From positions 6,659 through 70,658 of the forward strand of contig CAXUEL010000001.1 of the NCBI GenBank assembly GCA_964249915.1: DNA of 64,000 nucleotides. Direction: 5' to 3'. The stretch comes from an uncultured Acetobacteraceae bacterium (GTDB lineage Bacteria; Pseudomonadota; Alphaproteobacteria; Acetobacterales; Acetobacteraceae). The position numbers and the translations under genes were made by a program. Within the stretch, counting starts at the first letter, position 1; each line of letters starts with the position of its first letter. The notes under the pieces were generated by a model. It made no database searches. It worked only from the letters and a program-made list of their open reading frames with translations, and was not told the origin of the DNA. Shown here in pieces: positions 1 through 64,000 of the stretch.

Positions 1-158
1 TAGCCCGCGCCTGCGCACCGCGGTGTCGCGTGTGCTTCTCGACCGTTGATCCCGCAGCGACAGGTGTCTGGCTGCACTGTCAGCTACAAAGGATCGCGCT
101 TCTATAATAACAATAATAACAATACCTTGGTCTATCATCCTCAAAAATCGCATCAAGA

Positions 159-1631
159 TCATGCCGGCATGGAGGATGCTTCACGATCAGCGACATCGGT
201 CGCGACGCTGCGGCGCCGTGCCAGCTTCAGCAGCCCGTCGATCATCAGGTCCGCGTCGCGGGTTGTCGTGCGATGGTTGACGATCGCCGCCCGGATCGCC
301 CGGCGACCGCGGATCACGGTGGTGGACGGCACTGCGATGCCGGATTCGTGCAGGTCCTTGACCAGCTCGGCGTTGAGGTGGTCGAGGTCGGCGGCACCTC
401 GACAAACCCGGAAGCAGACGATGTTGAGCGTCACCGGCGCCAGCAGCTCCAGCGACGGCTCGGCGCCGATCCGTGCCGCCAGGTGCTGCGCCACGGCGCA
501 GCTGTCGTCCACCAGCTGTCCCATACGATCAGCGCCGTAGGTGGCGATCGTCATCCAGACTTTGAGCGCCCGGAAGCCGCGCGACAGGTCCGGGCCGAGG
601 TCGCACGGCCAGGGTGCGTTGGCGGCGGCGCCCCGGTTCTCGCGCGACAGGTAGGCCAGGGTCTGAGCAAAGGCGTCCGCCTGCGCCTGTCCGTCGCGCA
701 CCAGGATGCAGCCGGCGTCGTACGGCACCTGGGCCCATTTGTGGAAGTCGAACGCCAGGCTGTCGGCGCGCTCGATGCCCCGGAGCCGCGGCCGGACCCT
801 CGGCGACAGCGCCGCCAGGGCGCCGAACGCGCCGTCGACGTGGAACCAGAGCCCGTGCGCGGCACAATGGTCGGCGACGGCATCGAGCGGGTCGATCGCC
901 CCGGTGTCCACCGTGCCCGCGGTGGCCGCGACCAGGAACGGCGTCAGGCCGATGGCGCGGTCGCGTTCCACCGCCTCCGCCAGGGCGGGCAGGCTCATGC
1001 GGCCATCCGGGTCCGGCGGGATCGTGCGCAGGGCGCCGGTGCCGAGGCCGACTAGGTCGAAGGCGCGGGGAATGCAGCCATGCGCGCTGGCGCCGGCATA
1101 GCCGACCAGTCCACTGCCGCCGACCCCGTCCCTGCGCACCGCGGCTCCCGCCGCCGCCCGCCTGGCCACCAGCACGGCGATCATGTTGGCCATCGATGAA
1201 CCGGTCACCAGGATGCCGGAGCTGTCGGCCGGCATGCCCACCATCTCCGCCGCCCAGGCGATCACGGTGCGTTCCAGTTCGATCGGCGCGTGGTCGCGGC
1301 CGCCGAGGTTGGCGTTCAGCCCGGCCGCCAGCAGCTCGGCCAGCATGCCGATCCCGGTGCCGCCGCCATGCACCCAGCCCATGAACCGCGGGTGGGTGTT
1401 GCCCAGCGCATACGGCACCACCTGCGCCTGGAACGCCTCGTACAGCGCCGCCGGGTCGGTCGGCCCGCGCGGCAGTGCCGTGCGCAGCGCCCGACGCGTC
1501 TCGGCCGGCATCGGCTGCCAGACCGGGCCGTCACCCGCGCCGTGCGCCGCCAGACGGTCGATCATGTCGTCCAGCATGCGGTGGCCGAGCGCACGCAGGC
1601 CCTGCCAATCGTCCGGATCGAGGCCGGCCAT
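159..1631 (-). CDS. Group II PLP-dependent amino acid decarboxylase (aromatic-L-amino-acid/glutamate decarboxylase family)
   Basis: 490 aa; motifs ATAGTVDTGAID, WFHVDGAFG, DSLAFDFHKW (PLP lysine). Confidence 0.9.
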   Translation of the reverse strand: MAGLDPDDWQGLRALGHRMLDDMIDRLAAHGAGDGPVWQPMPAETRRALRTALPRGPTDPAALYEAFQAQVVPYALGNTHPRFMGWVHGGGTGIGMLAELLAAGLNANLGGRDHAPIELERTVIAWAAEMVGMPADSSGILVTGSSMANMIAVLVARRAAAGAAVRRDGVGGSGLVGYAGASAHGCIPRAFDLVGLGTGALRTIPPDPDGRMSLPALAEAVERDRAIGLTPFLVAATAGTVDTGAIDPLDAVADHCAAHGLWFHVDGAFGALAALSPRVRPRLRGIERADSLAFDFHKWAQVPYDAGCILVRDGQAQADAFAQTLAYLSRENRGAAANAPWPCDLGPDLSRGFRALKVWMTIATYGADRMGQLVDDSCAVAQHLAARIGAEPSLELLAPVTLNIVCFRVCRGAADLDHLNAELVKDLHESGIAVPSTTVIRGRRAIRAAIVNHRTTTRDADLMIDGLLKLARRRSVATDVADREASSMPA

Positions 1632-1747
1632 CGTCGCTCCCCTGGATAACTGAAACGTGCTAGCTGCATGCGTGCGGGCGCCGGCGTGCGCCCCGCTCCC
1701 ATTGCAGCCCGGAGCAAGCCCGGGAACAAGGGAGTCTCCAAGCGGAT

Positions 1748-2587
1748 GTGGGCTGCATGTTCTTTGCCGGCTTTCACTACGAAGAGATGACGCTGTCCGG
1801 CACGCGCTACCGGCTCCGCACCGGCGGTCTGGCGGGCTGGAAGGCGGCGCCGCTGCTGCTGCTGCACGGGCAGCCGCAGACCCATGCCATGTGGCATCAG
1901 GTGGCGCCGGCGCTGAGCGACCGTTTCGCGGTGGTGTGCGCCGACCTGCCCGCGCACCTCACGGTGGGCGAGCTCGCCCACGACATGCTCACGCTGATGC
2001 GCCGGCTCGGCCACCGCCGCTTCTCGGTCGCGGGGCATGATTTCGGTGCCCACGTGGCGGCGCGTCTCGCCCTGGACGCGCCGGACAAGGTCGACCGGCT
2101 GGGGCTGATCGAGGCGGTGCCGCTGCTCGACCATTCCGGGCGGGACGACATGGCGTTCGCGCTCGCCGGCTACGAGGCGTGCTGGTTCGCGCAGCTGCAT
2201 CCCAAGCCGGAGGCGCTGCTGGTGAAGGCGCCGGACGACTGGTTCCGCCTGGTCGCCCCGGACGAGAAGCCGGACATGTTCGATCCGGAGGCGGTCGCCG
2301 ACTACCTGCTGGAAGGCGGCTGGAACGAGGAGCAGCGCGGCCACGGTGCCGCCGCGGACGGTCCGGTGCCGGCCCAGGATCCGGCGCTGCGGCCGATCGG
2401 CTGCCCGGTGCTGCTGGTCTGGGGCACGCGCGGGCGGATCGGCGGCTGGTACGACCCGCGGACGCTGTGGCAGAACGGCGTCGCCGGCACGGTGGAGGGC
2501 GGCCCGATCGAGGCCGGACACTTCATCCCGGAGGAAGCGCCCCACGACCTCGCCGAACGGCTGCGGGACTTCTTCGTCGTCGGTTGA
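1748..2587 (+). CDS. Alpha/beta hydrolase, haloacetate dehalogenase/epoxide hydrolase-like
   Basis: LLHGQPQTHAMWH, nucleophile elbow GHDFG, C-terminal GHFIPEEAP. Confidence 0.85.
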   Translation: MGCMFFAGFHYEEMTLSGTRYRLRTGGLAGWKAAPLLLLHGQPQTHAMWHQVAPALSDRFAVVCADLPAHLTVGELAHDMLTLMRRLGHRRFSVAGHDFGAHVAARLALDAPDKVDRLGLIEAVPLLDHSGRDDMAFALAGYEACWFAQLHPKPEALLVKAPDDWFRLVAPDEKPDMFDPEAVADYLLEGGWNEEQRGHGAAADGPVPAQDPALRPIGCPVLLVWGTRGRIGGWYDPRTLWQNGVAGTVEGGPIEAGHFIPEEAPHDLAERLRDFFVVG

Positions 2588-2780
2588 AGCGGTCGCTGGC
2601 GCCAGCCGTCAGCTGCCAGCCCGGCACCGCGGGATCGTCTCCCGTCAGATATGATCCTCACCCGTCGGGACGGATCTCTTTCTTGATAGACCGGCAACAA
2701 AACAATGCGTTACCCTGCGCGAAGAGGTCATCCAGATCCGAACGCGGTGCGTAGACGCCCGAGGTAAGAGGAAACGTTCC

Positions 2781-3122
2781 ATGTTGGACTCCACGCTGTC
2801 TGAGTGCGCGCTGCGCCGGGCCTGGCGCCAGGCCGATCTCGAAGTGGCGAAGAGCCTCGCGGCCTTCTGCTACGGCAAGGCGGGAACCATCGACGCCGAG
2901 CACCTGTCGCAGTCGGTTGCCGCTGCGACTCGGCAACGCCGGGAGCTGGCGGCACGCCTGGAGGAACGATCCAGGCCGAGGGCCGTCGCGGCGCCCGCGG
3001 ATCCCGTCGCCTCCCGCCCGGCCGAGCTGATCAGGCAGGCGGTCACCCAGACCAGGGCGCTCCAGCCGTTCAAGGAGATGTCGTCCCTGTCCCTACTGCG
3101 CCAGCGTCTTTCGGCGGCCTGA
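2781..3122 (+). CDS. Hypothetical protein (113 aa)
   Basis: ATG ORF with typical GC3 codon usage; no recognised motif. Confidence 0.5.
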   Translation: MLDSTLSECALRRAWRQADLEVAKSLAAFCYGKAGTIDAEHLSQSVAAATRQRRELAARLEERSRPRAVAAPADPVASRPAELIRQAVTQTRALQPFKEMSSLSLLRQRLSAA

Positions 3123-3189
3123 GCAGCGCGGCCGCCGCGCGTCCCGACCGGTACGGCCGGCGCGCGGCACCCGGCCGGGCGAAGCCGGC

Positions 3190-3770
3190 GAGCGGGCCGC
3201 GGTCGGTCGTGCGGTCGGTGCCGGTGATGCAGCCCGCCTCGTCGGACACGAGCAGGACGGCCGAGACCGTGACCTCTTCCGGCAGGCCGAACCGGCCTGG
3301 TGGCATGTCGGCGATTAGCGCGTCCAGCTGCCCCGTACGGTCCGCACCCTGCCCCGGCATCGGCTCCCGGATCGGTGTCGGGGTGGCACCGGGATGGATC
3401 GAGTTGCAGCGGATGGCGAGCTGCGTGCACCGGAGGGCCATCGCATTGATATGGTTGCGCATGAAAGCTCCGGGCAAGGCATAGGCTGCAGCGGCCGGGA
3501 CGCCGGCCAGGCCGGAGCGGGACGACATGTTGATGTTCGCGCCGCGGCCGGTCGAACGCATCGTTTTGATCGCCCGCCTGTAGCCGAGGACCGTCGAGGC
3601 TGGCGTGATGCCACGGCCTGCTAGTCCTGCAGCGACGCGTGCTCCGGATCGTGGACGGCGCGCCGGTCTTGGGACCGATGACCACGGCGCTGTCGACCAG
3701 GATATCGAACTGGCCTGTGCGCGCCAGCAGGTCGCTCACCACCGCTTCCCGGGCGCACCGCAGCACCTTC
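3190..3770 (-). pseudogene. Decayed short-chain dehydrogenase/reductase (approximate bounds)
   Basis: SDR fragments in different frames: GQFDILVDSAVVIG; INMSSRSGLAGVPAAAAYA; IRCNSIHPG; GRFGLPEEV. Confidence 0.6.
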
Positions 3771-3892
3771 GGTCACGAACGCCCGCGCCATGGCCAGCCC
3801 GGGAGGCAGCGGACGGCCCCGGTGACGAGGGCGACCCGGCCGTGCAGCCTGTCAGGAATCGTGCCCGATCCCGACCCGCGCGGACGGTCCGC

Positions 3893-5098
3893 TCACCCCG
3901 ACAGGCCGGCGCAGAACCTGGCAATCCTGTCGCAGGCCCGGACCAGCGACTCGTCGCTCGACGCGACGCTGAGCCGGACGAACGGACTCATCCCGAACGC
4001 GCTGCCGGCCACGGTGGCGACATGCTGCTCTTCCAGCAGGGCCAGCGCGAAGTCGTCGTCAGTGGCGATCGGGCGTCCGCCGGCACTGGTGCGCCCGAGG
4101 CATCCGGCCACGCCCGGGTAGGCATAGAACGCGCCGTCCGGCACCGCACAGCTCAACCGGGGGATCGCCCGCAGCGCCGACACTACCAGGTCGCGGCGGC
4201 GGCGATAGGTGTCGCGCATGACCCCTACGCCGTCCTGCGGCCCGGACAGCGCCGCCACCGCCGCCGCCTGCGAGATCGACGACGCGCCGGAGGTCGAATG
4301 GCTCTGGATCGTCGACATCGCCTCGATCAGCCCCGCCGGCCCGCCGGCATAGCCGATCCGCCAGCCGGTCATCGCGTAGCTCTTGGATACGCCGGACAGC
4401 GTGAGCACCCGGTCGCGCAAGGCCGGCGCGGCGCGGGCCAGCGACACGTGCGGCGCGTCGTCGAACACGAGATGCTCGTAGATCTCGTCGCACAGGACCC
4501 ACACCTGCGGATGGCGCTCCAGCACGCCGGCCAGGGCCAGCAGGTCGGGTTCCGGACAGGTCGCGCCGGTCGGGTTGTTGGGAAAGTTCAGGATCACCCA
4601 GCGCGTGCGCGGCCCGATCGCCGCCTCCAGCGCCTCCGGCCGCAACCGGAACCGGTCGGCCTCGCGGCACGGCGCGAACACCGGCACGCCGCCCAGCAAC
4701 CGGACGATCAGCGGGTAGCTGGCCCAGTACGGCGACGGGATCACCACCTCGTCGCCGGGACCCAGCGTCGCCATCAGCGCGTTGAACAGGACCTGCTTGC
4801 CGCCGTTGGCGACGATCACCTCGTCGGCTGCGAACTGCAGCCCGTTCTCGCGCGCGAACTTGGCCCGCACCGCCGCCTTCAGCGCCGCGGTGCCGTCGGT
4901 CGGCGGATACTTCGTGTCGCCGTCGAGTGCTGCGCGGTGCGCGCCCTCCACCGCATGCGCCGGCGTCGCGAAGTCCGGCTCGCCCAGCGCCAGCGAGATC
5001 ACGTCGTGCCCCGCCGCACGCAGCGCGCGGGCGCGCACCGCCATCGCCACCGTGGCCGGCGCGGACAGACCCGACAGCCTCTCGGCGAGCTCCGGCAC
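3893..5098 (-). CDS. Class I/II PLP aminotransferase (aspartate aminotransferase-like), paralog 2
   Basis: [32 protein letters not shown]; GTG start. Confidence 0.9.
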   Translation of the reverse strand: MPELAERLSGLSAPATVAMAVRARALRAAGHDVISLALGEPDFATPAHAVEGAHRAALDGDTKYPPTDGTAALKAAVRAKFARENGLQFAADEVIVANGGKQVLFNALMATLGPGDEVVIPSPYWASYPLIVRLLGGVPVFAPCREADRFRLRPEALEAAIGPRTRWVILNFPNNPTGATCPEPDLLALAGVLERHPQVWVLCDEIYEHLVFDDAPHVSLARAAPALRDRVLTLSGVSKSYAMTGWRIGYAGGPAGLIEAMSTIQSHSTSGASSISQAAAVAALSGPQDGVGVMRDTYRRRRDLVVSALRAIPRLSCAVPDGAFYAYPGVAGCLGRTSAGGRPIATDDDFALALLEEQHVATVAGSAFGMSPFVRLSVASSDESLVRACDRIARFCAGLSG

Positions 5099-5110
5099 GG
5101 CGCGTCCGCC

Positions 5111-7880
<2,770 letters not shown>

Positions 7881-7913
7881 GCAGAGCCTCCGGCCGCTGG
7901 AGGATAGGCCGGT

Positions 7914-8774
7914 TCAGCCGTAGCCGGCCATCGCCCGCACGGCCGCCGGATCGAGCCCCTGCGCCCGCAAGCCGGCCAGGCTGGCGGCGCCGTCGCGCTT
8001 GGCGAGCCGGCGTCCGTCCGGGCCGCACAGCAGCGGATGATGCGCATAGGCCGGCTCCGGCCAGCCCATCAGCGCCTGCAGCAGCCGGTGCAGGTCGGTG
8101 CAGGGCAGCAGGTCGACCCCGCGCGTCACCAGCGTGACGCCGGCGAGCGCGTCGTCATGGGTGACGCACAGGTGGTAGCTGGCAGGCACCTCCTTGCGCG
8201 CCAGCACCACGTCGCCGAACCGTTCGGGACGGCAGCGGACCCGTCCCTGCCCGTCCTCGTGGCGATCCAGCGGACCGGCCGCCCGGCAGGCCGCCGCCAT
8301 GTCGAGGCGCAGCGCGTGCGGCGCCCCGGCGGCGAGGCGCTCGGTCCGAACGACCGGATCGAGCCCGCGGCAGGTGCCGGGATACAGGGCGGCCCCGTCC
8401 GGTGCCCGATGCGGCGCCGAACCGGCAGCGAGTATGTCGGCCCGGGTGCAGAAGCAGGGGTAGAGCAGCCCCTGGGCACCGAGCCGGTCGAGCGCTTGTC
8501 GATACTCCGGGAGGTGCGACGACTGCACCCGGACCGGCCCGTCCCAGTCCAGGCCGAGCCAGCGGAGGTCGCGCAACGCCGCGTCCGCCCAGTCCGGCCG
8601 GCAGCGGCCAGTGTCGATGTCCTCCAGACGCAGCAGGAACCGGCCGCCGGCCTGCCGTGCCCGGGTCCAGCCGGCCAGCGCCGAGCAAGCGTGGCCCAGG
8701 TGCAGCAGCCCGGTAGGGCTGGGGGCGAACCGGGTGCAGACGGCGCCGTCGACCGGTATCCGGAGTTCGCTCAT
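7914..8774 (-). CDS. gluQ: tRNA glutamyl-Q(34) synthetase GluQRS
   Basis: RFAPSPTGLLHLGH (HIGH-like), YPCFCTR, RLAKRD; short, no anticodon-binding domain. Confidence 0.9.
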   Translation of the reverse strand: MSELRIPVDGAVCTRFAPSPTGLLHLGHACSALAGWTRARQAGGRFLLRLEDIDTGRCRPDWADAALRDLRWLGLDWDGPVRVQSSHLPEYRQALDRLGAQGLLYPCFCTRADILAAGSAPHRAPDGAALYPGTCRGLDPVVRTERLAAGAPHALRLDMAAACRAAGPLDRHEDGQGRVRCRPERFGDVVLARKEVPASYHLCVTHDDALAGVTLVTRGVDLLPCTDLHRLLQALMGWPEPAYAHHPLLCGPDGRRLAKRDGAASLAGLRAQGLDPAAVRAMAGYG

Positions 8775-8996
8775 GCGACGGGATCGTGACACGAAGGCGG
8801 CGAATCCGCATCCGGCTTGCGGAGCGTCCAACCCTCTGCAATAGAAAGAACGGGTTCTCGACGACGCAGTCCGGCTGGCGTTCGTTTGATCGAATGTTCC
8901 GGCGCCGTGCATCGTCCCGGTCAAGGATGCGCTCTTGCCTGCTGGCGGCCGTTTCTGCCTGTTGTCGCTCCCAGGTCCGGCCGGGCTTTCCGCCGC

Positions 8997-9554
8997 GTGA
9001 GCCACATCCCGACCCTGCAGACCCTGGTGCTGAACGCCGACATGCAGCCGATGAGCTGGGGTCCGCTGTCGGTGTGGTCGTGGCAGGACGCGCTAGTGGC
9101 GGTGCTGCAGGAGCGTGTCACGCCGGTGATCAACTACGAGCACGAGGTGCGCTCGGCCACCCGCTCCTTCCCGATCCCGTCGGTGGTGGCGCTGAAGCAG
9201 TACCACCGGCGCAAGCGGGTGGCGTTCACCCGCTACCACGTGTTCCTGCGCGACGGGTTCCGCTGCCAGTACTGCAGCCAGGAGCTGTCGGCCAAGGAGC
9301 TCACCTTCGACCACGTGGTGCCGCGCTGCCGCGGCGGCACCACCTCGTGGAGCAACGTCGTCACCTGCTGCCAGCGCGACAACCTGCGCAAAGGCAGCCA
9401 GTCGCTCAAGCAGAGCGGCATGCACCTTCTGCGCCGTCCGAGCGAGCCGAGCCCCCGCCAGGTGGACGAGGCGGCCAAGCGGCACGCACCGCGCGACAAC
9501 CTGCACAAGACCTGGCTCGACTTCCTGTATTGGGACGCCAGCCTGGAGGCGTGA
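8997..9554 (+). CDS. HNH endonuclease (McrA/HNH_5-like)
   Basis: LRDGFRCQYC...LTFDHVVPRCRGG.TSWSNVVTCC..DN.RKG; GTG start inferred. Confidence 0.85.
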   Translation: MSHIPTLQTLVLNADMQPMSWGPLSVWSWQDALVAVLQERVTPVINYEHEVRSATRSFPIPSVVALKQYHRRKRVAFTRYHVFLRDGFRCQYCSQELSAKELTFDHVVPRCRGGTTSWSNVVTCCQRDNLRKGSQSLKQSGMHLLRRPSEPSPRQVDEAAKRHAPRDNLHKTWLDFLYWDASLEA

Positions 9555-9561
9555 GACCCGT

Positions 9562-10320
9562 TCAGCGCGTGCCGGCGCCGTCCAGGTCGGGCAGCGCCAC
9601 ACGGCCGGCGAAGACCTGCGCCACCGCCCCTGCCAGCACCTCCTGCACGCCCGACACCACGATCTGCACCCCGATGCACAGCAGGATCAGCGCCACCAGC
9701 CGGGTGACGATGCGCGCCCCCGACCGCCCCAGCAGCCGCACCAGCCGCGGCGCCCCCGAGTAGGCGATCCACACGATCGCGCACACCGCGGCGGCCGCCA
9801 GGCAGGCGCCGATGGTGAAGCCGAGCTGGTTGAGCAGCCCTGGCGCATCCGGCCGCTCCGCCCCCAGCGCGATCGCCACCGAGATACTGCCCGGCCCGAC
9901 CGTGAACGGCATGGTCAGCGGGAAGAACGCGGTGGAGGACACGTCGGCCGACGCCGTGCGGCCGTCCTGCCGCGCCTGGTCCTCCTTCTTGGCCTCGTTG
10001 GCTTCCGGCGCCTGCAGCAGGCTCCAGGCCCGCACTGCCACCACCAGGCCGCCGGCGATCCGGAGCGCTCCGATGGTGATGCCGAAGAAGGCGAGCAACG
10101 TGCTGCCGATCCACAGCGACACCAGCAGGATCAGCAGGCCGTAGAGCGCCACCTTGCGCGCCAGCATCGCCCGTTCCGCCGGGCTGCGCCCGTCGGTGAC
10201 CTCGGCGAAGATCAGCGAGGCGCCGAGCGGGTTGACGATGGAGAAAAGCGCCGGGAACGCCAGCAGGAAGGCGCCGGACACGCTGGCGAACCGCGCCGTC
10301 TCGGCGCTCGGGAAGACCAT
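9562..10320 (-). CDS. MarC family membrane protein
   Basis: LFSIVNPLG, LRIAGG, FFPLTMPFTVGPGSIS; six hydrophobic segments; start approximate. Confidence 0.85.
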   Translation of the reverse strand: MVFPSAETARFASVSGAFLLAFPALFSIVNPLGASLIFAEVTDGRSPAERAMLARKVALYGLLILLVSLWIGSTLLAFFGITIGALRIAGGLVVAVRAWSLLQAPEANEAKKEDQARQDGRTASADVSSTAFFPLTMPFTVGPGSISVAIALGAERPDAPGLLNQLGFTIGACLAAAAVCAIVWIAYSGAPRLVRLLGRSGARIVTRLVALILLCIGVQIVVSGVQEVLAGAVAQVFAGRVALPDLDGAGTR

Positions 10321-10468
10321 GGGCGCTCCGGGTGGAAGGGCTTCGGGTTCGAGGGCCGACCATAGCCCGGACGGACGGCCTGTCGAGACGGTCGCCGCTG
10401 GTGGTGACACCTGCGCCAAGGACTTGCGCGCCCTCCGGCAGTGCCCTAAATGCTCCGCGGTTGGCCAC

Positions 10469-10544
10469 GTCCTGTTCGTCTAGAGGCCTAGGACACCGCC
10501 CTCTCACGGCGGTAACAGGGGTTCGAATCCCCTACGGGACGCCA
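10469..10544 (+). tRNA. tRNA-Glu (anticodon CUC)
   Basis: 76 nt; acceptor GTCCTGT/ACGGGAC, anticodon arm CCGCC-CT-CTC-AC-GGCGG, T-loop GTTCGAATC, encoded CCA. Confidence 0.97.
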
Positions 10545-10570
10545 GCCTTCCGCGATTATAGCTTGTTTTA

Positions 10571-10619
10571 TGGTCCAATTCTGGTCCAATCCGCCCGGCG
10601 ACGGGGAGTGGTTGGACCA
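10571..10619. repeat. Putative integrase arm-type binding sites
   Basis: TGGTCCAAT at 10571 and 10582 (11-bp period) and inverted TTGGACCA at 10612, just before the integrase ATG. Confidence 0.6.
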
Positions 10620-11801
10620 ATGGCGCGGACAAAGGCGGCAGATAACACCACGGACCCAGCGACCGGGCGCCCGCTCCCTGCGGGTGTGGCGTATCGCGGA
10701 CCCGCACAGTATCGCGCCAGGAAGCTCGTCGACGGGCAGCGCATCACCCGCACCTTCGAGACAGCTCGTAACGCCCGCGAGTGGCTGGAGGAGACGGCGG
10801 TCCGGGTTCGGGAGGGGTCCTTCGTGGACAGGCGACCTCTGGACCAATCGACGCTGGCCGAATTGGTCCAGAAATACGTGGACGCAGAGATGCAGGACGG
10901 CGGGCGCCGCCGGGGTGCGGCCGAAGACCGCGGCCATATCCCGGCTATCACCTCCGACGCCATCGGCAAGCTCCCGCTGTCCCGGCTGACGCCCGCAGCG
11001 GTCAGGGGGTTCAGAGACCGGCAGAAGCACAAGTTCGCGGCGGCAACCGTCGTCAAGCGGCTGAACCTTCTGGCGGGCATCCTTGCCCACGCCATCGCCG
11101 AGTGGGACCTGCCGCTGGGAGCCAATCCGGCGTCAAGCAAGTCGGTCGCTCGCCCCGAGGGCGCCGACGTGAAGCGCGACCGACGCCTGATGCTGCCGAC
11201 TGCCCAAGCCGTCCGTGCTGCCGCCGCCCGGGGCGAGGAGCCGCCTAAGGGCGAAGAGACCTCGCTGCTCGAGGCGGTGGCGAAGAGCGGGTGCCCGGAC
11301 GACATCCTGGTCGTGAGGCTCGCGATCGCCCAGGCCATGCGCCAGGGTGAGATTCTAGCTCTCCGATGGGGTGATATCGACGAGGATGCTCGGGTCATGA
11401 AAGTCCGCGGGCGACACGGCCGGGGCACGAAGACGGCAAAGCACCAGAAGACTGCGCGCACCAAGGCCGAGGTCGGCTGGGAAGTCCGTCCCTTGATGCC
11501 CGAGGCGCTTGATATCCTCAGCGAGAAGCGAGGCCACAGGGAGCCGCAGGCGGACGAGCTCGTGTTCGACGTTGGTGGGAGTGCCGCATTCAAGGTCCGC
11601 ATCGGCCGCCGCTTCGCCTCCGCGTGCGCCGACCTCACATTCCACGACCTGCGACACGAAGCCACGTCTCGCCTGGCCAAGCGATACCCAAACCCCATGG
11701 ACCTCAAGCGGGTGACGGGGCACCAGGACCTGAAGTCCCTGGATCGCTACTATCAGCCGGACCTCACCGAGCTGGCGGGCGCAAGGGAAACCGCGGCGTG
11801 A
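10620..11801 (+). CDS. int: Phage tyrosine integrase
   Basis: AMRQGEILALRW (R), TFHDLRHEATSRL (HxxR), VTGHQDLKSLDRYY (H, Y); N-terminal arm-binding region. Confidence 0.93.
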   Translation: MARTKAADNTTDPATGRPLPAGVAYRGPAQYRARKLVDGQRITRTFETARNAREWLEETAVRVREGSFVDRRPLDQSTLAELVQKYVDAEMQDGGRRRGAAEDRGHIPAITSDAIGKLPLSRLTPAAVRGFRDRQKHKFAAATVVKRLNLLAGILAHAIAEWDLPLGANPASSKSVARPEGADVKRDRRLMLPTAQAVRAAAARGEEPPKGEETSLLEAVAKSGCPDDILVVRLAIAQAMRQGEILALRWGDIDEDARVMKVRGRHGRGTKTAKHQKTARTKAEVGWEVRPLMPEALDILSEKRGHREPQADELVFDVGGSAAFKVRIGRRFASACADLTFHDLRHEATSRLAKRYPNPMDLKRVTGHQDLKSLDRYYQPDLTELAGARETAA

Positions 11802-12174
11802 TTTCACGCTTGCGTATCCAGAAAATCGTGGGACCCTCAGTGATGTAAAGGCTCCATCCTGGCGGCGGCGACGTCGACGGGGAGGTAGGCGCCCCGCCAA
11901 AGTCGGCCACCAGCAGCACGGTGGCCATATCCGAACCGGCCATCAGAGCCGGGCGCACAGGTGTCCGGCTGCGAGCCGGTAGGCAAGGAGTCCTCCCCGC
12001 ACGGGAGGACACACCGCACCGAGATCCAGGCGGCCGGGGGAGACCTCGGGACGGCGGGCGGCCCAGGAACACGGGCCGCGTTGGGGGTGATGCCCCGAAG
12101 CCGGTGTGTAGCTTTCCCGGCCACGTCCAGAGCGCCGCCCGTGGCAGGCCGCGCTCCGACGCCTGGAGTCCGCC

Positions 12175-12474
12175 GTGCCTGCCCTACCCTCAACCGTCGC
12201 ACCTGCGGTGCTCTCGTACGCTCAGGCCGCCGACTACCTCGGCCTGCCCTCCGTTGGGGCGCTCAGAAACCTAGTCTACCGAAGGACGGCCCCGCCCTCG
12301 ATCGCTTTCGGCCAGAGGGACCGTCGCTTCCGGAGAGCTGACATCGACGCGTGGCTCGCGGCAAAAGCGCGTGCTGGTCAGGTCGAGAGTGCGGTCGCGG
12401 AGGCACGGCAGCCGCAGGTGCCCCGCCGTAGGGGTAGGCCGACGAAGGCTGAGGCACTGGCGCGGCGGGGGTAG
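12175..12474 (+). CDS. Excisionase / AlpA-like HTH protein
   Basis: LSYAQAADYLGL...RRFRRADIDAWL pattern; basic RRRGRPTK tail. Confidence 0.8.
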   Translation: MPALPSTVAPAVLSYAQAADYLGLPSVGALRNLVYRRTAPPSIAFGQRDRRFRRADIDAWLAAKARAGQVESAVAEARQPQVPRRRGRPTKAEALARRG

Positions 12475-12493
12475 CGGCTGGCAGCATCCCGCC

Positions 12494-12964
12494 ATGCCGC
12501 AGCAGACCACCCGCTATCAGTCCCCCTTCCCCGAGGTCTCGGACGTGCGCCGCCGCACGATGTCCAGGATCCGCAGTAAGAACACCAAGCCAGAGATGCT
12601 GGTCCGCCGAGCGATCCATGGCCTGGGCTACCGCTTCAGGCTGCATCGCCGAGATCTGCCCGGCCGACCTGACATCGTGTTCCCCGGTAGACGCAAGGCC
12701 GTCTTCATCCACGGCTGCTTCTGGCACCAGCACGCCATGCCTGGCTGCCGGGATTCAGGGCTGCCTCGAACGCGACGAGACTACTGGGTCCCCAAGTTGG
12801 AGAGGAATGTTGCCCGCGATCGTTGCAACGTGGCCGAACTGCGCGCCGCTGGATGGGGCGTGTTGGTCATCTGGGAATGCGAGCTCAATGACATGCAGGC
12901 AGTCCTCGAACGCCTCGTCGCGTTTCTTGGGCTACCAAGATCAGCAGGCCAGCCAAAGCGGTGA
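12494..12964 (+). CDS. vsr: Very short patch repair endonuclease
   Basis: MSRIRSKNTKPE, GYRFRLH..DLPGRPDIVF, FIHGCFWHQH, LVIWEC. Confidence 0.93.
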   Translation: MPQQTTRYQSPFPEVSDVRRRTMSRIRSKNTKPEMLVRRAIHGLGYRFRLHRRDLPGRPDIVFPGRRKAVFIHGCFWHQHAMPGCRDSGLPRTRRDYWVPKLERNVARDRCNVAELRAAGWGVLVIWECELNDMQAVLERLVAFLGLPRSAGQPKR

Positions 12965-13029
12965 AAGCCGTCCGAGGATGCCCGCGCATTCGATCGTCGG
13001 CTCCAACCCCGCCGACGTCTTCCTGCCGT

Positions 13030-13365
13030 CTACCGCTCGTTCTCGTCCACCTCGGGGTCGATTTCCAGCTCGGTCGCTATGACCTCGGCATCGTCGTCCA
13101 GGTCGTCCTGGACTTCGGTCGCGTCCTCGGCATCCTCTTCCTCTTCAGGCACCTCTGCTTCGTTATCGGCGTCATCCGCCTCGACGACAGGCTTCTTGGG
13201 GCGTCGCTCCTCCGCGATCAGGTTTCCGGAGCGTCGCATCCGGGGTGGGTCTATAGGCTGGACGGTCTCGCACTTCGGGCAAACGGCTGGAACCTTGGTC
13301 AGGTCGTAGAAGCGCGTGTTGCAGGAAACGCAGATGCGCTTCATGCCGAGTTCTGGCTTGGCCAT
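13030..13365 (-). CDS. TIGR02300 / FYDLN_acid family protein
   Basis: MAKPELG.KR.C.SC..RFYDL.K.P.VCPKC followed by an acidic tail. Confidence 0.9.
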   Translation of the reverse strand: MAKPELGMKRICVSCNTRFYDLTKVPAVCPKCETVQPIDPPRMRRSGNLIAEERRPKKPVVEADDADNEAEVPEEEEDAEDATEVQDDLDDDAEVIATELEIDPEVDENER

Positions 13366-13648
13366 TGTGACCTTGGATCAGAGGTGATGTATGCCGAGCC
13401 GGGGCCGATGCCACCATGCCACGGCGCTGTCAAACCTCCTTCCGCCCAGCGATATCAGCGGTCGGTCTGCCGACTGAGTCACTCGAGCAACATTTGACGC
13501 GAATCGGCACGCCCTCCTTAAAGGATCGGGCTAACGCTTCCGACCCCTCTTGCGAGCGTGACCGCTGGATGCGACCTGTGGAACGGATGGGGAACTGGCG
13601 CTGTGGCGGTGCCTTCTTCGTCTGAGGTTCCTGAAGACGGAGCTCCGT

Positions 13649-14623
13649 ATGCACACATCAATCGACCTGTTCTGCGGCGCCGGTGGCCTCTCGATCGGTC
13701 TGGAGCGCTCGGGGTTCGCCCCACTGTTTGCGGCCGACATCATGAGCGATGCCTGCGACACCTATGCCGCCCGGTTCCAGGGCGTGGAGCTTCATCGCGG
13801 CGATACCCGGACGGTTGATTTCAAGCGCTTCAGCGGCATTGACCTGGTTGCGGGCGGCCCGCCCTGCCAGCCCTTCAGCTCCGGGGGGAAGCGAGAAGGG
13901 CGTGACGACGCGCGTGACGTGCTGCCGGAGTTCGTGCGCGCCGTGCTTGAGGCTGGGCCGCGTGCGTTCCTGATGGAGAACGTCGCTGGCTTAGCCACGA
14001 CCCATGTGGCCTACCTGAACCGCGTCCTGGCGCCCCTTTTCGGGCGCTATACGATCACAGGTCCGACAGTTCTTAACGCCGCCGACTTCGGCGTTCCTCA
14101 AAGCCGCAAGCGGATGGTAATCGTCGGAGTGGAGAAGGGGCGCAGGGCCGTGAGGCTGCCCACCTCAACCGTGCGGCGCCACACACGATCCGGGGATATC
14201 CTTTCGCCTCGCGCACGAGGAACCCTGAATCTCAGCCGCATCACCTACGCGAAGACACCCGACCTCAGGCCATCCCCCTATCACGGCCAGCTATTCAACG
14301 GCGGCGGCCGTCCTATCGACCTGGATGGCCCGGCCCCTACGATCCTGGCGTCAGCCGGAGGGAACAAGACGCCATTCGTAGACGTAGGTGGCCACGTCCC
14401 GTCGTACCATGGCCACCTTCTCGCTGGTGGGCCGCCGCGTCAGGGCGATCTAGACGATGCGCGGCGCATCACAGTCGAGGAGTGCGCTGCGCTTCAGACC
14501 TTCCCTGAGGACATGAGATTCAGCGGCTCGCGGAGCTCTCGCTACACTCAGGTTGGAAATGCAGTCCCGCCGCTGTTCGCGGCGGCCGTCGCAAGCTGCG
14601 TCCTGGAGGCGCTCCGCCGGTAG
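13649..14623 (+). CDS. DNA (cytosine-5)-methyltransferase
   Basis: DLFCGAGG, GGPPCQPFS, ENV, QSRKR, QTFP, QVGNAVPP (motifs I, IV, VI, VIII, IX, X). Confidence 0.95.
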   Translation: MHTSIDLFCGAGGLSIGLERSGFAPLFAADIMSDACDTYAARFQGVELHRGDTRTVDFKRFSGIDLVAGGPPCQPFSSGGKREGRDDARDVLPEFVRAVLEAGPRAFLMENVAGLATTHVAYLNRVLAPLFGRYTITGPTVLNAADFGVPQSRKRMVIVGVEKGRRAVRLPTSTVRRHTRSGDILSPRARGTLNLSRITYAKTPDLRPSPYHGQLFNGGGRPIDLDGPAPTILASAGGNKTPFVDVGGHVPSYHGHLLAGGPPRQGDLDDARRITVEECAALQTFPEDMRFSGSRSSRYTQVGNAVPPLFAAAVASCVLEALRR

Positions 14624-14625
14624 CT

Positions 14626-15693
14626 TCACGGGGCCACATCCGGGATCTCCACGAGAGCATTGGCCTCAAGCACCGCCACCAAGCGATTCGCTGGTCCGAC
14701 ATCCGCTACCATGTGAGCGAGGTATTCATGAAGCCTCATCAGGAAGCGCTCCCTTCCAGGCTTCCGAAGGATCGCGACACCGGTCATCAAGAGCGACCGG
14801 ATGTCGAGGACAGAGACATCTCCCCCTGCCTGCTCCAGAACGTCCAGGCTGCTGATAATGTCTCCCGCCGTCGCGTGCGCCACCACGTGCGCCCGATCAA
14901 GGCCGCGGCCTCTGGCGACATCCGCCGCCTGGTCGATCTTGGTCCTCCAGTCGTTTGCGGACACCTCGAACGCCTCATCCACTCGGCCAAGAGTCAGGAT
15001 CTCGACATCCCCTGCCGTGCCGGAGCTGGCGTCGCTCGCGTTCAGGCGCTTGGTCTGGACGCGCATGCCTCCGATGGACCACTCGCCCAGCAGCGCCTCC
15101 ATGATGGCTGCCACTGAGTATTGCTCCATGGCACCGCCACTTCCCTCTGCCAGGATGTCGCGCAGCACCTTCAAAGTCGCGGCGAAGGTCAGCCTGGCGG
15201 TCAGTATCCTAGGCAACGGCCGGATGCTGCGGGCGGTGGAGGCTGCTTTCGCGAGCAGGAATGTCAGAGCGGCACGACGATCGCCCGCGGATGCCGCGTT
15301 GGCCCACAGCAGGAGGCTGTCGAAGTGCGCAACGTTTCCTCGGGCAAGGTTGTCGACGTTCTTCCCAATGTTCTGGAAGGCGTCCGTCACCGCCGGGATG
15401 TGCCGCTTCCTCATCAAGGAGCCCAGGCTCTTCGCGATGCCTCTGCCTCCCGGTGCGCGCTGCCGATGATCAAAGTGCTGCCCATCTGCGGTGAGGCCAG
15501 ATGCAATCTGGATGATGGCGCCGTCTCGGTAGCTCTGCGCCGCTTGCAGGGTGCCTTCCAGCAGCGGAAGGGCCGCCGCGAGCGCCCTGGCGTCGACAGC
15601 CTGATCGCTGCCTCCGGCATTGAGCAAAAGAGAGTCCAGGATGCTGGCCACAAGCTCGACGGCAGGCTCCGCCATGTCGTCATTCTCCGTCAA
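14626..15693 (-). CDS. Probable type II restriction endonuclease (possibly SacI-like)
   Basis: Convergent with the C5 MTase; SGGAMEQ...NASDASSGTAGDVE...AFEVS resembles a PD-(D/E)XK core. Confidence 0.6.
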   Translation of the reverse strand: MTENDDMAEPAVELVASILDSLLLNAGGSDQAVDARALAAALPLLEGTLQAAQSYRDGAIIQIASGLTADGQHFDHRQRAPGGRGIAKSLGSLMRKRHIPAVTDAFQNIGKNVDNLARGNVAHFDSLLLWANAASAGDRRAALTFLLAKAASTARSIRPLPRILTARLTFAATLKVLRDILAEGSGGAMEQYSVAAIMEALLGEWSIGGMRVQTKRLNASDASSGTAGDVEILTLGRVDEAFEVSANDWRTKIDQAADVARGRGLDRAHVVAHATAGDIISSLDVLEQAGGDVSVLDIRSLLMTGVAILRKPGRERFLMRLHEYLAHMVADVGPANRLVAVLEANALVEIPDVAP

Positions 15694-15731
15694 GGACTCG
15701 TTTTGCGGGCCGATCTTGCTACATTCGCTTC

Positions 15732-16031
15732 ATGACCTCCACGGCCAACAGCGAGCCCATCGAACGCCGCTACCTGCTGATAGCCGTCGACGGCCGCCAC
15801 ACGACCCTCGGCCGCGCAACCGAGCCAGACCAGGAAGCCCTCGACACCGCCGCCGAAGGGCTCGATAGCCTTGGTTTGGCCGGGTGGTACGTCCTGAGCG
15901 AGGGCCGCTACTACTCGCAGGAGGACAAGATATCACTGCTCCCAATAAGGAGGCTGACGTCGAGCGACGGCGACTGGAATGCGGCAGCGGCAGCTTTCCA
16001 GGCGAAGCGGGCCGCTGCCCTGGCTTGCTGA
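15732..16031 (+). CDS. Hypothetical protein (99 aa)
   Basis: Compact ATG ORF with plausible globular composition. Confidence 0.6.
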   Translation: MTSTANSEPIERRYLLIAVDGRHTTLGRATEPDQEALDTAAEGLDSLGLAGWYVLSEGRYYSQEDKISLLPIRRLTSSDGDWNAAAAAFQAKRAAALAC

Positions 16032-16043
16032 CGAAGTGCAACA

Positions 16044-16370
16044 TTGAGCGCAGACATCATATCGAAGCGAGCACGGTCCCTACTTGCTGACTACCTTGCC
16101 GCAAACAAGTTCCTCAAGGACATCTCCGATGAGTTCGAGGAGGTAGGCATCGAGAACACTCCCGATCCAGGTTTCTCCGGAGCCCAGCGGCGCACCCTGA
16201 TAGTGGGCTACTACCACAGCCTGAATTTCAAAAAGGCCGAGGATGCCCGAAAGTTTGTTGCGGTTTCGGCTCTCTTCGTAGGCGGCGGCGACGTTGGCCT
16301 GGTAATGGCTGGAGACGGACCGGGAGATGCCCCTCTAGCGCACCGCGTGCGTCGCGGTCGCTGTAAATAA
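16044..16370 (+). pseudogene. Truncated abortive-infection (AbiJ N-terminal-like) gene remnant
   Basis: IISKRAR...DEFEE..I...SGAQRRTLI.GYY.SLNF....DARKF resembles an AbiJ NTD; protein-like character ends after ~KFVAV; lower GC. Confidence 0.5.
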
Positions 16371-16460
16371 GTTTCATGTCACGAAACCATGGCTTTCCGC
16401 CACCGACACCGTCATCCTGGTCATCGAAGGCCCCTTCCCGGCGCCACGGAGACCCCGACG

Positions 16461-16781
16461 ATGACGACCACGACTCACGACGCAACCCTCGAGTGCCTCC
16501 GCATCCTCGCGGCCCTGGACCCCGACCGTGCGGATCTGCGCAACAGGCGCGGCTACAGCGCATCGGACAGCCGCCGAGGCCACCAGCTCGCTGCGCTCTC
16601 CGCCCTGGACGACCGCCAGCTCGAGGAGGGCCGCGTGCTGGTATCGCGCTATAGCGGCCAGCTCTCCTCGAGCCTCGTCCGCGCCGCTTTGCCGCCGCCC
16701 CCGCCCCCGCCGCCCGCGCCTCGGGTCAGCTTGGCTGATGCGCTCGACGAATGGGCGGCGTTCAGCAGGAGGGCGGCATGA
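16461..16781 (+). CDS. Hypothetical phage protein (106 aa)
   Basis: ATLECLRILAALDPDRA..RNRRGYSASD..RGHQLA...SRYSGQL; poly-Pro linker. Confidence 0.7.
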   Translation: MTTTTHDATLECLRILAALDPDRADLRNRRGYSASDSRRGHQLAALSALDDRQLEEGRVLVSRYSGQLSSSLVRAALPPPPPPPPAPRVSLADALDEWAAFSRRAA

Positions 16782-17218
16782 GCTCGATTACTCCGGCGGC
16801 GATCGAGGCGACCCTCGAGTGCCTCAGGGTGCTCGCGGCGGCAGGAGACCTCGGACCGTACACGGCCTTTGTTGGACACCAAGCGACCAGGGAATCCCTG
16901 ACTCCGGGGCAGGCCACATCTCTTCGCAAGATTCTGGTCCGCCACGCCGACCACCTTCCCGCCGACCTCCTCGCGGCCGCCCTCACCGACGAGCCACCCC
17001 CGCCACCGCCGATGCGCCGGGGCCCAGGCCGACCCCGCATTGGCGCCGAAGCCCTCTCGCCTGCGGAGCGCACCAGGAGACGGCGGGCTGCGGCGCCGGT
17101 GGTCGCCGTAGAGCTGCCCGCGGACGTGGCGGAGCGCCTACGTCGGATTAGGGATGCCGAGGGTGTGTCGACGGCGGCGCTGGTAACGGCGGCTTTGGAT
17201 GCGCTCGAGGCGGCCTGA
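16778..17218 (+). CDS. Phage protein with C-terminal GRP + ribbon-helix-helix-like module
   Basis: ATGA-coupled to the previous ORF; N-terminus ATLECLRVLAA; C-terminus GRPRIGAEALSPAER...VELPADVAERLRR. Confidence 0.7.
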   Translation: MSSITPAAIEATLECLRVLAAAGDLGPYTAFVGHQATRESLTPGQATSLRKILVRHADHLPADLLAAALTDEPPPPPPMRRGPGRPRIGAEALSPAERTRRRRAAAPVVAVELPADVAERLRRIRDAEGVSTAALVTAALDALEAA

Positions 17219-17235
17219 GCCATCAGGAATCAAGA

Positions 17236-17272
17236 AGGGCCGGAAGCTGGGGCGAAACCGGCTTCCGGCCCT
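17236..17272 (+). terminator. Stem-loop after the small-ORF pair
   Basis: Perfect 12-bp stem AGGGCCGGAAGC/GCTTCCGGCCCT. Confidence 0.6.
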
Positions 17273-17308
17273 AGGCATGTCGGCTGCGGTGCGGGTGCCT
17301 CGCCAAGT

Positions 17309-17400
17309 AATGTTGACAATAGATTGGCCTCCGCACCGGCTAGGACCCATGTCCGATAGAAGTGTGTCAACATTGTATTTTCGTAACGCAGTGACGAAAC
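17309..17400. promoter_or_regulatory. Promoter/operator region of the helicase
   Basis: AATGTTGACA (17309) / TGTCAACATT (17365) inverted pair containing TTGACA; palindrome TTTCGTAAC-GCA-GTGACGAAA. Confidence 0.55.
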
Positions 17401-17468
17401 CCTTGAGTTCCGCCATCTGACTTGAGACCATTACTCCAACGGCATCCCGATGCCCCTGGAGACCTCCC

Positions 17469-19595
17469 ATGCAACTCGTTTACGAAGCAAGCCGCGCTCG
17501 TTGGGAGGCGATCACGAGATACGGCGAAGGCGATGCGCCCCGGGCTGCCGGATTCTGCTGGAACCGGGACCTGACGCGGTGGAGCACCTACGATGCGGCC
17601 GCCGCGAACAAGCTCCGCTCCTCCGCTGACGAGGCCACCCGCGCGCTACTGGATACCGCCGTGGCCCTGGCATCCGAAGCTACAGCAGCCGCCGACGCTG
17701 CCAAGGCCGCCGCTTCCGAGGCCGCCGTCGCCGCGAGCCGGGCGACGGACGCGGACATGGAAATCCCGGTGCCGGATGGGCTGGCGTATCTCGGCTATCA
17801 AAAGGCGGGCATCGCATACGCTACGGCGCGCAAGGACACGCTGATTGCCGATGAGCCTGGTTTGGGCAAGACCATCCAAGCTTTGGGTCTGGCCAACACC
17901 CTGCTCTCGGATGCCAAGCCGGTTGTGCGGCTGCTCGTCGTCGGGCCGAAAATCGCGCTCTGGAACTGGCGCCGCGAGGCCGAGAAGTGGTTGGTCAGGC
18001 CGCACCGCATCGCGCTGTGGACGTCGAAGAGCCAACCGGATGCCGACGTGGTCATCGTGAACTACGATGTCATCTCCCGCCCGGCGGTGGCGGCGGCATT
18101 GCGGGCGCAGACGTGGGATATCGCGGTATTCGACGAGGCACATGCGCTCAAGAACGAGAAGGCGGCTCGGACCAAGGCGTGCCTTGGTTCGAAGAAGGAG
18201 AAAATCGAGGCCATCCCCGCTGCGCGCCGCCTGTTCCTGACCGGCACGCCGATTTTGAACCGCCCGGTCGAGCTCTACCCTATACTCCACGCGATGCGCA
18301 TCCCCGAGGCCGCCCTCTACATCGACTACGCCATGCGCTACTGCGAAGGCCGCCACACCAGCTATGGCTACGATGCGAGCGGTGCCAGCAACCTCGATGA
18401 GCTGCAGGCTGTCCTCCGCGAGAAGGTCATGGTCAGGCGCCTGAAGGCCGACGTCCTGACCGAGTTGCCCGCGAAGCGATACGCCGTCGTCGAGCTTGAG
18501 GCGGACACCGCGGACCTCCGGCGTGCCGTCGTCGCCGAGGTCGCGGCCAAGGCGGCCTCGGACGAGCAGGAGAAGCGCCTGCGTGCCGCGGTGGCCGCCG
18601 CGCGCAGGGGCGGGAACCCGGCTGCGCTGAAGGTGGCCATCGACCGGCTGAGCCACGGGATGCGCGTCGCGTTCACCGAGATGAGCCGCCTACGCCATGC
18701 GACCGCAGTCGCCAAGGTCCCGCAGGTCATCGAGCACGTGTCGGCGTTGCTCGACGGATCCGACGAGTCCGTCCTGGTGATGGCCCACCATGCCGACGTC
18801 ATCGCGGGCATCGTGGCCGGTCTGGCAGAGGCGGGACACGAGGCGGCCGTGATTACCGGGGACACGTCGGATGCGGACCGCCAGCGTGCCCAGGACGACG
18901 TTCAGGCACGCCGGAAGCGCGTGTTCGTGGGCTCGATGAGGGCATGCGGGGTCGCGATCACGCTTACGGCCGCATCGACGGTCGTTTTTGGGGAACAGGA
19001 TTGGACCCCGGGCATCATGCAGCAGGCCGAGGATCGGGCGCACCGCATCGGTCAGGACTCCTCGGTGCTGGTGCAGCATCTAGTCGTCGACGGCTCAATC
19101 GACGCGTCGATGGCGAAGGCGGTCAGCAGCAAAGGCGGCGTCATCTCGGCCGCCCTGGACGACACCGACGAGGAAGTCGCGCAGGCGGATGAGGCCCCTA
19201 CCGTCGAGGCGGCGGATGATGAAGAGGTTTTCGTAACGCAGGAACAGGATGCCCATCCGGAGCCGGAGGCCCCTGTCCCCGAAGCCGCCGAGCCGGTCGA
19301 GGCCGCCAAGGCTGTGCAGGAAGCCGTCGTGGAGCCGGAGCCGGAAGCGGAAGGGATTTTCGTAACGCAGGAGTCCCCTGCCCCGGCCGCCCGCCGTCCG
19401 CGTGGCCGCCCCCGCATCGGCGCCGATGCGATGCCTGCGGCCGAACGCATGCGGCGCTGGCGGGAGCGACATCGGATTTCGGGCGTCGAGGTTCCTGCGG
19501 CGCTCGCGGACAGGATCCGGCGCCTGCGCGCGGAGCGTGGCGAAACCAAGGCGCAGGTTCTTGCGGCTGCGCTGGCTGCCATCGACACGGCGTAG
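17469..19595 (+). CDS. SNF2/SMARCAL1(HARP)-like helicase with acidic linker and C-terminal DNA-binding module
   Basis: ADEPGLGKT, FDEAH, LTGTPILNRP, MVRRLKADVL, GVAITLT, QQAEDRAHRIGQ. Confidence 0.9.
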   Translation: MQLVYEASRARWEAITRYGEGDAPRAAGFCWNRDLTRWSTYDAAAANKLRSSADEATRALLDTAVALASEATAAADAAKAAASEAAVAASRATDADMEIPVPDGLAYLGYQKAGIAYATARKDTLIADEPGLGKTIQALGLANTLLSDAKPVVRLLVVGPKIALWNWRREAEKWLVRPHRIALWTSKSQPDADVVIVNYDVISRPAVAAALRAQTWDIAVFDEAHALKNEKAARTKACLGSKKEKIEAIPAARRLFLTGTPILNRPVELYPILHAMRIPEAALYIDYAMRYCEGRHTSYGYDASGASNLDELQAVLREKVMVRRLKADVLTELPAKRYAVVELEADTADLRRAVVAEVAAKAASDEQEKRLRAAVAAARRGGNPAALKVAIDRLSHGMRVAFTEMSRLRHATAVAKVPQVIEHVSALLDGSDESVLVMAHHADVIAGIVAGLAEAGHEAAVITGDTSDADRQRAQDDVQARRKRVFVGSMRACGVAITLTAASTVVFGEQDWTPGIMQQAEDRAHRIGQDSSVLVQHLVVDGSIDASMAKAVSSKGGVISAALDDTDEEVAQADEAPTVEAADDEEVFVTQEQDAHPEPEAPVPEAAEPVEAAKAVQEAVVEPEPEAEGIFVTQESPAPAARRPRGRPRIGADAMPAAERMRRWRERHRISGVEVPAALADRIRRLRAERGETKAQVLAAALAAIDTA

Positions 19596-19600
19596 GAATC

Positions 19601-19644
19601 AGAAGAGGCCGGGAACCGGGTTTCCCCAGCTCCCGACCTCTTCT
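19601..19644. terminator. Bidirectional terminator between helicase and lysis cassette
   Basis: AGAAGAGG...CCTCTTCT long stem between convergent genes. Confidence 0.65.
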
Positions 19645-19728
19645 TGGCTTCCCGGCCTGCGCGACCCCGGACGGAGTGTGCAAGGCTGCATCATATCAGC
19701 ACGCCACGCATGACGCACGGCTTTCGAC

Positions 19729-19989
19729 TCATCTCGCCGACAGGATTCCCGCAACCGCCGTCAGCTTGCTGCGACAATCGGCACCCGCCGACCTCAGGCC
19801 CACGACCCACGTAGCCACCTGGGCGTCCGTAGCCAGCGCCGGAGCGGGCGCCACAGGCTCAGCCTGGCACACGAGAAGCGTGCTTGGCACCGCGAGATGC
19901 TGCACCGCTACCGTTTGACTGGCGCAGGCCGCCAAGCAGGGCGCGCAAAGCAGGAGACTGAGCACAGGCGACACTCGGCTTCGACGCAT
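19729..19989 (-). CDS. o-spanin (Rz1-like lipoprotein)
   Basis: Signal peptide with lipobox LAAC; Pro-rich; overlaps the i-spanin 3' end. Confidence 0.8.
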   Translation of the reverse strand: MRRSRVSPVLSLLLCAPCLAACASQTVAVQHLAVPSTLLVCQAEPVAPAPALATDAQVATWVVGLRSAGADCRSKLTAVAGILSAR

Positions 19990-20251
19990 TGATGGCCTCC
20001 ATTAGCTGGTCGTCCCTTGTTGCGCGGGCAGCAGCGTCGGCCGCCTGCGATTCGAGGGCGATCTGGTTGTTCAGGGCGTCGGCCCTGACGGTGGCGGTCT
20101 CGGCCTTCGCGGCGCTCGCTTCGGCGCGGGCGACGGTGACCTCGGCGTGGTAGTGCCGGACCGTGAGGCCCAGGCCACCGATGAGAGCGACGGCGCCCGC
20201 CAGGAACGCGGCGCGCCAATGGGTTGCGAGGAGTGCGAGGATCGCAGTCAC
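19859..20251 (-). CDS. i-spanin (Rz-like)
   Basis: N-terminal TM helix followed by an Ala-rich coiled coil; lysis cassette position. Confidence 0.8.
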   Translation of the reverse strand: MTAILALLATHWRAAFLAGAVALIGGLGLTVRHYHAEVTVARAEASAAKAETATVRADALNNQIALESQAADAAARATRDDQLMEAINASKPSVACAQSPALRALLGGLRQSNGSGAASRGAKHASRVPG

Positions 20252-20349
20252 GGTGTGCCTCCTACAAAGATGACGGCTGCAATCGCGACGGCGATGGCGA
20301 TGAAGGCTGCGATGGCGACGTCAGCCACCGCGCATAGGACCCTCCTCAC
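20248..20349 (-). CDS. 33-aa single-TM peptide
   Basis: GTGA overlaps with both holin stop and i-spanin start; MRRVLCAVADVAIAAFIAIAVAIAAVIFVGGTP. Confidence 0.55.
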   Translation of the reverse strand: MRRVLCAVADVAIAAFIAIAVAIAAVIFVGGTP

Positions 20350-20603
20350 GACGGGCACGCTCCTGTGGGCGGTGGCGGCGGGCCTTCTTGGACGAGCGCG
20401 AGCATCACGGTGTCCAGGAGCGCAAGCACGGTTCCGAGTGCCTGGACCTTGTCCGGGTCGCACTTCCATCCGACCAAGAGGACGGCGGCGTTGATGATCG
20501 CGACGATGGTGCTGGCTTGGGTGAGCTGCCCAAGGATGATGGCCGCCGCGCCCGGGCGGCACCGCCACCGCCAGTGGCCGAACCGGTCAGGCACCCACCG
20601 CAT
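20346..20603 (-). CDS. Putative holin
   Basis: 85 aa with 2 hydrophobic segments, directly after the endolysin. Confidence 0.6.
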   Translation of the reverse strand: MRWVPDRFGHWRWRCRPGAAAIILGQLTQASTIVAIINAAVLLVGWKCDPDKVQALGTVLALLDTVMLALVQEGPPPPPTGACPS

Positions 20604-21210
20604 GGCGGACCTCCTCGGCGAAGGATGCGAACAACCCGACGTGCGCCGGGGCCGCGACAGGCGCCGGTGTCGGTGCGGCCGCCGGTGTCGCCAGGGCGAG
20701 CTGCAGCCTGGCGTTGTTCCGATTGGTCCAGCCGCGGCCGAACTCGGCGAAGTCGGTCAGGCTCTCGTAGTACGCCTCGTGCCTGGCGCCCAGCTTCCGG
20801 ATCAGGTCCAGCCGGTCGACGCGGGCGGTCGCGGCCAGGGTCACCGGGCCGAGGCGACCGTCGATTGCGAGGCCGCCGATGGTCTCCTGCAGCAGCTTTG
20901 CGGCGGTCGCCGATCCGGCCGTGTAGCCGAAGTCGTAACAGAGTAGGTCTACACCCGGCGGGAGCTGGTCTGCTGCGACCGCCATCCAGTAGCGGCTGTA
21001 GATCAGGTCGCTCAGCTCGTCCTTGGTCGCGGCCGCGAGGTCGGCTTCCGTGGTCGAGTGAATCCCGTGGTCGGACCGCCAGGAGGCGTAGGACGATAGG
21101 GTGACTCCCCAGGACGTGGCCCCGCCCCTGTCACCGGGTGTGACGTGCAAGGGCTGGCCGTCGTTCTGCGGAAGCCATGTAAAGTCCAAGCAGGTTTCGA
21201 AGCGGCTCAT
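20587..21210 (-). CDS. Endolysin, GH108 family with peptidoglycan-binding C-terminus
   Basis: PGDRGGATSWGVT, IYSRYW, LPPGVDLLCYDFG, IDGRLGPVTL, FGRGWTNR; GGAGG RBS. Confidence 0.85.
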   Translation of the reverse strand: MSRFETCLDFTWLPQNDGQPLHVTPGDRGGATSWGVTLSSYASWRSDHGIHSTTEADLAAATKDELSDLIYSRYWMAVAADQLPPGVDLLCYDFGYTAGSATAAKLLQETIGGLAIDGRLGPVTLAATARVDRLDLIRKLGARHEAYYESLTDFAEFGRGWTNRNNARLQLALATPAAAPTPAPVAAPAHVGLFASFAEEVRHAVGA

Positions 21211-21221
21211 GTGCGCCTCCA

Positions 21222-21250
21222 ATAAAAAAAGGCCGCCCGAAGGCAGCCCG
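21222..21250 (-). terminator. Intrinsic terminator immediately upstream of the endolysin
   Basis: Minus strand GGGCTGCC-TTC-GGGCGGCC followed by T7. Confidence 0.7.
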
Positions 21251-21279
21251 GTGTCTGTCGTCGTGGTGGGTGACCGCGC

Positions 21280-21477
21280 CTAGCCGAGCTCGCGAATCAG
21301 GTCAGCGAGCGTCCGCGGGCGGTCGGCATCGTCGGCGGCGGCGAGCAGTCGGGCGGCAAGGATGCGGGCGAGGTCGGACCGGAGTTCGACGTTGACGTCG
21401 GCGCCGTATGTCTCAAGGTGGAGGGAGATTTTGACGAGCTCGGCCACGGATGGGCCGACTTCGATGCGCGACGTCAT
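21280..21477 (-). CDS. Hypothetical protein (65 aa)
   Basis: GGAGGCGCACATG start context identical to the endolysin's. Confidence 0.6.
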   Translation of the reverse strand: MTSRIEVGPSVAELVKISLHLETYGADVNVELRSDLARILAARLLAAADDADRPRTLADLIRELG

Positions 21478-21589
21478 GTGCGCCTCCTGAAAATGAAGAA
21501 CCCCGCCGATGAGGACGGGGGCCGTTGGTGGTTGGGGTGTTCAGACCGCTCGGCGAGCGGTAGCTGTTGGCGGCAGCCTGGAGGCCGAC

Positions 21590-22111
21590 ATGGTCAGCGC
21601 CCACCCACATTCGTTCCGCCTTCATCTAAAGCGATGGGGACGGTCCGTCGGAGGGTTCCACGATGATAAGGTCAGCGAGAAGTCTGTCTGGCTGTTCGTG
21701 TCAGCCTGTAGTTGGACGGACGACGAGTTTGTCTTGAGCAACGGTGAACAGGTTTACTCCCGAGACTTTCGTCTCGTGGTGTATCCAGGCGAACCGCTAC
21801 TCCGTGACGGCACGCAGATAACAGGAGGAGGCGGCATCCTAAGCTACGTTCCAGCCTACGACGAGCTAGCGTCCAGCTTCGATGGTCGTGTCTACGTCGA
21901 CCAGGAATGCTTCGCGGACATTTGCAGCCTGCTTCCCGCCATGGCTACCGGCGGATATGAGTGCGACCTCCGCATGGCGCTGAGCGGCCTGGAGTTCAAA
22001 TTACCGGAGACCTTCGTCTGGGATGTCGATGCAAACCCGCACATCGTCATCCAATCTTTCCAGTTTGGCATCACGTCGAAGGCGCCGCCGGAGGACGACG
22101 GTCAGCCGTAA
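21590..22111 (+). CDS. Moron-like hypothetical protein, antisense to the late operon
   Basis: GGAGG RBS; lower GC; globular composition. Confidence 0.65.
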   Translation: MVSAHPHSFRLHLKRWGRSVGGFHDDKVSEKSVWLFVSACSWTDDEFVLSNGEQVYSRDFRLVVYPGEPLLRDGTQITGGGGILSYVPAYDELASSFDGRVYVDQECFADICSLLPAMATGGYECDLRMALSGLEFKLPETFVWDVDANPHIVIQSFQFGITSKAPPEDDGQP

Positions 22112-22685
22112 CCGCCTGCCGTAGGGCTCGAGCATCCTCCAGAAGCGCACGCACCTCTTCGACGGCGCAGTCGAGGTCGTCGTTCTCGACTTGGTGGTCG
22201 AACTCGCTCCGATGGGACATCTCCGAACCCGCATCCGCCATCCTGGACTCGATGTCGGCAGCGGCGTCGCCACGGCGTTCCAGGCGCGCCCGGAGTTCCG
22301 CCATCGACGGCGGCACGAGGAACACGCCCACGACGTCGCCGGGGAGCTGGTCGCGGAGCCGACGGTGGCCTTGCCAGTCGATGACGAAGACCACGTCGGT
22401 TCCGGCATCCAGGGCGGCCTCGACCGGCGCCCTCGGAATGCCGTAGCTGCGGCCGAAGACGGTGGCGTGCTCGAGCATGGAGTCCGACGTCACGAGGAGG
22501 TCGAACTCCCTTTGGTCGCAGAAATAGTAGTCGACCCCGTCAAGCTCGCCTGGTCGCGGGGACCGGGTGGTGGCGCTGACCGACTGCCGCAGGCCAGGGT
22601 CGGTGGCGAGCAGCCTGGACATCATCGTGGTCTTGCCGCCGCCGGACGGCGAGGCCAGCACCAGGCATAGACCACGACGGCTCAT
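22071..22685 (-). CDS. gmk: Guanylate kinase (phage-borne)
   Basis: LASPSGGGKTT P-loop, SVSATTRSPRPGELDGVDYYF, LEHATVFGRSYG, VIDWQG, VFLVPPS.AELRARL. Confidence 0.92.
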   Translation of the reverse strand: MSRRGLCLVLASPSGGGKTTMMSRLLATDPGLRQSVSATTRSPRPGELDGVDYYFCDQREFDLLVTSDSMLEHATVFGRSYGIPRAPVEAALDAGTDVVFVIDWQGHRRLRDQLPGDVVGVFLVPPSMAELRARLERRGDAAADIESRMADAGSEMSHRSEFDHQVENDDLDCAVEEVRALLEDARALRQAVTADRRPPAAPST

Positions 22686-22858
22686 GATGCGGCCCTCCTG
22701 GCGGCGGCGGCCTCGATATCGCGGCGCTCTTGGATGACGGTGTTCACCGTCCGTCGTGTGCATCCCATGCGCTCGGCGATCACCGAGGACGACAGCCCTT
22801 GTCGATGAAGATGCCAGATTCGGTCGTGGTCGACCGAGGTGTTGCTGCGGGCGGCCAT
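22682..22858 (-). CDS. 58-aa HTH protein (not in the ORF track)
   Basis: Manual translation MAARSNTSVDHDRIWHLHRQGLSSSVIAERMGCTRRTVNTVIQERR...; TGATG and ATGA overlaps with both neighbours. Confidence 0.8.
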   Translation of the reverse strand: MAARSNTSVDHDRIWHLHRQGLSSSVIAERMGCTRRTVNTVIQERRDIEAAAARRAAS

Positions 22859-24603
22859 CACGCAGCCCTCCTGAGCGCAGCAACCTGGACAACCGGAGCG
22901 CCTCTCCAGCGTGGGCCACGCTGCGTCAGGATTGCGCGCTTCCCGCTAGGATACGTAACAATGTGGCTGTGTGACCAGGAACTCGGCCCGCAGTTGTAGC
23001 CCATGTCCAGGTTTCCGCTGACCCCGGCGGTGTAGATGCCGTCCGTGATGCCTGCGGAGTGCGTGTGCGCGGTGTTCGCCCGCACGCCGAGTTGCCGGAA
23101 GGACCGCGGCGAACCCCTGGAACCGTTGGGGCCGCGGTGTCCATGCAACCCGCATTGGATGCCACCGCCCTGTTCGGCGCAGACCACCCACGAGTCATCT
23201 TCGCGCAGGAACCGGACCGCCTTAGCCACGTCGGACAGCTTATCCCGTACGGCGGCTTCGAACACGAAGAGGTCCTGCCCGGCCTCGATGCTCTGGAACA
23301 TCCTGTAGTTCCAGTAGTGCCAGAACCTCGCGTTCGGCGCGTCCCGGTGGCCATCGGCCTCGGCCAGCCACCTGCGGAAAGCCTGGTCGTGATTGGATTC
23401 CACGACGACTGTCTGGCACCAGTCGCGGTGGATCCTATCCAGCTTGGCCGCGCACCCTGCGAGGTCGGCCTCTACCCTGTCCAGGCCCCGTGCGTGCATT
23501 ACCGCGTTGAAGTATGGGTCCTGCCTGTTGTGATGGTTGCGCGCGGTGAAGTCCGCTAAATCATGCACATGCTGCTCGCGCGGGCGGAGGGACTCCAGGA
23601 TGGAGCCGGGACCGCCGAAGCATGCGTCAGCGACGATGGGGTCTGCCTTCTCTTCGTGGAAGTCCCCCCATGTCACCGCCTCGACACGAGACCTTGTGAC
23701 ACCGGTCGGCGAGTAGTGGAACTCCAGGTCGTGGAAGCATCCGCTGTCGTCGGCGAGCAACTGCCGGACAAACCAAGCGCCATCGGCATCGACTTCGACG
23801 ACCAGGGCACCGAACACGTGATGAAAGCTGGCCTTCTGTCCGGCTTTCCTCTCGACGTAATTTCGCTGGGTGACGGTTCCCGTCGTGTACAGGAAGCGAG
23901 CCGCTTCATGCTTCATCGTCGCCATGCTCTTCATGGCGACCTTCGCATGCGGCACTATCGCCGACGCCGACCGCGTGTAGCTGTCGAGACCGGAAAGCGG
24001 ATCGGTCGCGGTAGGCAAGATATCCAGCTCTCCGCACCACACCAGGCCATGCGCTAGCTCCAGACTCTCATCGCACACGTATTCGAGGATTTCCGGATCA
24101 TACCAGAGGTCTTCGTCCTGCTTGGTCGCCTTCGAGGCCCATGCCGACTTGTTATAAGAGAACCGCGACACGAGGATTTCCGCGTCGTGTGCGGCGGCGT
24201 AGGTGCGCAGGCTTGCGAGGAAGCCAGAATGCACGTGGGTGTTGTTCTGCGCGCTTGTCAGCACGAACCTTCGACGGTCGCGGCTGACAGGTTTCGGGGC
24301 CGGGCTGGGGATGCGGCCACCAGCGACCGGGCGCTCCTCGGTGTCATCGTTCGCGGGTACGGCATCCGGAGCGCTGCGTGTCTCCAGCAGCAGCCTAAGC
24401 GCCGCGACCTGAGCGACCAAGTCCTCGACGGTGGGTGCCGCACCGACTCGCGTAGCGGCCACCTTTCGACGGCGGTGGATTGTTGCGGGTGAGACCCCTT
24501 CGAGCTGCGCTTCCGCGCGGAGCGTCATGGGGCGGTGCGCGACCTCGGCAGATGCCGGGACAACGGGCGCACGCGTGGCGACGTTGGTTCGCATGTGTTT
24601 CAT
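22858..24603 (-). CDS. T5 A1-like metallophosphoesterase / putative DNase with N-terminal HTH
   Basis: RFVLTSAQNNT, LPTATDPLSG, KAGQKASFHHVFGALVVE, WGDFHEEK, HDLADFTARNHHNR, VVESNHD, GLHGHRGPNGSRG, THSAGI, LDMGYN collinear with recalled T5 A1. Confidence 0.85.
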   Translation of the reverse strand: MKHMRTNVATRAPVVPASAEVAHRPMTLRAEAQLEGVSPATIHRRRKVAATRVGAAPTVEDLVAQVAALRLLLETRSAPDAVPANDDTEERPVAGGRIPSPAPKPVSRDRRRFVLTSAQNNTHVHSGFLASLRTYAAAHDAEILVSRFSYNKSAWASKATKQDEDLWYDPEILEYVCDESLELAHGLVWCGELDILPTATDPLSGLDSYTRSASAIVPHAKVAMKSMATMKHEAARFLYTTGTVTQRNYVERKAGQKASFHHVFGALVVEVDADGAWFVRQLLADDSGCFHDLEFHYSPTGVTRSRVEAVTWGDFHEEKADPIVADACFGGPGSILESLRPREQHVHDLADFTARNHHNRQDPYFNAVMHARGLDRVEADLAGCAAKLDRIHRDWCQTVVVESNHDQAFRRWLAEADGHRDAPNARFWHYWNYRMFQSIEAGQDLFVFEAAVRDKLSDVAKAVRFLREDDSWVVCAEQGGGIQCGLHGHRGPNGSRGSPRSFRQLGVRANTAHTHSAGITDGIYTAGVSGNLDMGYNCGPSSWSHSHIVTYPSGKRAILTQRGPRWRGAPVVQVAALRRAA

Positions 24604-24726
24604 GGTGCGACCTCGTCCGGGTGGTTTGCAGGAACGCAGCGGGAAGTCCGCGTCCTCAAAGTCAGCTTGACGAAGCGGCACGCACAAAAGCAAGAAGGCT
24701 GCAAGCAAAGGATGCTGTTATTCGTG

Positions 24727-24755
24727 TTATGTCCACAGCCTTTGCGGAATGTAAA
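24727..24755 (-). promoter_or_regulatory. Candidate sigma70 promoter for the A1-HTH-gmk operon
   Basis: TTTACA-N18-CATAAC in an AT-rich gap on the minus strand. Confidence 0.4.
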
Positions 24756-24758
24756 CTT

Positions 24759-25124
24759 TTAGCGGTGACCGAAGCGGTTGTCCTTGAGAAACACCACGTC
24801 TGCTCCGACTTCTGCCAACTTCGTGCGGAGGTCGCTGAGCGTGTCGGACAGCAGGCGCATCTGCTCGTCTCGGCTCTTCGTCCGCTCCTCAAACTCCATT
24901 TCGAGATGCGAAAGCCGCTTTTCGTGATCGGCGAGTTGGGAGTAAGCACCCGCTGCATACCAGATGCCTACGACGAGTTGAGCCAGGACTGCGATAATCA
25001 CCGCTACGCCAATCGACTTGTCGATTTGCCATCCGCTCGGCGCACGGACTATCACGCTCTGTACAGATGCGGACGGAGCTACAATTGTCGGAGGCGGTGC
25101 TCCGGAAGTCGTGGATTCGGACAT
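24759..25124 (-). CDS. Single-TM + coiled-coil protein (holin/XhlA-like)
   Basis: WQIDKSIGVAVIIAVLAQLVVGIWYAA followed by heptad repeats; lower GC. Confidence 0.6.
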   Translation of the reverse strand: MSESTTSGAPPPTIVAPSASVQSVIVRAPSGWQIDKSIGVAVIIAVLAQLVVGIWYAAGAYSQLADHEKRLSHLEMEFEERTKSRDEQMRLLSDTLSDLRTKLAEVGADVVFLKDNRFGHR

Positions 25125-25170
25125 GCGCGTAGACTTCCTGTTCGCGCACATCGGCGCCGTAATTATGTAG

Positions 25171-25482
25171 TCAGCTAGGCGTGCCGATGCCGGTGCCGCT
25201 GTTGTCCGGTGTCGACCAGTGCCAGACTTCCGCGCCGATGCTTTCGCCGTCGGACGCGGCCCAGGTGCAATGGTCGCGGTTCGCGCCCAACACGTTTCCG
25301 ATCCAGGTCAGGACCGCGCAGAACACGGTCGCCGCCCTTGACCCGGCGGCGCGCGCCCTGTCGGCTCGGCGGCTCACGGTCTCTCTTGGGAGGCCGCCGA
25401 GCAAAATGTTGAACACAAGGTCAGCAGTCAGCAGCGCGTTGATGGCTAGCTGCCGGACGACGGCGCACGGACCGCAGGTCAC
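25171..25482 (-). CDS. Conserved phage protein downstream of tail-fiber genes
   Basis: NALLTADLVFNILLGGLPRETVSRRA...C.VL...DHC; GTGA-coupled. Confidence 0.65.
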   Translation of the reverse strand: MTCGPCAVVRQLAINALLTADLVFNILLGGLPRETVSRRADRARAAGSRAATVFCAVLTWIGNVLGANRDHCTWAASDGESIGAEVWHWSTPDNSGTGIGTPS

Positions 25483-26015
25483 GATGCACCTCCGGATACC
25501 GTCGCGGCCGGGGCCGCCGCAGCGGTTGAGGCGGGCGCAGCCGTGGTGGTCGCCGTGGCAGCCGCGGGCGCTTGGTTTGCGAGGATTTCCGCCGCCCGGG
25601 CCGCCGTCAACAGCCCAGCCGCCGACATCGCGTCTACGCCGCCAATAGTGCTCGGGTCGCCCAGGTCCACATAAGTGGCCCCGCTGATTTTCAGGAGCCA
25701 GACCAGCACCGCCGCATTGCTCTGGGCGGCCGTGGCAATGGCATTCTGCTCGGCTGTCGTCAGCAGAGCCATGAACTGCAAGCTTGTCAGCTTCGGCGAC
25801 GCCGGGGCGACCACCGGCGGTGCCGAGAACACGGTGCCGCTGAAAGACCAACCCGCGACCGGCTGCGGCGACAGCGAAGTGACGTCATACCAGGTCAACG
25901 AAGCCGGATAGAGGGACTCGATGCTGAGGCTGGTCGCCAACGTCTCGACAACAGTACCGGAAACGACGTGCGCGTAGGTCCGGACGGCCGCAGCCGAGCT
26001 CAGAGTGCTGCTCAT
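25479..26015 (-). CDS. Tail fiber assembly-like protein
   Basis: YAHVVSG.VVE...W.DVT...P.AGWSF.G..F.AP; follows the fiber gene. Confidence 0.7.
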   Translation of the reverse strand: MSSTLSSAAAVRTYAHVVSGTVVETLATSLSIESLYPASLTWYDVTSLSPQPVAGWSFSGTVFSAPPVVAPASPKLTSLQFMALLTTAEQNAIATAAQSNAAVLVWLLKISGATYVDLGDPSTIGGVDAMSAAGLLTAARAAEILANQAPAAATATTTAAPASTAAAAPAATVSGGAS

Positions 26016-26021
26016 GTTCGA

Positions 26022-27350
26022 CTATCCTTCCACGACGACGAGGCCGGGCGCGCCGTATCCGCCGCCGTGACCGCTGTAGTACGCGCCGCCGCCTCCGGAC
26101 CCGGCCGCCTGGCCGTACTCAAGCAGACCGTCGACGGTCGAGCCGCGCGCACCTCCGCCCCAGAAAGAGGCTCCGCCGACACCGCCGTACGCATTCGCGG
26201 CTGGCGAGCCGTCGGACCCGCAGCCGCCGCACAGCAGAAGCGATGTCAGACCCTGCGCGCAGGTGCCCGCGCCGCCCAGGCCGCCCGATGCCCCATTCTG
26301 GCCGCCCTGACCAGGTGAGCCGCCGCTGGCCGCGAGGTAGCTGCCGAAGCTCGACGTCGAGCCGTAGCCGCCATCGGCGCCCGCATCGCTGCCCATGAGT
26401 CCGGCGCCACCAACCACATAGGGTACGACCTGACCGGCGGTGAGCGTGATGTAGCTGATTGCCGTCCCGCCTGCCCCGCCGCCACCGCCCGCTTGCGTCG
26501 ACGTGCTGCCGCCGCCGCCGCCACCGCTGCCCGTTACTGTAACCCGGTAAGTGCCGGTCCAGGGCGCGGTCCAGCTTTTGACACCCGCTTGGTCGTCTGT
26601 GACGAGGAACTGGCTCTGCCCCGGCCGAATAGCTGCGATGTCCTTGGCTTCCTTGGCCTGAAGGGCCGCCAGCCCGGCGGTCAGCGCGCTGAGGGCGGCG
26701 TTGATGGCGGGGAGCTTGGCACCGACGAACGGTGCGCCCGGGTAGACCGAGATGTCGCCGACGGCGACAGAGCTCTCCCCGTAGTTTACGGTGATGACGT
26801 AGAGACCAGACCATCCGGCATCAACCGCCGGGGTGGCTTGGGTGCCCGTTGGGGCCGCGACACCGGCGCGGAGCTGGAGCTGGCACGACTGGTAGCGCCG
26901 TGTGAGCTGAGCGCCGCCCGCGCCACCCGGTCCGGAGAACGGCTGGGCCGGGTTCGCGGAGTTGTAGTAGGGCACCACAGCGCTAGCGCCGTCCGCTTCC
27001 AAGAAAGCCGCCTCCAGCAAGTAGGAAATCGACTGGCCAGCCGTGGTCGGCGCGGTCAGCGGGAACGTGGTGCTCTCTGTGTTGACGCCAATCTTGACGA
27101 CCGGGTCCGCGTCCGCCGCTAGCGAGCTGAAGGCGTTCTGGTCGACAACGGTTGTCTGAAAGATGGAGCCCGGCCCCACGACGATGCCAAGCGAGCCAAC
27201 CGCTGGCGTCGCGGCCAGTCCGTCGACTACCGGTCCCGATCCGACGACGGCCTGCGCCAGGTAGCCGTCCGCGACCATCGCCGCTCTCTGAAGAAAGAGC
27301 ACGTCAGCAGACGCCGGAATCTGGCCGGGGTAGATGATGGCGCGATCCAT
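26022..27350 (-). CDS. Tail fiber protein with glycine-rich C-terminus
   Basis: MDRAIIYPGQIP N-terminus; WTAP.TG.YRVTVTGSGGGGGG Gly-rich domain. Confidence 0.85.
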   Translation of the reverse strand: MDRAIIYPGQIPASADVLFLQRAAMVADGYLAQAVVGSGPVVDGLAATPAVGSLGIVVGPGSIFQTTVVDQNAFSSLAADADPVVKIGVNTESTTFPLTAPTTAGQSISYLLEAAFLEADGASAVVPYYNSANPAQPFSGPGGAGGAQLTRRYQSCQLQLRAGVAAPTGTQATPAVDAGWSGLYVITVNYGESSVAVGDISVYPGAPFVGAKLPAINAALSALTAGLAALQAKEAKDIAAIRPGQSQFLVTDDQAGVKSWTAPWTGTYRVTVTGSGGGGGGSTSTQAGGGGGAGGTAISYITLTAGQVVPYVVGGAGLMGSDAGADGGYGSTSSFGSYLAASGGSPGQGGQNGASGGLGGAGTCAQGLTSLLLCGGCGSDGSPAANAYGGVGGASFWGGGARGSTVDGLLEYGQAAGSGGGGAYYSGHGGGYGAPGLVVVEG

Positions 27351-27456
27351 GCGGCGCTCCTGGCGTGTAGGCATGCGGCGTCACCCCGGCGCCTGAGCGT
27401 CGAGGTGGCCGATGTCGGATGGGTGTTTTCGGGACCGTCAGAAGACGGCGGGCGGC

Positions 27457-28407
27457 TTAGCTTTCGACGAGGCTTTCGACGCGTGCGGTCACAGGACCCT
27501 GGCCACCGGTCATCGGGAAGAAGTCGGCAGGGGCCGCGACATCGACGAAGAAGCCCCAACTTGCGGAAGTCGGCAGGTAGCCCCACTGGTTGTAGTTCGC
27601 ATAAGCCAGAGGAACGAAGTCCACGCCGTTGCGGCTGAACGAGAAGGTCGCGCCAACACCGGACCTATCCACGAGCCGAAGCCAGATGCGGGCGCTGCCG
27701 TTCAGGGACACGATTGCGATCGGGTTTCTGTAGCCGCTGGGGTTTGCGCCACCCGAGAAATTGTTCACGACCTGACTGAGAGCACCAGAGGGCCGGAAGG
27801 CGCTTGGCGTGGCGTTCCCGATGCCGCTGGTGTCGCTGCCCACGGCGGCCACGTAGAGGTTCCCGTTGACGGGGTCATGCAGGCCGATGCCGACTTTGAG
27901 TCCAGGTGCGTCGGGCAAATCATGCTCGATGAGCGCCGTCAGTGTCCTTACGCCGGAGCTGCCGTACGCCGGTACCGGCTTGCCCTGATATGCGATGGCG
28001 GGCGTGGACGAGGAGTTCACGGTCTGGCCGCTGCACACGAACGCCGTGCCATCGTCAGTCCAAGTCGGCGATCCACCGAAACCGATGACATCGGTGAACA
28101 GCGAGAACGCGGGCCTTGTCAGCGTCGGCGAGCTGCTGGTCGCCACGGTCACGTTGCCGCTGCTGTCCGGCAGGACGCCGTTCACTGACTTGACGGTTCC
28201 CCCGCCCGCAGCGGTAGCCGCCGCCAGGGCAGCCGCTGCCTCGGTTTCCGCGGCCGTCGCCGCCGTCTCTGCGGTCCCGGCCTCGGTCGCGGCGGCGGCC
28301 GCGGAGGTCCCGGCGGCCAGGGCGTCGTTGTCAACATCCTGGAGGGCGGCATTCAGAGATGCCGCCGGGAGGACGGTGTGCGCCTGAAAAGCGGGGAAGC
28401 CGGTCAT
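27457..28407 (-). CDS. Second tail/receptor-binding protein candidate
   Basis: F.A.TVLPAASLNAA anchor, Ala-rich stalk, VKSVNG.LPD.SGNV fiber motif, beta-rich C-terminus. Confidence 0.6.
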   Translation of the reverse strand: MTGFPAFQAHTVLPAASLNAALQDVDNDALAAGTSAAAAATEAGTAETAATAAETEAAAALAAATAAGGGTVKSVNGVLPDSSGNVTVATSSSPTLTRPAFSLFTDVIGFGGSPTWTDDGTAFVCSGQTVNSSSTPAIAYQGKPVPAYGSSGVRTLTALIEHDLPDAPGLKVGIGLHDPVNGNLYVAAVGSDTSGIGNATPSAFRPSGALSQVVNNFSGGANPSGYRNPIAIVSLNGSARIWLRLVDRSGVGATFSFSRNGVDFVPLAYANYNQWGYLPTSASWGFFVDVAAPADFFPMTGGQGPVTARVESLVES

Positions 28408-29132
28408 GTCATCTCGCTTTCGTCCAAGATGAAGCTGTCATCGAGGTCCTGATTTCCGAACGGCGGAACGTTGGTCAGGCTGACCCAGCAGACCGTCGCG
28501 GCCGGACGGGTCGCTTCGATGACGTCGTAGATGTCGTCGTCAGAAACACCGGACACCTGGTCCGGACTCACATACTCGATGGCGCCGACATCCCAGCCGC
28601 CAATCGAGCCGTCGAAGCCATCGACATTCGGAATGCCGCCCACATGGGGACGGTAAGCGGTGATGAATGTCTGGAACGCCAGCGATGGGTCACCCCAGGC
28701 ACCGCCCGCGTCGTAGCCGCAGCCGCCCAGGTCGTAGCCGCCGCAATCGCTGCTGTTGCCTGGCTCGACAATCAGAGGCATCTGACCGGTGAGGTCGACC
28801 AGCGCCGCGACCATCGCCTGGCGGGTCGCACGGGACCGGAGGATTTCGCGCTTGATTCGGACACGGAAGGCGGCGTCGGTTTCGCCGTCCAGGCGGTAGA
28901 CGCGTGTGCCTAGGAAGTCGGCGCAGAGGCCGTCGAGGAAGTCGTCGGTCGCGGTGGCGAGCCGGATTTGCAGGCGTGAGAACTGGATCCAGGAGGAGAG
29001 CTGCGCGTGCGCGTAGCCGAGGCCCGCGAGGATTCCGTCGAGGATGGGCGTGCTGCCGGGCTCGCCCCACCAGCCGCGAGGGAGAACGCGTCGGATGCGT
29101 GCGGACCAGGAGGCGGCGTCGAACCCGAGCAT
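28404..29132 (-). CDS. Baseplate wedge protein (P2 gpI-like)
   Basis: RLQIRLATATDDFLD....DFLG...R..GETDAAFR.RI; follows gpJ. Confidence 0.75.
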   Translation of the reverse strand: MLGFDAASWSARIRRVLPRGWWGEPGSTPILDGILAGLGYAHAQLSSWIQFSRLQIRLATATDDFLDGLCADFLGTRVYRLDGETDAAFRVRIKREILRSRATRQAMVAALVDLTGQMPLIVEPGNSSDCGGYDLGGCGYDAGGAWGDPSLAFQTFITAYRPHVGGIPNVDGFDGSIGGWDVGAIEYVSPDQVSGVSDDDIYDVIEATRPAATVCWVSLTNVPPFGNQDLDDSFILDESEMT

Positions 29133-29149
29133 GTTCGACCTCCGCAGTC

Positions 29150-29270
29150 AGTGGCTCAAGTGGGTTAAGTGGGTTACTTCGGCACTGCTTCGTAAAAGAT
29201 GCAGGGCTTCTGTCTCTGACACTTTTCACACGGAGTAAGAAACAAACCCACTTAACCCACTTGAGCCACT
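29150..29270. repeat. 121-bp element with 27-bp terminal inverted repeats (3 x 9-mer), copy 1
   Basis: AGTGGCTCA AGTGGGTTA AGTGGGTTA ... AAACCCACT TAACCCACT TGAGCCACT (26/27 complementary). Confidence 0.9.
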
Positions 29271-29385
29271 TGGAGAGGCCGATATGGCGCCGGACCACAT
29301 CTCCAGTTAAGAATGAGACTCAACTGGCCGAAGTCGTGTCCGCATACCAGGGTATGTGTAGTGTTGTGTGGGTGTGGTCAGACGC

Positions 29386-30519
29386 TCAGCTCACCGACAC
29401 CGACCGCGCTTTGACGACCACGCCTGCCCCGGCCTGCACGTCGGCAGCGCGGCCGTTCAGGGTCACCCCGGTCACGTTCGAAATCGTCGCCGAGGCCGCA
29501 TAAGCGAGCGCAGACACCCTTGTCAGCGACAGGGTTCCACCCACGGACAGCGTGTCGACATAGGCCGCGATGGCGGCTTCGATTGGTGCCACCAACCCGG
29601 CCTTCGTCCCGCTGGAGATGACCAGGGTGAGAGCAACGTCGACGTATAGGATGCTAGGCGACTGAACCGAGAACGTCGAACACAGCGGCCTGACGGCATC
29701 GACAGCCGCATACACGGACGCCTTCAGAGCAGCGGATGGCGCTCCGGAGCCGTCGTCCACCACGACCACAAAGTGGCCCGGCCTGCTGGTGCCGTCCTCC
29801 GCCACGTTCTCCTCAATCTGCCAGGTCAACCCCGCCTGCACACCCGCGACAGCAGCGGCAATGGCGAGGCCGGTGGCCTTGTCCAGCGAACCGATATACT
29901 CGACGAACCGGACCTTGACGGCGGCATCCGTCTCGCCCGGCTCGCCACCCTCGGTGGGGGCTCCGTTCGAGACGACATCGATGCCAGCGACGGCGGTTCC
30001 GAAAAGCGAAATGGCGCCTTCAACGACGTTGCCGCCTGCCCCCGCGACGGTCGCGGTAATTGGCACTGTCACCGATGCCACGCCCGATTGCAGCACGTAG
30101 CCGCCTGCGGTCCCAAGGGTCGCCGAGTAGGCGGCGTTCGTCGCGTCGGCGCCGATGGCGTACGTCTCGGAAGCGTCCGCTGTCCGCACGGTGGTGCCGA
30201 CCAGGACCGTCGCAGAGCCGAGCGCGACATATCGGCTCAAGGTCACGGCGCCGGTGGCGTAGGTAGCTGGCAGTCGGGGCGGGCAGCCATAGTCGGCGAT
30301 GAAGCTGTCAACATCGCTACCGGTGCTCGTGCTCAGGCGGCTGGCACTGAGGACGCGGTAGACGTTGGACTGCTGGACGCTCCACTGAGCTGCGGATGCC
30401 TGGAGCAACGCGCGGCCTGGCGAACCCACGGTGAGGTCGAGAAGCACGGTGGCCGCCGACTGTGCCGCCGCGATCATGCCGCCCAGAATCCCCTGCAGCG
30501 TCGGCAACGAGAGCTGCAT
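29386..30519 (-). CDS. Baseplate J-like protein
   Basis: LDLTVGSP.RALL.A, ATG.VTLSRY, GETDAAVK.RF..YI.SL, GHFVVVVDDGSG. Confidence 0.88.
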   Translation of the reverse strand: MQLSLPTLQGILGGMIAAAQSAATVLLDLTVGSPGRALLQASAAQWSVQQSNVYRVLSASRLSTSTGSDVDSFIADYGCPPRLPATYATGAVTLSRYVALGSATVLVGTTVRTADASETYAIGADATNAAYSATLGTAGGYVLQSGVASVTVPITATVAGAGGNVVEGAISLFGTAVAGIDVVSNGAPTEGGEPGETDAAVKVRFVEYIGSLDKATGLAIAAAVAGVQAGLTWQIEENVAEDGTSRPGHFVVVVDDGSGAPSAALKASVYAAVDAVRPLCSTFSVQSPSILYVDVALTLVISSGTKAGLVAPIEAAIAAYVDTLSVGGTLSLTRVSALAYAASATISNVTGVTLNGRAADVQAGAGVVVKARSVSVS

Positions 30520-30531
30520 GGGGATGCATCC

Positions 30532-30885
30532 TTATGTGCTGACGAGGACCTTCTGGCTCGCGCCCGTTTGGTCGACGTAAACGATTGTCGCGGACACCGT
30601 GCCCAGGCCGTCCTGCGCGACGGTTACCGACGTGACGGAGGCGATCGTGGATTCGAGGAGCGCCTGCTCGCTGATGAGCGCCGAGAGGGCGGCCGTGTTG
30701 ACTGGTGAACCGACAAATCGGCCGAGGCCCGCCCCGTATCCGGGGTTCCAGGGGTCGTCGCCGGGGTTCGTAAGCAACCGTCGGATAAGCCGCTGTTCAG
30801 TGAGGGCCGCACCGCTGACGAGCGCCAGCCCGGCAGTGCTCGACAGCGCCAGGTCACCGCCCCAGGGGAGCGAAAAGTCGGCCAT
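30532..30885 (-). CDS. Baseplate wedge subunit (gp25/gpW-like)
   Basis: QRLIRRLLTNPGD..W.PGYGAGLGRFVG; position. Confidence 0.8.
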   Translation of the reverse strand: MADFSLPWGGDLALSSTAGLALVSGAALTEQRLIRRLLTNPGDDPWNPGYGAGLGRFVGSPVNTAALSALISEQALLESTIASVTSVTVAQDGLGTVSATIVYVDQTGASQKVLVST

Positions 30886-30899
30886 TGGTGGGCCTCCGG

Positions 30900-31454
30900 C
30901 TATTCGGCGTCCGGCTTCGTGGTCGGCCCGACGCTCTGCTGGTGGTCGTGGCTGTTGTAGTTCCCGCGCAGGCGGTCCAGCGACCCGTGCTGGTCCGAGA
31001 CATCCATCGTAGATGTGATGTTGCCGTCAACGAGAAGGTCGCCTTTGATATGCCAGGCGCCTCCGACACCATGGAGGAAAGCTCCTCCAGGCAGGAACAC
31101 GCCGAACTCGCCAGGCTGCACCGCTTTGCCGGTCACCGCGCTAGTGGGAGGCACGTCCACCGAGCTGAAAACGCGACCGACAACCACCGGATGGTCCGCG
31201 TCCCCGTGCGCGTGAACCACCAGCACCTGGTCGCCGACGGATGGCGGCGACACGATGCCGAAGCCACCGCCCGCGGACACCGCCGACGCATCGGGGATCC
31301 ATCCGGACAGGACGCCCTCGGGCTGGATGGTCACCCGGATTGAGTGGGCGGCCGGGTCTACGCTGGCGACCGTGGCGTAGCGCGGCTGAGCGATGCTCGC
31401 GACGACGGCCTCGGTGTCGCGCCGCAGCGCGTTTCGGAGATGTTCGAACGACAT
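30900..31454 (-). CDS. Baseplate spike (gpV/gp45-like)
   Basis: OB-fold region PPSVGDQVLV; C-terminal HxH metal motif YNSHDH. Confidence 0.85.
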   Translation of the reverse strand: MSFEHLRNALRRDTEAVVASIAQPRYATVASVDPAAHSIRVTIQPEGVLSGWIPDASAVSAGGGFGIVSPPSVGDQVLVVHAHGDADHPVVVGRVFSSVDVPPTSAVTGKAVQPGEFGVFLPGGAFLHGVGGAWHIKGDLLVDGNITSTMDVSDQHGSLDRLRGNYNSHDHQQSVGPTTKPDAE

Positions 31455-31513
31455 TTCGGAGGATACCCAAATCTAGCAGCAAGCGATCCAGATCGGAAGC
31501 AAGCCGTGACGCG

Positions 31514-32632
31514 TCAGCCGACCTCGGCGTCGCTTTCCGTGCGATGGTTCTTGAGCTTAAGCGTCTGCCGGAAGCCCGCGTCCATCGACCATTCGCGGTC
31601 AATCTCGTCCACATAATAAGGAAGGTCGAACGACGTCCCCGTGCCTGACAAGGCAACCACGGTGCGTGCGTCCATAGTCATCTCGCCAGGCATCGTCACC
31701 GTGCAGAGCCGCTCGTGCTTCACGAGGTCCGCATACTGCGCCTGCACGTAGGCCAGCGCGGCCGCCGGGCTCATGCCAGGTCGCGGCGGCAAGACGTATT
31801 CCTGCGCGTCGGCAGCCTTCGTCGTCGGGTAGGCGATTTCCTGCGCGGTCTTCCCCTTGCTGCTCCAAATCCGCATCACGACGCGGATGTCTTTGGCGAG
31901 CGTCAAGTTGCGCTCGAGCTGGATGTCGAGGACCGGGCTGCTCGGATACGCGACGCCGCTGGTAGCGGGCGTCCACGCCAGCGGAACCGGCGTGGCGGTG
32001 GCTGCGTCGACGGCGATCTTGAAATGAAGGGTCTGTCCGGACAAGTAGCAGTCGGCGCCGACATGGCGGGCTAGATATACCAGGAGGTCCCATTCCGTCG
32101 TCGTCTTGCTGAAGCTGTCGGCAGTGAGTTTGTCGTGCTCCAACTGGTAGAAGGCGCCTGCCAGGGTTCCGAAGTCGTCCACATCGACGGTCAGGCTGCG
32201 TCGGGCGGCGAGCGTCTGGACGATTTCGCTCACCGTCTGGTTGGCGAACGTTTCCTTCGTTTTCGCATCAATCAGGCGGCTGCTGAGGTCCCTGCCCTCG
32301 ACCTCGACGGTGCCGCCCACGAGGTCGATGTGGACCTTGTCGACCTGGCCGACGAAGGCGGACTGCCAGGACGCACTGCTCTCTGCGGCGCCGTCGGCGA
32401 GCAGGGCAGCCTGGATTTCGAGGAGCACCGGGGGGTCGGCGTCTGCCCATGTCGAGAGCACGCTGGGGTCGGCGGACGACGAGAAGCGGGCGTAGACGGT
32501 GTTTGCGCGGTAGCTGTTCGTCTCGTGGACGTCGACGCTCTCGCATCCGGTCAAAGGGGTGCCGTTGAGGAGGGCGCGCCAGCGGGGGTGCCGTACGATG
32601 CCGGGGGTGACGGGCCAAGAGGAGGCGTCCAT
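31514..32632 (-). CDS. Baseplate hub / late control D-like protein
   Basis: FVGQVDKV...VEVEGRDLSSRLID.K; TEWDLL..LA; position. Confidence 0.8.
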   Translation of the reverse strand: MDASSWPVTPGIVRHPRWRALLNGTPLTGCESVDVHETNSYRANTVYARFSSSADPSVLSTWADADPPVLLEIQAALLADGAAESSASWQSAFVGQVDKVHIDLVGGTVEVEGRDLSSRLIDAKTKETFANQTVSEIVQTLAARRSLTVDVDDFGTLAGAFYQLEHDKLTADSFSKTTTEWDLLVYLARHVGADCYLSGQTLHFKIAVDAATATPVPLAWTPATSGVAYPSSPVLDIQLERNLTLAKDIRVVMRIWSSKGKTAQEIAYPTTKAADAQEYVLPPRPGMSPAAALAYVQAQYADLVKHERLCTVTMPGEMTMDARTVVALSGTGTSFDLPYYVDEIDREWSMDAGFRQTLKLKNHRTESDAEVG

Positions 32633-32661
32633 GATGCACTCCTTTCTGGTAGGAAGTGAGA

Positions 32662-32952
32662 ATGTCCGACCATGACAATTGGGGTGTTATTGGTATCTCG
32701 GCGCATGTGCGGCTTCCGCCAGGCGTTTCGCAGGTGGAAGCATGCCCTGCCATCAACGAGGTTCTAGAAGGCTTAGGCATTAGCGGCGAAGCAGGGCCAT
32801 TGAGAAGCACAGAAGACATCGTAGTTGTTGGGATGCCCGCCCCTGTTGGGGTTTCGGCCCATGAAGAAGCACGCCGCATTCTGAAGCTACCCGAGGTTTT
32901 TCCAGCCATAACGAAGCGCCTACGGGAGCTTCAGAATGCGGTTCAGCCCTAA
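32662..32952 (+). CDS. Moron-like hypothetical protein antisense to the tail operon
   Basis: 96 aa, markedly lower GC3, opposite strand. Confidence 0.55.
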   Translation: MSDHDNWGVIGISAHVRLPPGVSQVEACPAINEVLEGLGISGEAGPLRSTEDIVVVGMPAPVGVSAHEEARRILKLPEVFPAITKRLRELQNAVQP

Positions 32953-33146
32953 CCCGGCACCCCGCCGCTAAAGCTTGCCTCGAAATCCGGCACCGTCAGC
33001 GTGGTCAACCCCGCCGGTAAGTCTGCCGTCAACAGCCCGTTCGCCTGCGCGATCGCCAGCCAGGCGGTGGCGTCCCCGTACTGCACGCTCGCGATCCAGA
33101 ACAGGTCGCCATCCGCACTCGAAACGGTAACCGTCGAAGGCATCAC
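32949..33146 (-). CDS. LysM / tail protein X-like
   Basis: DLFWIAS.QYGDATAWLAIAQANGL...LP.G.T.L.VP. Confidence 0.8.
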   Translation of the reverse strand: MMPSTVTVSSADGDLFWIASVQYGDATAWLAIAQANGLLTADLPAGLTTLTVPDFEASFSGGVPG

Positions 33147-33279
33147 TGACTCCTGTCAAAAATCGGACCGCCGCAAACGCCCCGCAGAGCCCCGAAAACG
33201 TTGTTGGCCTACCTAAATCCTGCCGGACCGCTTCCGCCCGCCACGGAGCCCCACAGACGTTTTCGGCCGCCAAACTCGG

Positions 33280-34074
33280 TCAGGCCGCCATATTCTTGAC
33301 GGCCCGCCCTAGATACGTGGAAGCCTGCGACGCGGCCGCCTGAGCATCAGCAGCGGCCGACGCCAGCGACAGGTTGCCCAGACCGCCGAAGGTCGTCCCG
33401 GCGCTCGCCCCCGCAGCAGCGACCGACGCGAGCTGCGCGTCCGCTGCGGTGGAGGCGGCCGATGCGGCGGAGGATGCCGTCGACACAGCGGACGACAGCG
33501 ACAGGAAAGCAGGCGACCCACCGGTCAGGGCGGCCCCGACCGGTAGAGCGGCCTGAGCGACGGTGGCGGCTGATGCGACGGCCGGGGCGAGCGAGGACAG
33601 GCCCAGGGCGCTGCTGATGTCCGAGGCTACCGACGACAGCAGGGTCGGCTGGCTGGTGCTGGGGCCGACCGTGACCACGACGCAGACGACGCGGTAAGGC
33701 AGTAGCGACCCGGCCGACCCGTACTCGCAGTCAAAGGTCTTGAGGACCACGTTCCGGCGGAAGGCCCCCCACGTCAGGGTGACCTGCTGTCCGGCAATCC
33801 GGATCGCGTCGAGCTGCATCGCTCGCGAGACAGCGGTGCCGCCGGTGAAGTAGCCGCTCCACTCGATATCCCGGTCATCCCTGCCCAGGGCATCCACGAC
33901 CCGACCACCGCCCGGAAGCTTGTGGACTACAAGCTTCTGGTCACCGCCGAACGGCATGCGCGCCGGGACTTCGAGGCCGCTCAGACCGATGCCGCCGAGG
34001 GTGACGGCGGGCCCGTTGAGGAGGCTCTCGACGGTGGATAGAAGACCGAGGCCGGTGGCGATTATGCCGGACAT
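33280..34074 (-). CDS. Tail tube-initiator / gpU-like tail protein
   Basis: GLEVPARMPFGGDQKLVVHKLPGGGRVVDALG.DDRDI.WSG; TGATG-coupled to the tape measure gene. Confidence 0.75.
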   Translation of the reverse strand: MSGIIATGLGLLSTVESLLNGPAVTLGGIGLSGLEVPARMPFGGDQKLVVHKLPGGGRVVDALGRDDRDIEWSGYFTGGTAVSRAMQLDAIRIAGQQVTLTWGAFRRNVVLKTFDCEYGSAGSLLPYRVVCVVVTVGPSTSQPTLLSSVASDISSALGLSSLAPAVASAATVAQAALPVGAALTGGSPAFLSLSSAVSTASSAASAASTAADAQLASVAAAGASAGTTFGGLGNLSLASAAADAQAAASQASTYLGRAVKNMAA

Positions 34075-36041
34075 CAGTTGAGTCCTCCTGCGCCTGGCTG
34101 TAGCGGCGAGGTGCGGCTGTCGAAGCCGGTGGCGCCCGTGCTGGGCCCGGACGCCTGCCTTGCGTTCACCGTGTTGACGGTGCGCGCCAGGACGCGGCCG
34201 TCCACCTGAAGCGTGCTGTTGACCTGAATGGGCTGCGAACTGCCCGGCTGGACGGTGCTGTAAGGCACGCCGCCTTCGCGTTTGATGCCAAGCGCGTCGA
34301 ACAACCCGTCCAGAACGCCCGCTTCCTGCTTGGGCGCCACCCAGTGGCTGGGGTCGGTGGCCGCACGCTGCTGTGCCGGGGTCATCGACCGGTGCGCCGC
34401 AATAACGTCGCTCTCGCCCTTGTTGAGCGGTGTCGACCGCATCACTGCGGCCACAGCGCCCAGAGGACCTGCGACCCTCAGGATCATCGCGAACAGGCCG
34501 CCCAAGGCACCGGTCACGGAGGCAATCTGCGCCACCGGCACGCCGATGACCTTGGACAGCAGGAATCCAAGGGCGCTGCCGAGCCCTCGCATCGCCGCCG
34601 AGGCCGCGCCGCAGCCGCCTAGGACGAACAGGAGCCCTCGGAACACCGTCAGGAACGGCGACAGCGCCACGGTCGCTACCGCCATGGCGCCACCCAGGAC
34701 CATCAGGCCACCGAGCGCGGCGGTGTACTCGAGCATCTGGCGGGCGGCTTCCGGGTGAGCAATCACCGTCTGCGTCATCCAGTGGATGCCGTCGGTCAGG
34801 GAGTGCAGCACACCGATGGCAGCGGGAACGCCCGCGTCGCCCAGGGCTTGCAGGAAGCCCTTCCAGGCTTCCTGCAGCTCTCGGACGTTGGTGTCCAGGT
34901 CCTTGTCGTGGAGCTGCTGCGAGGAGTCGTCTACACCTTCGGCGTGCTGGAAGAGGTCGGCGGTCCGGGCAAACTGGACCCTGTTCTGGAACGCTTCGCC
35001 AACCAGGCGCTGGGTGGTCTGGCGGCCGAGTAGCTCGGTTAGCTTCGTCAGGACGTCGTCCTTGGCGACACCGGCCTTCTCGAGCATCGGAATCAGCGTA
35101 TCGTTGACCCAGGTGAACTCGTTCTTTTTCATGTCCGCGAGGTGCATACGCTCGCGACCGGCCTCCGTGTTGGTGACGTGGCCGCCTTTTTCGACGTTGA
35201 AGTCGCGCCCCTCTTTCATGATGCCGAGCTTCTCGAAAGCTCGCCACACGTGCAGCGGCGCGGTGCCGCCCTGGAACTGCTGGAAGAGCGACCCCATGGC
35301 CGTTCCGGCGCGCGACGCGCCCATCGCGACCATGGCTTCCGTGGCCCACCCGTAGAAGGCGGTCGGGTCCATGGCCTTGCCAGCTAGACCGGACTGCTTG
35401 GCGAAGGCCAGGTAATCCTGAGGCTTCAACATGCCGCCGGACGCCTTAACGCCCCTGGCCATGGCGTCCATTTCGGCGATGAGCTTCTGCGGGTCTACCT
35501 CTTCCTCACCGGATGCCCCACGGCTGAAGATGTTGCCTCTGAGGTCGGCGACCTTTACGGCATCGCGGACGGCGCTCTCGCTGTCCGCGCCCGTGAACTC
35601 TTGCAAGTTCCACGCAAGCTTGGCCGCGAACGGAAGGACGGAGAAAGCCTTGTCGTGGCTGCCGAGCTGTCCCGCCAGCTCGCGCTCCATCTTCACGGCC
35701 ATCGCCGGGTCCAGGGTGCGGACCTGCTCGGCAGCGGCGAACGCCCGCGCCTTCACGACGGCGGGGTCAATCTTGAGCTTGCCGCCGAGCTGCGCGGTGC
35801 GGTCGAGCTCGCGGTTCAGCTCGCGGCTGGCCTCGATTGCATGCGTGACGCCGTGGATCAGGCCCAAGCCAGCCATCGCGGAGACCACGCCACCGACGGC
35901 CAGGGCGACTTTGCCGAAGGACTTCTCAAGCTCCTTGGCGCCGGTGTTGAGATGAGCGAAATGCCGAGCGATTAAGCCGAGCATTTGCGGCGCGTTGCTG
36001 GTCAGCCCGAGGTGGACGCCGACCCTGAATACGTCAATCAC
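34074..36041 (-). CDS. Tape measure protein
   Basis: 655 aa, helical, Ala/Gly-rich, hydrophobic stretch; follows the chaperone. Confidence 0.85.
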   Translation of the reverse strand: MIDVFRVGVHLGLTSNAPQMLGLIARHFAHLNTGAKELEKSFGKVALAVGGVVSAMAGLGLIHGVTHAIEASRELNRELDRTAQLGGKLKIDPAVVKARAFAAAEQVRTLDPAMAVKMERELAGQLGSHDKAFSVLPFAAKLAWNLQEFTGADSESAVRDAVKVADLRGNIFSRGASGEEEVDPQKLIAEMDAMARGVKASGGMLKPQDYLAFAKQSGLAGKAMDPTAFYGWATEAMVAMGASRAGTAMGSLFQQFQGGTAPLHVWRAFEKLGIMKEGRDFNVEKGGHVTNTEAGRERMHLADMKKNEFTWVNDTLIPMLEKAGVAKDDVLTKLTELLGRQTTQRLVGEAFQNRVQFARTADLFQHAEGVDDSSQQLHDKDLDTNVRELQEAWKGFLQALGDAGVPAAIGVLHSLTDGIHWMTQTVIAHPEAARQMLEYTAALGGLMVLGGAMAVATVALSPFLTVFRGLLFVLGGCGAASAAMRGLGSALGFLLSKVIGVPVAQIASVTGALGGLFAMILRVAGPLGAVAAVMRSTPLNKGESDVIAAHRSMTPAQQRAATDPSHWVAPKQEAGVLDGLFDALGIKREGGVPYSTVQPGSSQPIQVNSTLQVDGRVLARTVNTVNARQASGPSTGATGFDSRTSPLQPGAGGLN

Positions 36042-36055
36042 GGGTGGATCCTCCT

Positions 36056-36535
36056 CTACTCGATGGGGATGCGACCCTCGAAGACCTCAGCGCCGACCAG
36101 GGTTGTCACGACCCCCTGCTGGAGGATCCGCGCGACCTGCTCGCCCGTCTGGACGGCGGCACCGCCCAGGAACGACCTCGGCGGAATCTTGTCCGTCCCG
36201 AGTTCCTGATACTCGGCGATCTCCGAGTTTGACCCGATGGCGGCCTCGAAAGGAGCGACCACGTGCTCGATGCTGTCGCGCAGGCCACCGGTCCGGAGCA
36301 GCGGGTCGTCCTCGGGGAAGCCCTGGCGGACGCGGTCGTCGCGGGTGGCGTCGGCCAGGCTGGCCCAGTCGGCAAAGGGCGAGATGCCGGTCTGATAGTG
36401 GCCGATATTGGACTTTGCCTGGTTTTGGACGACGAGCGCCGCCTGCTCCATCGCCTCCTGGTCGCCGTGCTCCAGGCGTTCGTGGACCGCCGCGAGGTGG
36501 AGCACGAACTCGGCGATGCTGAACTCACGCACCAT
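36056..36535 (-). CDS. HK97 gp10-like tail completion protein
   Basis: PLLRTGGLRDSIE, A.YQELGT.KIPPRSFL. Confidence 0.75.
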   Translation of the reverse strand: MVREFSIAEFVLHLAAVHERLEHGDQEAMEQAALVVQNQAKSNIGHYQTGISPFADWASLADATRDDRVRQGFPEDDPLLRTGGLRDSIEHVVAPFEAAIGSNSEIAEYQELGTDKIPPRSFLGGAAVQTGEQVARILQQGVVTTLVGAEVFEGRIPIE

Positions 36536-36715
36536 CGCTCTCCTTGCTGCCCGGCTTCCGCCACTCGCCGGTCCGGTCATCCCAGGAAGAACCCTCGAAC
36601 TCGGAGAACGTGATTGACCACGCGGCCCGCTCGTCGGCATCCATCTCGTCGATTTCAGCCTGCGTCATGCCGTGCTTCCGCAGCCAGGCGATCTCCCGAA
36701 ATACGGGATGCCGAA

Positions 36716-37084
36716 CTAGGAGGCGGATGCGGCCAAAGGGTCGGCGGCGACGGCCTCCGCGGCCTGCGCTTCGATGGCGTCCTGTGCGGCGCGGTATGCC
36801 TTGACCATCGCCATCTGCTGATGGAGCTGCACCACCGCGAGGCCGTCGTCGCCGAGGCGGTCAATCATGGCGTCGATCTGCCTCTCGTTGGTCGGCTTGG
36901 CGCACGGCACGCCGTCGATGGACACCACGGACGCGGCGGCCTGCACGCTCATCACGTACGGCTGGTTCATCGACTGGTCGGGGCCGATAGCGCGTAGCAG
37001 GCGGAGCTGTTCCAGCGCCGACATGTCCTTGACGGTGAGCTTGCGGCCCTTGGCGTCGGCGAGGACCGTGGGTTCCGCGCTCAT
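36716..37084 (-). CDS. Tail assembly chaperone, with -1 frameshift extension to 36525
   Basis: Between tube and TMP region; C CCT TTG slippery heptamer at 36734-36740; open -1 frame of 72 codons. Confidence 0.8.
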   Translation of the reverse strand: MSAEPTVLADAKGRKLTVKDMSALEQLRLLRAIGPDQSMNQPYVMSVQAAASVVSIDGVPCAKPTNERQIDAMIDRLGDDGLAVVQLHQQMAMVKAYRAAQDAIEAQAAEAVAADPLAASAS

Positions 37085-37527
37085 CAGATTGCCCGCTTGT
37101 AGCGCGCGTAGCCCTTGAGCTCACCGGCGACCGGCGACCCCGACTTCCAGGACCCCGGCTTGTACTGGAGGTCGAGCTCGGTGTACTCGAAAGTGCTCGT
37201 GGTGCCGTTGCGCTCGATGATGGTCTCGTAGCCGGTGAACTGAGGCACGAAGCCGCCCGCGACCCAGTAGGCCGCCTCCAGCGCCGCGAAGAACGTGTCG
37301 ACGGTGGCGTCCTCCCTGTCGAACTTGAGCGACAGGTTGTGGCCGTCTGGCAGCGAGAACTGCCGCGTCGGACCGTCCAAGACCTTGCTCTTCGCGGTCT
37401 CGTACATGGGCTCGGAGTCGTAGCCGGTGAGCTGCGGGAGCTGCATGGTGACACCGGTCGGGCCCACCAGCATGAAGCTGATGTCCTTGCCGACCGAGAA
37501 AGTGGTGTTGGTGCTGGTGCCGGACAT
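37084..37527 (-). CDS. Tail tube protein
   Basis: 147 aa, beta-rich, directly after the sheath. Confidence 0.8.
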   Translation of the reverse strand: MSGTSTNTTFSVGKDISFMLVGPTGVTMQLPQLTGYDSEPMYETAKSKVLDGPTRQFSLPDGHNLSLKFDREDATVDTFFAALEAAYWVAGGFVPQFTGYETIIERNGTTSTFEYTELDLQYKPGSWKSGSPVAGELKGYARYKRAI

Positions 37528-37541
37528 GGGCAGACCTCATG

Positions 37542-37566
37542 AAAAAGGCGCCCCGAAGGACGCCTT
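37542..37566 (-). terminator. Stem-loop + U-tract between sheath and tube
   Basis: AAGGCG-TCCTTCGGGG-CGCCTTTTT on the minus strand. Confidence 0.55.
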
Positions 37567-37599
37567 GGTTGTCTACGATGAGTGGTGGAGGGGTCCGCG

Positions 37600-39126
37600 T
37601 CAGCCGACGGCGACCGAGGCCCCGCCTTGCAAGTTTACGAACAGCTTCTCGGTGATGCCCTGGTAGCGGACCATGACGTTGGCCTGACTGATGCCCAGGG
37701 CGCGGGAAGCATCAGGGTTGTTCGATCGGTCGCAGACCACGGTGTAGGGGATGGAGCCGTCATCGTCGCCGATGAGGTCGTTCGTCTGCATCATGCTGAG
37801 CAGCGCAAGCAGCGTCACGCGGCAAGCCGTCAGGTTCGGCAGGCTGTTCGGCCGTCCGACGTAGACGCCCATGCCGCCGTTGATGGTCTTGGCGATGTAG
37901 TTGGTCATCGCAGTGTAGCTGTCCGACTGCCTCGACGCGTCCGACGAGCTATTGTGGCCGACCAGCGATGACCAGTAGCTGCCACCCGGGCTCGGGTTCC
38001 CGATGACATCGATGCCCGCCAGGACGAGCTCCTCGATTTCGGCGGACGAGTAGCCGACCAGCGCGCCGGATCCGACGGTGCCGGACTTCTGGCTGCCGAC
38101 GATGCCAGCCAGCGCCTTGTTGAGAATGGAGTCGTTCGGAGACAGCGACACGCGCTCGGCGGCCGCGACGACGGCAGGCGACACCAGCCGGATAATGCCG
38201 TTCGTGGTGTCGCTCCAGTAGAGCCAGTCGCCCAGCATCACATGCACGCTGTAGTCGTCGACCCCTGCTCCGCTCTTGTTCGTGGACGCGGTGGCGATGG
38301 TCTCGGATTGCGCACCGGACACGTAGACCTCGATGCCCTCGCCCTGCGCGAACGGGACGAGGACCGCGAACTGCGCCGGGTCCGTCATGTCCACCGGGGT
38401 CGCGGCTGAGCAGCCCTGGCCACGGAGCGCGTAGAGGCCGGTCCGCGGTGCGACATCGACGCCAACCATCGTGGCCGATGTCACCCCGGCGGCGCCGTCC
38501 GCTCCGCCCGCGAGCTGGTAGGCGGCGGCCGTCGGCAGCGCGCCTGCGGCGGCCGCGATGTTGTCGAACACCTCCTGGCTGCCCGACAGGCTGACGACCA
38601 CGCGGAAGGTGCCGACCTTCGAACCCTGGGACACGGAGACCGTGACGCCGTCGCCGACCACGCCGGTGTAGAGCGCGGTGAACTCCCCCGTCGCGGCATT
38701 GAAGCGCACCAGGTTCGACTGGCCACGCAGGACCCCTGCGCCCGTGTTCACTGCGGCGGCGACGGCAGACCAGAATGCGGTGGCCTCGGACAGCACAGCG
38801 GCAGCCAGCGTGAAGGTCGCGGCGACATCGGTCCCGTCGGACACTCGGACCGCCCTGAAGGCGTTGACGCCCTGCAGTGCGGCCACGGTCGCCGCGGTTG
38901 CCAGGTCGTGCACGCGGTTGGTGACTGGGCCGAAGCTGGACACGGCGCCGGACGGGTCACCGAACGTGATGGGCATGCCGACCGGGCCCCAGCTTCCGAC
39001 GCCCACGAGGCCGAGAACGTTGGTCGGAGCACCCGACAGCAGGGTCGGCGGGGCGACAATGGCGACGTAGACGCCTGCGACGAGCTGGGATGCGGGGTTC
39101 GAGCTACCTGCCTGGATGATGGCCAT
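37600..39126 (-). CDS. Tail sheath protein
   Basis: V.GVYV.IVAPP...GAP.NVLG.VG..SWGP; AVRVSDGTD; C-terminal V.V.YQGI.EKL.VNL.GG. Confidence 0.88.
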   Translation of the reverse strand: MAIIQAGSSNPASQLVAGVYVAIVAPPTLLSGAPTNVLGLVGVGSWGPVGMPITFGDPSGAVSSFGPVTNRVHDLATAATVAALQGVNAFRAVRVSDGTDVAATFTLAAAVLSEATAFWSAVAAAVNTGAGVLRGQSNLVRFNAATGEFTALYTGVVGDGVTVSVSQGSKVGTFRVVVSLSGSQEVFDNIAAAAGALPTAAAYQLAGGADGAAGVTSATMVGVDVAPRTGLYALRGQGCSAATPVDMTDPAQFAVLVPFAQGEGIEVYVSGAQSETIATASTNKSGAGVDDYSVHVMLGDWLYWSDTTNGIIRLVSPAVVAAAERVSLSPNDSILNKALAGIVGSQKSGTVGSGALVGYSSAEIEELVLAGIDVIGNPSPGGSYWSSLVGHNSSSDASRQSDSYTAMTNYIAKTINGGMGVYVGRPNSLPNLTACRVTLLALLSMMQTNDLIGDDDGSIPYTVVCDRSNNPDASRALGISQANVMVRYQGITEKLFVNLQGGASVAVG

Positions 39127-39219
39127 GGAGAGGATTCCTCACGCGGAAGCGGCCGCCTCGGACAGGTCCGGGCAGCGTCAGGTGGATGGGATGTCGGTGT
39201 GCGGCAGGCCGCGAGGTGG

Positions 39220-40020
39220 TCAGGCGGCGAGCGTCACGCTGGCGCGCGGGAACAGGATCGGCGACACCGCGCGGGTCTGCATCGTCGCGTATTCGACCGA
39301 GTAGCGAAGGTCCCTGCGGTAAACCCCGGATTTCTGGCCGGTGTCGTCGGGGAACGTGCCGTGATACGCGACCAGGCCCTGAGTGCCGCCCGGCAGGTCG
39401 ATGAACTCGCCGTCGAACACGGCCAGTGCGCCGTCGATAACCCTGGCTGCAGCATCGCGGAGTTCCGGGGTCGGGCACCACAGCGTGACGCGGAAAATCT
39501 GCGCCTGACGCCGGACCTCGCGCGCCAGCGTGACCGGGGCGCCCACGCGGACCGCGAAGTCGGCGGCAACGGGGACCGTCAAAACATCTCCGGATGCCGA
39601 GGCACCTGGCACGATGGCGGCCAGGGCAGTGACGACATCCGCCGGTAGGGCGGCTGCCTGGACCCCGTGGACTTGGCCAGCGAGCAGGACGGAGACGATT
39701 TGTCCGCTGCCACCATTGCCGCCGAAGGTCACCGTGTTCCCGGCGACGGTGGCGGTCAGGGTGACCGGGGCTCGGGATGCCTCGCGGAACTCGGACAGGT
39801 AGCGGGTCAGGTTCCGCACCGCGCCGGGCACCGAAAAGACGGTGGCGTTCACGACCCCGGCGGCGAGCGAGGCGTCCTCAGTGGGCGCGTCCGGCCAGCC
39901 GCGGTAGGCGTTGAGCTCGGTCAGGCCGGGAACGACGCACGGGCTACCGGGGCCGCCGGGGTAGGCTGCATCGACCACCAGGCCGACCAGAGCTTCCTCG
40001 ACATCGGAGAGATCGGCCAT
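39220..40020 (-). CDS. Neck / tail terminator-like protein
   Basis: MADLSDVE.AL..., YRGWP; position before the sheath. Confidence 0.65.
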   Translation of the reverse strand: MADLSDVEEALVGLVVDAAYPGGPGSPCVVPGLTELNAYRGWPDAPTEDASLAAGVVNATVFSVPGAVRNLTRYLSEFREASRAPVTLTATVAGNTVTFGGNGGSGQIVSVLLAGQVHGVQAAALPADVVTALAAIVPGASASGDVLTVPVAADFAVRVGAPVTLAREVRRQAQIFRVTLWCPTPELRDAAARVIDGALAVFDGEFIDLPGGTQGLVAYHGTFPDDTGQKSGVYRRDLRYSVEYATMQTRAVSPILFPRASVTLAA

Positions 40021-40036
40021 GGCGCACCTCCCAGGG

Positions 40037-40681
40037 TCAGGACTCGGCGAGCATCAGGGTCAGCCGCCAGCCGCGCGGGCTCTTCTCGGTGGACGACAGC
40101 TTGTAGCGGTGGCCGTCACCGTCGAGCAGGATGTCGTCCGTCAGAAGCTCGACGCCTCCGACGCTCGGCAGGAACGCAGTGAACCAGGGCATGCGGACGT
40201 CACCGGGCAGCGGCACGTCGCCGCGCTCCCCCTTGGTTCCCTGGAGCAGCGCCATCGGCCAAGCCGTCAGCAGCGATGCTTCGGTCGACTTCACGTCACC
40301 GCCGTAGCCCTGGCGTCCGCCGCCGCGTCCGGCCGCCGAGGGGCGGACGAAGCTGCCCGTGGCGTTGCACTGGACGACTTCGATGGGGAGCAGCGGGTCC
40401 TGGGCGGCGACAAACCAGGTGGCCGCGCCGACCAGGTAGTCCCCGACCTGGGTCTGCGATCCGTCGACGAGCGCGGTCCACACGGGCGTCGCATAAGCCT
40501 GCGGGCGCCGGAAAGCATAGTTGTCGGCACTGAATGCCGCGGGCAGTGTCTGGACGAGGTTCGCTGGAACCAGAGGGTTGCCGGGGCCGGAAGGGCGGAA
40601 CTGGTTGTGAGGCAGGCCAACGCGCTGTGCGCTCAGGGCGTAGCCGCGGTTGACTAGCGATTGGATGCGGCTACCGTCCAC
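40037..40681 (-). CDS. Head-closure / head-tail joining protein
   Basis: ALVDGSQTQVGDYLVG..TWFVAAQDPLLPI; position. Confidence 0.65.
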   Translation of the reverse strand: MDGSRIQSLVNRGYALSAQRVGLPHNQFRPSGPGNPLVPANLVQTLPAAFSADNYAFRRPQAYATPVWTALVDGSQTQVGDYLVGAATWFVAAQDPLLPIEVVQCNATGSFVRPSAAGRGGGRQGYGGDVKSTEASLLTAWPMALLQGTKGERGDVPLPGDVRMPWFTAFLPSVGGVELLTDDILLDGDGHRYKLSSTEKSPRGWRLTLMLAES

Positions 40682-40703
40682 GTGTCACCTCCGGAGCGGT
40701 CGC

Positions 40704-41051
40704 GTGCCTGACACAGAATCAATAATCGTGAACTGTGCTCGCGGGGAACTGCCTGCTATCGGCGAGCGAGTGCATGCCGAGCAGGGGCCCGACAATGAGC
40801 ACGGCGTGACCTGGGTGCTGGCGACCGTCGACAGGCATCTTCCTGCGACCGGAATGATCGACGAGAGCCACGACGATGTAGACATGAGCTACATCTCAGG
40901 TGCGGTCGACCGCATCGAAGAGATGCACCCGATACCTCAGGCGTTCCCCAACGAAGAGGCTATGCTGCGCCACGCATCTGAGTGCGGTCCATCTTTTGCA
41001 GTGTGGGTGCTGCTCGACGCACCACACCCGGATGCAGAGCAGCCTAGATAA
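40704..41051 (+). CDS. Moron-like acidic hypothetical protein antisense to the head operon
   Basis: GGAG RBS + GTG; lower GC; opposite strand. Confidence 0.55.
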   Translation: MPDTESIIVNCARGELPAIGERVHAEQGPDNEHGVTWVLATVDRHLPATGMIDESHDDVDMSYISGAVDRIEEMHPIPQAFPNEEAMLRHASECGPSFAVWVLLDAPHPDAEQPR

Positions 41052-41454
41052 CGATGCGCCCGCCGCTGTCACCGCCGAACTCGGGCCCCGGAGGCACGCC
41101 CAAGAAGCTGCACAGCCTCTTGCGCCATCCGTCGTAGAGCCTCTCGCGGTCCCTGACTTCGGAAGCGTTCCGCGTCCATACGGCGGCCTGCGCCGTGTCC
41201 AAGTTCGCGGCCGCGCCCAGGATGCCGGTTTCTAACGGGTAGAGCTGCGTCAGGTAGGTCCGCAACACGGCGAGCTCGCTGGCCGTGAGATTGGTCAGCC
41301 GATACTCGAGCATTCCGTAGGCATGGAAGAAGCGATATCCGACGAAGCCGCTCGCGCCGGGTCCATAGACCGGGTAACCGCAATACCGGCGCGCATCGAC
41401 GCGCTCGGCATCGGCAAGCGGATTGCTAGCCGTGCCAGGTGCGGTTTCGGACAT
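41044..41454 (-). CDS. Head-tail adaptor
   Basis: DARRYCGYP.YG...G.LEYRL.NL...NLDTAQAAVW..N. Confidence 0.7.
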   Translation of the reverse strand: MSETAPGTASNPLADAERVDARRYCGYPVYGPGASGFVGYRFFHAYGMLEYRLTNLTASELAVLRTYLTQLYPLETGILGAAANLDTAQAAVWTRNASEVRDRERLYDGWRKRLCSFLGVPPGPEFGGDSGGRIVI

Positions 41455-41457
41455 CGG

Positions 41458-41652
41458 CTACTCCAGGATTTCGTAGGCTGCGCCTCGCTTCGTGAGGAGC
41501 GCGATGTCGTTGGCAGATTCCACGACTATGTCCTGCCGCCAAAAACAGTGGCCGGTGTCGTCATGAAATCCGTAGGGCCGAAGCATCCGGATCCGCGTCG
41601 GGATGACGTCGGGCTCCGGAGGCTGCTGCGGCTGTCGCGGTGTTCTCGCCAT
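41458..41652 (-). CDS. Small head-region protein (64 aa)
   Basis: Directly after the capsid gene. Confidence 0.6.
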   Translation of the reverse strand: MARTPRQPQQPPEPDVIPTRIRMLRPYGFHDDTGHCFWRQDIVVESANDIALLTKRGAAYEILE

Positions 41653-41686
41653 GGTGGTCAGGACGACCTTTCAGCCGCCCTCTCCC

Positions 41687-43039
41687 TCACATTGATTCGA
41701 TGACCACGCCCCTTTTAAGAGCCGAGTTGGTCGCCGTCGGAATGATCGCGGGGTTGGCTGTGACGTCGGTTGGCAAAGCGAACCCGCCAATCCAGTACCA
41801 GGACTGGGCGATTACCTGGCCGAGGCGGTCCAGCGGCGCACGGGTAACCATGCAAATGCCGTCGTGCATTTCCTTCAGGTCGGCCAGGGTTTCTGGCAGG
41901 TCGCTGTAGCCGGTGTCGGCGTAGTCGCCTTCGACCAGTGCGCCCTTGCCGACCACCATCGCGCGCTGGATGGCATTACCGTTCAGGACCTGCTGCGGGC
42001 TCTCGGTGGTCGGGATGAACCGCACACCCATGAGCTCGAAGACTTCGCCCTGGCGGAACTCCCTGCTCTGATACGCACCACGGAACATGTTCTGGAACTG
42101 CTGGTCGTCGAACAGCCCCTGCAGCTGCTCGTCGCTCAGCGTGCAGTTGAAGAGGCCGTCGATGGTGGGCACCGCGTTGCGACGCAGCTTGGTTACGGCC
42201 GACTGGACCGCCTTGAAGCTCAGCGTGTCCCCGGCGACCAGCGAACCCGTGGTCAGGCGACCATTCGGACGGATCACGCTCGGCGCGCTGAAGGCGACCA
42301 CGGCAGCGCCCGCGGCGCCGTTGGCTTCGGCCACGTTGGCGGAGAACTGCAGCGTCCCGCTCGTGCCACGCGGGGCGGTCGAGATGTTGGAGCCAGCGCT
42401 GTCGGCGGTGACGCCGATGAGGACGTAGGGCGCGCCGTTCACGTAAACGGTGAGCGGGTTGGCGTTCGACACCGGCTGCACGACGCCGGTCGCGGTGACT
42501 GCGTTGACGAAGCCTCGGATGTCATCGACGTGCAGAGTGCTGGCATCGGCGCCAAGCGCGGTGCTCACGCTGGTGTTGCCACCCAGGTAGCCGCCCACGT
42601 CGAGCACGTTGCCGCCGCTGTTGCCGTAGAACAGGGTGTTGCGGGCGATTCGGTCGAGCGACTGCACGGCCTGCGTGCCGTTGACTTCGGCGTTCGCCAA
42701 GAACTGGCGCGCGATGCCGACGCCCTCGCTGACCATGTTGAGGTCCAGGGTGTCGTTATACTGATCGATTCCCATCGAGTACTGCTCGACGGTCCAGGAA
42801 GTCGGCGTCATGCCGTTGTCGAGACCGGTGTTCGCGGTCACCGCGGTTGGGGTCTCGACCGGCGCCTTCAGACCACGGCGGGTCTCGGTGATGGTCTGGC
42901 CGATGCGGCCTGGGAAGGTGACGCGATCGGCGATGGCTCGGAAGCCCAGGGTGCTCTTGAGGCCGGTCTGGAAGCGCCGGGCCAGGAACCCTTGCTGGAT
43001 GATGGGCTGCAGGGCGGTGGGGAAGTCTGCGATGGGCAT
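41687..43039 (-). CDS. Major capsid protein
   Basis: MPIADFP.ALQPIIQQGFL...F..GL...LGFR; 450 aa; follows the scaffold. Confidence 0.85.
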   Translation of the reverse strand: MPIADFPTALQPIIQQGFLARRFQTGLKSTLGFRAIADRVTFPGRIGQTITETRRGLKAPVETPTAVTANTGLDNGMTPTSWTVEQYSMGIDQYNDTLDLNMVSEGVGIARQFLANAEVNGTQAVQSLDRIARNTLFYGNSGGNVLDVGGYLGGNTSVSTALGADASTLHVDDIRGFVNAVTATGVVQPVSNANPLTVYVNGAPYVLIGVTADSAGSNISTAPRGTSGTLQFSANVAEANGAAGAAVVAFSAPSVIRPNGRLTTGSLVAGDTLSFKAVQSAVTKLRRNAVPTIDGLFNCTLSDEQLQGLFDDQQFQNMFRGAYQSREFRQGEVFELMGVRFIPTTESPQQVLNGNAIQRAMVVGKGALVEGDYADTGYSDLPETLADLKEMHDGICMVTRAPLDRLGQVIAQSWYWIGGFALPTDVTANPAIIPTATNSALKRGVVIESM

Positions 43040-43146
43040 GTGTATTGTCCTCTGGTTGTAGCGCGCAGGCGGCATCACGGGGGTCGAACCCGAGGCTCGT
43101 CGGCGGCAAATGGATGTCGGTGGGTGCCGGACGGACCGGCGGGTAG

Positions 43147-43791
43147 TTAGCGACGCGAAAGGATTGCGGCCTCGGCGGCGGTGGCCTCTTCCGGCGTCAT
43201 GTCGCGCACGTGCTTGACGGCGGCGGCGGCGGGCTTCGGCGTCGAGCGCGTCTGCGAGGTTGTTCCGCGGTCAGCTCCGGTCGCCTGGAACAGGTGCGGA
43301 AGGTCCGCCTTCACCTTGGCCCAGAAGCCTTCAGGCAGAACCACGTCGCCGTCGGCATTGACCTTGGCGGCCGAGGTGTCGACGAGCTTCAGGAAATCGG
43401 GGTGAGCCAGGCCCGCCTCGACCGCCGTCGCCTTGACCTCGGCGCGGATGAGCCTGTCGTCCAATGCCTTCGAGGCCCGGGTGACATTGGCCTCGGCCTC
43501 GCGGACCGCCTTCTCCGACGCCGTCCGCGCCTCGTCCGCCACCTTGTCGGCTGCGGCCCGGGCTTCGGCGGCCTTGGACTCCGTCGCGGCGACGGAAGCC
43601 TTGAGAGCGTCGCGTTCGGCGAGAGCTGCCCTGACGAAGTCCGTCGAGTAGACCTCGGGCACCGAAGCTCGCGCTGGCGTCGCTACCGGAACGACAGGGG
43701 TGGCGGTCGGAGTCGGGTTGCCGCCTGCGCCGCCGTTGTCGGCCTCGCGCAGGAAGGCGGCCCCGGCCAGGAGCTGGGATCGAAAGTTCAT
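43147..43791 (-). CDS. Capsid scaffolding protein
   Basis: Coiled coil, AEVKA.AV.AGL..PD.LKLVD, C-terminal helix. Confidence 0.75.
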   Translation of the reverse strand: MNFRSQLLAGAAFLREADNGGAGGNPTPTATPVVPVATPARASVPEVYSTDFVRAALAERDALKASVAATESKAAEARAAADKVADEARTASEKAVREAEANVTRASKALDDRLIRAEVKATAVEAGLAHPDFLKLVDTSAAKVNADGDVVLPEGFWAKVKADLPHLFQATGADRGTTSQTRSTPKPAAAAVKHVRDMTPEEATAAEAAILSRR

Positions 43792-43862
43792 GGATATCCT
43801 CGTTGTTTATGGCGGCCCTGCCCCGCCTAGGCGCCGTCTAAGGACGGTCGCCGTCGATTTCG

Positions 43863-44117
43863 TTAGGTCCGGAGAGCTTCCGCGACCCGCTTGCGATCCT
43901 CGCCAGCGTCACCGGCGAGCACGGCATCGTCGTGTCCGATAAGGACCATGTGCGTTGCGGACGCGAGCAGGAGCACGGCTTCCCGATGCGACGTCAGGCC
44001 GCTCATCGACATGGCGTTGAACCCGCGCGGGTCGCTGACGACCAGGATTGCAGACGCCGCTCCCAGGCGGGCCGCCACCTCATCGACCAGTTCTTGAAGG
44101 TCTTCGATATCGCTCAT
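43863..44117 (-). CDS. Hypothetical protein (84 aa)
   Basis: ATGA-coupled to the portal. Confidence 0.6.
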   Translation of the reverse strand: MSDIEDLQELVDEVAARLGAASAILVVSDPRGFNAMSMSGLTSHREAVLLLASATHMVLIGHDDAVLAGDAGEDRKRVAEALRT

Positions 44118-45592
44118 GCTGCCAGGACCTCCGTGGCCTTTACCTGCGCGGCTACTGCGCTGGCGCGGGCTTGCTGGGCCTCGACCTCGAGCAGGATTTG
44201 CTTCCGCTCGGCCGTGATGTCTTCGATGTCCAGGCTCGGCGCGATGATGCGGGTCGCTGTCGCCTCACTCAGGATCCCGGCGCCGGTCAAGGAGACCATT
44301 GTCGTAGCAGTCGCCTGCAAGTCAGCGGCCGTCGCGTGGAACCACGGTGGCCAGCGCAAGGACAACCCGTCCGGAGACAGGTTGCTGACGCGCTGGCCGC
44401 CGATGAGCAGGCCGCCCGCCACCTTGCCAGATGCGACGCAGAGCATGCGGACCAGCGACAGCAGGGCACCCTCGCCGTAGCTGGTCCGCAAGCGGTCGGC
44501 CAACCACACGAGCCCTTGGCACATCAATTCCATGGCGCGCCCGCTCTGGGCGGCGGCCAACTTGTCGGCGTCGGCTCGGTTACCGTGTGTCGCTTCCAGC
44601 GCGACGGACCTCAGGAACCGCACGTGCTCGAGGACCGCGTTGGCCGCCTCCCCGGAGATCTCCAGGAACTTTGCTTCCGCCGTCGGGTCCGACAGCACAA
44701 TCGCGTTCGCCGCGCCGCCGGTCAAGGGCTTGTCTTGGCCGCCTGGGTCGCGGATTACGAGGCGGGGGTCGGACGCGTATTTCAGGCCCCTGCCCGCCTG
44801 ACTGAGCTGGTAGTCGACCTCGATAGCAGTGCTGACAGCCGCCTCGAAGGTGCAGCCGCCGTCCACATCATCACCGCCGCTCAGGTTCCGGATCCAAATC
44901 ACGGGCAGAAAACCAAGGCCGTGAGTCACCGACTTATCGGTATCCTTAACCGGCGGCTTACCCTCGCGAGCGTCTGCGACGCTGAGCGGCAGGAACCAGG
45001 TCTCCTCGTCTGCATCCCAGGAACGCTGGAACCAATACTGTTCGTTCCCGGCATCCGAAGGCACCGTGTAGCCCTGGGCTGCCAGGTCACGCCCGCGGAC
45101 TTTGTAGCGCTCCACGACGCGCAGGAGGCTGTCCGGGTCTTCCGGGTCCCAGGTCGGCGTCAGGAACGCCGTCTGCAGGACGCTGACGAAAGGCTTGCTC
45201 TTGAGCACGCGGAACAGCAGCGCGACGGAGCCAACACTGCCACGGGTCGCCGCATCAGCGAGGACCTCGTTCAACCGGCGGTCCTTCACCCATGCGGCCA
45301 CCGCGTCGATGGTGGCCTTCGAGCCCGCGTGCACGACCGGAAAGTGACCTTCGGAAAACAGCAAGCTCACGCTGTCATCGACCACCGTCCGGCAGATGCC
45401 TGCACGCACTGACGGGCGCCTCGAGCCGAGCGGGATATACTCGCCCGCGCCGCTGATTTCGTCTGCGAAGCTGTGCCTCAGGTGGTCGTAGTGCCGCCCT
45501 TCAAGGACGGCCGTCAGCGCCGAGATACGGACCGCCCGCGCGGGCAGGTCGCTGTCCCGGGGCATCGATGTCTGGAGAGCCTGCCAATCCAC
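44114..45592 (-). CDS. Portal protein (SPP1 gp6-like)
   Basis: 492 aa; HGLGFLPV.WIRNL, IDY.LSQ.GRGLKY.SDP.LV, QSGRA.ELM. Confidence 0.85.
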   Translation of the reverse strand: MDWQALQTSMPRDSDLPARAVRISALTAVLEGRHYDHLRHSFADEISGAGEYIPLGSRRPSVRAGICRTVVDDSVSLLFSEGHFPVVHAGSKATIDAVAAWVKDRRLNEVLADAATRGSVGSVALLFRVLKSKPFVSVLQTAFLTPTWDPEDPDSLLRVVERYKVRGRDLAAQGYTVPSDAGNEQYWFQRSWDADEETWFLPLSVADAREGKPPVKDTDKSVTHGLGFLPVIWIRNLSGGDDVDGGCTFEAAVSTAIEVDYQLSQAGRGLKYASDPRLVIRDPGGQDKPLTGGAANAIVLSDPTAEAKFLEISGEAANAVLEHVRFLRSVALEATHGNRADADKLAAAQSGRAMELMCQGLVWLADRLRTSYGEGALLSLVRMLCVASGKVAGGLLIGGQRVSNLSPDGLSLRWPPWFHATAADLQATATTMVSLTGAGILSEATATRIIAPSLDIEDITAERKQILLEVEAQQARASAVAAQVKATEVLAA

Positions 45593-45604
45593 CGGTAGCC
45601 CTCC

Positions 45605-46000
45605 TTATTCGTTTCGCGTCACAATAAATGTTTGCGCGTGCAGGTCTGCCAGCGACCGCTCTGCTCCGAACGCTTCAACGACCAGCCGGACGCGCCAGTG
45701 CGGCAAGAGCACGCTAGCCTCGGTTTCCGCGTATTTGCCGCCGCCGATTGGCTCGTAGAGGTCACTGAGCCGATGCCACTGGCCGTCGTCGCTCAAGAAT
45801 TCCGTGCGCACGACAAGGCTTCCATGAGCCACGCGGTCACCGCGGAGACCTGAAACCTTGACTGTGACCAGGGACGCGCCGTCCGTGGACAGCAGGTCGG
45901 ACTGGATGCGGTCGGCGTGCCGCTTCCGGTATGAAAGCTCGAAGGTCTTGGCGCCCTCGGTCTGCGGGGCGACCGGCCGCTCGTCGAATTCCTCGATCAT
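45605..46000 (-). CDS. Hypothetical beta-rich protein (131 aa)
   Basis: ORF between kinase remnant and portal. Confidence 0.55.
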   Translation of the reverse strand: MIEEFDERPVAPQTEGAKTFELSYRKRHADRIQSDLLSTDGASLVTVKVSGLRGDRVAHGSLVVRTEFLSDDGQWHRLSDLYEPIGGGKYAETEASVLLPHWRVRLVVEAFGAERSLADLHAQTFIVTRNE

Positions 46001-46011
46001 GGCCGGTCCCC

Positions 46012-46501
46012 TTACATGATGCTGCCGACATCCGGCGCAGCGGCCGACGTGTCGAAGCGAACCTCGCCACCCAGCAGCGGCCTACGCCGAAGCGCAGCGT
46101 TCCTGCCCAGCGCCTCACCGATGTCGCGGAACCCCGCTGCCCGGGCCGTCAGCCGCGAGGTCAGAACACCATCGTCTGCAACCAGCGACACGAGGCGAAC
46201 ACGGGCAGCCGAGGCCAGTTCGTGCGCGGCGCGGACTGGCCTCGTCTCTGAGGTCGTCGATGACCAGCGGCACGCGACCGTGTCGGAGGTAAACCCAGGC
46301 CATCGACAGTAGCACCCCGACCGCCATCGCTTCCTCGGCAGCGTTGGCACCTGACCAGTCCGGCGGCAGGTGGAACGACCTGACCCGCGGCAAATCCAAG
46401 TGAACGGCGCCATAGAGGTCCCTCACCGCCAGCGCCACCGAGGTCTTGCCCGAGCCCGGCGCGCCGGAGAGGACGACGACCTCAGTCCGTGGTGTTGGCA
46501 T
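46012..46501 (-). pseudogene. P-loop (AAA_33/NMP kinase-like) gene with a frameshift near 46237
   Basis: N-half VVLSGAPGSGKT...VIDDLRDEA and C-half VRLVSLVADDGVL.SRL..R..GFRD lie in different frames; removing 1 nt joins them. Confidence 0.7.
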
Positions 46502-47417
46502 CGTCATTGCGGCGCTTGAACATGCTGCGCACGCCGTCGCGGAGCCCGGTCGCGTGGTGCGCCAGCTCATAGACACCGAACGCATTGCGCACGAGGTCCC
46601 TGTGCGGGCAGTATCCGTGCGCGAGCGGGATGCCGTGGCGGCTCTCGTATTGCCTATTCGACTGCCGTCCGTGCCAGTGATGTCGGAGCGTGCCCTTCGT
46701 GGACCCCACATTCCGGCGCACGACGTGCTCGGCGCGATCCTGCCAGGAGAGGACGGCTGCGCTGTATGAAGGCAGCTTGCCCGGCTTGATTTCCTCGTGC
46801 TTGAGGCAGTCCTGGGCGCGGCCGACCAAGCCGGTGGCCATCTGCAGGTCACCGACGCCAACGACCGAAATGTCGAGCAGGCCGCCCATGCGGTTCATCG
46901 TGTCGGCTCGGGCCGCCCATGCGAAACCGGGGTGCCACAGCGAATAGGAGGTCTGGTAGCCGCGCCAAGGTTCCCCTTCCACATAGTGGTCGAGGAAGCT
47001 CCTGACGTGGCCCTTGAACTCGGCCTGCGGGCCCAGGACGATCGCCTCAGACCACGGCTGGATGACGTCGTAGTGGTCGAGGGCAGCTAGGCACTTCGGC
47101 ACCCAGTTCTCATCCAGGAAGTCTACGTCAGCGTCAATCCACGCGACGGCCTGGGCGCCGGGTGCCTCGTGCGCGATTCTCTGAAGACCGAGGTTGATTA
47201 GGTTTTCCTTAATCCACAGCACGCTGCTGGCGCGGACGCGGACGTGGAAACGGTTGTCGGCGTCGGTCACGGCCCATGGACGGTCACCGAAAGCGCATTC
47301 CACGACGACCAGGGTGACATCGGGGGTCGCGGTCATGCGGGCGGCGAAGCGGTTGAAGTTCTCGTGGATCTTGGCGTAGCCCCAAGGGTTGAACAGCGGG
47401 GTGACGACGTAGAGCAC
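46482..47417 (-). CDS. GT-A fold glycosyltransferase
   Basis: LWIKENLINLG, AWIDADV (DxD), HPGFAWA, HHWHG. Confidence 0.75.
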   Translation of the reverse strand: MLYVVTPLFNPWGYAKIHENFNRFAARMTATPDVTLVVVECAFGDRPWAVTDADNRFHVRVRASSVLWIKENLINLGLQRIAHEAPGAQAVAWIDADVDFLDENWVPKCLAALDHYDVIQPWSEAIVLGPQAEFKGHVRSFLDHYVEGEPWRGYQTSYSLWHPGFAWAARADTMNRMGGLLDISVVGVGDLQMATGLVGRAQDCLKHEEIKPGKLPSYSAAVLSWQDRAEHVVRRNVGSTKGTLRHHWHGRQSNRQYESRHGIPLAHGYCPHRDLVRNAFGVYELAHHATGLRDGVRSMFKRRNDDANTTD

Positions 47418-47419
47418 GG

Positions 47420-48712
47420 CTATCTCCCCATGACGTTGACCGTTCTCTGCTGCGGCGGCTTGTAACCGTATCGCATCCAGAACTGGTAGCCGGTGGCATC
47501 GACGACGTGGTCGTGGCCGCCGGTCTTGTCGGGCTCGTTGGAGCCCTCGCGATACGAGTGCTTCTCGTAAGCCGCGATGCTGTGCTTGCAGCTCGCCGAC
47601 ACGAACGCCTGCCTTGTGCCGTCCGCCGTGCAGAACCGGGCGTTCGTCAGGTTCAGGCGGTCACGGACCGGCGGGTTCGCAGACGGCGCCAGCACCTTGA
47701 ACCCGGCGGCCCGCAGGATGCTGTGGTCACTGCGGCCACCGGACGATGTGCGGAGCGCCGCACCAGAGGCGTCCGGATAGAACGTGATACGTCCCTTGGC
47801 ACCCGGATACCGCCGGTCGACGGCTTTCACCAGGTCGTCGGTGTTCGAGCTGTCGAGGATGATTTCATCAACCTGGTAATCCAGGCCACCATGGTTGACC
47901 CACACGGTGCTCGTCATCGGGTTCAGGTTGAAGTCCTGCCCGATATGAAGCTGGGCCATTGTCCGCCAGTCCGCCTGTGGGCACTCCCGCAAGCTGTAGG
48001 CGCGGTCGAAGGCAAAGATGACGGTGCCGTTGTATGCCTCGAAGCTGGCCTCGAGCTCCTGGCGGTATGTGCGCTCATCCAGCGAACGTCGAAACTCGGC
48101 AATCTTCGCAGGCGGTAGGATTTCTGCGCTCTTCCAGTGGAAGGCGCCCCAGGTTGATGCAGTGCCCTCGGCAAGCATGCGGCCCTTTGCATACTCATAG
48201 GTGTCGAAGTAGTGGTTGCGCCCTTCAGGCACGCCGATGAGGTCGGCCCAACCGTCGCGATCCGCCAGTGCCGGGAACACGTTCTCCGGCCAGGCGCCCG
48301 CCTTCATGTCGGCATACTCGTCCAAGATGCCGCCGTCCCATGGCTGGCCTTCGATGCGCTGCGGTCGATCCATCCCGACCACGACCACCTCGGCGCCGGT
48401 GACCAGTCGGATCGACAGCGAGGTCTCGTTCACGTCGGCGATCATGCTCGGCGGGAACATCGACTTAAGGTCCATCCAGTAGATGGCCTTGGCTTGGTCG
48501 CGGGTCGGAGCGGCGGCGAAGTAACGTGGGCGCTGAAACCGGCTGCCGCGGAGGGCGCGGATGACCAGCTTGCGCTTCGCTAGCTCCGTTTTCCCGCTAC
48601 GACGGCCGCAAGGGAGCACGTTGAACTGGTGCGGTGAGTTGAAGTAGGCGCTCTGGACCGGATGCGGCCTAAGCGGGGTCCACCTTGGCGTCAGCAGAGG
48701 CGTCGCTTCCAA
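47420..48712 (-). CDS. terL: Terminase large subunit
   Basis: CGRRSGKT Walker A, ILDEYA Walker B, GQDFNLNPM, DHVVDA; TTG start after GGAGG inferred. Confidence 0.92.
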   Translation of the reverse strand: MEATPLLTPRWTPLRPHPVQSAYFNSPHQFNVLPCGRRSGKTELAKRKLVIRALRGSRFQRPRYFAAAPTRDQAKAIYWMDLKSMFPPSMIADVNETSLSIRLVTGAEVVVVGMDRPQRIEGQPWDGGILDEYADMKAGAWPENVFPALADRDGWADLIGVPEGRNHYFDTYEYAKGRMLAEGTASTWGAFHWKSAEILPPAKIAEFRRSLDERTYRQELEASFEAYNGTVIFAFDRAYSLRECPQADWRTMAQLHIGQDFNLNPMTSTVWVNHGGLDYQVDEIILDSSNTDDLVKAVDRRYPGAKGRITFYPDASGAALRTSSGGRSDHSILRAAGFKVLAPSANPPVRDRLNLTNARFCTADGTRQAFVSASCKHSIAAYEKHSYREGSNEPDKTGGHDHVVDATGYQFWMRYGYKPPQQRTVNVMGR

Positions 48713-49217
48713 CGGTCGCCTCCATGGCTGCAAGCGCCCGGCGGATCCGTTCGGCGGTGGCCTGAGCGTCCTCGGGCGCGGCATCTGCGCCGACGCCTGT
48801 GTGCGCCGCCAAGATTCTGAGAGCACCAAGCCTATCGCCCAGCTTCACGCTGAGTGTCCGCTGTCTGCCCTGGGTGGCTTCCTTGACCTCGGCGATGGCG
48901 ATGGCTGCGTCGTCTGAGAGCACGGCGCTCGGTCGGAGCCGGACGCCGGTGGCGTCCCATTCCATGATGTCGCGGATGTCAGCGAACGCGACCCGGGCCA
49001 GCTCCCTGACGACGCGGTCCGCAGTCACGTGTGTCCGCCGGGACCGTTCGGCCACCGCGGCGGCCAGAGCGTCCTTGATTGCAGGTTCCTGCAGCAAGCG
49101 GTGGCCCGCCTGTGCCGCCCCTCGAGAGCTGTAGCCTGCTCGGATCGCCGCGCCGGTGGCGGACAGGTCGATGAGGTATTCGTCAACAAAGGACTGCTTC
49201 TTTGCGGACAACGGCAT
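48669..49217 (-). CDS. terS: Terminase small subunit
   Basis: KKQSFVDEYLIDLSATGAAIRAGYS. Confidence 0.92.
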   Translation of the reverse strand: MPLSAKKQSFVDEYLIDLSATGAAIRAGYSSRGAAQAGHRLLQEPAIKDALAAAVAERSRRTHVTADRVVRELARVAFADIRDIMEWDATGVRLRPSAVLSDDAAIAIAEVKEATQGRQRTLSVKLGDRLGALRILAAHTGVGADAAPEDAQATAERIRRALAAMEATVGSDASADAKVDPA

Positions 49218-49357
49218 GGGGGTTCTCCCCCGGCTACGGGCGGCGACCTGCGGTGGGGCGCTGGAAATGGTGAAGGCCGCTGCCTGGAGGACAGCGGCCT
49301 TCGCTCAATCAGGTGGCCTGGGTCAGGACCCGGGACGCACGAAGAGAGCATGGGAAC

Positions 49358-49447
49358 AGAATGACGGAAGCGATCCACAGGGTCAAGGATTCCCGCACGG
49401 GAGGCTACGGGAAAGGTGTTGACATCCGATACGGAGAGGAATACAAG
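49358..49447. promoter_or_regulatory. Back-to-back sigma70-like promoters (late operon and + strand ORF)
   Basis: Minus: TTGACC-N17-CATTCT (49386-49358); plus: TTGACA-N17-TACAAG (49419-49447). Confidence 0.45.
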
Positions 49448-49497
49448 GATCACAGTGGGCGACGATCGTCTCGGTCGCAGCGGATCTGGAGGGTCCC

Positions 49498-49881
49498 ATG
49501 AGCATTCACAGCAGCACCTCGGCCGAGAGCATTGCGAGCGGCATGCATTCGGCCATCGGTGGCATCGGTCAGATGGCCGTCGCGGCTTGGATGCTGAGCC
49601 GACAGGACGCTGGTCGCCGCGACGCCGAGCAGGCCGCCGCCGCTCAGGGTGCCAGGTCCTCCGTGCTCCGCTCGACGGTGCACGGCCTCCGCGAACAGCT
49701 CGCCGACGAGCGCGCGGCCCACCGCGAGGAGGTCCTCGACTTGCGCGCCGACGCTACATTCTTCCGCAGCGAGAACGCCAAGCTGGCGGCGCGTGTGGCC
49801 GAGCTCGAGGCCGCCGTGATCCAGCTCGACGGCCAGCGCCGCGTCCTGGCCGCCGCCCTCACCGAGGCGCGCGCTGCGTAA
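49498..49881 (+). CDS. Coiled-coil hypothetical protein (127 aa)
   Basis: GGAGG RBS; heptad repeats. Confidence 0.7.
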   Translation: MSIHSSTSAESIASGMHSAIGGIGQMAVAAWMLSRQDAGRRDAEQAAAAQGARSSVLRSTVHGLREQLADERAAHREEVLDLRADATFFRSENAKLAARVAELEAAVIQLDGQRRVLAAALTEARAA

Positions 49882-49902
49882 CATCCGCCGTCCAGAATCA
49901 AG

Positions 49903-49937
49903 AAGGGCCGCTGGATCAACTCCGGCGGCCCTTTTCG
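49903..49937. terminator. Bidirectional terminator
   Basis: AAGGGCCGCTGGA/TCCGGCGGCCCTT stem, T-rich tail. Confidence 0.7.
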
Positions 49938-49949
49938 TTTCGCGTCACC

Positions 49950-50696
49950 TTATGCGCGAAGGGTCTGCATAATCTCGTCTACGTCCTGCGTCGGCTCCGG
50001 CTGCTGTCCGCGCATCGCCGCCCGCGCCGCCGACCGGACCTCTGCACGCCGGGCAGCGACCTGCTCGGCGCTGACGACCTCAGCCCCAGCGCTGGCTTCC
50101 TTGAGTTGCTTCGGTGACCTCACCCCCTCCGGCGGCCGCCCTTTCAGGACTCCGCGGAGCCCCATCACGCTCGCTGCCGCGATGGTGCCGCACTCGTCCT
50201 TGTCGAGCGTCATCAGATAGTCGCGCACGCCCTCGGGCAGCCGACCGAGGGCGACGTCGTCGATCCGCTCGCCGCGTGCCCGGGCGGCGGACACACTCCG
50301 GACGGCGGCGACGAGCTCCCGCGCCTCGGACTGCCTGTCCGCTGCGGCCTGGCGGACTTCCTCCTGCTGGGCAGCTTCGCGTTGGGCGGCGGCTTCCTCG
50401 GCGGCGGCGGACTGCGCGGTCGGCTGCGGGCCGCGCTTGCCCAGGACCATGCCTGCAACCCGGAATGGCAGTTTTACGATGTCCGAAACCGCACCGATCG
50501 CCAGCTTGCTCGTCGCGCCGAGCAGGTCCACGGCAAGCCTCGGCGTAGCTGCGGCCACATCCACGACGCGTTCGAATACCTGCTCGGTGACCTGAACGGC
50601 CTTGCCGCCGACGAATTTCGTGACTGTCACGAAACGCCCTACCAGACGCCCCAACGCGGCCAATGCGGCCCGAACGGCTTCTGCAATCGTGTTCAT
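49950..50696 (-). CDS. Hypothetical helical protein (248 aa)
   Basis: GGAGG RBS; amphipathic N-terminal helices. Confidence 0.65.
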   Translation of the reverse strand: MNTIAEAVRAALAALGRLVGRFVTVTKFVGGKAVQVTEQVFERVVDVAAATPRLAVDLLGATSKLAIGAVSDIVKLPFRVAGMVLGKRGPQPTAQSAAAEEAAAQREAAQQEEVRQAAADRQSEARELVAAVRSVSAARARGERIDDVALGRLPEGVRDYLMTLDKDECGTIAAASVMGLRGVLKGRPPEGVRSPKQLKEASAGAEVVSAEQVAARRAEVRSAARAAMRGQQPEPTQDVDEIMQTLRA

Positions 50697-50978
50697 GATG
50701 TGCCTCCAGCACTCCGAAGGCCCCGCTGGCCTCCGCTGGAACCAGCATCCCTGGCGCACATGCAAGCCACGCCGATTGCGCGACTTTCCCCGGCCGCCCT
50801 CATTCTGGAAGGTCGCCCGTATCCATCGGTCTACAATTTCATCGACCGCCGCCAGAAGGCGAACGCCAGGAAGGCCCGCTACAGCCGCTTGAGCGCGATT
50901 TCCGATGCTGAACCCGTAGAACCGGCTTTCGCCCGCCACGGAGCCTACTAGACGATTTTCTGCCTCAAAAAGCCGGAA

Positions 50979-51557
50979 TCAGCCCGCGATGGCCTCCGAG
51001 ACCCTCCGCCGGACGCTCGCCCACGTGCGCTGCAGAGCCTGGGCATCGGCAAGCGCGCGATGGCGGCGGGGGCCTCGGGCATCCTCCTCGGCGGTGGCTT
51101 CCGCGACGAGCAGAGCGGCCCGCCGTCCGCAAATGGACCGCTCGCGCTCGTAGTCAGCGTGGTCCGTCGGCGGCATCCCGCCAAAGAGCGGTCGGCAGGC
51201 GGCGGCGTAGGCGGTCGTGACGTCGGTCAAGCGGACCGCGTCGGATGGGAAATCTCCGGCTGACAACAGGACGTCGAGCCACCCGCCATCGAAACCTGGC
51301 GCGTCGCTGAAGACAGTCTGACCGCCCAGGACCTCTACGACCCGACGGGCGACCTCCGCAGCCGGGTGACCTTTAATTGCAAGGTCACCCTGGCTGATGC
51401 CGTGCACAGCTTCCGCGTTATAGTCCCAATCCGTCCAGCCGTCCTCGGGCCTGATTAGATACTCCTCGCCCATACCGGACTCGTCACACCAGCCGACCTG
51501 GATCGGCACGGAGTCCGGACCAAGGCCGGACGCCTCGAAGTCCAGAAACCAGATCAC
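50979..51557 (-). CDS. DEDD-family 3'-5' exonuclease
   Basis: FLDFEASG (ExoI), SDAPGFD (ExoII), HRALADA (ExoIII). Confidence 0.8.
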   Translation of the reverse strand: MIWFLDFEASGLGPDSVPIQVGWCDESGMGEEYLIRPEDGWTDWDYNAEAVHGISQGDLAIKGHPAAEVARRVVEVLGGQTVFSDAPGFDGGWLDVLLSAGDFPSDAVRLTDVTTAYAAACRPLFGGMPPTDHADYERERSICGRRAALLVAEATAEEDARGPRRHRALADAQALQRTWASVRRRVSEAIAG

Positions 51558-51856
51558 CGCCGCCCCCTGCTGAGCTCGACCATCCGCACTTCGGCGGCGG
51601 CGACCCTTACGAGCCGGACGACCTCCGCCCACGGGATTCCTGTATCTCTGGCCAGCAAAATCGCTCCGATGACCTCCGCCCGAACCTGCTCCCGGCGCCA
51701 CGCAGAGTCCTCGCGGTCCAGGAGGCCGAGGTCGATGGCGGCTTGCTCGATGCGTGCCCGATGGACGGGCACGACGGCCTCGCCGATCAGGAACGCGTCG
51801 CTGACGCGGCGGACCTCGGCGATGCGCGGGAGCACGGTGTCGCGGGCGGGCTTCAT
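51554..51856 (-). CDS. Hypothetical protein (100 aa)
   Basis: Coupled to both neighbours by 4-nt overlaps. Confidence 0.6.
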   Translation of the reverse strand: MKPARDTVLPRIAEVRRVSDAFLIGEAVVPVHRARIEQAAIDLGLLDREDSAWRREQVRAEVIGAILLARDTGIPWAEVVRLVRVAAAEVRMVELSRGRR

Positions 51857-52389
51857 GCTGCGGACTCCCTGGGTGTTCCTCGCTTCGGCAGGGTCGCCAG
51901 CTTCCACCGAATCTCGGAGAGCTGCACGGGGCGGTAGTCCCAGGCGTCGACGCCCACATCGCACGACTGCCGGTCGCCGGGGAGCTGTCCGTGTGAGTGG
52001 CCGTAAAGGTGCAGCGACCCGTGGTGGCTCCGTGGCCATACGCGCATCGAGTAGTGCAGGAGCACGATACGCATGCCATCCACCGTCAGCTCGGCCATCG
52101 CCTGCGATGACGTCCACGCCGGATGCTCGCGGCATTCCTGCGAGTCGTGGTTGCCGTGAATCAGGTGCTTCCTGCCCGTCAGTCGCGCGAGGTAGCTGCC
52201 GGGGGATTTCGTTCCTCGGAATGCAAAGTCCCCGACCACCCACACATCGTCATCTGCCTGCACGACGGCATTCCAATTTGCGATGAGCGCGCCGTCCATC
52301 TCTCGGCTGTCCGCGAAAGGTCGGGAGCAATGCTTGATGATTTGCGAGTGACCGAGATGTAGGTCGGATGTAAACCAGGTCCTGCTCAT
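51853..52389 (-). CDS. Calcineurin-like metallophosphoesterase
   Basis: FTSDLHLGH, VVGDF, IHGNHD, LLHY, LYGHSH, DVGVD. Confidence 0.9.
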   Translation of the reverse strand: MSRTWFTSDLHLGHSQIIKHCSRPFADSREMDGALIANWNAVVQADDDVWVVGDFAFRGTKSPGSYLARLTGRKHLIHGNHDSQECREHPAWTSSQAMAELTVDGMRIVLLHYSMRVWPRSHHGSLHLYGHSHGQLPGDRQSCDVGVDAWDYRPVQLSEIRWKLATLPKRGTPRESAA

Positions 52390-52650
52390 CGTACTCCTCC
52401 CTGGTCCAGGGCACAGAATACCACGGCTGACGGCAGCTCGGGCGGACCGGGATGCATGAAGAACATGGGGAACCTCAACACGGCGGACGGGATAAACGGA
52501 CGGCTCTTCAGCGAGCCGTCGATATCCCCGCCGTGTGCGTGTTCCTGGTCATGCGAACCGATCTAAACCGGAGGCCGTCACGGCGCAAGCGGTATCCTTG
52601 TCAACACACTGATTCGGATCGCTTTTTTGTTCGGAAACCTTGTGGCAAGA

Positions 52651-52675
52651 GGTTGTCCATGGTATCTATGGACAT
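52651..52675. promoter_or_regulatory. 25-bp operator-like repeat, copy 1
   Basis: GGTTGTCCATGGTATCTATGGACAT; palindrome TGTCCAT-N7-ATGGACA. Confidence 0.7.
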
Positions 52676-52718
52676 ACGGGAGACGCGATGCAGCGCTTCC
52701 GACCTGGAGGATGCAGCT

Positions 52719-53285
52719 ATGTTCACACCCAAGCCCGGCTACGCAGGCCGAGACCCACGCCTAAGCTGGCTACCTGAATTGTCTGGATGTCACGTATTCA
52801 TGGTGCGTTGCGACACCAGAGAACTCGTTGTCGGACCGGGATGGCACGGCGATGACCAAACAGAATTCCGCGCCGAGCTGGAACGTGCCTATCCGGGCAG
52901 ATACACAGAATGGGAAACCGTCGATGCGGAAGAGGTCGCTCGGCGTCGCGAAGCCGACGCCCGGCGTCGCGAGGCCGACAATCGCCGCTTCAACGACGCA
53001 CTGAACATCCCGGCACCGTGGCACGGCAACACTCGCGTCTCTCTCGGCGGTCTAGGCCGGAACTCCTGTGGCGATGGCACTACATCGGCCAGCGTCGAGC
53101 ACGTCGTACTGGAAGGGGATCTGACGGCAGGACGCTTTCGCAGAAGAAGCGGCGACCTGCTCTGCTCAGCAGCCGTCAGCCACTTTGGCTTGTCCAGCCA
53201 CGGCGAGCGCGAGCGGACGCGCCGGTTCCGAATCACATGCAAGGCGTGCCTCCGGGCCGCTGAGCGGTTCAAGGTGGCGGCGTGA
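52719..53285 (+). CDS. Hypothetical protein with Cys motifs
   Basis: GGAGG RBS; GDLLCS...ITCKACL. Confidence 0.65.
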   Translation: MFTPKPGYAGRDPRLSWLPELSGCHVFMVRCDTRELVVGPGWHGDDQTEFRAELERAYPGRYTEWETVDAEEVARRREADARRREADNRRFNDALNIPAPWHGNTRVSLGGLGRNSCGDGTTSASVEHVVLEGDLTAGRFRRRSGDLLCSAAVSHFGLSSHGERERTRRFRITCKACLRAAERFKVAA

Positions 53286-53542
53286 GCCCCCTTGTCGCCC
53301 TGGAGCGTACCGGGGAAGCGCTCCACGGCCATCGCTGGCGGAGCCCTTTGGCCCGCCAGCTTCACAAGCCCGGCGCCCTTGAGGCAGGCATTGACCTCCG
53401 GCTCCTGCAACGGTGGACGTCCGGTGAGCGGCCACCACCCAACTGGCTACCATCGGCCCTGGTAGCCCTCCTTCGGTCCGAGGGCGCACGCCGAGCCGCC
53501 GACCTTGAGCGTCTCGCCGACCGGATCGAAAATGCCGCCTAG
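53282..53542 (+). CDS. HTH DNA-binding protein
   Basis: GEALHG.RW.SPLARQL...IDLRLLQRW.SGERPPP. Confidence 0.7.
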   Translation: MSPLVALERTGEALHGHRWRSPLARQLHKPGALEAGIDLRLLQRWTSGERPPPNWLPSALVALLRSEGARRAADLERLADRIENAA

Positions 53543-53660
53543 CGATGCAGCCGCCGACCGACTAGAGGGCGCCCCAGCGATGGAGGCGCCCTTCTCATGT
53601 AGAAGCCGTCAACGCATTGATTGTAAACAACTTAGTTGAACGGAAAGCTTCATTTCAGTC

Positions 53661-53685
53661 GGTTGTCCGTGGTATCTATGGACAT
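53661..53685. promoter_or_regulatory. 25-bp operator-like repeat, copy 2
   Basis: GGTTGTCCGTGGTATCTATGGACAT, 24/25 identical to 52651. Confidence 0.7.
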
Positions 53686-53733
53686 GAGGAGGCGGATCTT
53701 CCCGGCCCGCCCACCGGATACGGAGAACTCCCA

Positions 53734-54090
53734 ATGCTGAACGCACACACCACCCCAGTCGCGTACCTCGAGCCCGACTGGAACCTCGTCCGAGACGGCG
53801 TGTCCCCCAGGATCCAGTTCCGCTGCCAGCAAGTGGCCACCGCCCTTCAGGCCCTGCTACCGGACGCCGAAATCGACACTCACCACCGTTTCGGAGGCAT
53901 CTCCAAAGTCTACGCGTCATTCGGCGGCAGGACGGCAGCAATCGAGCTGCAGTCGAGCCGGGGCGACGTCCTATATCGCGCAGTCAATGGCCTGGGCGAA
54001 CATCTCTCCGACTACGAGGACCCGGTGGATCGCATGAGCTTTGGCGGCCCATGCGAAGAGGCCGCCGCCTGGCTGCGGCGCGCTTCGTAA
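53734..54090 (+). CDS. Hypothetical protein (118 aa)
   Basis: GGAG RBS; downstream of operator copy 2. Confidence 0.6.
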   Translation: MLNAHTTPVAYLEPDWNLVRDGVSPRIQFRCQQVATALQALLPDAEIDTHHRFGGISKVYASFGGRTAAIELQSSRGDVLYRAVNGLGEHLSDYEDPVDRMSFGGPCEEAAAWLRRAS

Positions 54091-54117
54091 CCGGTCACCG
54101 TCGAGAAGGAGCGCGCC

Positions 54118-54426
54118 ATGCCCACGTGGACATCACCTTTCAGCCCGTTCCGACGACCGATCGACGCCGATATCCGCGCTCTGGAGGCTGCCGTCCAGCG
54201 CACGAAGGCATCCATCGCGGAGGGCGGCAAGCGCGGACGGGCGCTCGGTGCGGTGGCGGCGCGCTTCGGCGTGCTCGAGGCGGCCCGACTGCACTGGTCG
54301 GTCGAGGCCAGGTGGCGGGTGGCCGTGGTGCGGGCGGGCGGCGGTCCGGGCGCGGGTCGCTATGTCGATGAGGCGGTCAACAGATTGGTCGAGGAACGCG
54401 GTTTGAAGATGCTCACGGCGGCGTGA
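54118..54426 (+). CDS. Hypothetical protein (102 aa)
   Basis: AAGGAG RBS; helical. Confidence 0.6.
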   Translation: MPTWTSPFSPFRRPIDADIRALEAAVQRTKASIAEGGKRGRALGAVAARFGVLEAARLHWSVEARWRVAVVRAGGGPGAGRYVDEAVNRLVEERGLKMLTAA

Positions 54427-54465
54427 GGCGAGCGTGAAGTCAACATTTCTGAACGGAGGCGCATC

Positions 54466-55392
54466 ATGAGTGAGGTAAGCAATGTCGTAGCGATGCCGGG
54501 GCCGACTGCGGCGGCCCTGCGGATCCAGGAGACCGGTGTTCTGCTAGAGCGCCCGACGTATCAGCGGCCGCCTCATCACGACGTAGTCTATGCGCTGATG
54601 GGCGGCCGTGTCGGCACGGCGCCACTGGCTCGGTATCGTCTGCCGAAGAGCCTGCGAGCGCATACGCTAGTCGTGCCGGACTCTGGCGATGCGGACACGC
54701 AAGCGAGGCTACCGGAACTCGCGGCGCTTGCGGACCGCATCGCGCCGTGGGTCGCGGTGCACCTCGTGCCCCGCATCCTGTCGCGGCGAAACGGCGACGA
54801 CGACTACGGGCGGCATGCTGGTCATTATGACGTCGACAGCGTGCACTACTCCGCCGTCGGCGGACTCGCTTGTTACGATGAGCAGTTGATTCTCTTGAAC
54901 TCGGCCGGACCGACAGCAGTGACGACTACGCTCTGCCACGAGCTGATGCACTTCATGTGGCATCGGTTGTCCGACGCCGCGCAGGCGGTTCTAAAGGAGG
55001 CGGTCGACGACGGCGCGGACTGGCCCGGCAACTACTTCGGCAACACCGAGGAGCGGGTCGCGCGCATGTTCGAGAAGTGGTCGTCTGCTCGGGTCGAGGG
55101 GATGCCGCACCGTGGCGCCGTGATCATGACTCCCGAAGGCATCTTCGAGCACATCTGGTCCGGTGCGCTGGCTGACCACCAAATCCAACTCGGCCTGGTC
55201 CCCAACCACGAAACCCTCCGCATCCGTCGCAGCCTACCGGAGCTACCGCCTCCGGTTCCGGAGGCCATCGAACCCGAGGCATCCCCCAAGCCGCAAGCCC
55301 GCATCGACGACGTTGTGTGCGACTGGATCTGGGATGGCGCCGCCGCCTTGGTACGCCTCGTCGGTCGGGGCATCCGCCTCGCCGTAGCCTGA
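54466..55392 (+). CDS. HEXXH zinc metallopeptidase-like protein (ImmA/IrrE-like)
   Basis: TLCHELMHF ... EERVARMFE. Confidence 0.6.
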   Translation: MSEVSNVVAMPGPTAAALRIQETGVLLERPTYQRPPHHDVVYALMGGRVGTAPLARYRLPKSLRAHTLVVPDSGDADTQARLPELAALADRIAPWVAVHLVPRILSRRNGDDDYGRHAGHYDVDSVHYSAVGGLACYDEQLILLNSAGPTAVTTTLCHELMHFMWHRLSDAAQAVLKEAVDDGADWPGNYFGNTEERVARMFEKWSSARVEGMPHRGAVIMTPEGIFEHIWSGALADHQIQLGLVPNHETLRIRRSLPELPPPVPEAIEPEASPKPQARIDDVVCDWIWDGAAALVRLVGRGIRLAVA

Positions 55393-55403
55393 GGAGGTCG
55401 GAC

Positions 55404-55832
55404 ATGCTCGCCCCGCTGATGTTCGCCGCCCTAGGACCCGCCTACTTCGCGGCGTCGGCGCTCTACGACCGGCTGATGGAAAAGGTCATCCTGGTCATCC
55501 CCAACCCGGTCCGACCGCGACACTACCTGGACGTCATCAGTGAGATGCAGAGATCGGGCAGCCCCACGTTACGCGCGGTCCAGCACGAAGATGGCCGCTG
55601 GATCCTGCTCGAAGGCAGCCACCGAACGACGGCCGCCATCGGGCTCCGCCGCCGAATTGACCTGGTCGCGGTAGACCCCGACGAGGTCGTCGACGTCGAT
55701 TTCTACCGAGATGACGATGCCGGAGTCCGCCACAAGTATCCTCCGGGTCCGGCGCGGGATTTCGCGCTCGGCTGGACACACCCTGTGGAGCACGTCGTCC
55801 CGGCGCACCGGGTCCGGATCCGGAATGCCTAA
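55404..55832 (+). CDS. ParB/Srx-like domain protein
   Basis: WILLEGSHRTTAA resembles ParB DGHHR. Confidence 0.55.
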   Translation: MLAPLMFAALGPAYFAASALYDRLMEKVILVIPNPVRPRHYLDVISEMQRSGSPTLRAVQHEDGRWILLEGSHRTTAAIGLRRRIDLVAVDPDEVVDVDFYRDDDAGVRHKYPPGPARDFALGWTHPVEHVVPAHRVRIRNA

Positions 55833-55895
55833 CCTCCGATGCCTGCAATGATGTAGGGCCGCTTCCGGCGACGGGGCGGCCCTCGTCATTTCGGA

Positions 55896-56384
55896 CTACC
55901 GGGGCATCGAGAGCGAGATCACGGATGCTGACAGCCACAGCGAACCCGCGTGCTCCGTCACCGCCTGCCACGCCGCCTCCCTAGCCTGTCGGGCCCTGTA
56001 GGGCTCCGGGTCCCATGTGCCGACCCGCCGCTGCCGGTCGACCTCCGCACGCAGCATGCTGGCGGCTTCCGGCGACAGCGAGCCGAGGCGGGCTTTGGCC
56101 AGGGCCGCCGCGTATGATTCTTCGACCGTCATGGGCAACGGCTTCGGCTTCCGCCTGCGGGCCGGGCGTGCAGGCGGTGCGGGCGCCGGGGTTGGGACGG
56201 CGTGCCGTTCCTCGAGGAGCTCGGCGAGGCGTAGAAGGGTATCGGATGCCCGTTTGCGCTTGGACTCCAGGTTCCTGAGGCTCGCGGGCTGGACCCGGAG
56301 CTCGGCGGCGGCCCCGGCGACGGACCAGCCGAGGCGGTGGCGCCAGACGCTGAGGTCGGCGCCGGTCGTGAGGGTGATGGACAT
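55896..56384 (-). CDS. XRE-family HTH regulator
   Basis: DLSVWRHRLGWSVAGAAAELRVQPASLRNLES. Confidence 0.7.
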   Translation of the reverse strand: MSITLTTGADLSVWRHRLGWSVAGAAAELRVQPASLRNLESKRKRASDTLLRLAELLEERHAVPTPAPAPPARPARRRKPKPLPMTVEESYAAALAKARLGSLSPEAASMLRAEVDRQRRVGTWDPEPYRARQAREAAWQAVTEHAGSLWLSASVISLSMPR

Positions 56385-56480
56385 GTTGGGCTCCAGTGCC
56401 GGTTCTGAGAAGCGCTTCTCAGAATGCCGCAGGGCGAGGCTTGGCACCCTCTCCGCCCGCTTCGGTGACGCCCGTGCGGG

Positions 56481-56603
56481 TCAGTGGTTCAAGTGGCTCA
56501 AGTGGATTACTTTCTGACTGTTCCCATAAAGATGCACTGTGTCTTTCTGACACTTTTCTCGCGTAGCTGGAAACCAATCCACTTGAACCACTTGAACCAC
56601 TGA
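56481..56603. repeat. 123-bp element with 28-bp terminal inverted repeats (3 x 9-mer), copy 2; putative origin
   Basis: TCAGTGGTTCAAGTGGCTCAAGTGGATT ... AATCCACTTGAACCACTTGAACCACTGA (27/28); ~100 bp downstream of the primase. Confidence 0.9.
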
Positions 56604-56633
56604 ATGGACCCTCGGACCCCGGGGTGGCCTCTA

Positions 56634-56671
56634 AAAATGAGAAAGGGCCGCAGGTCTGATGCCTGCGGCCC
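56634..56671 (-). terminator. Terminator after the primase-helicase
   Basis: GGGCCGCAGG/CCTGCGGCCC stem followed by TTTCTCATTTTT on the minus strand. Confidence 0.7.
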
Positions 56672-56698
56672 CTGAACAGGTCACTGATGAGGATTGTT

Positions 56699-59362
56699 TT
56701 ACCAGGCAGGCCCCGCCCCCGGCCCGGTGAGCTGCCAGGTTCCGATGCCATCCCTCAGCGGACCCTTCGATATCTGCATCCCTCCGACGATCCGGCCGCT
56801 GCTCGACGTCAGCCAGCGGCCCAGGCGGCGGGTCGTGACTACGCGGCCATCGCCTGCCACCACCATCAGTGCTTCCCGCAGGTCTGCACGAAGCAGCGCG
56901 GTTCCGCCGTCTTCGGTCGGGCGGGTCTCATATGCAGCCGCGACGATTTCCCGAGACGTGTAGGAACCCTGCCCCAGCGTGTCCCTCCACTGCACCAGCA
57001 ACGAAGTCAGCGCGTCGAGTTGCGGATCCATCTCGCGGGTGATGGACATCGTCTCGGTCGCATCGGCTTCGCCGAGCCAGAGCAGCGCGTCACGGACCGT
57101 GCGGCTCCACTCCGCGAATGACCCCAGCGGTGTCGCCTGCTGCGGTCTCCCGGCGACATGGTAGGCTCGGAGCACGGTCAGCGCAGCGACCACATACTCA
57201 CCGCGGGCAGCCTTCATCTTTGCCACCGGGTGGAAATCGAACTTTCGCTCTTCCGGACGCTCGACCTGCGGGTCGATTCGGCACAGCAGCGTGCGCCTGG
57301 TCATATCCCCTTCGATTACGAGGTTGTTCCCGGTCGCCGCGACCAGCGCCGCAGTCGGCACCTCGGGTGCTTCGGACCGTCCCAGGATGCGAGGGCGCAC
57401 TGTGGTCTGCGTGAGAAGCTGGCAGAGAAGGTCGCCGCCTACGGGTAAACGGCAGTTGTCCAACGAAATCACCGGGCTACCGCCAAGAAGCGCAGCACCC
57501 AGGCGCTTCTCTGTCTCCTCTTCCGTGCGCCCCTGGGCAAGCACACCGCACTCACGGCCAGTCGCCAGGATTGCGCAGAGGTCCACGCACAAGGACTTGC
57601 CGGAACCGGCGGTCGGTGCCGAGAAGGCATGCATCGGTGCGGTCGGCAATGCCTGGCGCACCACGGCGGTCAATAGCCCGGACAGCGCGACGGCACGGTC
57701 GGCCACGGACACGAACGGGAACGTGGCCACCAGGTCGACCAACTTCTTCAAGGCGACGGCCGCGTCCTCCCGGGTTGGGGATTGCGGCACCTTCGGGAAA
57801 ACGGCGCCCTGCGGGTCGAAGAGGAGGCCGGTGGCCTGGTCGTAGCCCGGCTGGTCCAGGATGCTGCCGTCCGGCCGCAGGGTCGGTGCACCGATGACAC
57901 CGGCCAGAACGGGCAGCTTAAGACGCCCAGCACGCTCGGATAGCGTACGCGCCGCCCACATCGGCGGCATGCATCGGACGACGTCATCCTTGCGGGCATC
58001 GTGCCGCTCCCACACGGCGGCTGCAGCCAGGTGCTCGAGCAAGGCATGGTCCTGGACTCCGTAGATGCGCTGGGCGCTGATTTCGCGGCCGGTCGCCGTG
58101 ACCACCGGTGTTTCGCCAATAGCCACGATTTGGCCACCGCGCTGGTAGACACCGCGTCTGGAGGAGACCAGGGCCTTTTCGGCGGCGTTGACGACGCTCT
58201 CGATCTCGCCGGAAGCGAGCATGATGACCGGCAGGCCGGACGCGGCGGACTCGGCTTGGGCCACCTTGGCCTTCGACACCGACCTTCTATCCGGCTTGAC
58301 CTCGCCCGCCTGGATGCGCGCCGCAAGACGCTGGACCCGGCCGCCGACCTCGCGTGCTAGACCTGCTGGAGCCCACCTGCCATCGCACACCGCAGCTCCG
58401 GCGAACTCCTTGGCGATCGAGGAGCACAGGTCGCCGAGCACGCCCTCCAGTTCAGCACCCTCGGCCGCCAGGATTGCCTCTCCCGACGCGCGGACCCTCG
58501 CCCAGACTAGGTCAGACAGCAGCTTCTCGCGTCCGTCGCTGACCGCCGCCTCGCCCGGCTTGCGCGCTGACAGCGCGGGCAGCGAAAACCCGCCGAACGG
58601 GAGCACCGGCGACCTAGCGAACGGGAAGCGGGCGTCCACGGCGCTCAGGAAGCGATCCACCTCGGCCGAGGTGACTTCCGGGGCGAGCTGGGGTCCATCG
58701 AACATCGGTGTCGCGGACCCGACCCACTTGAAATACTGGCCAGTCTTGTGATGGCGGCCGTGCATCGTGATGAGCTTGCCGGACCCGAGGATTTCCAGGC
58801 CGTGCTCGCCCGCCGTGCCGTCCGCGTCCGCCAGTCGCTTCGACACCGAGCGCACTGTATCGCCCGCAGCATGCCTATAGATAAGCGCTATTTTCGGCGC
58901 GCGGCCGACGCGCATGAACGGGGTCGCCCCAAGGATGTCCTCGGCGATGCAGACGATGGCGTCCGACATCGCAGCGTCCATGACGTCGATATCGACCGCA
59001 AACGTGTATCCGCTGGCCGGGCCGAACACGGCGGCCACGTTGTGCGAGGCGCACTGCAGAGCGCAGTCCCGGAGGAACGTCGCGGTCGGCGGCGTGTTAG
59101 CGAGGTCGAATTCCTCGCTCCACTTGATTACGCGGCCGTGGATCTTGCCTGGCATGCGACGCTCGCCCGAGGTCTCCTGAGGGAACACCGACCATCCGAG
59201 CGCGGCCATCGCGGGGCCGGAAGCGGCGAACACGTTCTCCGACATGCCGCCGAGCAGTTCTACGCCATGGTTCGTTTGGGTATCATTCTTGATTGCGCTC
59301 ACGGTGGCCTCCGGGGCTCGTGTGTCTCTGTGGGAATACTCCCACGCGCAACCGCGATTCAC
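56699..59362 (-). CDS. Primase-polymerase (PrimPol-like) fused to P-loop helicase; true start possibly 59245
   Basis: GWSVFP, NVAAVFGPASG..AVDID, HGRH; SAPTAGSGKS Walker A, LDN, ATGNN. Confidence 0.85.
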   Translation of the reverse strand: MNRGCAWEYSHRDTRAPEATVSAIKNDTQTNHGVELLGGMSENVFAASGPAMAALGWSVFPQETSGERRMPGKIHGRVIKWSEEFDLANTPPTATFLRDCALQCASHNVAAVFGPASGYTFAVDIDVMDAAMSDAIVCIAEDILGATPFMRVGRAPKIALIYRHAAGDTVRSVSKRLADADGTAGEHGLEILGSGKLITMHGRHHKTGQYFKWVGSATPMFDGPQLAPEVTSAEVDRFLSAVDARFPFARSPVLPFGGFSLPALSARKPGEAAVSDGREKLLSDLVWARVRASGEAILAAEGAELEGVLGDLCSSIAKEFAGAAVCDGRWAPAGLAREVGGRVQRLAARIQAGEVKPDRRSVSKAKVAQAESAASGLPVIMLASGEIESVVNAAEKALVSSRRGVYQRGGQIVAIGETPVVTATGREISAQRIYGVQDHALLEHLAAAAVWERHDARKDDVVRCMPPMWAARTLSERAGRLKLPVLAGVIGAPTLRPDGSILDQPGYDQATGLLFDPQGAVFPKVPQSPTREDAAVALKKLVDLVATFPFVSVADRAVALSGLLTAVVRQALPTAPMHAFSAPTAGSGKSLCVDLCAILATGRECGVLAQGRTEEETEKRLGAALLGGSPVISLDNCRLPVGGDLLCQLLTQTTVRPRILGRSEAPEVPTAALVAATGNNLVIEGDMTRRTLLCRIDPQVERPEERKFDFHPVAKMKAARGEYVVAALTVLRAYHVAGRPQQATPLGSFAEWSRTVRDALLWLGEADATETMSITREMDPQLDALTSLLVQWRDTLGQGSYTSREIVAAAYETRPTEDGGTALLRADLREALMVVAGDGRVVTTRRLGRWLTSSSGRIVGGMQISKGPLRDGIGTWQLTGPGAGPAW

Positions 59363-59442
59363 CTAGGACTTCGTGCGAACTTTTTTCGAATGCTCTTTTG
59401 TCAACATTGACGCCAACAGAACCAATGTTGACAACGTGCGGT

Positions 59443-59661
59443 TCAGGCCACCTCAGCCGAATCGGATCGCCGCTGCATCTCGGCGCACATCCACGCCTCT
59501 AGGCGCTCGAGTGTTGACAGTTGAGTGCCATGACCGAGGCGAAGTCGGCGCACGAGGTGGCTGTCTCCCACGGACTCGACACCCAAGCGGCGCTCGCTGA
59601 TGCCGGTGCTTTCGCAAAATCCAGAGATACCGTCGAGAAGTTGACGCCTGATGTTGCTCAC
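59443..59661 (-). CDS. Cro-like HTH protein
   Basis: LL..I..FC..TGISERRLG..SVGDSHLVRRLR.G....LSTLERL; GGAGG RBS; TATAAT at 59689-59684. Confidence 0.8.
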   Translation of the reverse strand: MSNIRRQLLDGISGFCESTGISERRLGVESVGDSHLVRRLRLGHGTQLSTLERLEAWMCAEMQRRSDSAEVA

Positions 59662-59925
59662 GGCAGCCTCCTGTTTCGACGCGATTATAGATCGGATTGC
59701 TGCGTGTGGTACATCCCACGTGTGAGATTTATTGAACGACGGTTTATGTCACCTCGCTCCGCCCGGCCTGCACGCGCCATATCGGCCGCGACCGGAACCC
59801 GGGCACCAGGCGCGGAGGCAGCCTGCGAAAACCCGCCGACACCTGGTGCACCGAGCCGATGCCATCGGTGCCGAGATTTACCGCATTTCAGGCTTCCATG
59901 GCGCCGGGGACGTCCTCGGACTCTC

Positions 59926-60150
59926 TCATCCGAAACGTCCCTCATGCGGACACGTGCATCCCGGACACCGACGCCCAGTTTCCGACACCACGCAGCGCCC
60001 GACTTCGCGTCCCAGGCTCTCGACGACCCTCCGCAGACGCTCCAGCTCCCCGCCCGCCTCAAGCGCGCAGGCCGCACAGATGCTTGGGCCGCCGCACCGT
60101 GCTCGGCTGCCGTCCGCGTTCGGCCGGACCCAACCGTGACTCGACATCAT
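59926..60150 (-). CDS. Small Cys-containing phage protein
   Basis: HGWVRPNADGSRARCGGP.IC.ACA; ATGA-coupled. Confidence 0.6.
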   Translation of the reverse strand: MMSSHGWVRPNADGSRARCGGPSICAACALEAGGELERLRRVVESLGREVGRCVVSETGRRCPGCTCPHEGRFG

Positions 60151-60764
60151 GCCGCCATCCCCTGGTCGACGTGCACAACGCGCGGCCGCAGCACGCCGTC
60201 CAGGCTATGGCGGTCCGCTTCGGCGTAGTGCGCGCTGAGGTCCCGGAGCACACCCGCCAGCCGGTCGGCCGCCCTCGTGATAGCGGCGCCGCCTACGCTG
60301 CCGGTCGCCGCGGCCACTGAGGCGCGCAGCGATGTAGACAGGTGCACGTGCTTGACCAGGAGCGCCTCCGCGTCGCGGCCGAGCGCTGCTCGAACCTGGG
60401 CGAGCCTGGTCGCGGCAACGATACCTGACAGCCACCGCATCTCGGGGCCGCAGTTCGAACCGCCGGAACCGCGAATGGAGGCTGTCGCGGGGTCCACGTA
60501 AGAGGACCGCAGCGACCTCTCGTAATCGCTGACCCACCTTCCCGCGGCCGCTACTTCGCCATCCAGGATTCTGCCGGACCGCCTGAGTCCGTCCACAGGA
60601 CCCGACACCCGCTGCACCCGGCGCGCGACGACATCCTCGGCATCGACCGGTCCGACATCGTAATCCGCGCCGTGCGCCCATCGTTCGGCGGGCGCGCTGG
60701 TGATATCGATGAGTCGGGTATCGGGGCCGCCTGCTGACCCCCTCTTGCTGCGTGCCTTAGGCAT
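60147..60764 (-). CDS. DUF6456-like / Q-like late regulator candidate
   Basis: GPVDGLRRSGRI....AAAGRW..DYE...TRLAQVRAALG...LRDLSAHY pattern. Confidence 0.6.
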   Translation of the reverse strand: MPKARSKRGSAGGPDTRLIDITSAPAERWAHGADYDVGPVDAEDVVARRVQRVSGPVDGLRRSGRILDGEVAAAGRWVSDYERSLRSSYVDPATASIRGSGGSNCGPEMRWLSGIVAATRLAQVRAALGRDAEALLVKHVHLSTSLRASVAAATGSVGGAAITRAADRLAGVLRDLSAHYAEADRHSLDGVLRPRVVHVDQGMAA

Positions 60765-60870
60765 TGCGGGGGTCTCCGTGGCGCATTTCAAGTGCGCATC
60801 ACGGTTATGTTATCATATTACGTTGTAGATACCTACGAAGTCGAAACGGATATCTTCCCGGTCTAGGCCG

Positions 60871-61569
60871 TCAGGGCCTGTGGCGGACCTCGTCTATGAG
60901 CCGGGTGAGCGCTGACGCGGTCAGCCCGAGTCGCTCGCGGATTACCTCGTGCGTCAGCCCCTCGGCGACGAACGCGGATACCCTCGACCGTAGGTGTGCG
61001 TCACGCCTTGCGGCCCAGTCAGCCTTGCCCTCGGGTGCGGCCCCGGCGAGCTGCAGGTCCTGCCACTCCCGCTCTCGAACGGTGGGCGCCTGGGTCGCAA
61101 GGAGCGCCAGGACATCGGGCGGCCGAAGCGCGAGGCGGCGCCCGACCGTCCGGACGTCGAGGCCGTCGCCATGCACCATGTCCCACGCGATTTCGGCGGC
61201 CGTCGGCAAACGGGGAGCGGTCTCTGTCGGCGGGGGACAGCCTCTTCTGCGGGCTTCGCGAGCCAGTGCGTTCTTGATGCCATCCGCCGAGAACCCCATC
61301 CTCGCTGCGATCTGTTCCGGTGAGGCGCCCTGCTCGGCGAGCCGCCAAGCCTCGAGGATGTCGATGCGTCGCGGTCGGGGCCCTGGTGGGGCAGCGGCTT
61401 CGTTGGCGGGGGGCGCCGGTGGTTCCGGCGCGGGAGGTTCGTAGGCGGCGAGCAGGGTGAGGAGTTCGGGGATGTCGATGCTGAGCTGGACGGCGGCCTG
61501 CCTTAGCGGGATGTCGCGTTCGTTGACGAGGGCCCAGGCGGTGGTGGGAGTCGGTGGAGGCTTTGGCAT
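60871..61569 (-). CDS. Multi-HTH protein
   Basis: Four HTH-like segments (LRQAAVQLSI; PEQIAARMGF; VRTVGRRLAL; HEVIRERLGL) with Pro-rich linkers. Confidence 0.65.
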   Translation of the reverse strand: MPKPPPTPTTAWALVNERDIPLRQAAVQLSIDIPELLTLLAAYEPPAPEPPAPPANEAAAPPGPRPRRIDILEAWRLAEQGASPEQIAARMGFSADGIKNALAREARRRGCPPPTETAPRLPTAAEIAWDMVHGDGLDVRTVGRRLALRPPDVLALLATQAPTVREREWQDLQLAGAAPEGKADWAARRDAHLRSRVSAFVAEGLTHEVIRERLGLTASALTRLIDEVRHRP

Positions 61570-61671
61570 CCTCGATTCTGGATCGGGTGGCTGCACGCGA
61601 CGAAGGGGATTCCGCTGGCGGAAACGGTACCGACGTTGTTGCGTTATCGGCGCGAACAACCGGGGCCCCCG

Positions 61672-62337
61672 ATGCCGATCCTGAGCGACGCGAACCTCGG
61701 CTTCCTGCTGAGCGAGCTGGTCAACCGGCCGACTATTGGCACCGTGAACGCTTCGGCGGCGCCAGACGTCCTGAAAGGGCTATGGTCAGCGCTCACTTTT
61801 TATCAGTGGACTCCAGCGGCTCGGCCCACCATCGACGCTGCCATCCGTGGTGCCCTGGTTCGAGTGGACATCAGCAGCCATGCAAAAGCGATCGCTCAGA
61901 CCAGAGACGCTATGCTTGGCGACCCGGATTACTACCCGTTCTGCTTGTCACCGCAGTACTGGCCAGATGCCCAGCGCAGTCATTTTCGGGGCTTGGTCAC
62001 GCAGACCACCTACCAACCGCCCGGCTACTGGGGCGCTCTTGCCCGCGACGTCGTGAAGACCGTCGGTCCGGTCCTGCTCGGGGTCGCGGTCGCTTCGGCG
62101 TTGCCCGAGGAACTGGTCGGCGGGGCGGTCGCGTTGGCGGCTTCTCGGGTGGCGGGGAAGGAGCTGACCGCAGGCGTTACTAAGGCCGTCGCGAAGCTCG
62201 CCCTCGGGACTGGACTCGCCGCAGGTGGATCGGCTGTCGCCAACGCCTTCTCGGGGCCATCCGCGTCCGACGCGGCGCATGACACGGAGATGTGGCGGCG
62301 CTATCAGATCGAAGCGAAACGGCGGGCGATGTCATGA
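61672..62337 (+). CDS. Hypothetical protein with hydrophobic Gly/Ala C-terminal helices
   Basis: GPVLLGVAVASAL..LVGGAVALAA; GTGLAAGGSAVANAF. Confidence 0.65.
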   Translation: MPILSDANLGFLLSELVNRPTIGTVNASAAPDVLKGLWSALTFYQWTPAARPTIDAAIRGALVRVDISSHAKAIAQTRDAMLGDPDYYPFCLSPQYWPDAQRSHFRGLVTQTTYQPPGYWGALARDVVKTVGPVLLGVAVASALPEELVGGAVALAASRVAGKELTAGVTKAVAKLALGTGLAAGGSAVANAFSGPSASDAAHDTEMWRRYQIEAKRRAMS

Positions 62338-62618
62338 CGGCGGCAATCTCGCGGACGACCAGGATTCCGGCCTACACGGTGCTCGTCGCGGGCATCGTCT
62401 TCTTCTTCGCGGGGATGTCCGGGAACTCGATGCCCTTGGATGTCGTGGGATGCGCTGCGATGGCGGCAGGGACCCAGGTCCTCCTCTGGTCCGGAGCCCT
62501 CGTCGGCTACCCGAGGAAGCGGGCCGCAGCCATTCTGACCAGCATCCTCTCAACGGGCCTCGGCCTCTTCCTTGTCGGCATCCGGCTCTACGCCGGTCCA
62601 GCCGCCTGGGCAGGCTGA
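62334..62618 (+). CDS. Small 3-TM membrane protein
   Basis: ATGA-coupled; three hydrophobic segments in 94 aa. Confidence 0.7.
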   Translation: MTAAISRTTRIPAYTVLVAGIVFFFAGMSGNSMPLDVVGCAAMAAGTQVLLWSGALVGYPRKRAAAILTSILSTGLGLFLVGIRLYAGPAAWAG

Positions 62619-63619
62619 GCCGCAGCCACTGCTCGTTCCCGCCTGATGACCGGCGCCGCCGTAACAACAGCCAGCGGCCGCGCACCCCGGCACCCTCCGC
62701 CGGGCATACGTCCGTAGTGGCGCGCCGTCTCGGTTCCCGCGTGCCCCAGCCACGCCGCGACCCGTTCGATGTCGCAACCGAATGCCACCCTGGCATCGGC
62801 ACACCGCTGATGCCGGATGTCATACGCGGAGATTGCTCGCGGCAAGCTGATACCCCGGCCCAGGGAAGCCACTGCCATCGATAAGGCCGCCGGTGAGCAA
62901 GCTGCCCCAACCCGCGCCACCCCGTCCGGTGTCGCGTCCGCAAGCTTCATCAGGTGTCCCCCCGGTCCGTCGCCGTCGTCCGCCACCACCAGCCGCCGCC
63001 ACACCTGACCGGCGCCCGCCCTCACCTTCGCGCCGACCACGGACACTTCGAGCCCCGCATCCGCCCGGCGCACCGCGACTCCATAGGTCGCTTCGGCGGG
63101 TCGGCATCCCGTGACGAGGAGGATAGCGAGTCCGTGGAGGTGCCGGTGGTCGTCGTCGACGGCGGCCCTCCAGAGCTGCTGCAGCCAGTCGGCGGGCAGT
63201 TCGCGCAGCCCAGCCCGCTTGGACTTCACCGTCCGCGGCTTCGGGCCAGGAGTCCGGTGTAGGGTGTCGACATCGCCGCGCGGCAGCGGCGGCGTGCGTT
63301 CGGCCTCGGGCACCCAGGTTGCTAGCCGGTCCGCGCACTGCTCGGCAGAAATCCGGTGTTCTCGGATATCCCGCAGCGCGGTGGCCACTTCCACGATAGA
63401 TTTCCTGGCCCAGGCAGCCCTGCGAACAGCAGCCGAGTTCCTGCTCTCGATGCCCGCGGTCGGCCCATGCCAAGCAACACCGGCTTCCGCGCGCTCGGCC
63501 ACCAGGCGGTCGGCGACGGTGCGGTATTCGTCCGCGGTGCTGCGTGCAATCGTGCCGAACCGGGCGTGCTCCAGCACGACGGCGGCTCGCTGGAGGAGGT
63601 CCTGGGCATCCGGTCGCAT
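62588..63619 (-). CDS. Second tyrosine recombinase
   Basis: LVTGCRPAE (R), GAKV (K), AYDIRHQ, WLGH, ARHYG (Y). Confidence 0.85.
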   Translation of the reverse strand: MRPDAQDLLQRAAVVLEHARFGTIARSTADEYRTVADRLVAERAEAGVAWHGPTAGIESRNSAAVRRAAWARKSIVEVATALRDIREHRISAEQCADRLATWVPEAERTPPLPRGDVDTLHRTPGPKPRTVKSKRAGLRELPADWLQQLWRAAVDDDHRHLHGLAILLVTGCRPAEATYGVAVRRADAGLEVSVVGAKVRAGAGQVWRRLVVADDGDGPGGHLMKLADATPDGVARVGAACSPAALSMAVASLGRGISLPRAISAYDIRHQRCADARVAFGCDIERVAAWLGHAGTETARHYGRMPGGGCRGARPLAVVTAAPVIRRERAVAAAQPAQAAGPA

Positions 63620-63744
63620 GACAAGGCATCCTTTTTCCAGGAAAGCCTATGATGCGGCAAAGAGATGCAAGAGATTGCAGAGAGCGTGTGAAACACAAAT
63701 CGTCTGCTCGTGCAACAAAGGTTTCAAGGCACTAGGAATAGCCG

Positions 63745-63798
63745 TTTACGGTGCAGCTACCCGGTGTACATACCGTAAATGCACCGTGTGGATACCGT
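63745..63798. repeat. Phased ACCGT repeats (arm-site-like)
   Basis: ACCGT at 63772, 63783, 63794 (11-bp period) plus inverted ACGGT at 63748. Confidence 0.55.
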
Positions 63799-64000
63799 GA
63801 GTCGCGGTCTTCGAGGCGTGGGCAGAGGCCGACGTCGGCTCGTCAGCCTGCCTGACGCTTGAAAAACAGATCTGGATGGAAAATAGCGGAGAGGGCATCC
63901 TCTCCGCGCCAGGCGACCCTCCCGTCCGGGCCGCCTTCTCGTCAGGGCCGCCTCCAGCATTGAGGCTGCCCCATGCTAGAAGCGCCCGACAAGGCCGAGG

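Follow-up and report, generated by a model that had tools for sequence, protein, structure and literature searches.

A1 is an essential protein of phage T5, where the gene order is A2-005-A1-003-002-dmp. In vivo, host DNA degradation requires A1 and needs no more than A1, and the dNMPs set free in this way are substrates of Dmp, which dephosphorylates them for export (bioRxiv 10.64898/2026.04.02.716235). Phage DNA is spared. T5 A1 also co-purifies with RNA polymerase and turns off pre-early transcription, and a recent T5 study describes it as mainly confined to T5-like phages. As for homologues outside T5, the authors of the phiCbK study argued that they are transcription factors and not nucleases, and reported a TyrR-like domain in the phiCbK protein (PMC3556154). 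The A1 homologue of pf16 has an N-terminal helix-turn-helix (HTH) that matches HTH_23.

Degradation of host DNA to dNMPs, which are then rephosphorylated by a phage kinase, is familiar from T4 (gp1 dNMP kinase) and T7 (gp1.7). In Z-genome phages, guanylate kinase phosphorylates dZMP. Temperate phages (e.g., lambda and P2-like phages) carry morons and cargo hotspots. Both phage guanylate kinases and A1 homologues beyond T5-like phages have already been described.

Operon structure and boundaries

The window analysed here, i.e., the whole stretch of 64,000 nucleotides, holds a temperate myovirus prophage with a G+C content of 66% that is integrated at tRNA-Glu; its host is probably an Acetobacteraceae. 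None of the public sequencing runs searched contains this sequence (at most 5% of words in common). On the minus strand, between tail-fibre genes (25.5-28.4 kb) and a GH108 endolysin gene, the prophage encodes, in order, an A1-like metallophosphoesterase, a small HTH protein, and a guanylate kinase (Gmk). These 3 genes do make up an operon, yet they are not a new system of three parts: the conserved unit comprises 2 genes, A1 and HTH, and Gmk is cargo in a variable slot, accessory to them. The features of the region are as follows.

20587..21222, minus strand: GH108 endolysin, first gene of the lysis cassette (Glyco_hydro_108, 2.4e-15; phrog_315, 3.7e-33)
21230..21249, minus strand: intrinsic-terminator-like hairpin T2 with a U7 tail (-15.4 kcal/mol, z -2.9)
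21280..21477, minus strand: conserved gene of 65 aa between the operon and the lysis cassette
21501..21520, minus strand: terminator-like hairpin T1 (-13.7 kcal/mol, z -2.3)
21590..22111, plus strand: ORF on the opposite strand, 173 aa (200 aa with a start at 21509), called as a gene; second cargo
22071..22685, minus strand: guanylate kinase, 204 aa, ATGA-coupled to the HTH gene (TIGR03263, PF00625)
22682..22858, minus strand: helix-turn-helix protein, 58 aa, TGATG-coupled to A1 (HTH_29, HTH_23, phrog_3855)
22858..24603, minus strand: A1-like protein, 581 aa (phrog_1745 and T5 A1 homology)
24604..24758, minus strand: intergenic region, 155 bp (54% GC versus 66% for the prophage)
24759..25151, minus strand: 130-aa protein, predicted to have a membrane helix and a coiled coil, encoded next to A1 on its upstream side

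The first-pass annotation of this DNA had described 3 minus-strand genes chained by TGATG and ATGA overlaps between the fibre genes and the endolysin, and all of this was found in place. At the TGATG junction the A1 stop TGA (22860-22858) and the HTH-gene ATG (22858-22856) have one A in common, and at the ATGA junction the Gmk ATG (22685-22683) is overlapped by the HTH stop TGA (22684-22682). Since the HTH start codon overlaps the A1 stop, A1 and HTH are expected to be made together, and it is plausible that the putative nuclease and the (d)GMP kinase are expressed together as well. Ribosome-binding sites lie 8 nt 5' of all 3 starts (GAGG for A1, whose ATG start is conserved in relatives, and GGAGG for both HTH and Gmk). 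The same 4-nt overlaps are seen at the related loci L005, L006, L007, and L009. The HTH gene also has an alternative GTG start one codon upstream, with which the overlap would be GTGA. Stop-start overlaps are commonplace in phage operons and by themselves are not above chance.

Upstream of A1, 2 blocks are conserved in relatives, namely GCAAAGGCTGTGGACA (24745-24730) and CTTGCTTTTGTG (24694-24683). As for the promoter proposed in the first-pass annotation, its letters are present (TTTACA at 24755-24750, N18, CATAAC at 24731-24726), matching the consensus at 9 of 12 positions; the spacer measures 18 nt, and the -10 element ends in C. A consensus promoter scan of 24604..24758, however, reported nothing, and the -35 element is not kept in L005, the nearest relative, so the candidate was rejected. 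What delimits the operon, in place of this promoter, is the conserved upstream region together with 2 conserved terminator-like hairpins. Other candidates for the upstream region were set aside too: the conserved motif as a repeated phage promoter (it occurs once in the window), and an RNA family or structured leader (no Rfam match; the consensus fold of 3 sequences is uninformative). An AAGGCTG/CAGCCTT inverted repeat is common to the window and L005 only. The 130-aa protein further upstream, which has a weak Rz-like match to phrog_7686 (8e-6), travels with A1, with homologues upstream of A1 in L003, L004, L005, L006, L009, and L036.

At the other end of the operon, the cargo slot is the gap between the HTH gene and T1. 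Apart from Gmk, it contains the plus-strand ORF, which is convergent with Gmk and covers the final 41 bp of that gene, has a low GC content (0.595), and lacks a clear ribosome-binding site. No homologues of this ORF were found in a large protein search; its sole weak relative is the gene that L009 carries on the opposite strand of this slot, and it is absent from L005 and L006. T1, just 5' of the 65-aa gene's ribosome-binding site, closes the slot; L005 and L006 likewise have a hairpin at this position. The 65-aa protein has 75% and 52% identity to its L005 and L006 copies, respectively, and no family match in Pfam, PHROG, and PADLOC-DB v2 scans. T2 lies immediately before the ribosome-binding site of the endolysin gene; its sequence is kept in L005 and L006, and a different sequence at this position in L009 still forms a hairpin. 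The endolysin likely starts at the ATG at 21210, judging by a visible ribosome-binding site. Holin-like and spanin-like genes follow downstream, as judged from their translations. The operon was earlier placed inside the lysis module. That placement is loose: the 65-aa gene, the opposite-strand ORF, and both hairpins intervene before the endolysin.

Protein families and conserved residues

Profile and homology searches uphold the identities first assigned to all 3 gene products. In the A1-like protein, the N-terminal 90 aa or so are variable and modelled as helices, and the next 480 aa or so form a core with homology to T5 A1. The protein matches phrog_1745 ("DNA transfer protein") over profile positions 40-541 of 542 with E 3.6e-189, and has 40.8% identity to T5 A1 (493 columns), 52% to pf16, and 47% to RHEph03. 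The motifs of calcineurin-like metallophosphoesterases are present (GDxH, HDxxD, NHH, SNHD, HGH, and GHxH). Across 13 diverse homologues, including T5, residues D314, H316, H347, D348, D351, N356, H357, H358, N404, H405, D406, H487, H513, and H515 (A1-like numbering) are invariant. Because the metal-binding residues are invariant family-wide, the window protein included, they argue for catalysis, and the A1-like protein is predicted to be a two-metal phosphoesterase.

According to structure-based comparison, the AF2 model (pLDDT 81.9) matches viral calcineurin-like phosphoesterases with E from 2e-7 to 3.5e-4, and a Foldseek search against PDB gives weak metallophosphoesterase matches (PP2A, Mre11, and MPPED2; E >= 0.018). 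Searches against Pfam and NCBIfam and a single-sequence PDB search returned zero matches. A profile search against PDB matched the A1-like protein to 3-dehydroquinate dehydratase, which was judged spurious.

The 58-aa protein matches HTH_29 (1.3e-5, 25.6 bits with a cutoff of 28.1), HTH_23 (2.2e-5, 24.6 bits, exactly at the cutoff of 24.6), and phrog_3855, "HTH DNA binding protein" (8.3e-6). The first-pass annotation had pointed out that T5 A1 works with the DNA-binding protein A2. BLASTP of the 58-aa protein against A2 gives no alignment at E <= 100, so it is the gene coupling that suggests a partnership with A1. Similarity between the small HTH protein and the N-terminus of the window A1 is not significant. 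Weak matches of the small HTH protein to the N-termini of some distant A1 proteins were observed.

Regarding the third gene, Gmk scores 193.7 bits against TIGR03263 (equivalog cutoff 160.45; positions 3-178 of 180) and 1e-35 against PF00625, and keeps all 54 of the 54 columns that are invariant in an alignment of 21 guanylate kinases. These columns include P-loop, GMP-binding, and lid residues S14-G15-x-G17-K18, T39-T40-R41-x-P43-R44, E47, Y53, and E72, as well as R79-S80-Y81-G82, D103-W104-Q105-G106, R134, R138, D140, and R148. Gmk is intact as a guanylate kinase, with a predicted (d)GMP kinase role. It is 79% identical to the L005 copy. The nearest bacterial relatives, largely Acetobacteraceae (named sources are Acidiphilium, Acidocella, Limobrevibacterium, and Acetobacteraceae), have 56-72% identity, which points to host-type cargo. 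Neither A1 nor shared phage genes were seen in the gene contexts of its closest relatives, and an exact-protein look-up of the window Gmk returned no record.

Related loci and competing explanations

A1 closely precedes the lysis genes in all related prophages that were examined. Tail-fibre genes come before it in L099, and in L100 it has tail-fibre genes on one side and an endolysin gene on the other. In the Acidisoma locus L003, where the genes upstream of A1 are unannotated, it is followed by an endolysin gene. The overlapping small HTH gene belongs to 5 close relatives, including the window, with homologues directly 3' of A1 in L005, L006, L007, and L009. Gmk accompanies A1 and HTH in the window and in L005, the closest relative found with a readable gene neighbourhood, and only there (A1 identity of the pair is 87%). 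A1 and small HTH occur without Gmk in L006, L007, and L009, and A1 has neither of them in L003, L004, L008, L099, and L100. The cargo slot, which holds Gmk in the window and L005, is empty in L006, contains a C5 methylase in L007, and is occupied by other genes in L009. Among 160 more distant A1 loci, none has Gmk (0/160). Nucleotide-pool enzymes account for 20 of the 145 ORFs just downstream of A1 at 67 viral loci. On viral and metagenome contigs, single-protein scans gave no matches and alignment-based scans did.

The explanation that we regard as probable is a host-DNA-degradation module of A1 and HTH, carried by a temperate myovirus prophage and extended by Gmk, an accessory gene that would recycle (d)GMP. 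During lytic growth, host DNA would be broken down by A1, with the HTH protein serving as its DNA-binding partner or regulator. A Gmk of bacterial type would have entered the slot and become fused into the operon through the ATGA overlap. The extra kinase may then add capacity for converting released (d)GMP to (d)GDP, supplying a phage genome of 66% G+C, and such salvage next to A1 would reverse the logic of the T5 A1 operon, which ends in Dmp. The benefit of Gmk could be small or nil, since it serves one of 4 nucleotides and the host must already own gmk.

The first-pass annotation had instead suggested a dedicated degrade-and-recycle trio, i.e., A1, HTH, and Gmk selected as a unit for DNA degradation and guanine nucleotide recycling. 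The trio is translationally coupled in both the window and L005, the substrate of the kinase is a product of DNA breakdown, and A1 often adjoins nucleotide-pool enzymes, as T5 A1 does with Dmp. The survey of neighbourhoods, however, largely refutes this view: co-occurrence is restricted to 2 prophages with 87% identical A1, the slot is empty or carries unrelated cargo in the other 3 HTH-bearing relatives, no distant A1 locus has Gmk, and the nearest Gmk relatives sit in A1-free contexts. The annotation itself had counted absence of co-occurrence in other genomes against such a system, and with L005 as the one other occurrence the proposal fails on that ground; we consider it very improbable. 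Service of Gmk in modified purine synthesis, such as dZMP phosphorylation for a 2-aminoadenine genome or a deazaguanine pathway, can be given next to no probability. It would fit the use of guanylate kinase by Z-genome phages and the dATP/dGTP diphosphohydrolase-type gene that follows A1 in RHEph03-like phages, but no PurZ-, DatZ-, MazZ-, or deazaguanine-pathway-like genes were found among the window proteins scanned, and the close relative L006 is entirely without Gmk.

Two further alternatives were considered. A1 might work mainly by binding RNA polymerase or DNA, as a regulator that, together with HTH, times the lysis switch or shuts off host transcription, with no DNase activity and with Gmk as a hitch-hiker. 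The transcriptional properties of T5 A1, the N-terminal HTH of some family members (pf16 and, as reported, the TyrR-like domain of phiCbK), and the position of A1 directly before a terminator-guarded lysis cassette are consistent with that. We nevertheless take it to be rather unlikely, given the phosphoesterase metal-binding residues that are invariant across the family, including the window A1, and the sufficiency of T5 A1 alone for chromosome degradation in vivo. A role in defence or counter-defence, which the first-pass annotation also offered, seems unlikely. Gmk could refill guanine pools depleted by immunity, or A1 and HTH could be a nuclease-regulator pair directed against incoming phages. 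A scan of A1, HTH, Gmk, and the orphan ORF against PADLOC-DB v2 gave no model match; only the HTH protein had any hit, at 0.009 to mad1. Moreover, strictly lytic phages carry A1 homologues as core genes, T5 cannot do without A1, and a host-DNA-degrading enzyme would be lethal in a lysogen unless tightly inhibited. Such a role would nonetheless suit a slot that acts like a moron or cargo hotspot (Gmk, C5 methylase, opposite-strand orphan ORF), a unit with its own upstream region and terminator-like ends, and a prophage that also encodes a restriction-modification system and Vsr (PADLOC-DB v2 scan).

A more speculative reading is quite unlikely. In it, A1-HTH and the cargo slot would form an autonomously regulated temperate-phage cassette, in which HTH is a non-homologous functional replacement of T5 A2 that restrains or targets the nuclease so that phage DNA is spared, and the cargo (Gmk, methylase, or orphan ORF) tunes nucleotide supply or a nucleotide-based phage-host immunity conflict.

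Comparison with described systems

As a stand-alone discovery the locus is modest: its nuclease family and its type of auxiliary gene are both known, and the cargo-slot pattern is ordinary. It does place the T5 A1 family in temperate myoviruses, at one constant position shortly before the lysis genes. A1 is coupled there to a small DNA-binding protein other than that of T5 and, in 2 cases, to a salvage kinase and not to a disposal phosphatase of the T5 type. A two-gene core with optional cargo offers a simpler, genetically separable setting for asking why A1 needs a DNA-binding partner and whether the breakdown of host DNA is tied to nucleotide recycling.

With the T5 pre-early module the locus shares a homologous A1 catalytic core (40.8% identity) with every metal-site motif kept, a small DNA-binding protein encoded beside A1, and a final operon gene for an enzyme that acts on (d)NMPs. 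The small protein, however, is unrelated in sequence to A2 and encoded downstream of A1, whereas T5 A2 is upstream, and the terminal enzyme is a kinase (salvage) in contrast to the T5 phosphatase (disposal). Also, the window phage is a temperate myovirus whose A1 lies between tail-fibre and lysis genes, while T5 A1 belongs to the first-entering terminal repeat, and the prophage genes imply no two-step DNA transfer.

A1 homologues outside Demerecviridae (Caulobacter phiCbK, Pseudomonas pf16, Rhizobium RHEph03, and ~160 uncultured viral contigs) belong to the same family with 42-56% identity, and several have a variable HTH-bearing N-terminal region. They are, however, located in DNA-replication/nucleotide-metabolism modules of apparently lytic phages, where ClpP-like, MazZ-like, ligase, or RNR genes follow, and none has a small coupled HTH gene or Gmk. 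As for phage guanylate kinases (PHROG 1815; Bacillus Tsamsa-like, Lactococcus 949-like, and Liberibacter SC1/SC2 phages), each is likewise a full-length auxiliary gene of nucleotide metabolism. Their identity to the window Gmk is at most 41%, whereas Acetobacteraceae-type bacterial enzymes are closest to it (56-72%), and none is listed from an A1-bearing phage group.

T4 and T7 follow the same breakdown-plus-salvage logic with unrelated nucleases and kinases, whereas the window kinase covers the guanine nucleotide only and is optional within its lineage. Finally, like morons and cargo hotspots of temperate phages, the slot has a fixed place between conserved genes, just 5' of a terminator-like hairpin, with different, unrelated genes across relatives. 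Gmk, however, is not an autonomous promoter-gene-terminator cassette; a 4-nt overlap between its start and the preceding stop ties it to the operon upstream.

The operon and its prophage setting

The window prophage is integrated beside a tRNA-Glu gene (10469-10544) with the integrase adjoining, and most of the remainder lies on the minus strand, in the order primase-polymerase (56.7-59.4 kb), large terminase, portal, major head protein, sheath, tape measure, baseplate, and tail fibres (to 25.5 kb). These are followed by a 130-aa membrane/coiled-coil protein, the A1-HTH-Gmk operon, a 65-aa gene, and a GH108 endolysin, past which a holin-like gene and an overlapping spanin-like pair were read directly from the translations. 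Accordingly, the phage is a temperate myovirus. G+C content equals 66.1% in the prophage and 71.7% in the bacterial flank.

Features of the prophage left end (10469-15693) and of the A1 operon
12371-12964, left end: Vsr-like nicking endonuclease
13649-14623 and 14626-15693, left end: type II methyltransferase/restriction enzyme pair
24759-25151, minus strand: 130-aa protein directly upstream of A1, predicted membrane helix and coiled coil, weak Rz-like PHROG match
22858-24603, minus strand: A1-like gene, 581 aa, preferred ATG at 24603, stop at 22858
22682-22858, minus strand: 58-aa HTH gene, ATG sharing one base with the A1 stop TGA
22071-22685, minus strand: guanylate kinase gene (Gmk), 204 aa, ATG overlapping the HTH-gene TGA as ATGA

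The three chained minus-strand genes reported by the first-pass annotation are all in place and as described. The A1 start at 24603 has GAGG 8 nt upstream and coincides in alignment with the start codons of related genes (called products of 575-590 aa), and GGAGG stands 8 nt upstream of both the HTH-gene and Gmk starts. Homologues of the 130-aa protein travel with A1 in six related loci (L003, L004, L005, L006, L009, and L036); the true spanins are likely the pair downstream of the endolysin.

The three encoded proteins

A1 matches PHROG 1745 ("DNA transfer protein", the T5 A1 family) with an E-value of 3.6e-189. According to tblastn, its homologues occur in 1,134 phage records, with identities of 52% for Pseudomonas phage pf16, 47% for Rhizobium phage RHEph03, and about 41% for T5-like phages over residues 89-566; T5 A1 itself is 40.8% identical. 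Pfam, NCBIfam, and a single-sequence PDB search returned no match, and the sole PDB match of an A1 profile was spurious and discarded. When 13 diverse homologues, T5 among them, are aligned, the residues expected of a calcineurin-like two-metal site do not vary (GD314xH316, H347-D348xxD351, N356-H357-H358, S403-N404-H405-D406, H487-G488, and H513xH515). The AlphaFold model, computed with 32 homologues as input, has a mean pLDDT of 81.9. Searched against predicted structures of viral proteins, it hits pf16 (1e-65) and then a series of proteins with calcineurin-like or metallo-dependent phosphatase annotations (2e-7 to 3.5e-4), and its PDB matches are all weak (PP2A, Pyrococcus phosphoesterase, Mre11, and MPPED2; E ≥ 0.018). 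A second calcineurin-like metallophosphoesterase in the window (51853-52389, minus strand, 178 aa, phrog_547/Metallophos_2) bears no relation to A1 in either size or context.

The 58-aa protein is an HTH_23/HTH_29-type helix-turn-helix, scoring about at the Pfam threshold, and a profile built from this protein and its four small counterparts in the relatives shows the five to be homologous to one another; no homology to T5 A2 was found. Near the prophage right end, a 233-aa protein (60871-61572, minus strand) includes a small-HTH paralogue (profile E-value 3.6e-12) and a weaker second copy. Both proteins match phrog_3855, and they may recognise related DNA sites.

As for Gmk, it scores 193.7 bits against TIGR03263, above the equivalog cutoff of 160.45, and retains every column that does not vary in a set of 21 guanylate kinases. 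Closest to it is the copy in the related A1 locus L005 (79% identity), followed by matches of 56-72%, the named ones belonging to Acidiphilium, Acidocella, Limobrevibacterium, and other Acetobacteraceae. The surroundings of four of these close matches lack A1; some look chromosomal (e.g., beside rpoD) and others are made up of small unannotated genes. Guanylate kinases of sequenced phages (PHROG 1815; 103 of 50,697 records) belong to other phage groups and are at most 41% identical to the window protein.

Gene neighbourhoods, cargo slot, and regulatory signals

Relatives of A1 were taken from a large protein search, with identities of 48-89% among the 120 best matches listed. More than 1,400 proteins are A1 homologues at E ≤ 1e-20.

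Neighbourhoods of related A1 genes (A1 identity to the window)
L005, 4.2-Mb chromosome (87%): HTH (60 aa), Gmk (195 aa), 65-aa gene, endolysin; identical 4-nt overlaps
L006 (77%): HTH, then 65-aa gene and endolysin directly, without Gmk
L007 (73%): HTH, then a C5 DNA methylase (5646-6437) where the window has Gmk
L009 (70%): HTH, second HTH-containing gene, opposite-strand gene, 51-aa gene, endolysin
L008 (68%): no small gene overlapping A1
L003, Acidisoma (59%): no small HTH or Gmk; endolysin after A1, upstream genes unannotated
L100, large bacterial contig (56%): no small HTH or Gmk; A1 after baseplate/fibre genes, GH108 endolysin downstream
L099, large bacterial contig (53%): no small HTH or Gmk; A1 after baseplate/fibre genes

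A downstream endolysin is common to the window, L005, L006, and L009. A related prophage occurs in Acidisoma cellulosilyticum. A Gmk profile search of 80 IMG/VR and 80 metagenome A1 loci (A1 41-56% identical) found no Gmk. Based on this survey of relatives and the 160 distant loci, the conserved core is A1, joined in one sublineage by the small HTH, with Gmk as cargo, seen twice. DNA alignment of the window, L005, and L006 places Gmk (window and L005) and the following window ORF as insertions in the cargo slot, i.e., between the HTH stop and a conserved terminator-like hairpin, T1.

21509/21590-22111, plus strand: ORF of 173-200 aa converging on Gmk and overlapping its final 41 bp; low GC (0.595)

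The C5 DNA methylase of L007 shows that the slot takes unrelated cargo. A search of 5.8 billion proteins found no homologue of the plus-strand ORF, its only weak relative being the L009 opposite-strand gene in the equivalent slot; the ORF is possibly a moron expressed in the lysogen. In an alphaproteobacterial MAG (L004, 6001-7717), the A1 homologue is split in two frames at about 7194-7199, by either pseudogenisation or assembly error.

Across 67 viral loci, nucleotide-pool enzymes account for 20 of the 145 ORFs just downstream of A1 (raw count): 12 dATP/dGTP diphosphohydrolase-like proteins, 4 RNRs, 2 dUTPases, 1 dNMP kinase, and 1 5'-nucleotidase. The most common downstream family is PF18909 (12 of 145), followed by ClpP-like proteins (10). 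In RHEph03-like podoviruses (L002, 7461-8403; IMG/VR loci L016-L095) the genes after A1 are an HD-domain-like one and one of the dATP/dGTP diphosphohydrolase type (PF18909).

The 155-bp stretch ahead of A1 (24604-24758) has a lowered G+C content of 54%. Two blocks were singled out in it, GCAAAGGCTGTGGACA and CTTGCTTTTGTG, and the blocks kept in L005, L006, L007, and L009 are GCAAAG-N3-GT[GT][GT]AC[AG], CTTGCTTTTGTG, and TTCGTCACGCTG. The first of these kept blocks occurs once in the window and is therefore ruled out as a repeated phage promoter. The promoter proposed by the first-pass annotation, TTTACA (24755-24750)-N18-CATAAC (24731-24726), is present as written; it is, however, unreported by a consensus scan, and the -35 hexamer is not retained in the nearest relative compared. 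An AAGGCTG/CAGCCTT inverted repeat with 34-nt spacing (window 24695-24745, L005 9860-9907, absent from L006) is a candidate operator.

Terminator-like hairpins flanking the 65-aa gene
21520-21501, minus strand: T1, -13.7 kcal/mol, closing the cargo slot, conserved in L005 and L006
21249-21230, minus strand: T2, -15.4 kcal/mol, U7 tail, immediately ahead of the endolysin ribosome-binding site; conservation extends to L005 and L006

At the T2 position, L009 has a hairpin formed by a different sequence. Together, the conserved upstream blocks and the two conserved hairpins point to a transcription unit that extends from the upstream region as far as T1 or T2, with entry into the lysis genes under separate control. 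A search of public sequencing runs turned up none that contains this sequence. Since T2 directly precedes the endolysin ribosome-binding site, lysis-gene expression would seem to require read-through or antitermination.

Alternative readings and comparison with T5

The first-pass annotation had put forward A1, HTH, and Gmk as a dedicated three-part system, which the neighbourhood survey contradicts, Gmk being confined, among the A1 loci surveyed, to the window and L005. A role of the unit or its cargo in defence or counter-defence is unlikely: it lacks positive support, because PADLOC gave no match for A1, HTH, or Gmk, and it fits poorly with A1 as a core lytic gene. The proposal made for phiCbK (PMC3556154), that A1 is chiefly regulatory, loses weight because the catalytic residues do not vary, and also in view of new T5 data (bioRxiv 10.64898/2026.04.02.716235). 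That Gmk serves modified-base synthesis is highly improbable, as no partner genes appear among the window proteins scanned. The nucleotide enzymes found next to A1 agree with a link between A1 and the nucleotide pool; they may, however, reflect no more than the grouping of replication genes typical of lytic phages.

In T5, A1 is essential, and it is both necessary and sufficient for chromosome degradation in vivo, while Dmp dephosphorylates the released dNMPs, which are then excreted (bioRxiv 10.64898/2026.04.02.716235). The DNA-binding protein A2 binds A1, and DNA transfer depends on A2 whereas degradation does not; the gene order is A2-005-A1-003-002-dmp. By homology and intact motifs, the window A1 would be an active phosphoesterase attacking host DNA during the lytic cycle. 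The small HTH, according to its translational coupling and conservation, would be a DNA-binding partner or regulator of A1, an analogue of A2 rather than a homologue. Gmk would be translated from the shared mRNA and phosphorylate (d)GMP to (d)GDP, which is the salvage direction and the opposite of Dmp in T5. The T4 and T7 strategies also run in the salvage direction.

A1 homologues beyond T5-like phages have been known since 2012 (PMC3556154), phage guanylate kinases are already annotated, and cargo slots are ordinary. To our knowledge, three features are undescribed: A1 fixed just before the lysis cassette in a temperate-myovirus group, the coupling of A1 with a small HTH that has no relationship to A2, and a kinase in place of a phosphatase, inverted relative to T5. 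The locus combines a known nuclease family and a known auxiliary gene class with an ordinary cargo-slot pattern.

Follow-up and report, generated by a model that had tools for sequence, protein, structure and literature searches.

A guanylate kinase gene downstream of a T5 A1 homologue in a prophage of an Acetobacteraceae bacterium

The deoxynucleoside-monophosphate kinase of phage T4, gp1, phosphorylates dGMP, and the breakdown products of host DNA feed T4 DNA synthesis. Gp1 belongs to a family unrelated to guanylate kinase (Gmk) and has a broader specificity (dGMP, dTMP and hm-dCMP). For phage T5, a preprint (10.64898/2026.04.02.716235) reports that the predicted metallophosphatase A1 is needed for host chromosome degradation and by itself enough to cause it, that A1 expressed alone is toxic, and that, unlike in T4 and T7, the degradation products are dephosphorylated by Dmp and then excreted. 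Full-length Gmks of the cellular type are also catalogued in tailed phages, where PHROG 1815 includes those of Liberibacter phage SC1 (gp39), Bacillus phage Kirov (gp189), Geobacillus phage GR1 (UDY80718) and Bacillus phage vB_BcoS-136 (gmk). The gmk gene lies with polymerase, helicase and ligase genes in SC1, with RNR, thioredoxin and dUTPase genes in Kirov, and with dUTPase, NUDIX and thioredoxin genes in GR1. The literature searched contained no report on the function of a phage Gmk.

The gene described here, gmk (22071..22685, minus strand), lies in a window of 64,000 nucleotides, which is the whole stretch of DNA that was analysed. Like the PHROG 1815 phages, its carrier is a tailed phage with a full-length Gmk of the cellular type and, like SC1, it is a temperate phage of an alphaproteobacterium. 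Whereas other phage gmk genes have polymerase, RNR or dUTPase genes as partners, the operon partners of this gmk encode a metallophosphoesterase and a helix-turn-helix (HTH) protein. Phage-borne gmk is therefore of a kind already catalogued, and less unusual than an earlier note on this DNA had implied; the window gene is a further, independently acquired example, whose conserved operon partner is an unusual one.

Read on the plus strand, 22071-22685 was interrupted by stops, while the minus strand held an open reading frame of 204 codons with its ATG at 22685. An in-frame upstream extension reached an alternative start, GTG 22919. ATG 22685 is the better start because AGGAGG lies 9 nt before it, the stop codon of the gene before it shares the sequence ATGA with it, and homologues begin there. 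The protein matched Pfam PF00625 (1e-35; 123.5 bits against a cut-off of 25.2; 177 of the 182 profile positions covered), passed the curated cut-off of the NCBIfam equivalog TIGR03263 (193.7 against 160.45 bits), and also matched PHROG 1815 'guanylate kinase' (7.5e-30) and solved bacterial Gmks (7u5f, 1.6e-44; E. coli 2an9, 4.5e-43). The earlier note had described an intact Gmk at these coordinates, and all of the motifs that it named were present on the minus strand. The P-loop SPSGGGKTT (residues 12-20, ~22626-22652) fits the ATP-binding pattern GxxGxGK[ST]; the GMP-binding stretch SATTRSPRPGELDGVDYYF, which carries the TTR..RPGE.DG.DYYF signature, occupies residues 37-55 (~22521-22577); YG occupies residues 81-82 (22440-22445) and DWQG residues 103-106 (22368-22379). 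The LID arginines R134, R138 and R148 were present, and the GMP-binding residues S37, R41, R44, Y53, E72, Y81 and D103 were all there, aligned with E. coli Gmk. In an alignment of 207 homologues, 56 columns reached a conservation of at least 85%, and the protein carried the consensus residue at every one of them, far beyond chance. The residue after YG is I83 in place of the usual T or S, a substitution common to 29 of the 207 homologues, cellular ones included. Compared with cellular Gmk (TIGR03263; E. coli, 2an9), length, motifs and conserved residues were the same, but the gene sits in a prophage operon and not at a chromosomal housekeeping locus, and the C-terminal tail is variable and proline-rich. 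These results indicate that the 204-aa protein is, as predicted from its sequence, an intact and catalytically ordinary guanylate kinase, converting ATP and (d)GMP to ADP and (d)GDP.

The first 10450 nucleotides of the window are ordinary chromosome with 70-74% G+C, encoding aminotransferases, a GluQ-type synthetase, MarC and others, and the proteins of this host flank showed 76-78% identity to those of Lichenicola species (Acetobacteraceae). The window, part of a metagenome contig of 86.8 kb, thus comes from an uncultured bacterium of this family related to Lichenicola. At the tRNA-Glu(CTC) gene (10469..10544, plus strand), which forms the left prophage border, the G+C content falls from about 0.71 to 0.65 and stays at ~65% to the window end. 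A tyrosine integrase gene (10622..11801, plus strand; PHROG 1, 3.8e-41; start inferred) adjoins this tRNA gene. Contigs of related bacteria from four metagenome runs matched the window through the host flank and tRNA-Glu and diverged from it past the tRNA 3′ end, which fixes the left border. The integrase gene is followed by genes for Vsr, a C5-cytosine methyltransferase, a candidate type II restriction enzyme and a SNF2 helicase. The genes after these are all encoded on the minus strand: the lysis genes, with a GH108 / PG_binding_3 endolysin gene at 20587..21222, then gmk, a small HTH gene and the T5 A1-like gene; a spanin-like gene is also in this neighbourhood. The virion module (26022..48829, minus strand) encodes tail fibre, baseplate, tape measure, sheath, major capsid, portal and large terminase, and replication genes, including that of a primase-polymerase, make up the last part of the prophage within the window. 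The region from 10545 to at least 64000 is thus a myovirus-like prophage. A search for the right attachment site found no repeat of at least 14 nt from the tRNA-Glu region elsewhere in the window, and the window had no counterpart of the genes that lie past tRNA-Glu in Lichenicola cladoniae; the right prophage end is either located after 64000 or not recognisable. Megablast against 50,697 phage records returned no near-identical phage genome. The tail module is on one side of gmk and the lysis module on the other, with phage genes extending for more than 10 kb both ways and the integrase/tRNA border (10545) 11.5 kb off.

The A1-like, HTH and gmk genes are predicted to form a translationally coupled three-gene operon, in that order, with gmk distal. 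The A1-like gene (22858..24603, minus strand; probable start ATG 24603) encodes a 581-aa homologue of T5 A1, annotated as a 'DNA transfer protein' and predicted to be a metallophosphatase. The HTH gene (22682..22861, minus strand; 59 aa) overlaps the A1-like stop with its start and the gmk start (ATGA) with its stop. At both junctions the stop/start overlap is 4 nt, and (A)GGAGG precedes each downstream start; the same holds in all three prophages compared below, that of the window included. Upstream of the trio is a non-coding region of 156 nt (24604..24759, minus strand), a candidate promoter/operator. Compared with a related Lichenicola prophage, it showed 83% mean column identity with several identical blocks, whereas the flanking genes had a dS of 0.8-1.0, their synonymous sites being nearly saturated. 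No consensus sigma-70 promoter was found for the trio, and likewise no internal gmk promoter was detected. The first terminator-like structure 3′ of gmk is a G+C hairpin with a T-rich tail (21501..21520, minus strand), which is kept in the Lichenicola prophage, within about 40 nt after gmk. In the window, a ~520-bp insertion of lower G+C lies between gmk and this hairpin and is missing from the Lichenicola prophage. It holds a 173-aa ORF (21590..22111, plus strand) that is convergent with gmk, covers the last 41 nt of gmk and had no match in Pfam, PHROGs, NCBIfam or PADLOC. A conserved 65-aa gene (21280..21477, minus strand), with a second conserved terminator-like hairpin (21230-21249) after it, is also located between the trio and the lysis genes.

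The A1-like protein showed 41% identity to T5 A1 over 493 aa (E 7e-123), matched PHROG 1745 at 4.5e-189, and was 47-52% identical to A1 or 'DNA transfer' proteins of many virulent phages, including phages of Rhizobium, Pseudomonas and Agrobacterium. Its metallophosphatase-type His/Asp blocks (GD.H, RNHHN, SNHD, HGH and HTHS) were invariant. The trio resembles the pre-early A1/A2/Dmp genes of T5 in that an A1 homologue is followed by a small protein of DNA-binding type and then by an enzyme acting on (d)NMPs. However, the HTH protein had no similarity to T5 A2, and no Dmp homologue adjoined the A1-like gene, gmk holding that place. The third enzyme of the trio is a kinase, which would retain nucleotides, whereas T5 Dmp is a 5′-nucleotidase, which discards them; and T5 is a virulent Demerecviridae phage, unlike the carrier of the trio, a temperate myovirus-like prophage with an integrase gene. 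In Rhizobium phage RHEph09 a Dmp-type dNMP phosphatase gene comes directly after A1, and a Dmp homologue was found within 5 kb in 15 of 80 A1-like loci from IMG/VR, giving precedent for a dNMP-acting enzyme next to A1. By comparison, gmk was near none of the 80 IMG/VR loci and none of six JGI metagenome loci, indicating that the pairing of A1 with gmk is confined to this small prophage lineage.

The closest Gmk, with 79% identity, was encoded by a syntenic prophage in the complete chromosome OZ240668.1, a metagenome-assembled genome of Lichenicola sp., where the gene order is baseplate, fibre, A1-like, HTH, Gmk, 65-aa gene and endolysin. Between the window and this prophage, gmk showed a dN/dS of 0.21 with a dS of 0.76, and its phage neighbours showed a dN/dS of 0.10-0.37 with a dS of 0.6-1.2. 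The low ratio and the neighbour-like dS indicate that gmk is under purifying selection and has diverged in step with the phage. Synteny was also seen in a third prophage, on contig JBPBPD010000764.1, with 46% identity for the HTH protein, 66% for Gmk and the same 4-nt overlaps. Its flanks were also the same, with the fibre gene upstream and a 64-aa gene and a GH108 endolysin gene downstream. The trio thus occupies the same position in the three related prophages, and the HTH gene lies upstream of gmk in all three. On the third contig, HTH-Gmk is retained but a 337-aa protein occupies the A1-like slot. This protein showed 37-46% identity to a 'metallo-phosphoesterase' of T7-like Aeromonas and Vibrio phages, and had no Pfam match, no PDB match and no BLAST similarity to the A1-like protein. 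Because the A1-like gene is swapped there for another phosphoesterase, the constant unit is [metallophosphoesterase]-[HTH]-[Gmk]. Taken together, the position amid phage genes, the integrase at tRNA-Glu, the synteny in two further prophages and the purifying selection bear out the view of the earlier note that gmk is a phage-encoded auxiliary gene of nucleotide metabolism.

Apart from the Lichenicola prophage copy, the close homologues of the window Gmk were bacterial Gmks of the Acetobacteraceae type, with 58-72% identity. Where their genomic context was readable, these cellular relatives lay beside RpoD, SecA or FtsH, CdsA and an acyltransferase (PlsC), a Na+/H+ exchanger, or an aminotransferase. 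In a neighbour-joining tree, the window and Lichenicola copies were paired in 186 of 200 bootstrap replicates, and the pair fell inside a clade of 21 members (146 of 200) that included these cellular copies and had short branches and inner nodes that were not resolved. The catalogued phage Gmks (Bacillus, Liberibacter, Geobacillus and others) showed only 27-32% identity to the window Gmk, well below the values for the cellular Gmks, which argues for an independent capture. These comparisons suggest that gmk was captured from the host's own bacterial family, with neither active-site change nor sign of functional divergence. No relative of the window Gmk was found in IMG/VR. Many of the top tblastn matches labelled as phage (Salmonella, Campylobacter, Listeria and Enterococcus records, ~41%) looked like host DNA in phage-labelled records and were set aside. 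With a Lichenicola-like cellular Gmk as seed, no protein of the Lichenicola chromosome (4,218,377 bp) was among the 120 matches listed. As gmk is essential and near-universal, we assume that the host has its own copy besides that of the phage.

We favour, with moderate confidence, the reading that this gene is a captured and retained (d)GMP kinase of the lytic cycle, which would recycle dGMP from the breakdown of host DNA. A temperate myovirus-like phage of Acetobacteraceae would have captured gmk from a cellular genome of that group and kept it. The trio operon would be switched on in lytic growth, a timing that we infer, and the A1-like enzyme would degrade host DNA to 5′-mononucleotides, a breakdown to which gmk may be functionally coupled. 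The phage Gmk would then raise the capacity of the cell to re-phosphorylate dGMP, the presumed relevant substrate, as well as GMP, and the host nucleoside-diphosphate kinase would complete the path to dGTP and GTP for replication and transcription of a phage genome with 65% G+C. Such a salvage strategy would be like that of T4, with which the locus shares a phage-supplied dGMP kinase and, putatively, its salvage role, and would be the opposite of the A1 and Dmp discard strategy of T5. Of the three roles that the earlier note had put forward for the gene, only a raised dGTP/GTP supply agrees with the gene neighbours, while neither a bypass of the stringent response nor the use of modified guanine nucleotides held up. 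The placement of other phage gmk genes in replication or nucleotide-supply modules was counted in favour of salvage. Counted against it were the site between the tail and lysis modules, which is typical of 'moron' cargo and may allow expression in the lysogen, the limitation of the pairing to three prophages, the lack of a recognised promoter, and the lack of kinases for the other three dNMPs, none of which, nor any other enzyme of nucleotide metabolism, was found among the prophage ORFs screened. A stronger form of the salvage reading is possible but doubtful: that [metallophosphoesterase]-[HTH]-[Gmk] is a self-contained cassette with which temperate phages degrade the host genome and retain its guanine nucleotides, a mirror of T5 A1 and Dmp, with Gmk chosen because re-phosphorylation of dGMP would limit salvage in a high-G+C host. 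For this cassette, the first gene appears interchangeable between two unrelated phosphoesterases while HTH-Gmk is constant.

Other explanations were weighed against dGMP salvage. The gene might be cargo of lysogenic conversion, expressed from the resident prophage to the benefit of the host, for example as a second dose of Gmk for GTP synthesis. The site between the tail and lysis modules, a frequent place for morons, agrees with this, as do the adjoining ~520-bp insertion, which shows that the spot accepts cargo, and the terminator-like hairpins that bracket the area; but the start/stop overlaps tie gmk to the HTH gene and the HTH gene to the A1-like gene, whose T5 homologue is toxic. Given the toxicity of T5 A1 alone and this coupling, co-expression of the trio in a lysogen would be lethal unless gmk had an internal promoter, and none was detected, so that we consider lysogenic conversion unlikely. 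Somewhat less likely again is a role in counter-defence, in which extra Gmk would counteract the depletion or diversion of guanine nucleotides by a host defence or stress response in the infected cell. The prophage has other genes of conflict, namely the restriction-modification system with Vsr and the SNF2 helicase, but the trio had no match to any defence system in PADLOC. We know of no defence with a product that Gmk would reverse, and dGTPase-type defences, as far as is known, release deoxyguanosine, on which Gmk does not act. On the other side, mutations in the host gmk of S. aureus lead to post-adsorption phage resistance (PMC6532042), from which it follows that Gmk activity can limit phage growth. 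That gmk is a neutral passenger, recently captured host DNA without a role for the phage, would fit a typical cellular-type Gmk that is 60-72% identical to cellular Gmks and has short tree branches. The retention of gmk at the same site in three diverged prophages, its dN/dS of 0.21 with a dS like that of its neighbours, its tight translational coupling and its own strong ribosome-binding site all argue against this, and we regard a neutral passenger as improbable.

Two further readings concern the properties of the enzyme itself. A (p)ppGpp-insensitive Gmk could maintain GTP synthesis when the host shuts it down, as the earlier note had proposed, and Gmk is indeed a target of (p)ppGpp in several phyla, but GMK of Proteobacteria is reported not to be inhibited (PMC6783271). 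With an alphaproteobacterial host and a phage Gmk that agrees in type with the cellular Gmks of that group, there would be nothing to escape, which makes an escape from stringent control very improbable. An altered specificity, for instance for 7-deazaguanine or 2-aminoadenine monophosphates, deserves hardly any credence. The prophage SNF2 helicase does score on DpdE models, but it scores equally on ZorD and DrmD models. None of the conserved Gmk residues is changed, so that the active site is that of an ordinary Gmk; no DpdA/TGT, QueC/D/E, FolE or PurZ-like genes of a base-modification pathway were found among the window ORFs screened; and the sole DNA modification gene is that of the C5-cytosine methyltransferase.

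With this gene, the few phage guanylate kinases so far listed gain a member that was captured independently, and the results suggest that A1-type genes for degradation of host DNA occur in temperate prophages too. For annotation, a more modest point is that a gmk match in an alphaproteobacterial contig of high G+C need not be the housekeeping gene but may belong to the cargo of a prophage. The fixed pairing with a homologue of the T5 A1-type nuclease offers a testable idea of what a phage may use a Gmk for, namely the salvage of dGMP from degraded host DNA.

The A1 homologue lies on the minus strand at 22858–24603, and the encoded protein showed 41% identity to T5 A1 (E 7e-123). It carries an additional ~90 aa at the N-terminus, with an HTH-like stretch, GVSPATIHRRRK. 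In the virulent phage T5, A1 drives degradation of the host chromosome. The prophage of the window, which carries this clear T5 A1 homologue, is temperate, integrase-bearing and myovirus-like. In the third syntenic prophage (L187, contig JBPBPD010000764.1), HTH-Gmk is retained, and the slot of the A1-like gene is occupied by an unrelated 337-aa metallophosphoesterase (L187 3061–4074) of the same type as in T7-like Aeromonas and Vibrio phages. Immediately upstream of this gene, at L187 2950–3021, part of the A1-like N-terminus (aa 60–83) persists as a remnant. Besides the A1-like gene, the only other nucleic-acid enzymes found were two in the replication arm, a second, small calcineurin-like phosphoesterase (51853–52389, minus strand; PHROG 547, Metallophos_2) and an 887-aa primase-polymerase (56699–59362, minus strand).

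The non-coding stretch 5′ of the A1-like gene (24604–24759) was compared with the syntenic prophage in the Lichenicola chromosome OZ240668.1, showing long identical blocks, including GCAAAGGCTGTGGACA and TTGCAGCCTTCTTGCTTTTGTGC. No consensus sigma-70 promoter was found within this stretch. At the other end of the trio, a ~520-bp insertion of lower GC (0.58) at 21521–22070, next to the guanylate kinase gene gmk, is absent from the Lichenicola prophage. It holds an ORF of 173 aa with a good RBS (21590–22111, plus strand), which is convergent with gmk and overlaps its final 41 nt. Searches of Pfam, PHROGs, NCBIfam and PADLOC gave no match to the ORF, and a set of 1.84 billion representative proteins yielded just five distant relatives, the best at E 2e-16. 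The ORF may represent a moron, with no function assigned. Two terminator-like hairpins on the minus strand (21501–21520 and 21230–21249) are near-identical in the Lichenicola prophage; directly after each comes an RBS (AGGAGG/GGAGG) with a start codon. These hairpins may be regulated terminators ahead of the lysis genes.

The prophage also encodes a Vsr very-short-patch endonuclease (12371–12964), a C5-cytosine methyltransferase (13649–14623) and, in convergent orientation, a 355-aa protein that is a candidate type II restriction enzyme (14626–15693; PADLOC REase_II, 1.6e-12). Together these genes (12371–15693) probably form an R-M system carried by the phage, along with the mismatch-repair enzyme that accompanies it. 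A 708-aa SNF2-family helicase (17469–19595, plus strand) matched the ZorD, DpdE, DrmD and BrxH models (best 2e-36); no partner genes of the corresponding defence systems were seen near it.

NCBI MAG records P0013, P0079 and P0132 are labelled Janthinobacterium lividum, and the nearest relatives of their encoded proteins are from Lichenicola/Acetobacteraceae. A MAG so labelled contains a prophage syntenic with that of the window and an aminotransferase 79% identical to the one in the host flank; its taxonomic label looks wrong, or the bin mixed. The host flank itself (1–10544) is syntenic with Lichenicola cladoniae. However, in L. cladoniae MarC and tRNA-Glu are separated by a PQQ dehydrogenase, and an HNH gene takes the place of the GluQ-synthetase-like gene, indicating that the surroundings of the integration site vary.

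Follow-up and report, generated by a model that had tools for sequence, protein, structure and literature searches.

A primase-helicase-linked iteron palindrome as the likely replication origin of an Acetobacteraceae prophage, with a second copy in its tail-baseplate operon

Organization of the locus and the two elements

The window, by which is meant the whole 64-kb stretch of DNA analysed, covers a temperate myovirus-type prophage of an Acetobacteraceae host. The sole public run containing the sequence is an air metagenome. The replication gene of the prophage (56699..59362, minus strand) encodes a PrimPol domain (Pfam PF09250 Prim-Pol, residues 52-220) and a helicase; the protein matches the PHROG DNA primase and polymerase/primase families, has 66 homologues and is presumed to be an iteron-binding initiator. 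Past this gene lies its intrinsic terminator, a 12-bp GC-rich stem followed by a T-run (56643..56673, minus strand), which separates it from an iteron palindrome, copy 2 (56481..56603, minus strand), the candidate replication origin. The original prediction had placed copy 2 just downstream of the primase-helicase, and the element indeed lies 95 nt past the stop codon (56699); the intervening terminator was missing from that account. Downstream of copy 2 is a gene for an HTH_31 regulator (55896..56447, minus strand), the start of which is likely the ATG at 56385, and a perfect 22-bp palindrome (56403-56424) is found between copy 2 and this start codon. A second, paralogous palindrome, copy 1 (29150..29270, minus strand), occupies the intergenic gap between a baseplate J-like gene upstream (29386..30519, minus strand; PF04865, E = 7e-25) and a gpI-like baseplate gene (28404..29132, minus strand; PF27728 family). 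This gap, earlier put at 250 bp, measures 253 bp (29133-29385) and includes a CA-rich spacer of 115 nt that extends from the gpJ stop codon to copy 1 (29271..29385, minus strand), whilst the gpI ribosome-binding site, GGAGG, begins 8 nt past copy 1.

Both predicted elements, each with inverted arms of three AGTGGNTYA iterons, are borne out by the sequence. One arm of copy 1 (29150..29176) is composed of the iterons AGTGGCTCA, AGTGGGTTA and AGTGGGTTA, and the three iterons of its inverted arm (29244..29270) are complementary to it at 26/26 positions. The corresponding arm of copy 2 (56483..56509) contains the 9-bp iterons AGTGGTTCA, AGTGGCTCA and AGTGGATTA, to which the three iterons of the inverted arm (56575..56601) show one plus-strand C·A mismatch. 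The 27-nt arm pattern is found four times in the window, these being the four arms (0.00 expected; 100 shuffles), and all 10 occurrences of the single 9-mer lie within the two elements (1.4 expected). When the 64 kb was scanned with a covariance model derived from 14 members of the family, two copies only were recovered, copy 1 at 134 bits and copy 2 at 125, with a next-best match of 16.6. The two copies are oriented alike within the window, and the core sense of copy 2 lies on the minus strand (124.8 bits, versus 70.2 on the plus strand), which is also the strand of the primase gene.

The cores of both copies share, in the same orientation, AAAGATGCA (29195-29203 and 56528-56536), TCTGACACTTTTC (29215-29227 and 56546-56558) and GAAAC, as had been proposed. 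On the minus strand, the conserved core box reads GAAAAGTGTCAGA in copy 1 (29215..29227) and copy 2 (56546..56558), the family consensus being GAAAACTGTCAGA. Its inverted partner box (29195..29203 and 56528..56536; family consensus TCTGACAGTTTT) is degenerate in the sub-lineage of the window, where it reads TGCATCTTT, again on the minus strand, in place of TGACAGTTT. The cores had also been described as AT-richer. However, arms and core are equal in GC content, at 45-48% throughout the element compared with 67% for the window, which places the elements in the lowest ~1% among 65-nt windows.

Linkage to the primase-helicase gene and co-variation of the arms

Copy 2 belongs to a widespread class of elements linked to primase-helicase genes. 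Bordetella phages are among the tblastn hits to the primase-helicase of the window. Homologues of this protein (30-60% identical by tblastn) were located at 122 loci, and 58 of these (most at 40-53% identity) carry, within 600 nt past the gene, a TGTCA...TGACA box pair with flanking inverted arms of tandem 8-9-bp repeats; this layout was present in none of 2389 control windows drawn from the same loci. In this layout, three tandem 8-9-bp iterons and the box are separated by a spacer of variable length from the box in inverted form, to which three iterons in inverted orientation are joined. Across the family, among primase homologues only ~40% identical, the core box is conserved, whilst between the two boxes lies a spacer of ~10 to 70 nt that is frequently rich in CA/TG. 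In further loci, covariance model R1 gave one match per primase-homologue locus, starting 6-150 nt past the end of the primase match, and two in L121, where a tandem pair of elements follows the primase gene; the gpI-flank loci L110, L115, L116 and L338 each yielded their own copy 1. Orthologues of copy 2 occupy the same position in L118, L119, L120 and L121 (90-55% primase identity), where the order of gene, terminator and element recurs, and L054, picked up by the arm pattern alone, likewise lies 3' of a helicase homologue. In the examined flanks of other family members there is one element per locus, except for the tandem pair in L121, and a scan of the whole BPP-1 genome found a single iteron/box element (26606-26711). 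What lies downstream of the element changes from lineage to lineage, with genes of unrelated families in this position, whereas the upstream primase-helicase is constant. The earlier view of copy 2 as an origin-type iteron site of the primase-helicase is thus upheld by this linkage, by the irrelevance of the downstream gene and by the matching layouts of SaPI and pRN1 (see below).

The iterons are lineage-specific, the types being GGTGGGTTT, GGTTAGGTT, AGGGGGTTT, AGTGGACTT, GAAGGAGAT and AGTGGNTYA, and iteron type clusters with the C-terminal ~60 residues of the protein, a relationship confounded by shared ancestry. The C-terminal domain is predicted to have its elements in an order resembling that of a winged helix (H-β-β-H-H-β-β; pLDDT 82-88); a Foldseek comparison with the PDB returned no significant match and a sequence-profile search was likewise empty. 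The left and right arms co-vary across the family. Pairing holds in 94.7% of cells across 26 arm pairs from 14 elements, with 12 pairs changed on both sides; doubly changed arm cells number 44, compared with 11.1 ± 3.0 after shuffling, and 0/500 shuffles reach 44. Where iteron positions vary, the arms are 82% complementary in register and 64% after a slide of one iteron.

Judged from sequence, copy 2 is most likely the replication origin of the prophage and copy 1 a likely second loading or binding site, an interpretation to which we assign a probability of roughly 0.6. Copy 2 would be the cis site where the phage PrimPol-helicase assembles, with the C-terminal domain recognising six 9-bp iterons (AGTGGNTNN), three per side. 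As these iterons face each other, it is proposed that two helicase rings load head-to-head around the low-GC centre, which contains the inverted core box and its degenerate partner. This centre would melt, possibly with the help of a hairpin or cruciform extruded from the quasi-palindrome, and the PrimPol domain would then prime DNA synthesis.

The second copy and alternative explanations

Copy 1 is present at the gpJ/gpI junction in five close Acetobacteraceae prophages (the window, L338, L115, L110 and L116), the L110 copy belonging to a related prophage whose primase-linked copy is L119, and is lacking in relatives that are further removed (L117, L339 and 80 viral contigs). The window shares its 115-nt spacer with L338 and L115, in which an opposite-strand moron cassette precedes it; L110 and L116 lack it. 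Copy 1 is a lineage-specific paralogue of copy 2, with arms compensated since duplication: copy 2 would have been copied into the junction in the ancestor of the five prophages, with its motifs kept since. Although overall identity among the copy-1 orthologues is only 62-82%, the core box is unchanged in 4/5 (L115 has GAAAAGTGTCAAA, one substitution), as is the partner box, and the AGTGG cores are retained. In addition, the two arms have changed in concert at iteron 2, which reads GTTA on each arm in the window and CTCA on each in L115. Because all motifs are conserved and the arm changes compensate one another, copy 1 probably functions as a second site bound by the replication protein, and may serve as another origin, as a distal enhancer or as a site for initiator titration/handcuffing; a 26-bp hairpin in the late tail mRNA would be a side effect. 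Whilst a bipartite origin on the model of P4 ori/crr, as first suggested, may exist here, replicons of this type do not in general need a second site, since BPP-1 and other family members have a single element per genome or locus. Given this and its absence from distant relatives, the second site is dispensable, and copy 1 could be a tolerated passenger.

It is therefore possible, though we regard it as unlikely, that only copy 2 functions and that copy 1 is an ectopic origin duplicate in a permissive hot spot, roleless or forming an mRNA hairpin. The restriction of copy 1 to five close relatives would suit such a history, as would the single elements of BPP-1 and of the other examined flanks (the tandem L121 aside), the presence of only two iterons in the L338 left arm, and the character of the junction itself, which takes unrelated insertions (opposite-strand genes in L115 and L339) and at which gpJ and gpI are directly adjacent in L117. 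However, a roleless duplicate is difficult to reconcile with motifs that have outlasted the divergence of the surrounding element, or with changes matched on both arms. The latter suggest that constraint has persisted, but template-switch correction of quasi-palindromes could produce the same pattern. A role for both elements as RNA hairpins, whether as RNase III site, mRNA stabiliser or nut/put-like antitermination signal, would place the hairpin once in an early and once in a late transcription unit. Both copies are oriented like the surrounding genes, copy 1 is necessarily transcribed in the tail operon, and the hairpins are predicted to be very stable (-64.3 and -64.9 kcal/mol, with z-scores near -8.8 and -8.7), with sense-strand arm mismatches divided into 11 G·T and 5 A·C. 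This 11:5 wobble asymmetry is not significant, however, and includes duplicated rows, the opposite strand is equally foldable, and copy 2 lies beyond an intrinsic terminator. Tandem iterons with a strictly conserved AGTGG, boxes conserved in sequence and a variable spacer fit DNA recognition instead, and an RNA role is considered improbable. Identity with a known RNA family is not supported, as no Rfam family matched at gathering score and only sub-threshold generic hairpins were returned.

Inverted repeat arrays around a core are also seen in operators and ParR-type centromere/promoter sites, and each copy lies directly 5' of a gene (HTH_31 and gpI), as would be expected of promoter/operator arrays for a phage regulator such as the HTH protein encoded downstream of copy 2. 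This seems very unlikely, however: no sigma-70-like promoter was found in the region of either element, it is the upstream rather than the downstream gene that is constant across the family, the 22-bp palindrome is a better operator candidate for the HTH gene, and gpI in L117 comes immediately after gpJ, the element being absent there. The original prediction also raised a self-propagating cis element, akin to a MITE or REP and inserted twice in the prophage. Although terminal inverted repeats, a length of ~120 bp and presence in two copies, one at an intergenic site where L117 has no gap, are reminiscent of such elements, neither copy has a visible target-site duplication (as had been noted before), the window holds two copies only, and the position 3' of the primase gene is syntenic across deep divergence. 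Scanning 185,579 species (one genome each) with the arm pattern gave only two true relatives, the helicase-linked L054 and the prophage-borne L110, the remaining 112 matches being unrelated tandem 9-mers, and each phage carries 1-2 copies. Exact scans of viral and metagenome collections for the sub-lineage core GAAAAGTGTCAGAN{8,16}TGCATCTTT gave no match. A mobile element is accordingly a highly improbable explanation.

Comparison with known replication systems

The preferred reading of copy 2 as an origin finds its parallels in several characterised replicons. In the SaPI/PICI origins of Staphylococcus aureus (Ubeda et al. 2007, 2012, as summarised in PMC9371898), the (pri-)rep ORF is directly followed by 6-12 iterons, which are divided equally between the two flanks of an AT-rich centre, with opposite orientations on the two flanks; the C-terminal winged helix of Rep binds them (PMC9371898). 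The phage element shares with these an origin immediately 3' of the replication gene (a pri-rep fusion in some SaPIs), short iterons split around a low-GC centre, and a presumed self-loading helicase initiator with a C-terminal DNA-binding domain, the iteron specificity of which varies between elements. In contrast, the phage iterons are 9 bp rather than 5-6 bp, two conserved inverted boxes are added between the arms, and the arms are mirror-symmetric position by position, so that the whole element is a foldable quasi-palindrome. The phage primase domain is a PrimPol, the replicon is a full prophage of Alphaproteobacteria and not a satellite, and a second copy is found 27 kb away.

Similarly, in the Sulfolobus plasmid pRN1 a terminator and then a stem-loop of 100 nt come after a PrimPol and SF3 helicase gene; this stem-loop is reported in PMC4234260 to be required for replication, movable on the plasmid and dependent on stem integrity; there, specific binding of the stem-loop by the replication protein could not be demonstrated, and the authors describe it as without iterons and not conserved in sequence. 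The same paper notes a similar stem-loop 3' of the replication gene of Bordetella phage BIP-1, to which the BPP-1 element, with the iteron/box layout described here, may correspond. The domain order of ORF904 (PrimPol, helicase, small C-terminal domain) and the succession of gene, terminator and ~100-nt stem-loop resemble those of the phage, and the dependence on stem integrity parallels arm compensation. However, the phage arms are clear tandem iterons, its core boxes are conserved, and pRN1 has a single copy.

Satellite phage P4 reportedly needs both of two sites, ori and crr, the iterons of which are said to be bound by its multifunctional primase-helicase via a C-terminal domain (in part restated in PMC4234260). 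Two distant cis sites with common iterons are likewise present here, binding in our phage being proposed, and the tandem duplication in L121 is reminiscent of the repeated structure of crr. In contrast to the PrimPol of the phage, P4 alpha has a Toprim (DnaG-type) primase; ori and crr are structurally different and 4.5 kb apart, whereas the phage sites are near-equivalent palindromes separated by 27-33 kb, and most relatives of the phage have one site.

For copy 1, a further parallel is offered by P1 incA and F incC, where additional repeats bound by the initiator lie outside the origin and control copy number by titration or handcuffing of that protein. In copy 1, too, an extra array of initiator-type repeats is located away from the origin proper. 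Such auxiliary clusters in iteron plasmids are treated in a general review (PMC4980987). However, incA and incC are direct repeats near the rep gene without the melting region of the origin, whereas copy 1 is a complete replica of the origin-like palindrome within a late structural operon. It is this conserved second copy, inside the tail-baseplate operon, that is the unusual part of the system.

Two inverted-iteron elements within one prophage

The window carries a prophage integrated beside tRNA-Glu(CTC) (10469-10544), which lies directly 5' of the tyrosine-type integrase gene (10560-11801) that marks the left prophage end. Within the window, no second tRNA-Glu 3' end that could serve as attR was found, which places the right end of the prophage beyond the 64 kb. 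The late region, on the minus strand, follows the order tail fibre, gpI-like, copy 1, gpJ, gpW, spike, tape measure, sheath, major head protein, portal and large terminase, and the early region contains copy 2 and the gene for a PrimPol-helicase protein (56699-59362, minus strand; PF09250). Both copies are flanked exclusively by minus-strand genes and share one orientation. The nearest relatives are Acetobacteraceae prophages, from one Lichenicola MAG and from Acidisoma cellulosilytica, and no close relative was found among the sequenced phages in GenBank. The BLASTn comparison advocated in the original prediction, run with copy 2, returned no match among 50,697 phage records; a search for exact matches to the gpI-like protein likewise gave none, and the only sequencing run with the locus came from an air metagenome (10% of words). 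Elsewhere in the window, the region between the integrase and tail genes (13649-19595) encodes a DNA methyltransferase (13649-14623) and a large helicase (17469-19595) and may represent accessory or defence-type prophage cargo. The host part contains three diverged direct-repeat blocks (3995-6247; 71-74% identical) at a constant offset of 1215 bp, indicative of an internal duplication of ~1.2 kb within or between large ORFs.

Direct reading of the sequence locates both elements exactly where they had been predicted, copy 1 at 29150-29270 in the gap between gpJ and gpI and copy 2 at 56481-56603 beyond the primase-helicase gene. Each is composed of two 27-nt arms in inverted orientation, and each arm contains three head-to-tail 9-mers of the form AGTGGNTYA. 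The arm pattern occurs four times in the 64 kb (0.00 expected) and the exact 9-mer ten times, on every occasion within the two copies (1.4 expected). Copy 1 and copy 2 are both built from six AGTGGNTNN units and the same core boxes, and the motifs common to the two interiors, AAAGATGCA, TCTGACACTTTTC and GAAAC, are identically oriented. A covariance model built from 14 family members scores copy 1 at 134 bits and copy 2 at 125 bits, both on the minus strand, and finds no third copy in the window, nor any other match above 17 bits. The paired elements are real, with chance excluded by far. AT-richer cores had also been proposed; low GC content characterises the elements as a whole (45-48% against 67% for the window), and their cores are not AT-richer than the arms. 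Copy 2 begins 95 nt past the stop codon of the primase-helicase gene, from which it is separated by a canonical intrinsic terminator (56643-56673, minus strand). Unlike copy 2, copy 1 is not immediately downstream of a (pri-)rep ORF.

A putative origin linked to PrimPol-helicase genes

The sole Pfam match of the primase-helicase protein is the Prim-Pol domain PF09250 (residues 52-220), whilst residues 347-878 are matched by PHROG primase and polymerase/primase families, and a Walker-type GxxGxGKS motif is invariant in the alignment of these proteins. No Toprim domain was detected in the Pfam search, the NCBIfam search was also empty and a sequence-profile search of the PDB with the primase alignment returned nothing. 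AlphaFold models of the C-terminal 138 and 87 residues (pLDDT 88.5 and 82.1, respectively) predict a domain with the element order H-β-β-H-H-β-β, which would be winged-helix-like; Foldseek comparison of the two models with the PDB gave no match at E < 0.1.

Relatives of the element were reached only via the flanking proteins, and primase-helicase homologues were retrieved together with their flanks. The order gene, terminator, element is found in four such loci (L118, L119, L120 and L121), whose primase proteins are 90, 73, 66 and 55% identical to that of the window. In distant homologues the arm sequence differs (GGTGGGTTT, GGTTAGGTT, AGGGGGTTT, AGTGGACTT, GAAGGAGAT and others) around a constant plan, in which approximately three tandem repeats of 8-9 bp are followed, after ~20 nt, by a box GAAAACTGTCAGA, a variable and often CA/TG-rich spacer, the inverted box TCTGACAGTTTT, a further ~20 nt and the inverted repeats. 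A simple detector, requiring a TGTCA...TGACA pair with complementary flanking arms no more than 600 nt downstream of the gene, was positive in 58 of 122 homologue loci and in none of 2389 control windows taken from the same loci. This count leaves out the window's own sub-lineage, whose degenerate second box, TGCATCTTT, escapes the detector. The covariance model adds further cases, one per primase-homologue locus (two in L121), with matches beginning 6-150 nt past the end of the primase match. The tandem arrangement in L121, an Acidisoma cellulosilytica prophage, comprises copies at 8764-8894 and 8983-9113 with a period of 219 bp, 97% identical to one another and with the second core box intact (TCTGACAGTTTTC).

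The genes 3' of the element belong to unrelated families in different lineages, which argues that the element travels with the primase-helicase gene. A locus retrieved solely by its arm pattern (L054) likewise has the element 3' of a helicase homologue. Moreover, the type of iteron clusters with the last ~60 residues of the primase-helicase protein, as expected if that domain were to read the iterons, a correlation that is confounded by shared descent. The family extends to Bordetella phage BPP-1, which has one element of the same plan (26606-26711) between bbp27 and bbp28, ~460 nt from the primase gene bbp29 and past a small opposite-strand ORF. Its arms consist of TTTGCCTCG repeats, with boxes GGAAGTTTCTCAT and ATGAGAAAGTTAC placed around ACGTGTAC, and no further element was found across the whole 42.5 kb of this genome.

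The arms are also conserved as a palindrome. Across 26 arm pairs from 14 elements, 94.7% of positions are complementary, with changes on both sides in 12 of the pairs; doubly changed cells number 44, against 11.1 ± 3.0 in shuffled data, and none of 500 shuffles reached this value. Because both arms are arrays of a single iteron, the register was also tested. At variable iteron positions the arms are 82% complementary in register, against 64% after a shift of one arm by one iteron, an excess which implies that outer, middle and inner iterons are mirrored individually. Such mirroring is consistent with a site for which folding or symmetry is required, for example as a cruciform or hairpin, or as the loading site of a head-to-head double hexamer. 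The compensation could alternatively reflect shared iteron specificity or template-switch correction of quasi-palindromes. As DNA, the 123-nt palindrome of copy 2 has a predicted folding energy of -35.8 kcal/mol (z-score -8.35), and folding is equal on both strands, as RNA or DNA.

Taken with two experimentally studied analogues, this comparative evidence supports copy 2 well as a candidate replication origin. We found no description of the family-wide architecture, conserved boxes with lineage-specific iterons in a palindrome, in the literature searched. Origins are unknown for most temperate phages outside model systems, and the signature (three iterons and a GAAAACTGTCAGA box, mirrored across a spacer in inverted orientation, directly 3' of the gene) would predict the origin for a large and mostly uncharacterised family of PrimPol-helicase replicons spanning prophages, short viral contigs and phage BPP-1.

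A further copy within the baseplate operon

The distribution of copy 1 was surveyed with the small family of proteins homologous to the gpI-like protein. Copy 1 occupies the gpJ/gpI junction of the window and of four relatives (L338, L115, L110 and L116) with gpI identities of at least 77%. In L117 (gpI identity 55%) gpJ and gpI are 12 nt apart and the element is absent, in L339 (63%) the gap is taken by an opposite-strand HTH gene, and no element lies within 3 kb in any of 80 viral contigs whose gpI homologues are more distant. The contents of this junction across relatives identify it as an insertion hot spot and copy 1 as a lineage-specific acquisition. In related prophages the wider gpW-gpJ-gpI region is a hot spot for opposite-strand insertions: two ORFs lie between gpJ and copy 1 in L115 (8485-9683), the gene between gpJ and gpI in L339 (707-970) is of the HTH_31 family, and a 207-aa gene separates gpW from gpJ in L117 (8134-8757). 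A CA-rich spacer of 115 nt (CCACACCCACACAACACTACACATACCCTGGTATGCGGACAC...; 29271-29385) extends from the gpJ stop codon to copy 1 in the window and is also present in L338 and L115, whereas L110 and L116 lack it. The L115 spacer adjoins the start of the opposite-strand cassette, and so may be a leftover promoter region.

The degenerate second box in copy 1 indicates derivation from copy 2 of its own lineage. Similarity between the flanks of the two copies is weak beyond ~10 nt per side (TCTCATT..TTAG and CCATTCAGTGG), so that the duplicated unit is estimated at ~135 bp and the mechanism of duplication is not readable. Copy 1 orthologues of the window, L110 and L115 are 75-82% identical to one another, and that of L116 is 62-76% identical to these, and copy 1 and copy 2 of the same genome share 61-70% identity; the duplication is thus old, and homogenisation is not taking place. 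The orthologues retain the AGTGG cores, iteron differences are matched on both arms and, of the five, L115 alone departs in the core box, by one substitution. We read this pattern as lasting constraint on the defining features of copy 2, so that copy 1 probably serves the same protein as a second site.

Copy 1 necessarily introduces a 26-bp hairpin into the tail-operon transcript, directly before the gpI ribosome-binding site. It could act as a second origin, as an enhancer in the manner of crr, as a sink or handcuffing site for the initiator, or as a link between replication and late expression, or it could be a tolerated passenger. We assign a probability of roughly one in four to the proposal that this lineage replicates from two equivalent initiator-loading palindromes ~27-33 kb apart, one beside the primase-helicase gene and one in the baseplate operon. 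Should this be the case, there would be either two origins or a distal second site that is needed as P4 needs crr, and binding of the initiator or firing of the origin within the tail operon would also couple replication to expression of the late genes, for example through a roadblock or through opening of the template between gpJ and gpI. What is unusual about the pair is that a second copy has been conserved within a structural operon, which makes it simple to ask by genetics whether an origin-type site can act as a second origin, in copy-number control or as a late-gene regulator. Even if copy 1 were inert, the pair would still offer a clean example of an origin module copied within a phage genome.

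Alternative readings and known origin systems

A mobile or dispersed repeat of the MITE/REP type would account for two similar elements in one genome, and the original prediction had named many unlinked chromosomal copies as its hallmark. The window has just the two copies, and neither is flanked by a target-site duplication, as had already been remarked. A scan for the arm pattern across 185,579 species, each represented by one genome, yielded 114 loci, 112 of them unrelated tandem 9-mers. The only true relatives, L054 and L110, both lie in phage regions, the latter being the copy 1 orthologue of a related prophage, and exact core-pattern scans of viral and metagenome collections found nothing. 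With one or two copies per phage and no unlinked chromosomal copies among these species genomes, this reading was rejected. The strong hairpins might belong to a structured RNA. However, the sole Rfam 15 match at the gathering score in the window is a tRNA; at a permissive threshold copy 1 gave nothing and copy 2 only generic long hairpins (e.g. 24.6 against 71.4 bits), and the strand bias of wobble mismatches (11 against 5) is not significant. An operator or promoter of the downstream genes was also considered, but no sigma-70 promoter was found on scanning either region, the downstream genes vary and the HTH gene has a palindrome of its own. The latter, a perfect 22-bp palindrome (TTCTGAGAAGCGCTTCTCAGAA; 56403-56424) between copy 2 and the minus-strand HTH_31 gene, which likely starts at the ATG at 56385, is kept with one change in L118 (about 8882-8903) and is probably the operator of the HTH_31 regulator.

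Sites for DnaA, CtrA and LexA were rejected as well. The reverse complement of the iteron, TRANCCACT, fits the DnaA box TTATNCACA at ~5 of 8 specified positions and its 9-bp head-to-tail spacing is unlike that of oriC arrays, whilst the spacing is mismatched for both CtrA (TTAA-N7-TTAA) and alphaproteobacterial LexA (GTTC-N7-GTTC). An attP-like site was dropped in view of the inter-box spacer, which ranges from ~10 to 70 nt, and of the distance to the integrase, 18 kb for copy 1 and 45 kb for copy 2. The finding as a whole is based entirely on sequence inference; it provides a signature by which origins could be predicted in many uncharacterised phage replicons, and it raises a testable question about replication from two sites.

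The closest two-site system is ori/crr of P4, in which separate cis sites likewise have the iterons of the initiator in common; here the two copies share the core boxes too. The initiators differ, with PrimPol here in place of the Toprim of the P4 alpha type. Against a general need for two sites, BPP-1 has one element genome-wide, the retrieved flanks of other homologue loci have one each and copy 1 is confined to five close relatives. Copy 2 itself resembles the origins of SaPIs, in which 6-12 iterons lie directly 3' of the rep ORF, a pri-rep fusion in some, with half on each side of an AT-rich centre in opposing directions, and are recognised by the C-terminal winged helix of Rep (PMC9371898). 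The position is shared by copy 2, by L118-L121 and by the 58 of 122 homologue loci, and the inverted arrangement recurs as 3 + 3 iterons, yet around a centre no AT-richer than the arms. [quoted passage not shown] Here too an N-terminal PrimPol precedes the helicase (of SF3 class in pRN1), the terminator at 56643-56673 is followed by the 123-nt palindrome of copy 2, and arm changes are compensated (12 of 26 pairs). Copy 2 would thus join the SaPI iteron-origin and pRN1 stem-loop models, its iterons building its stem.
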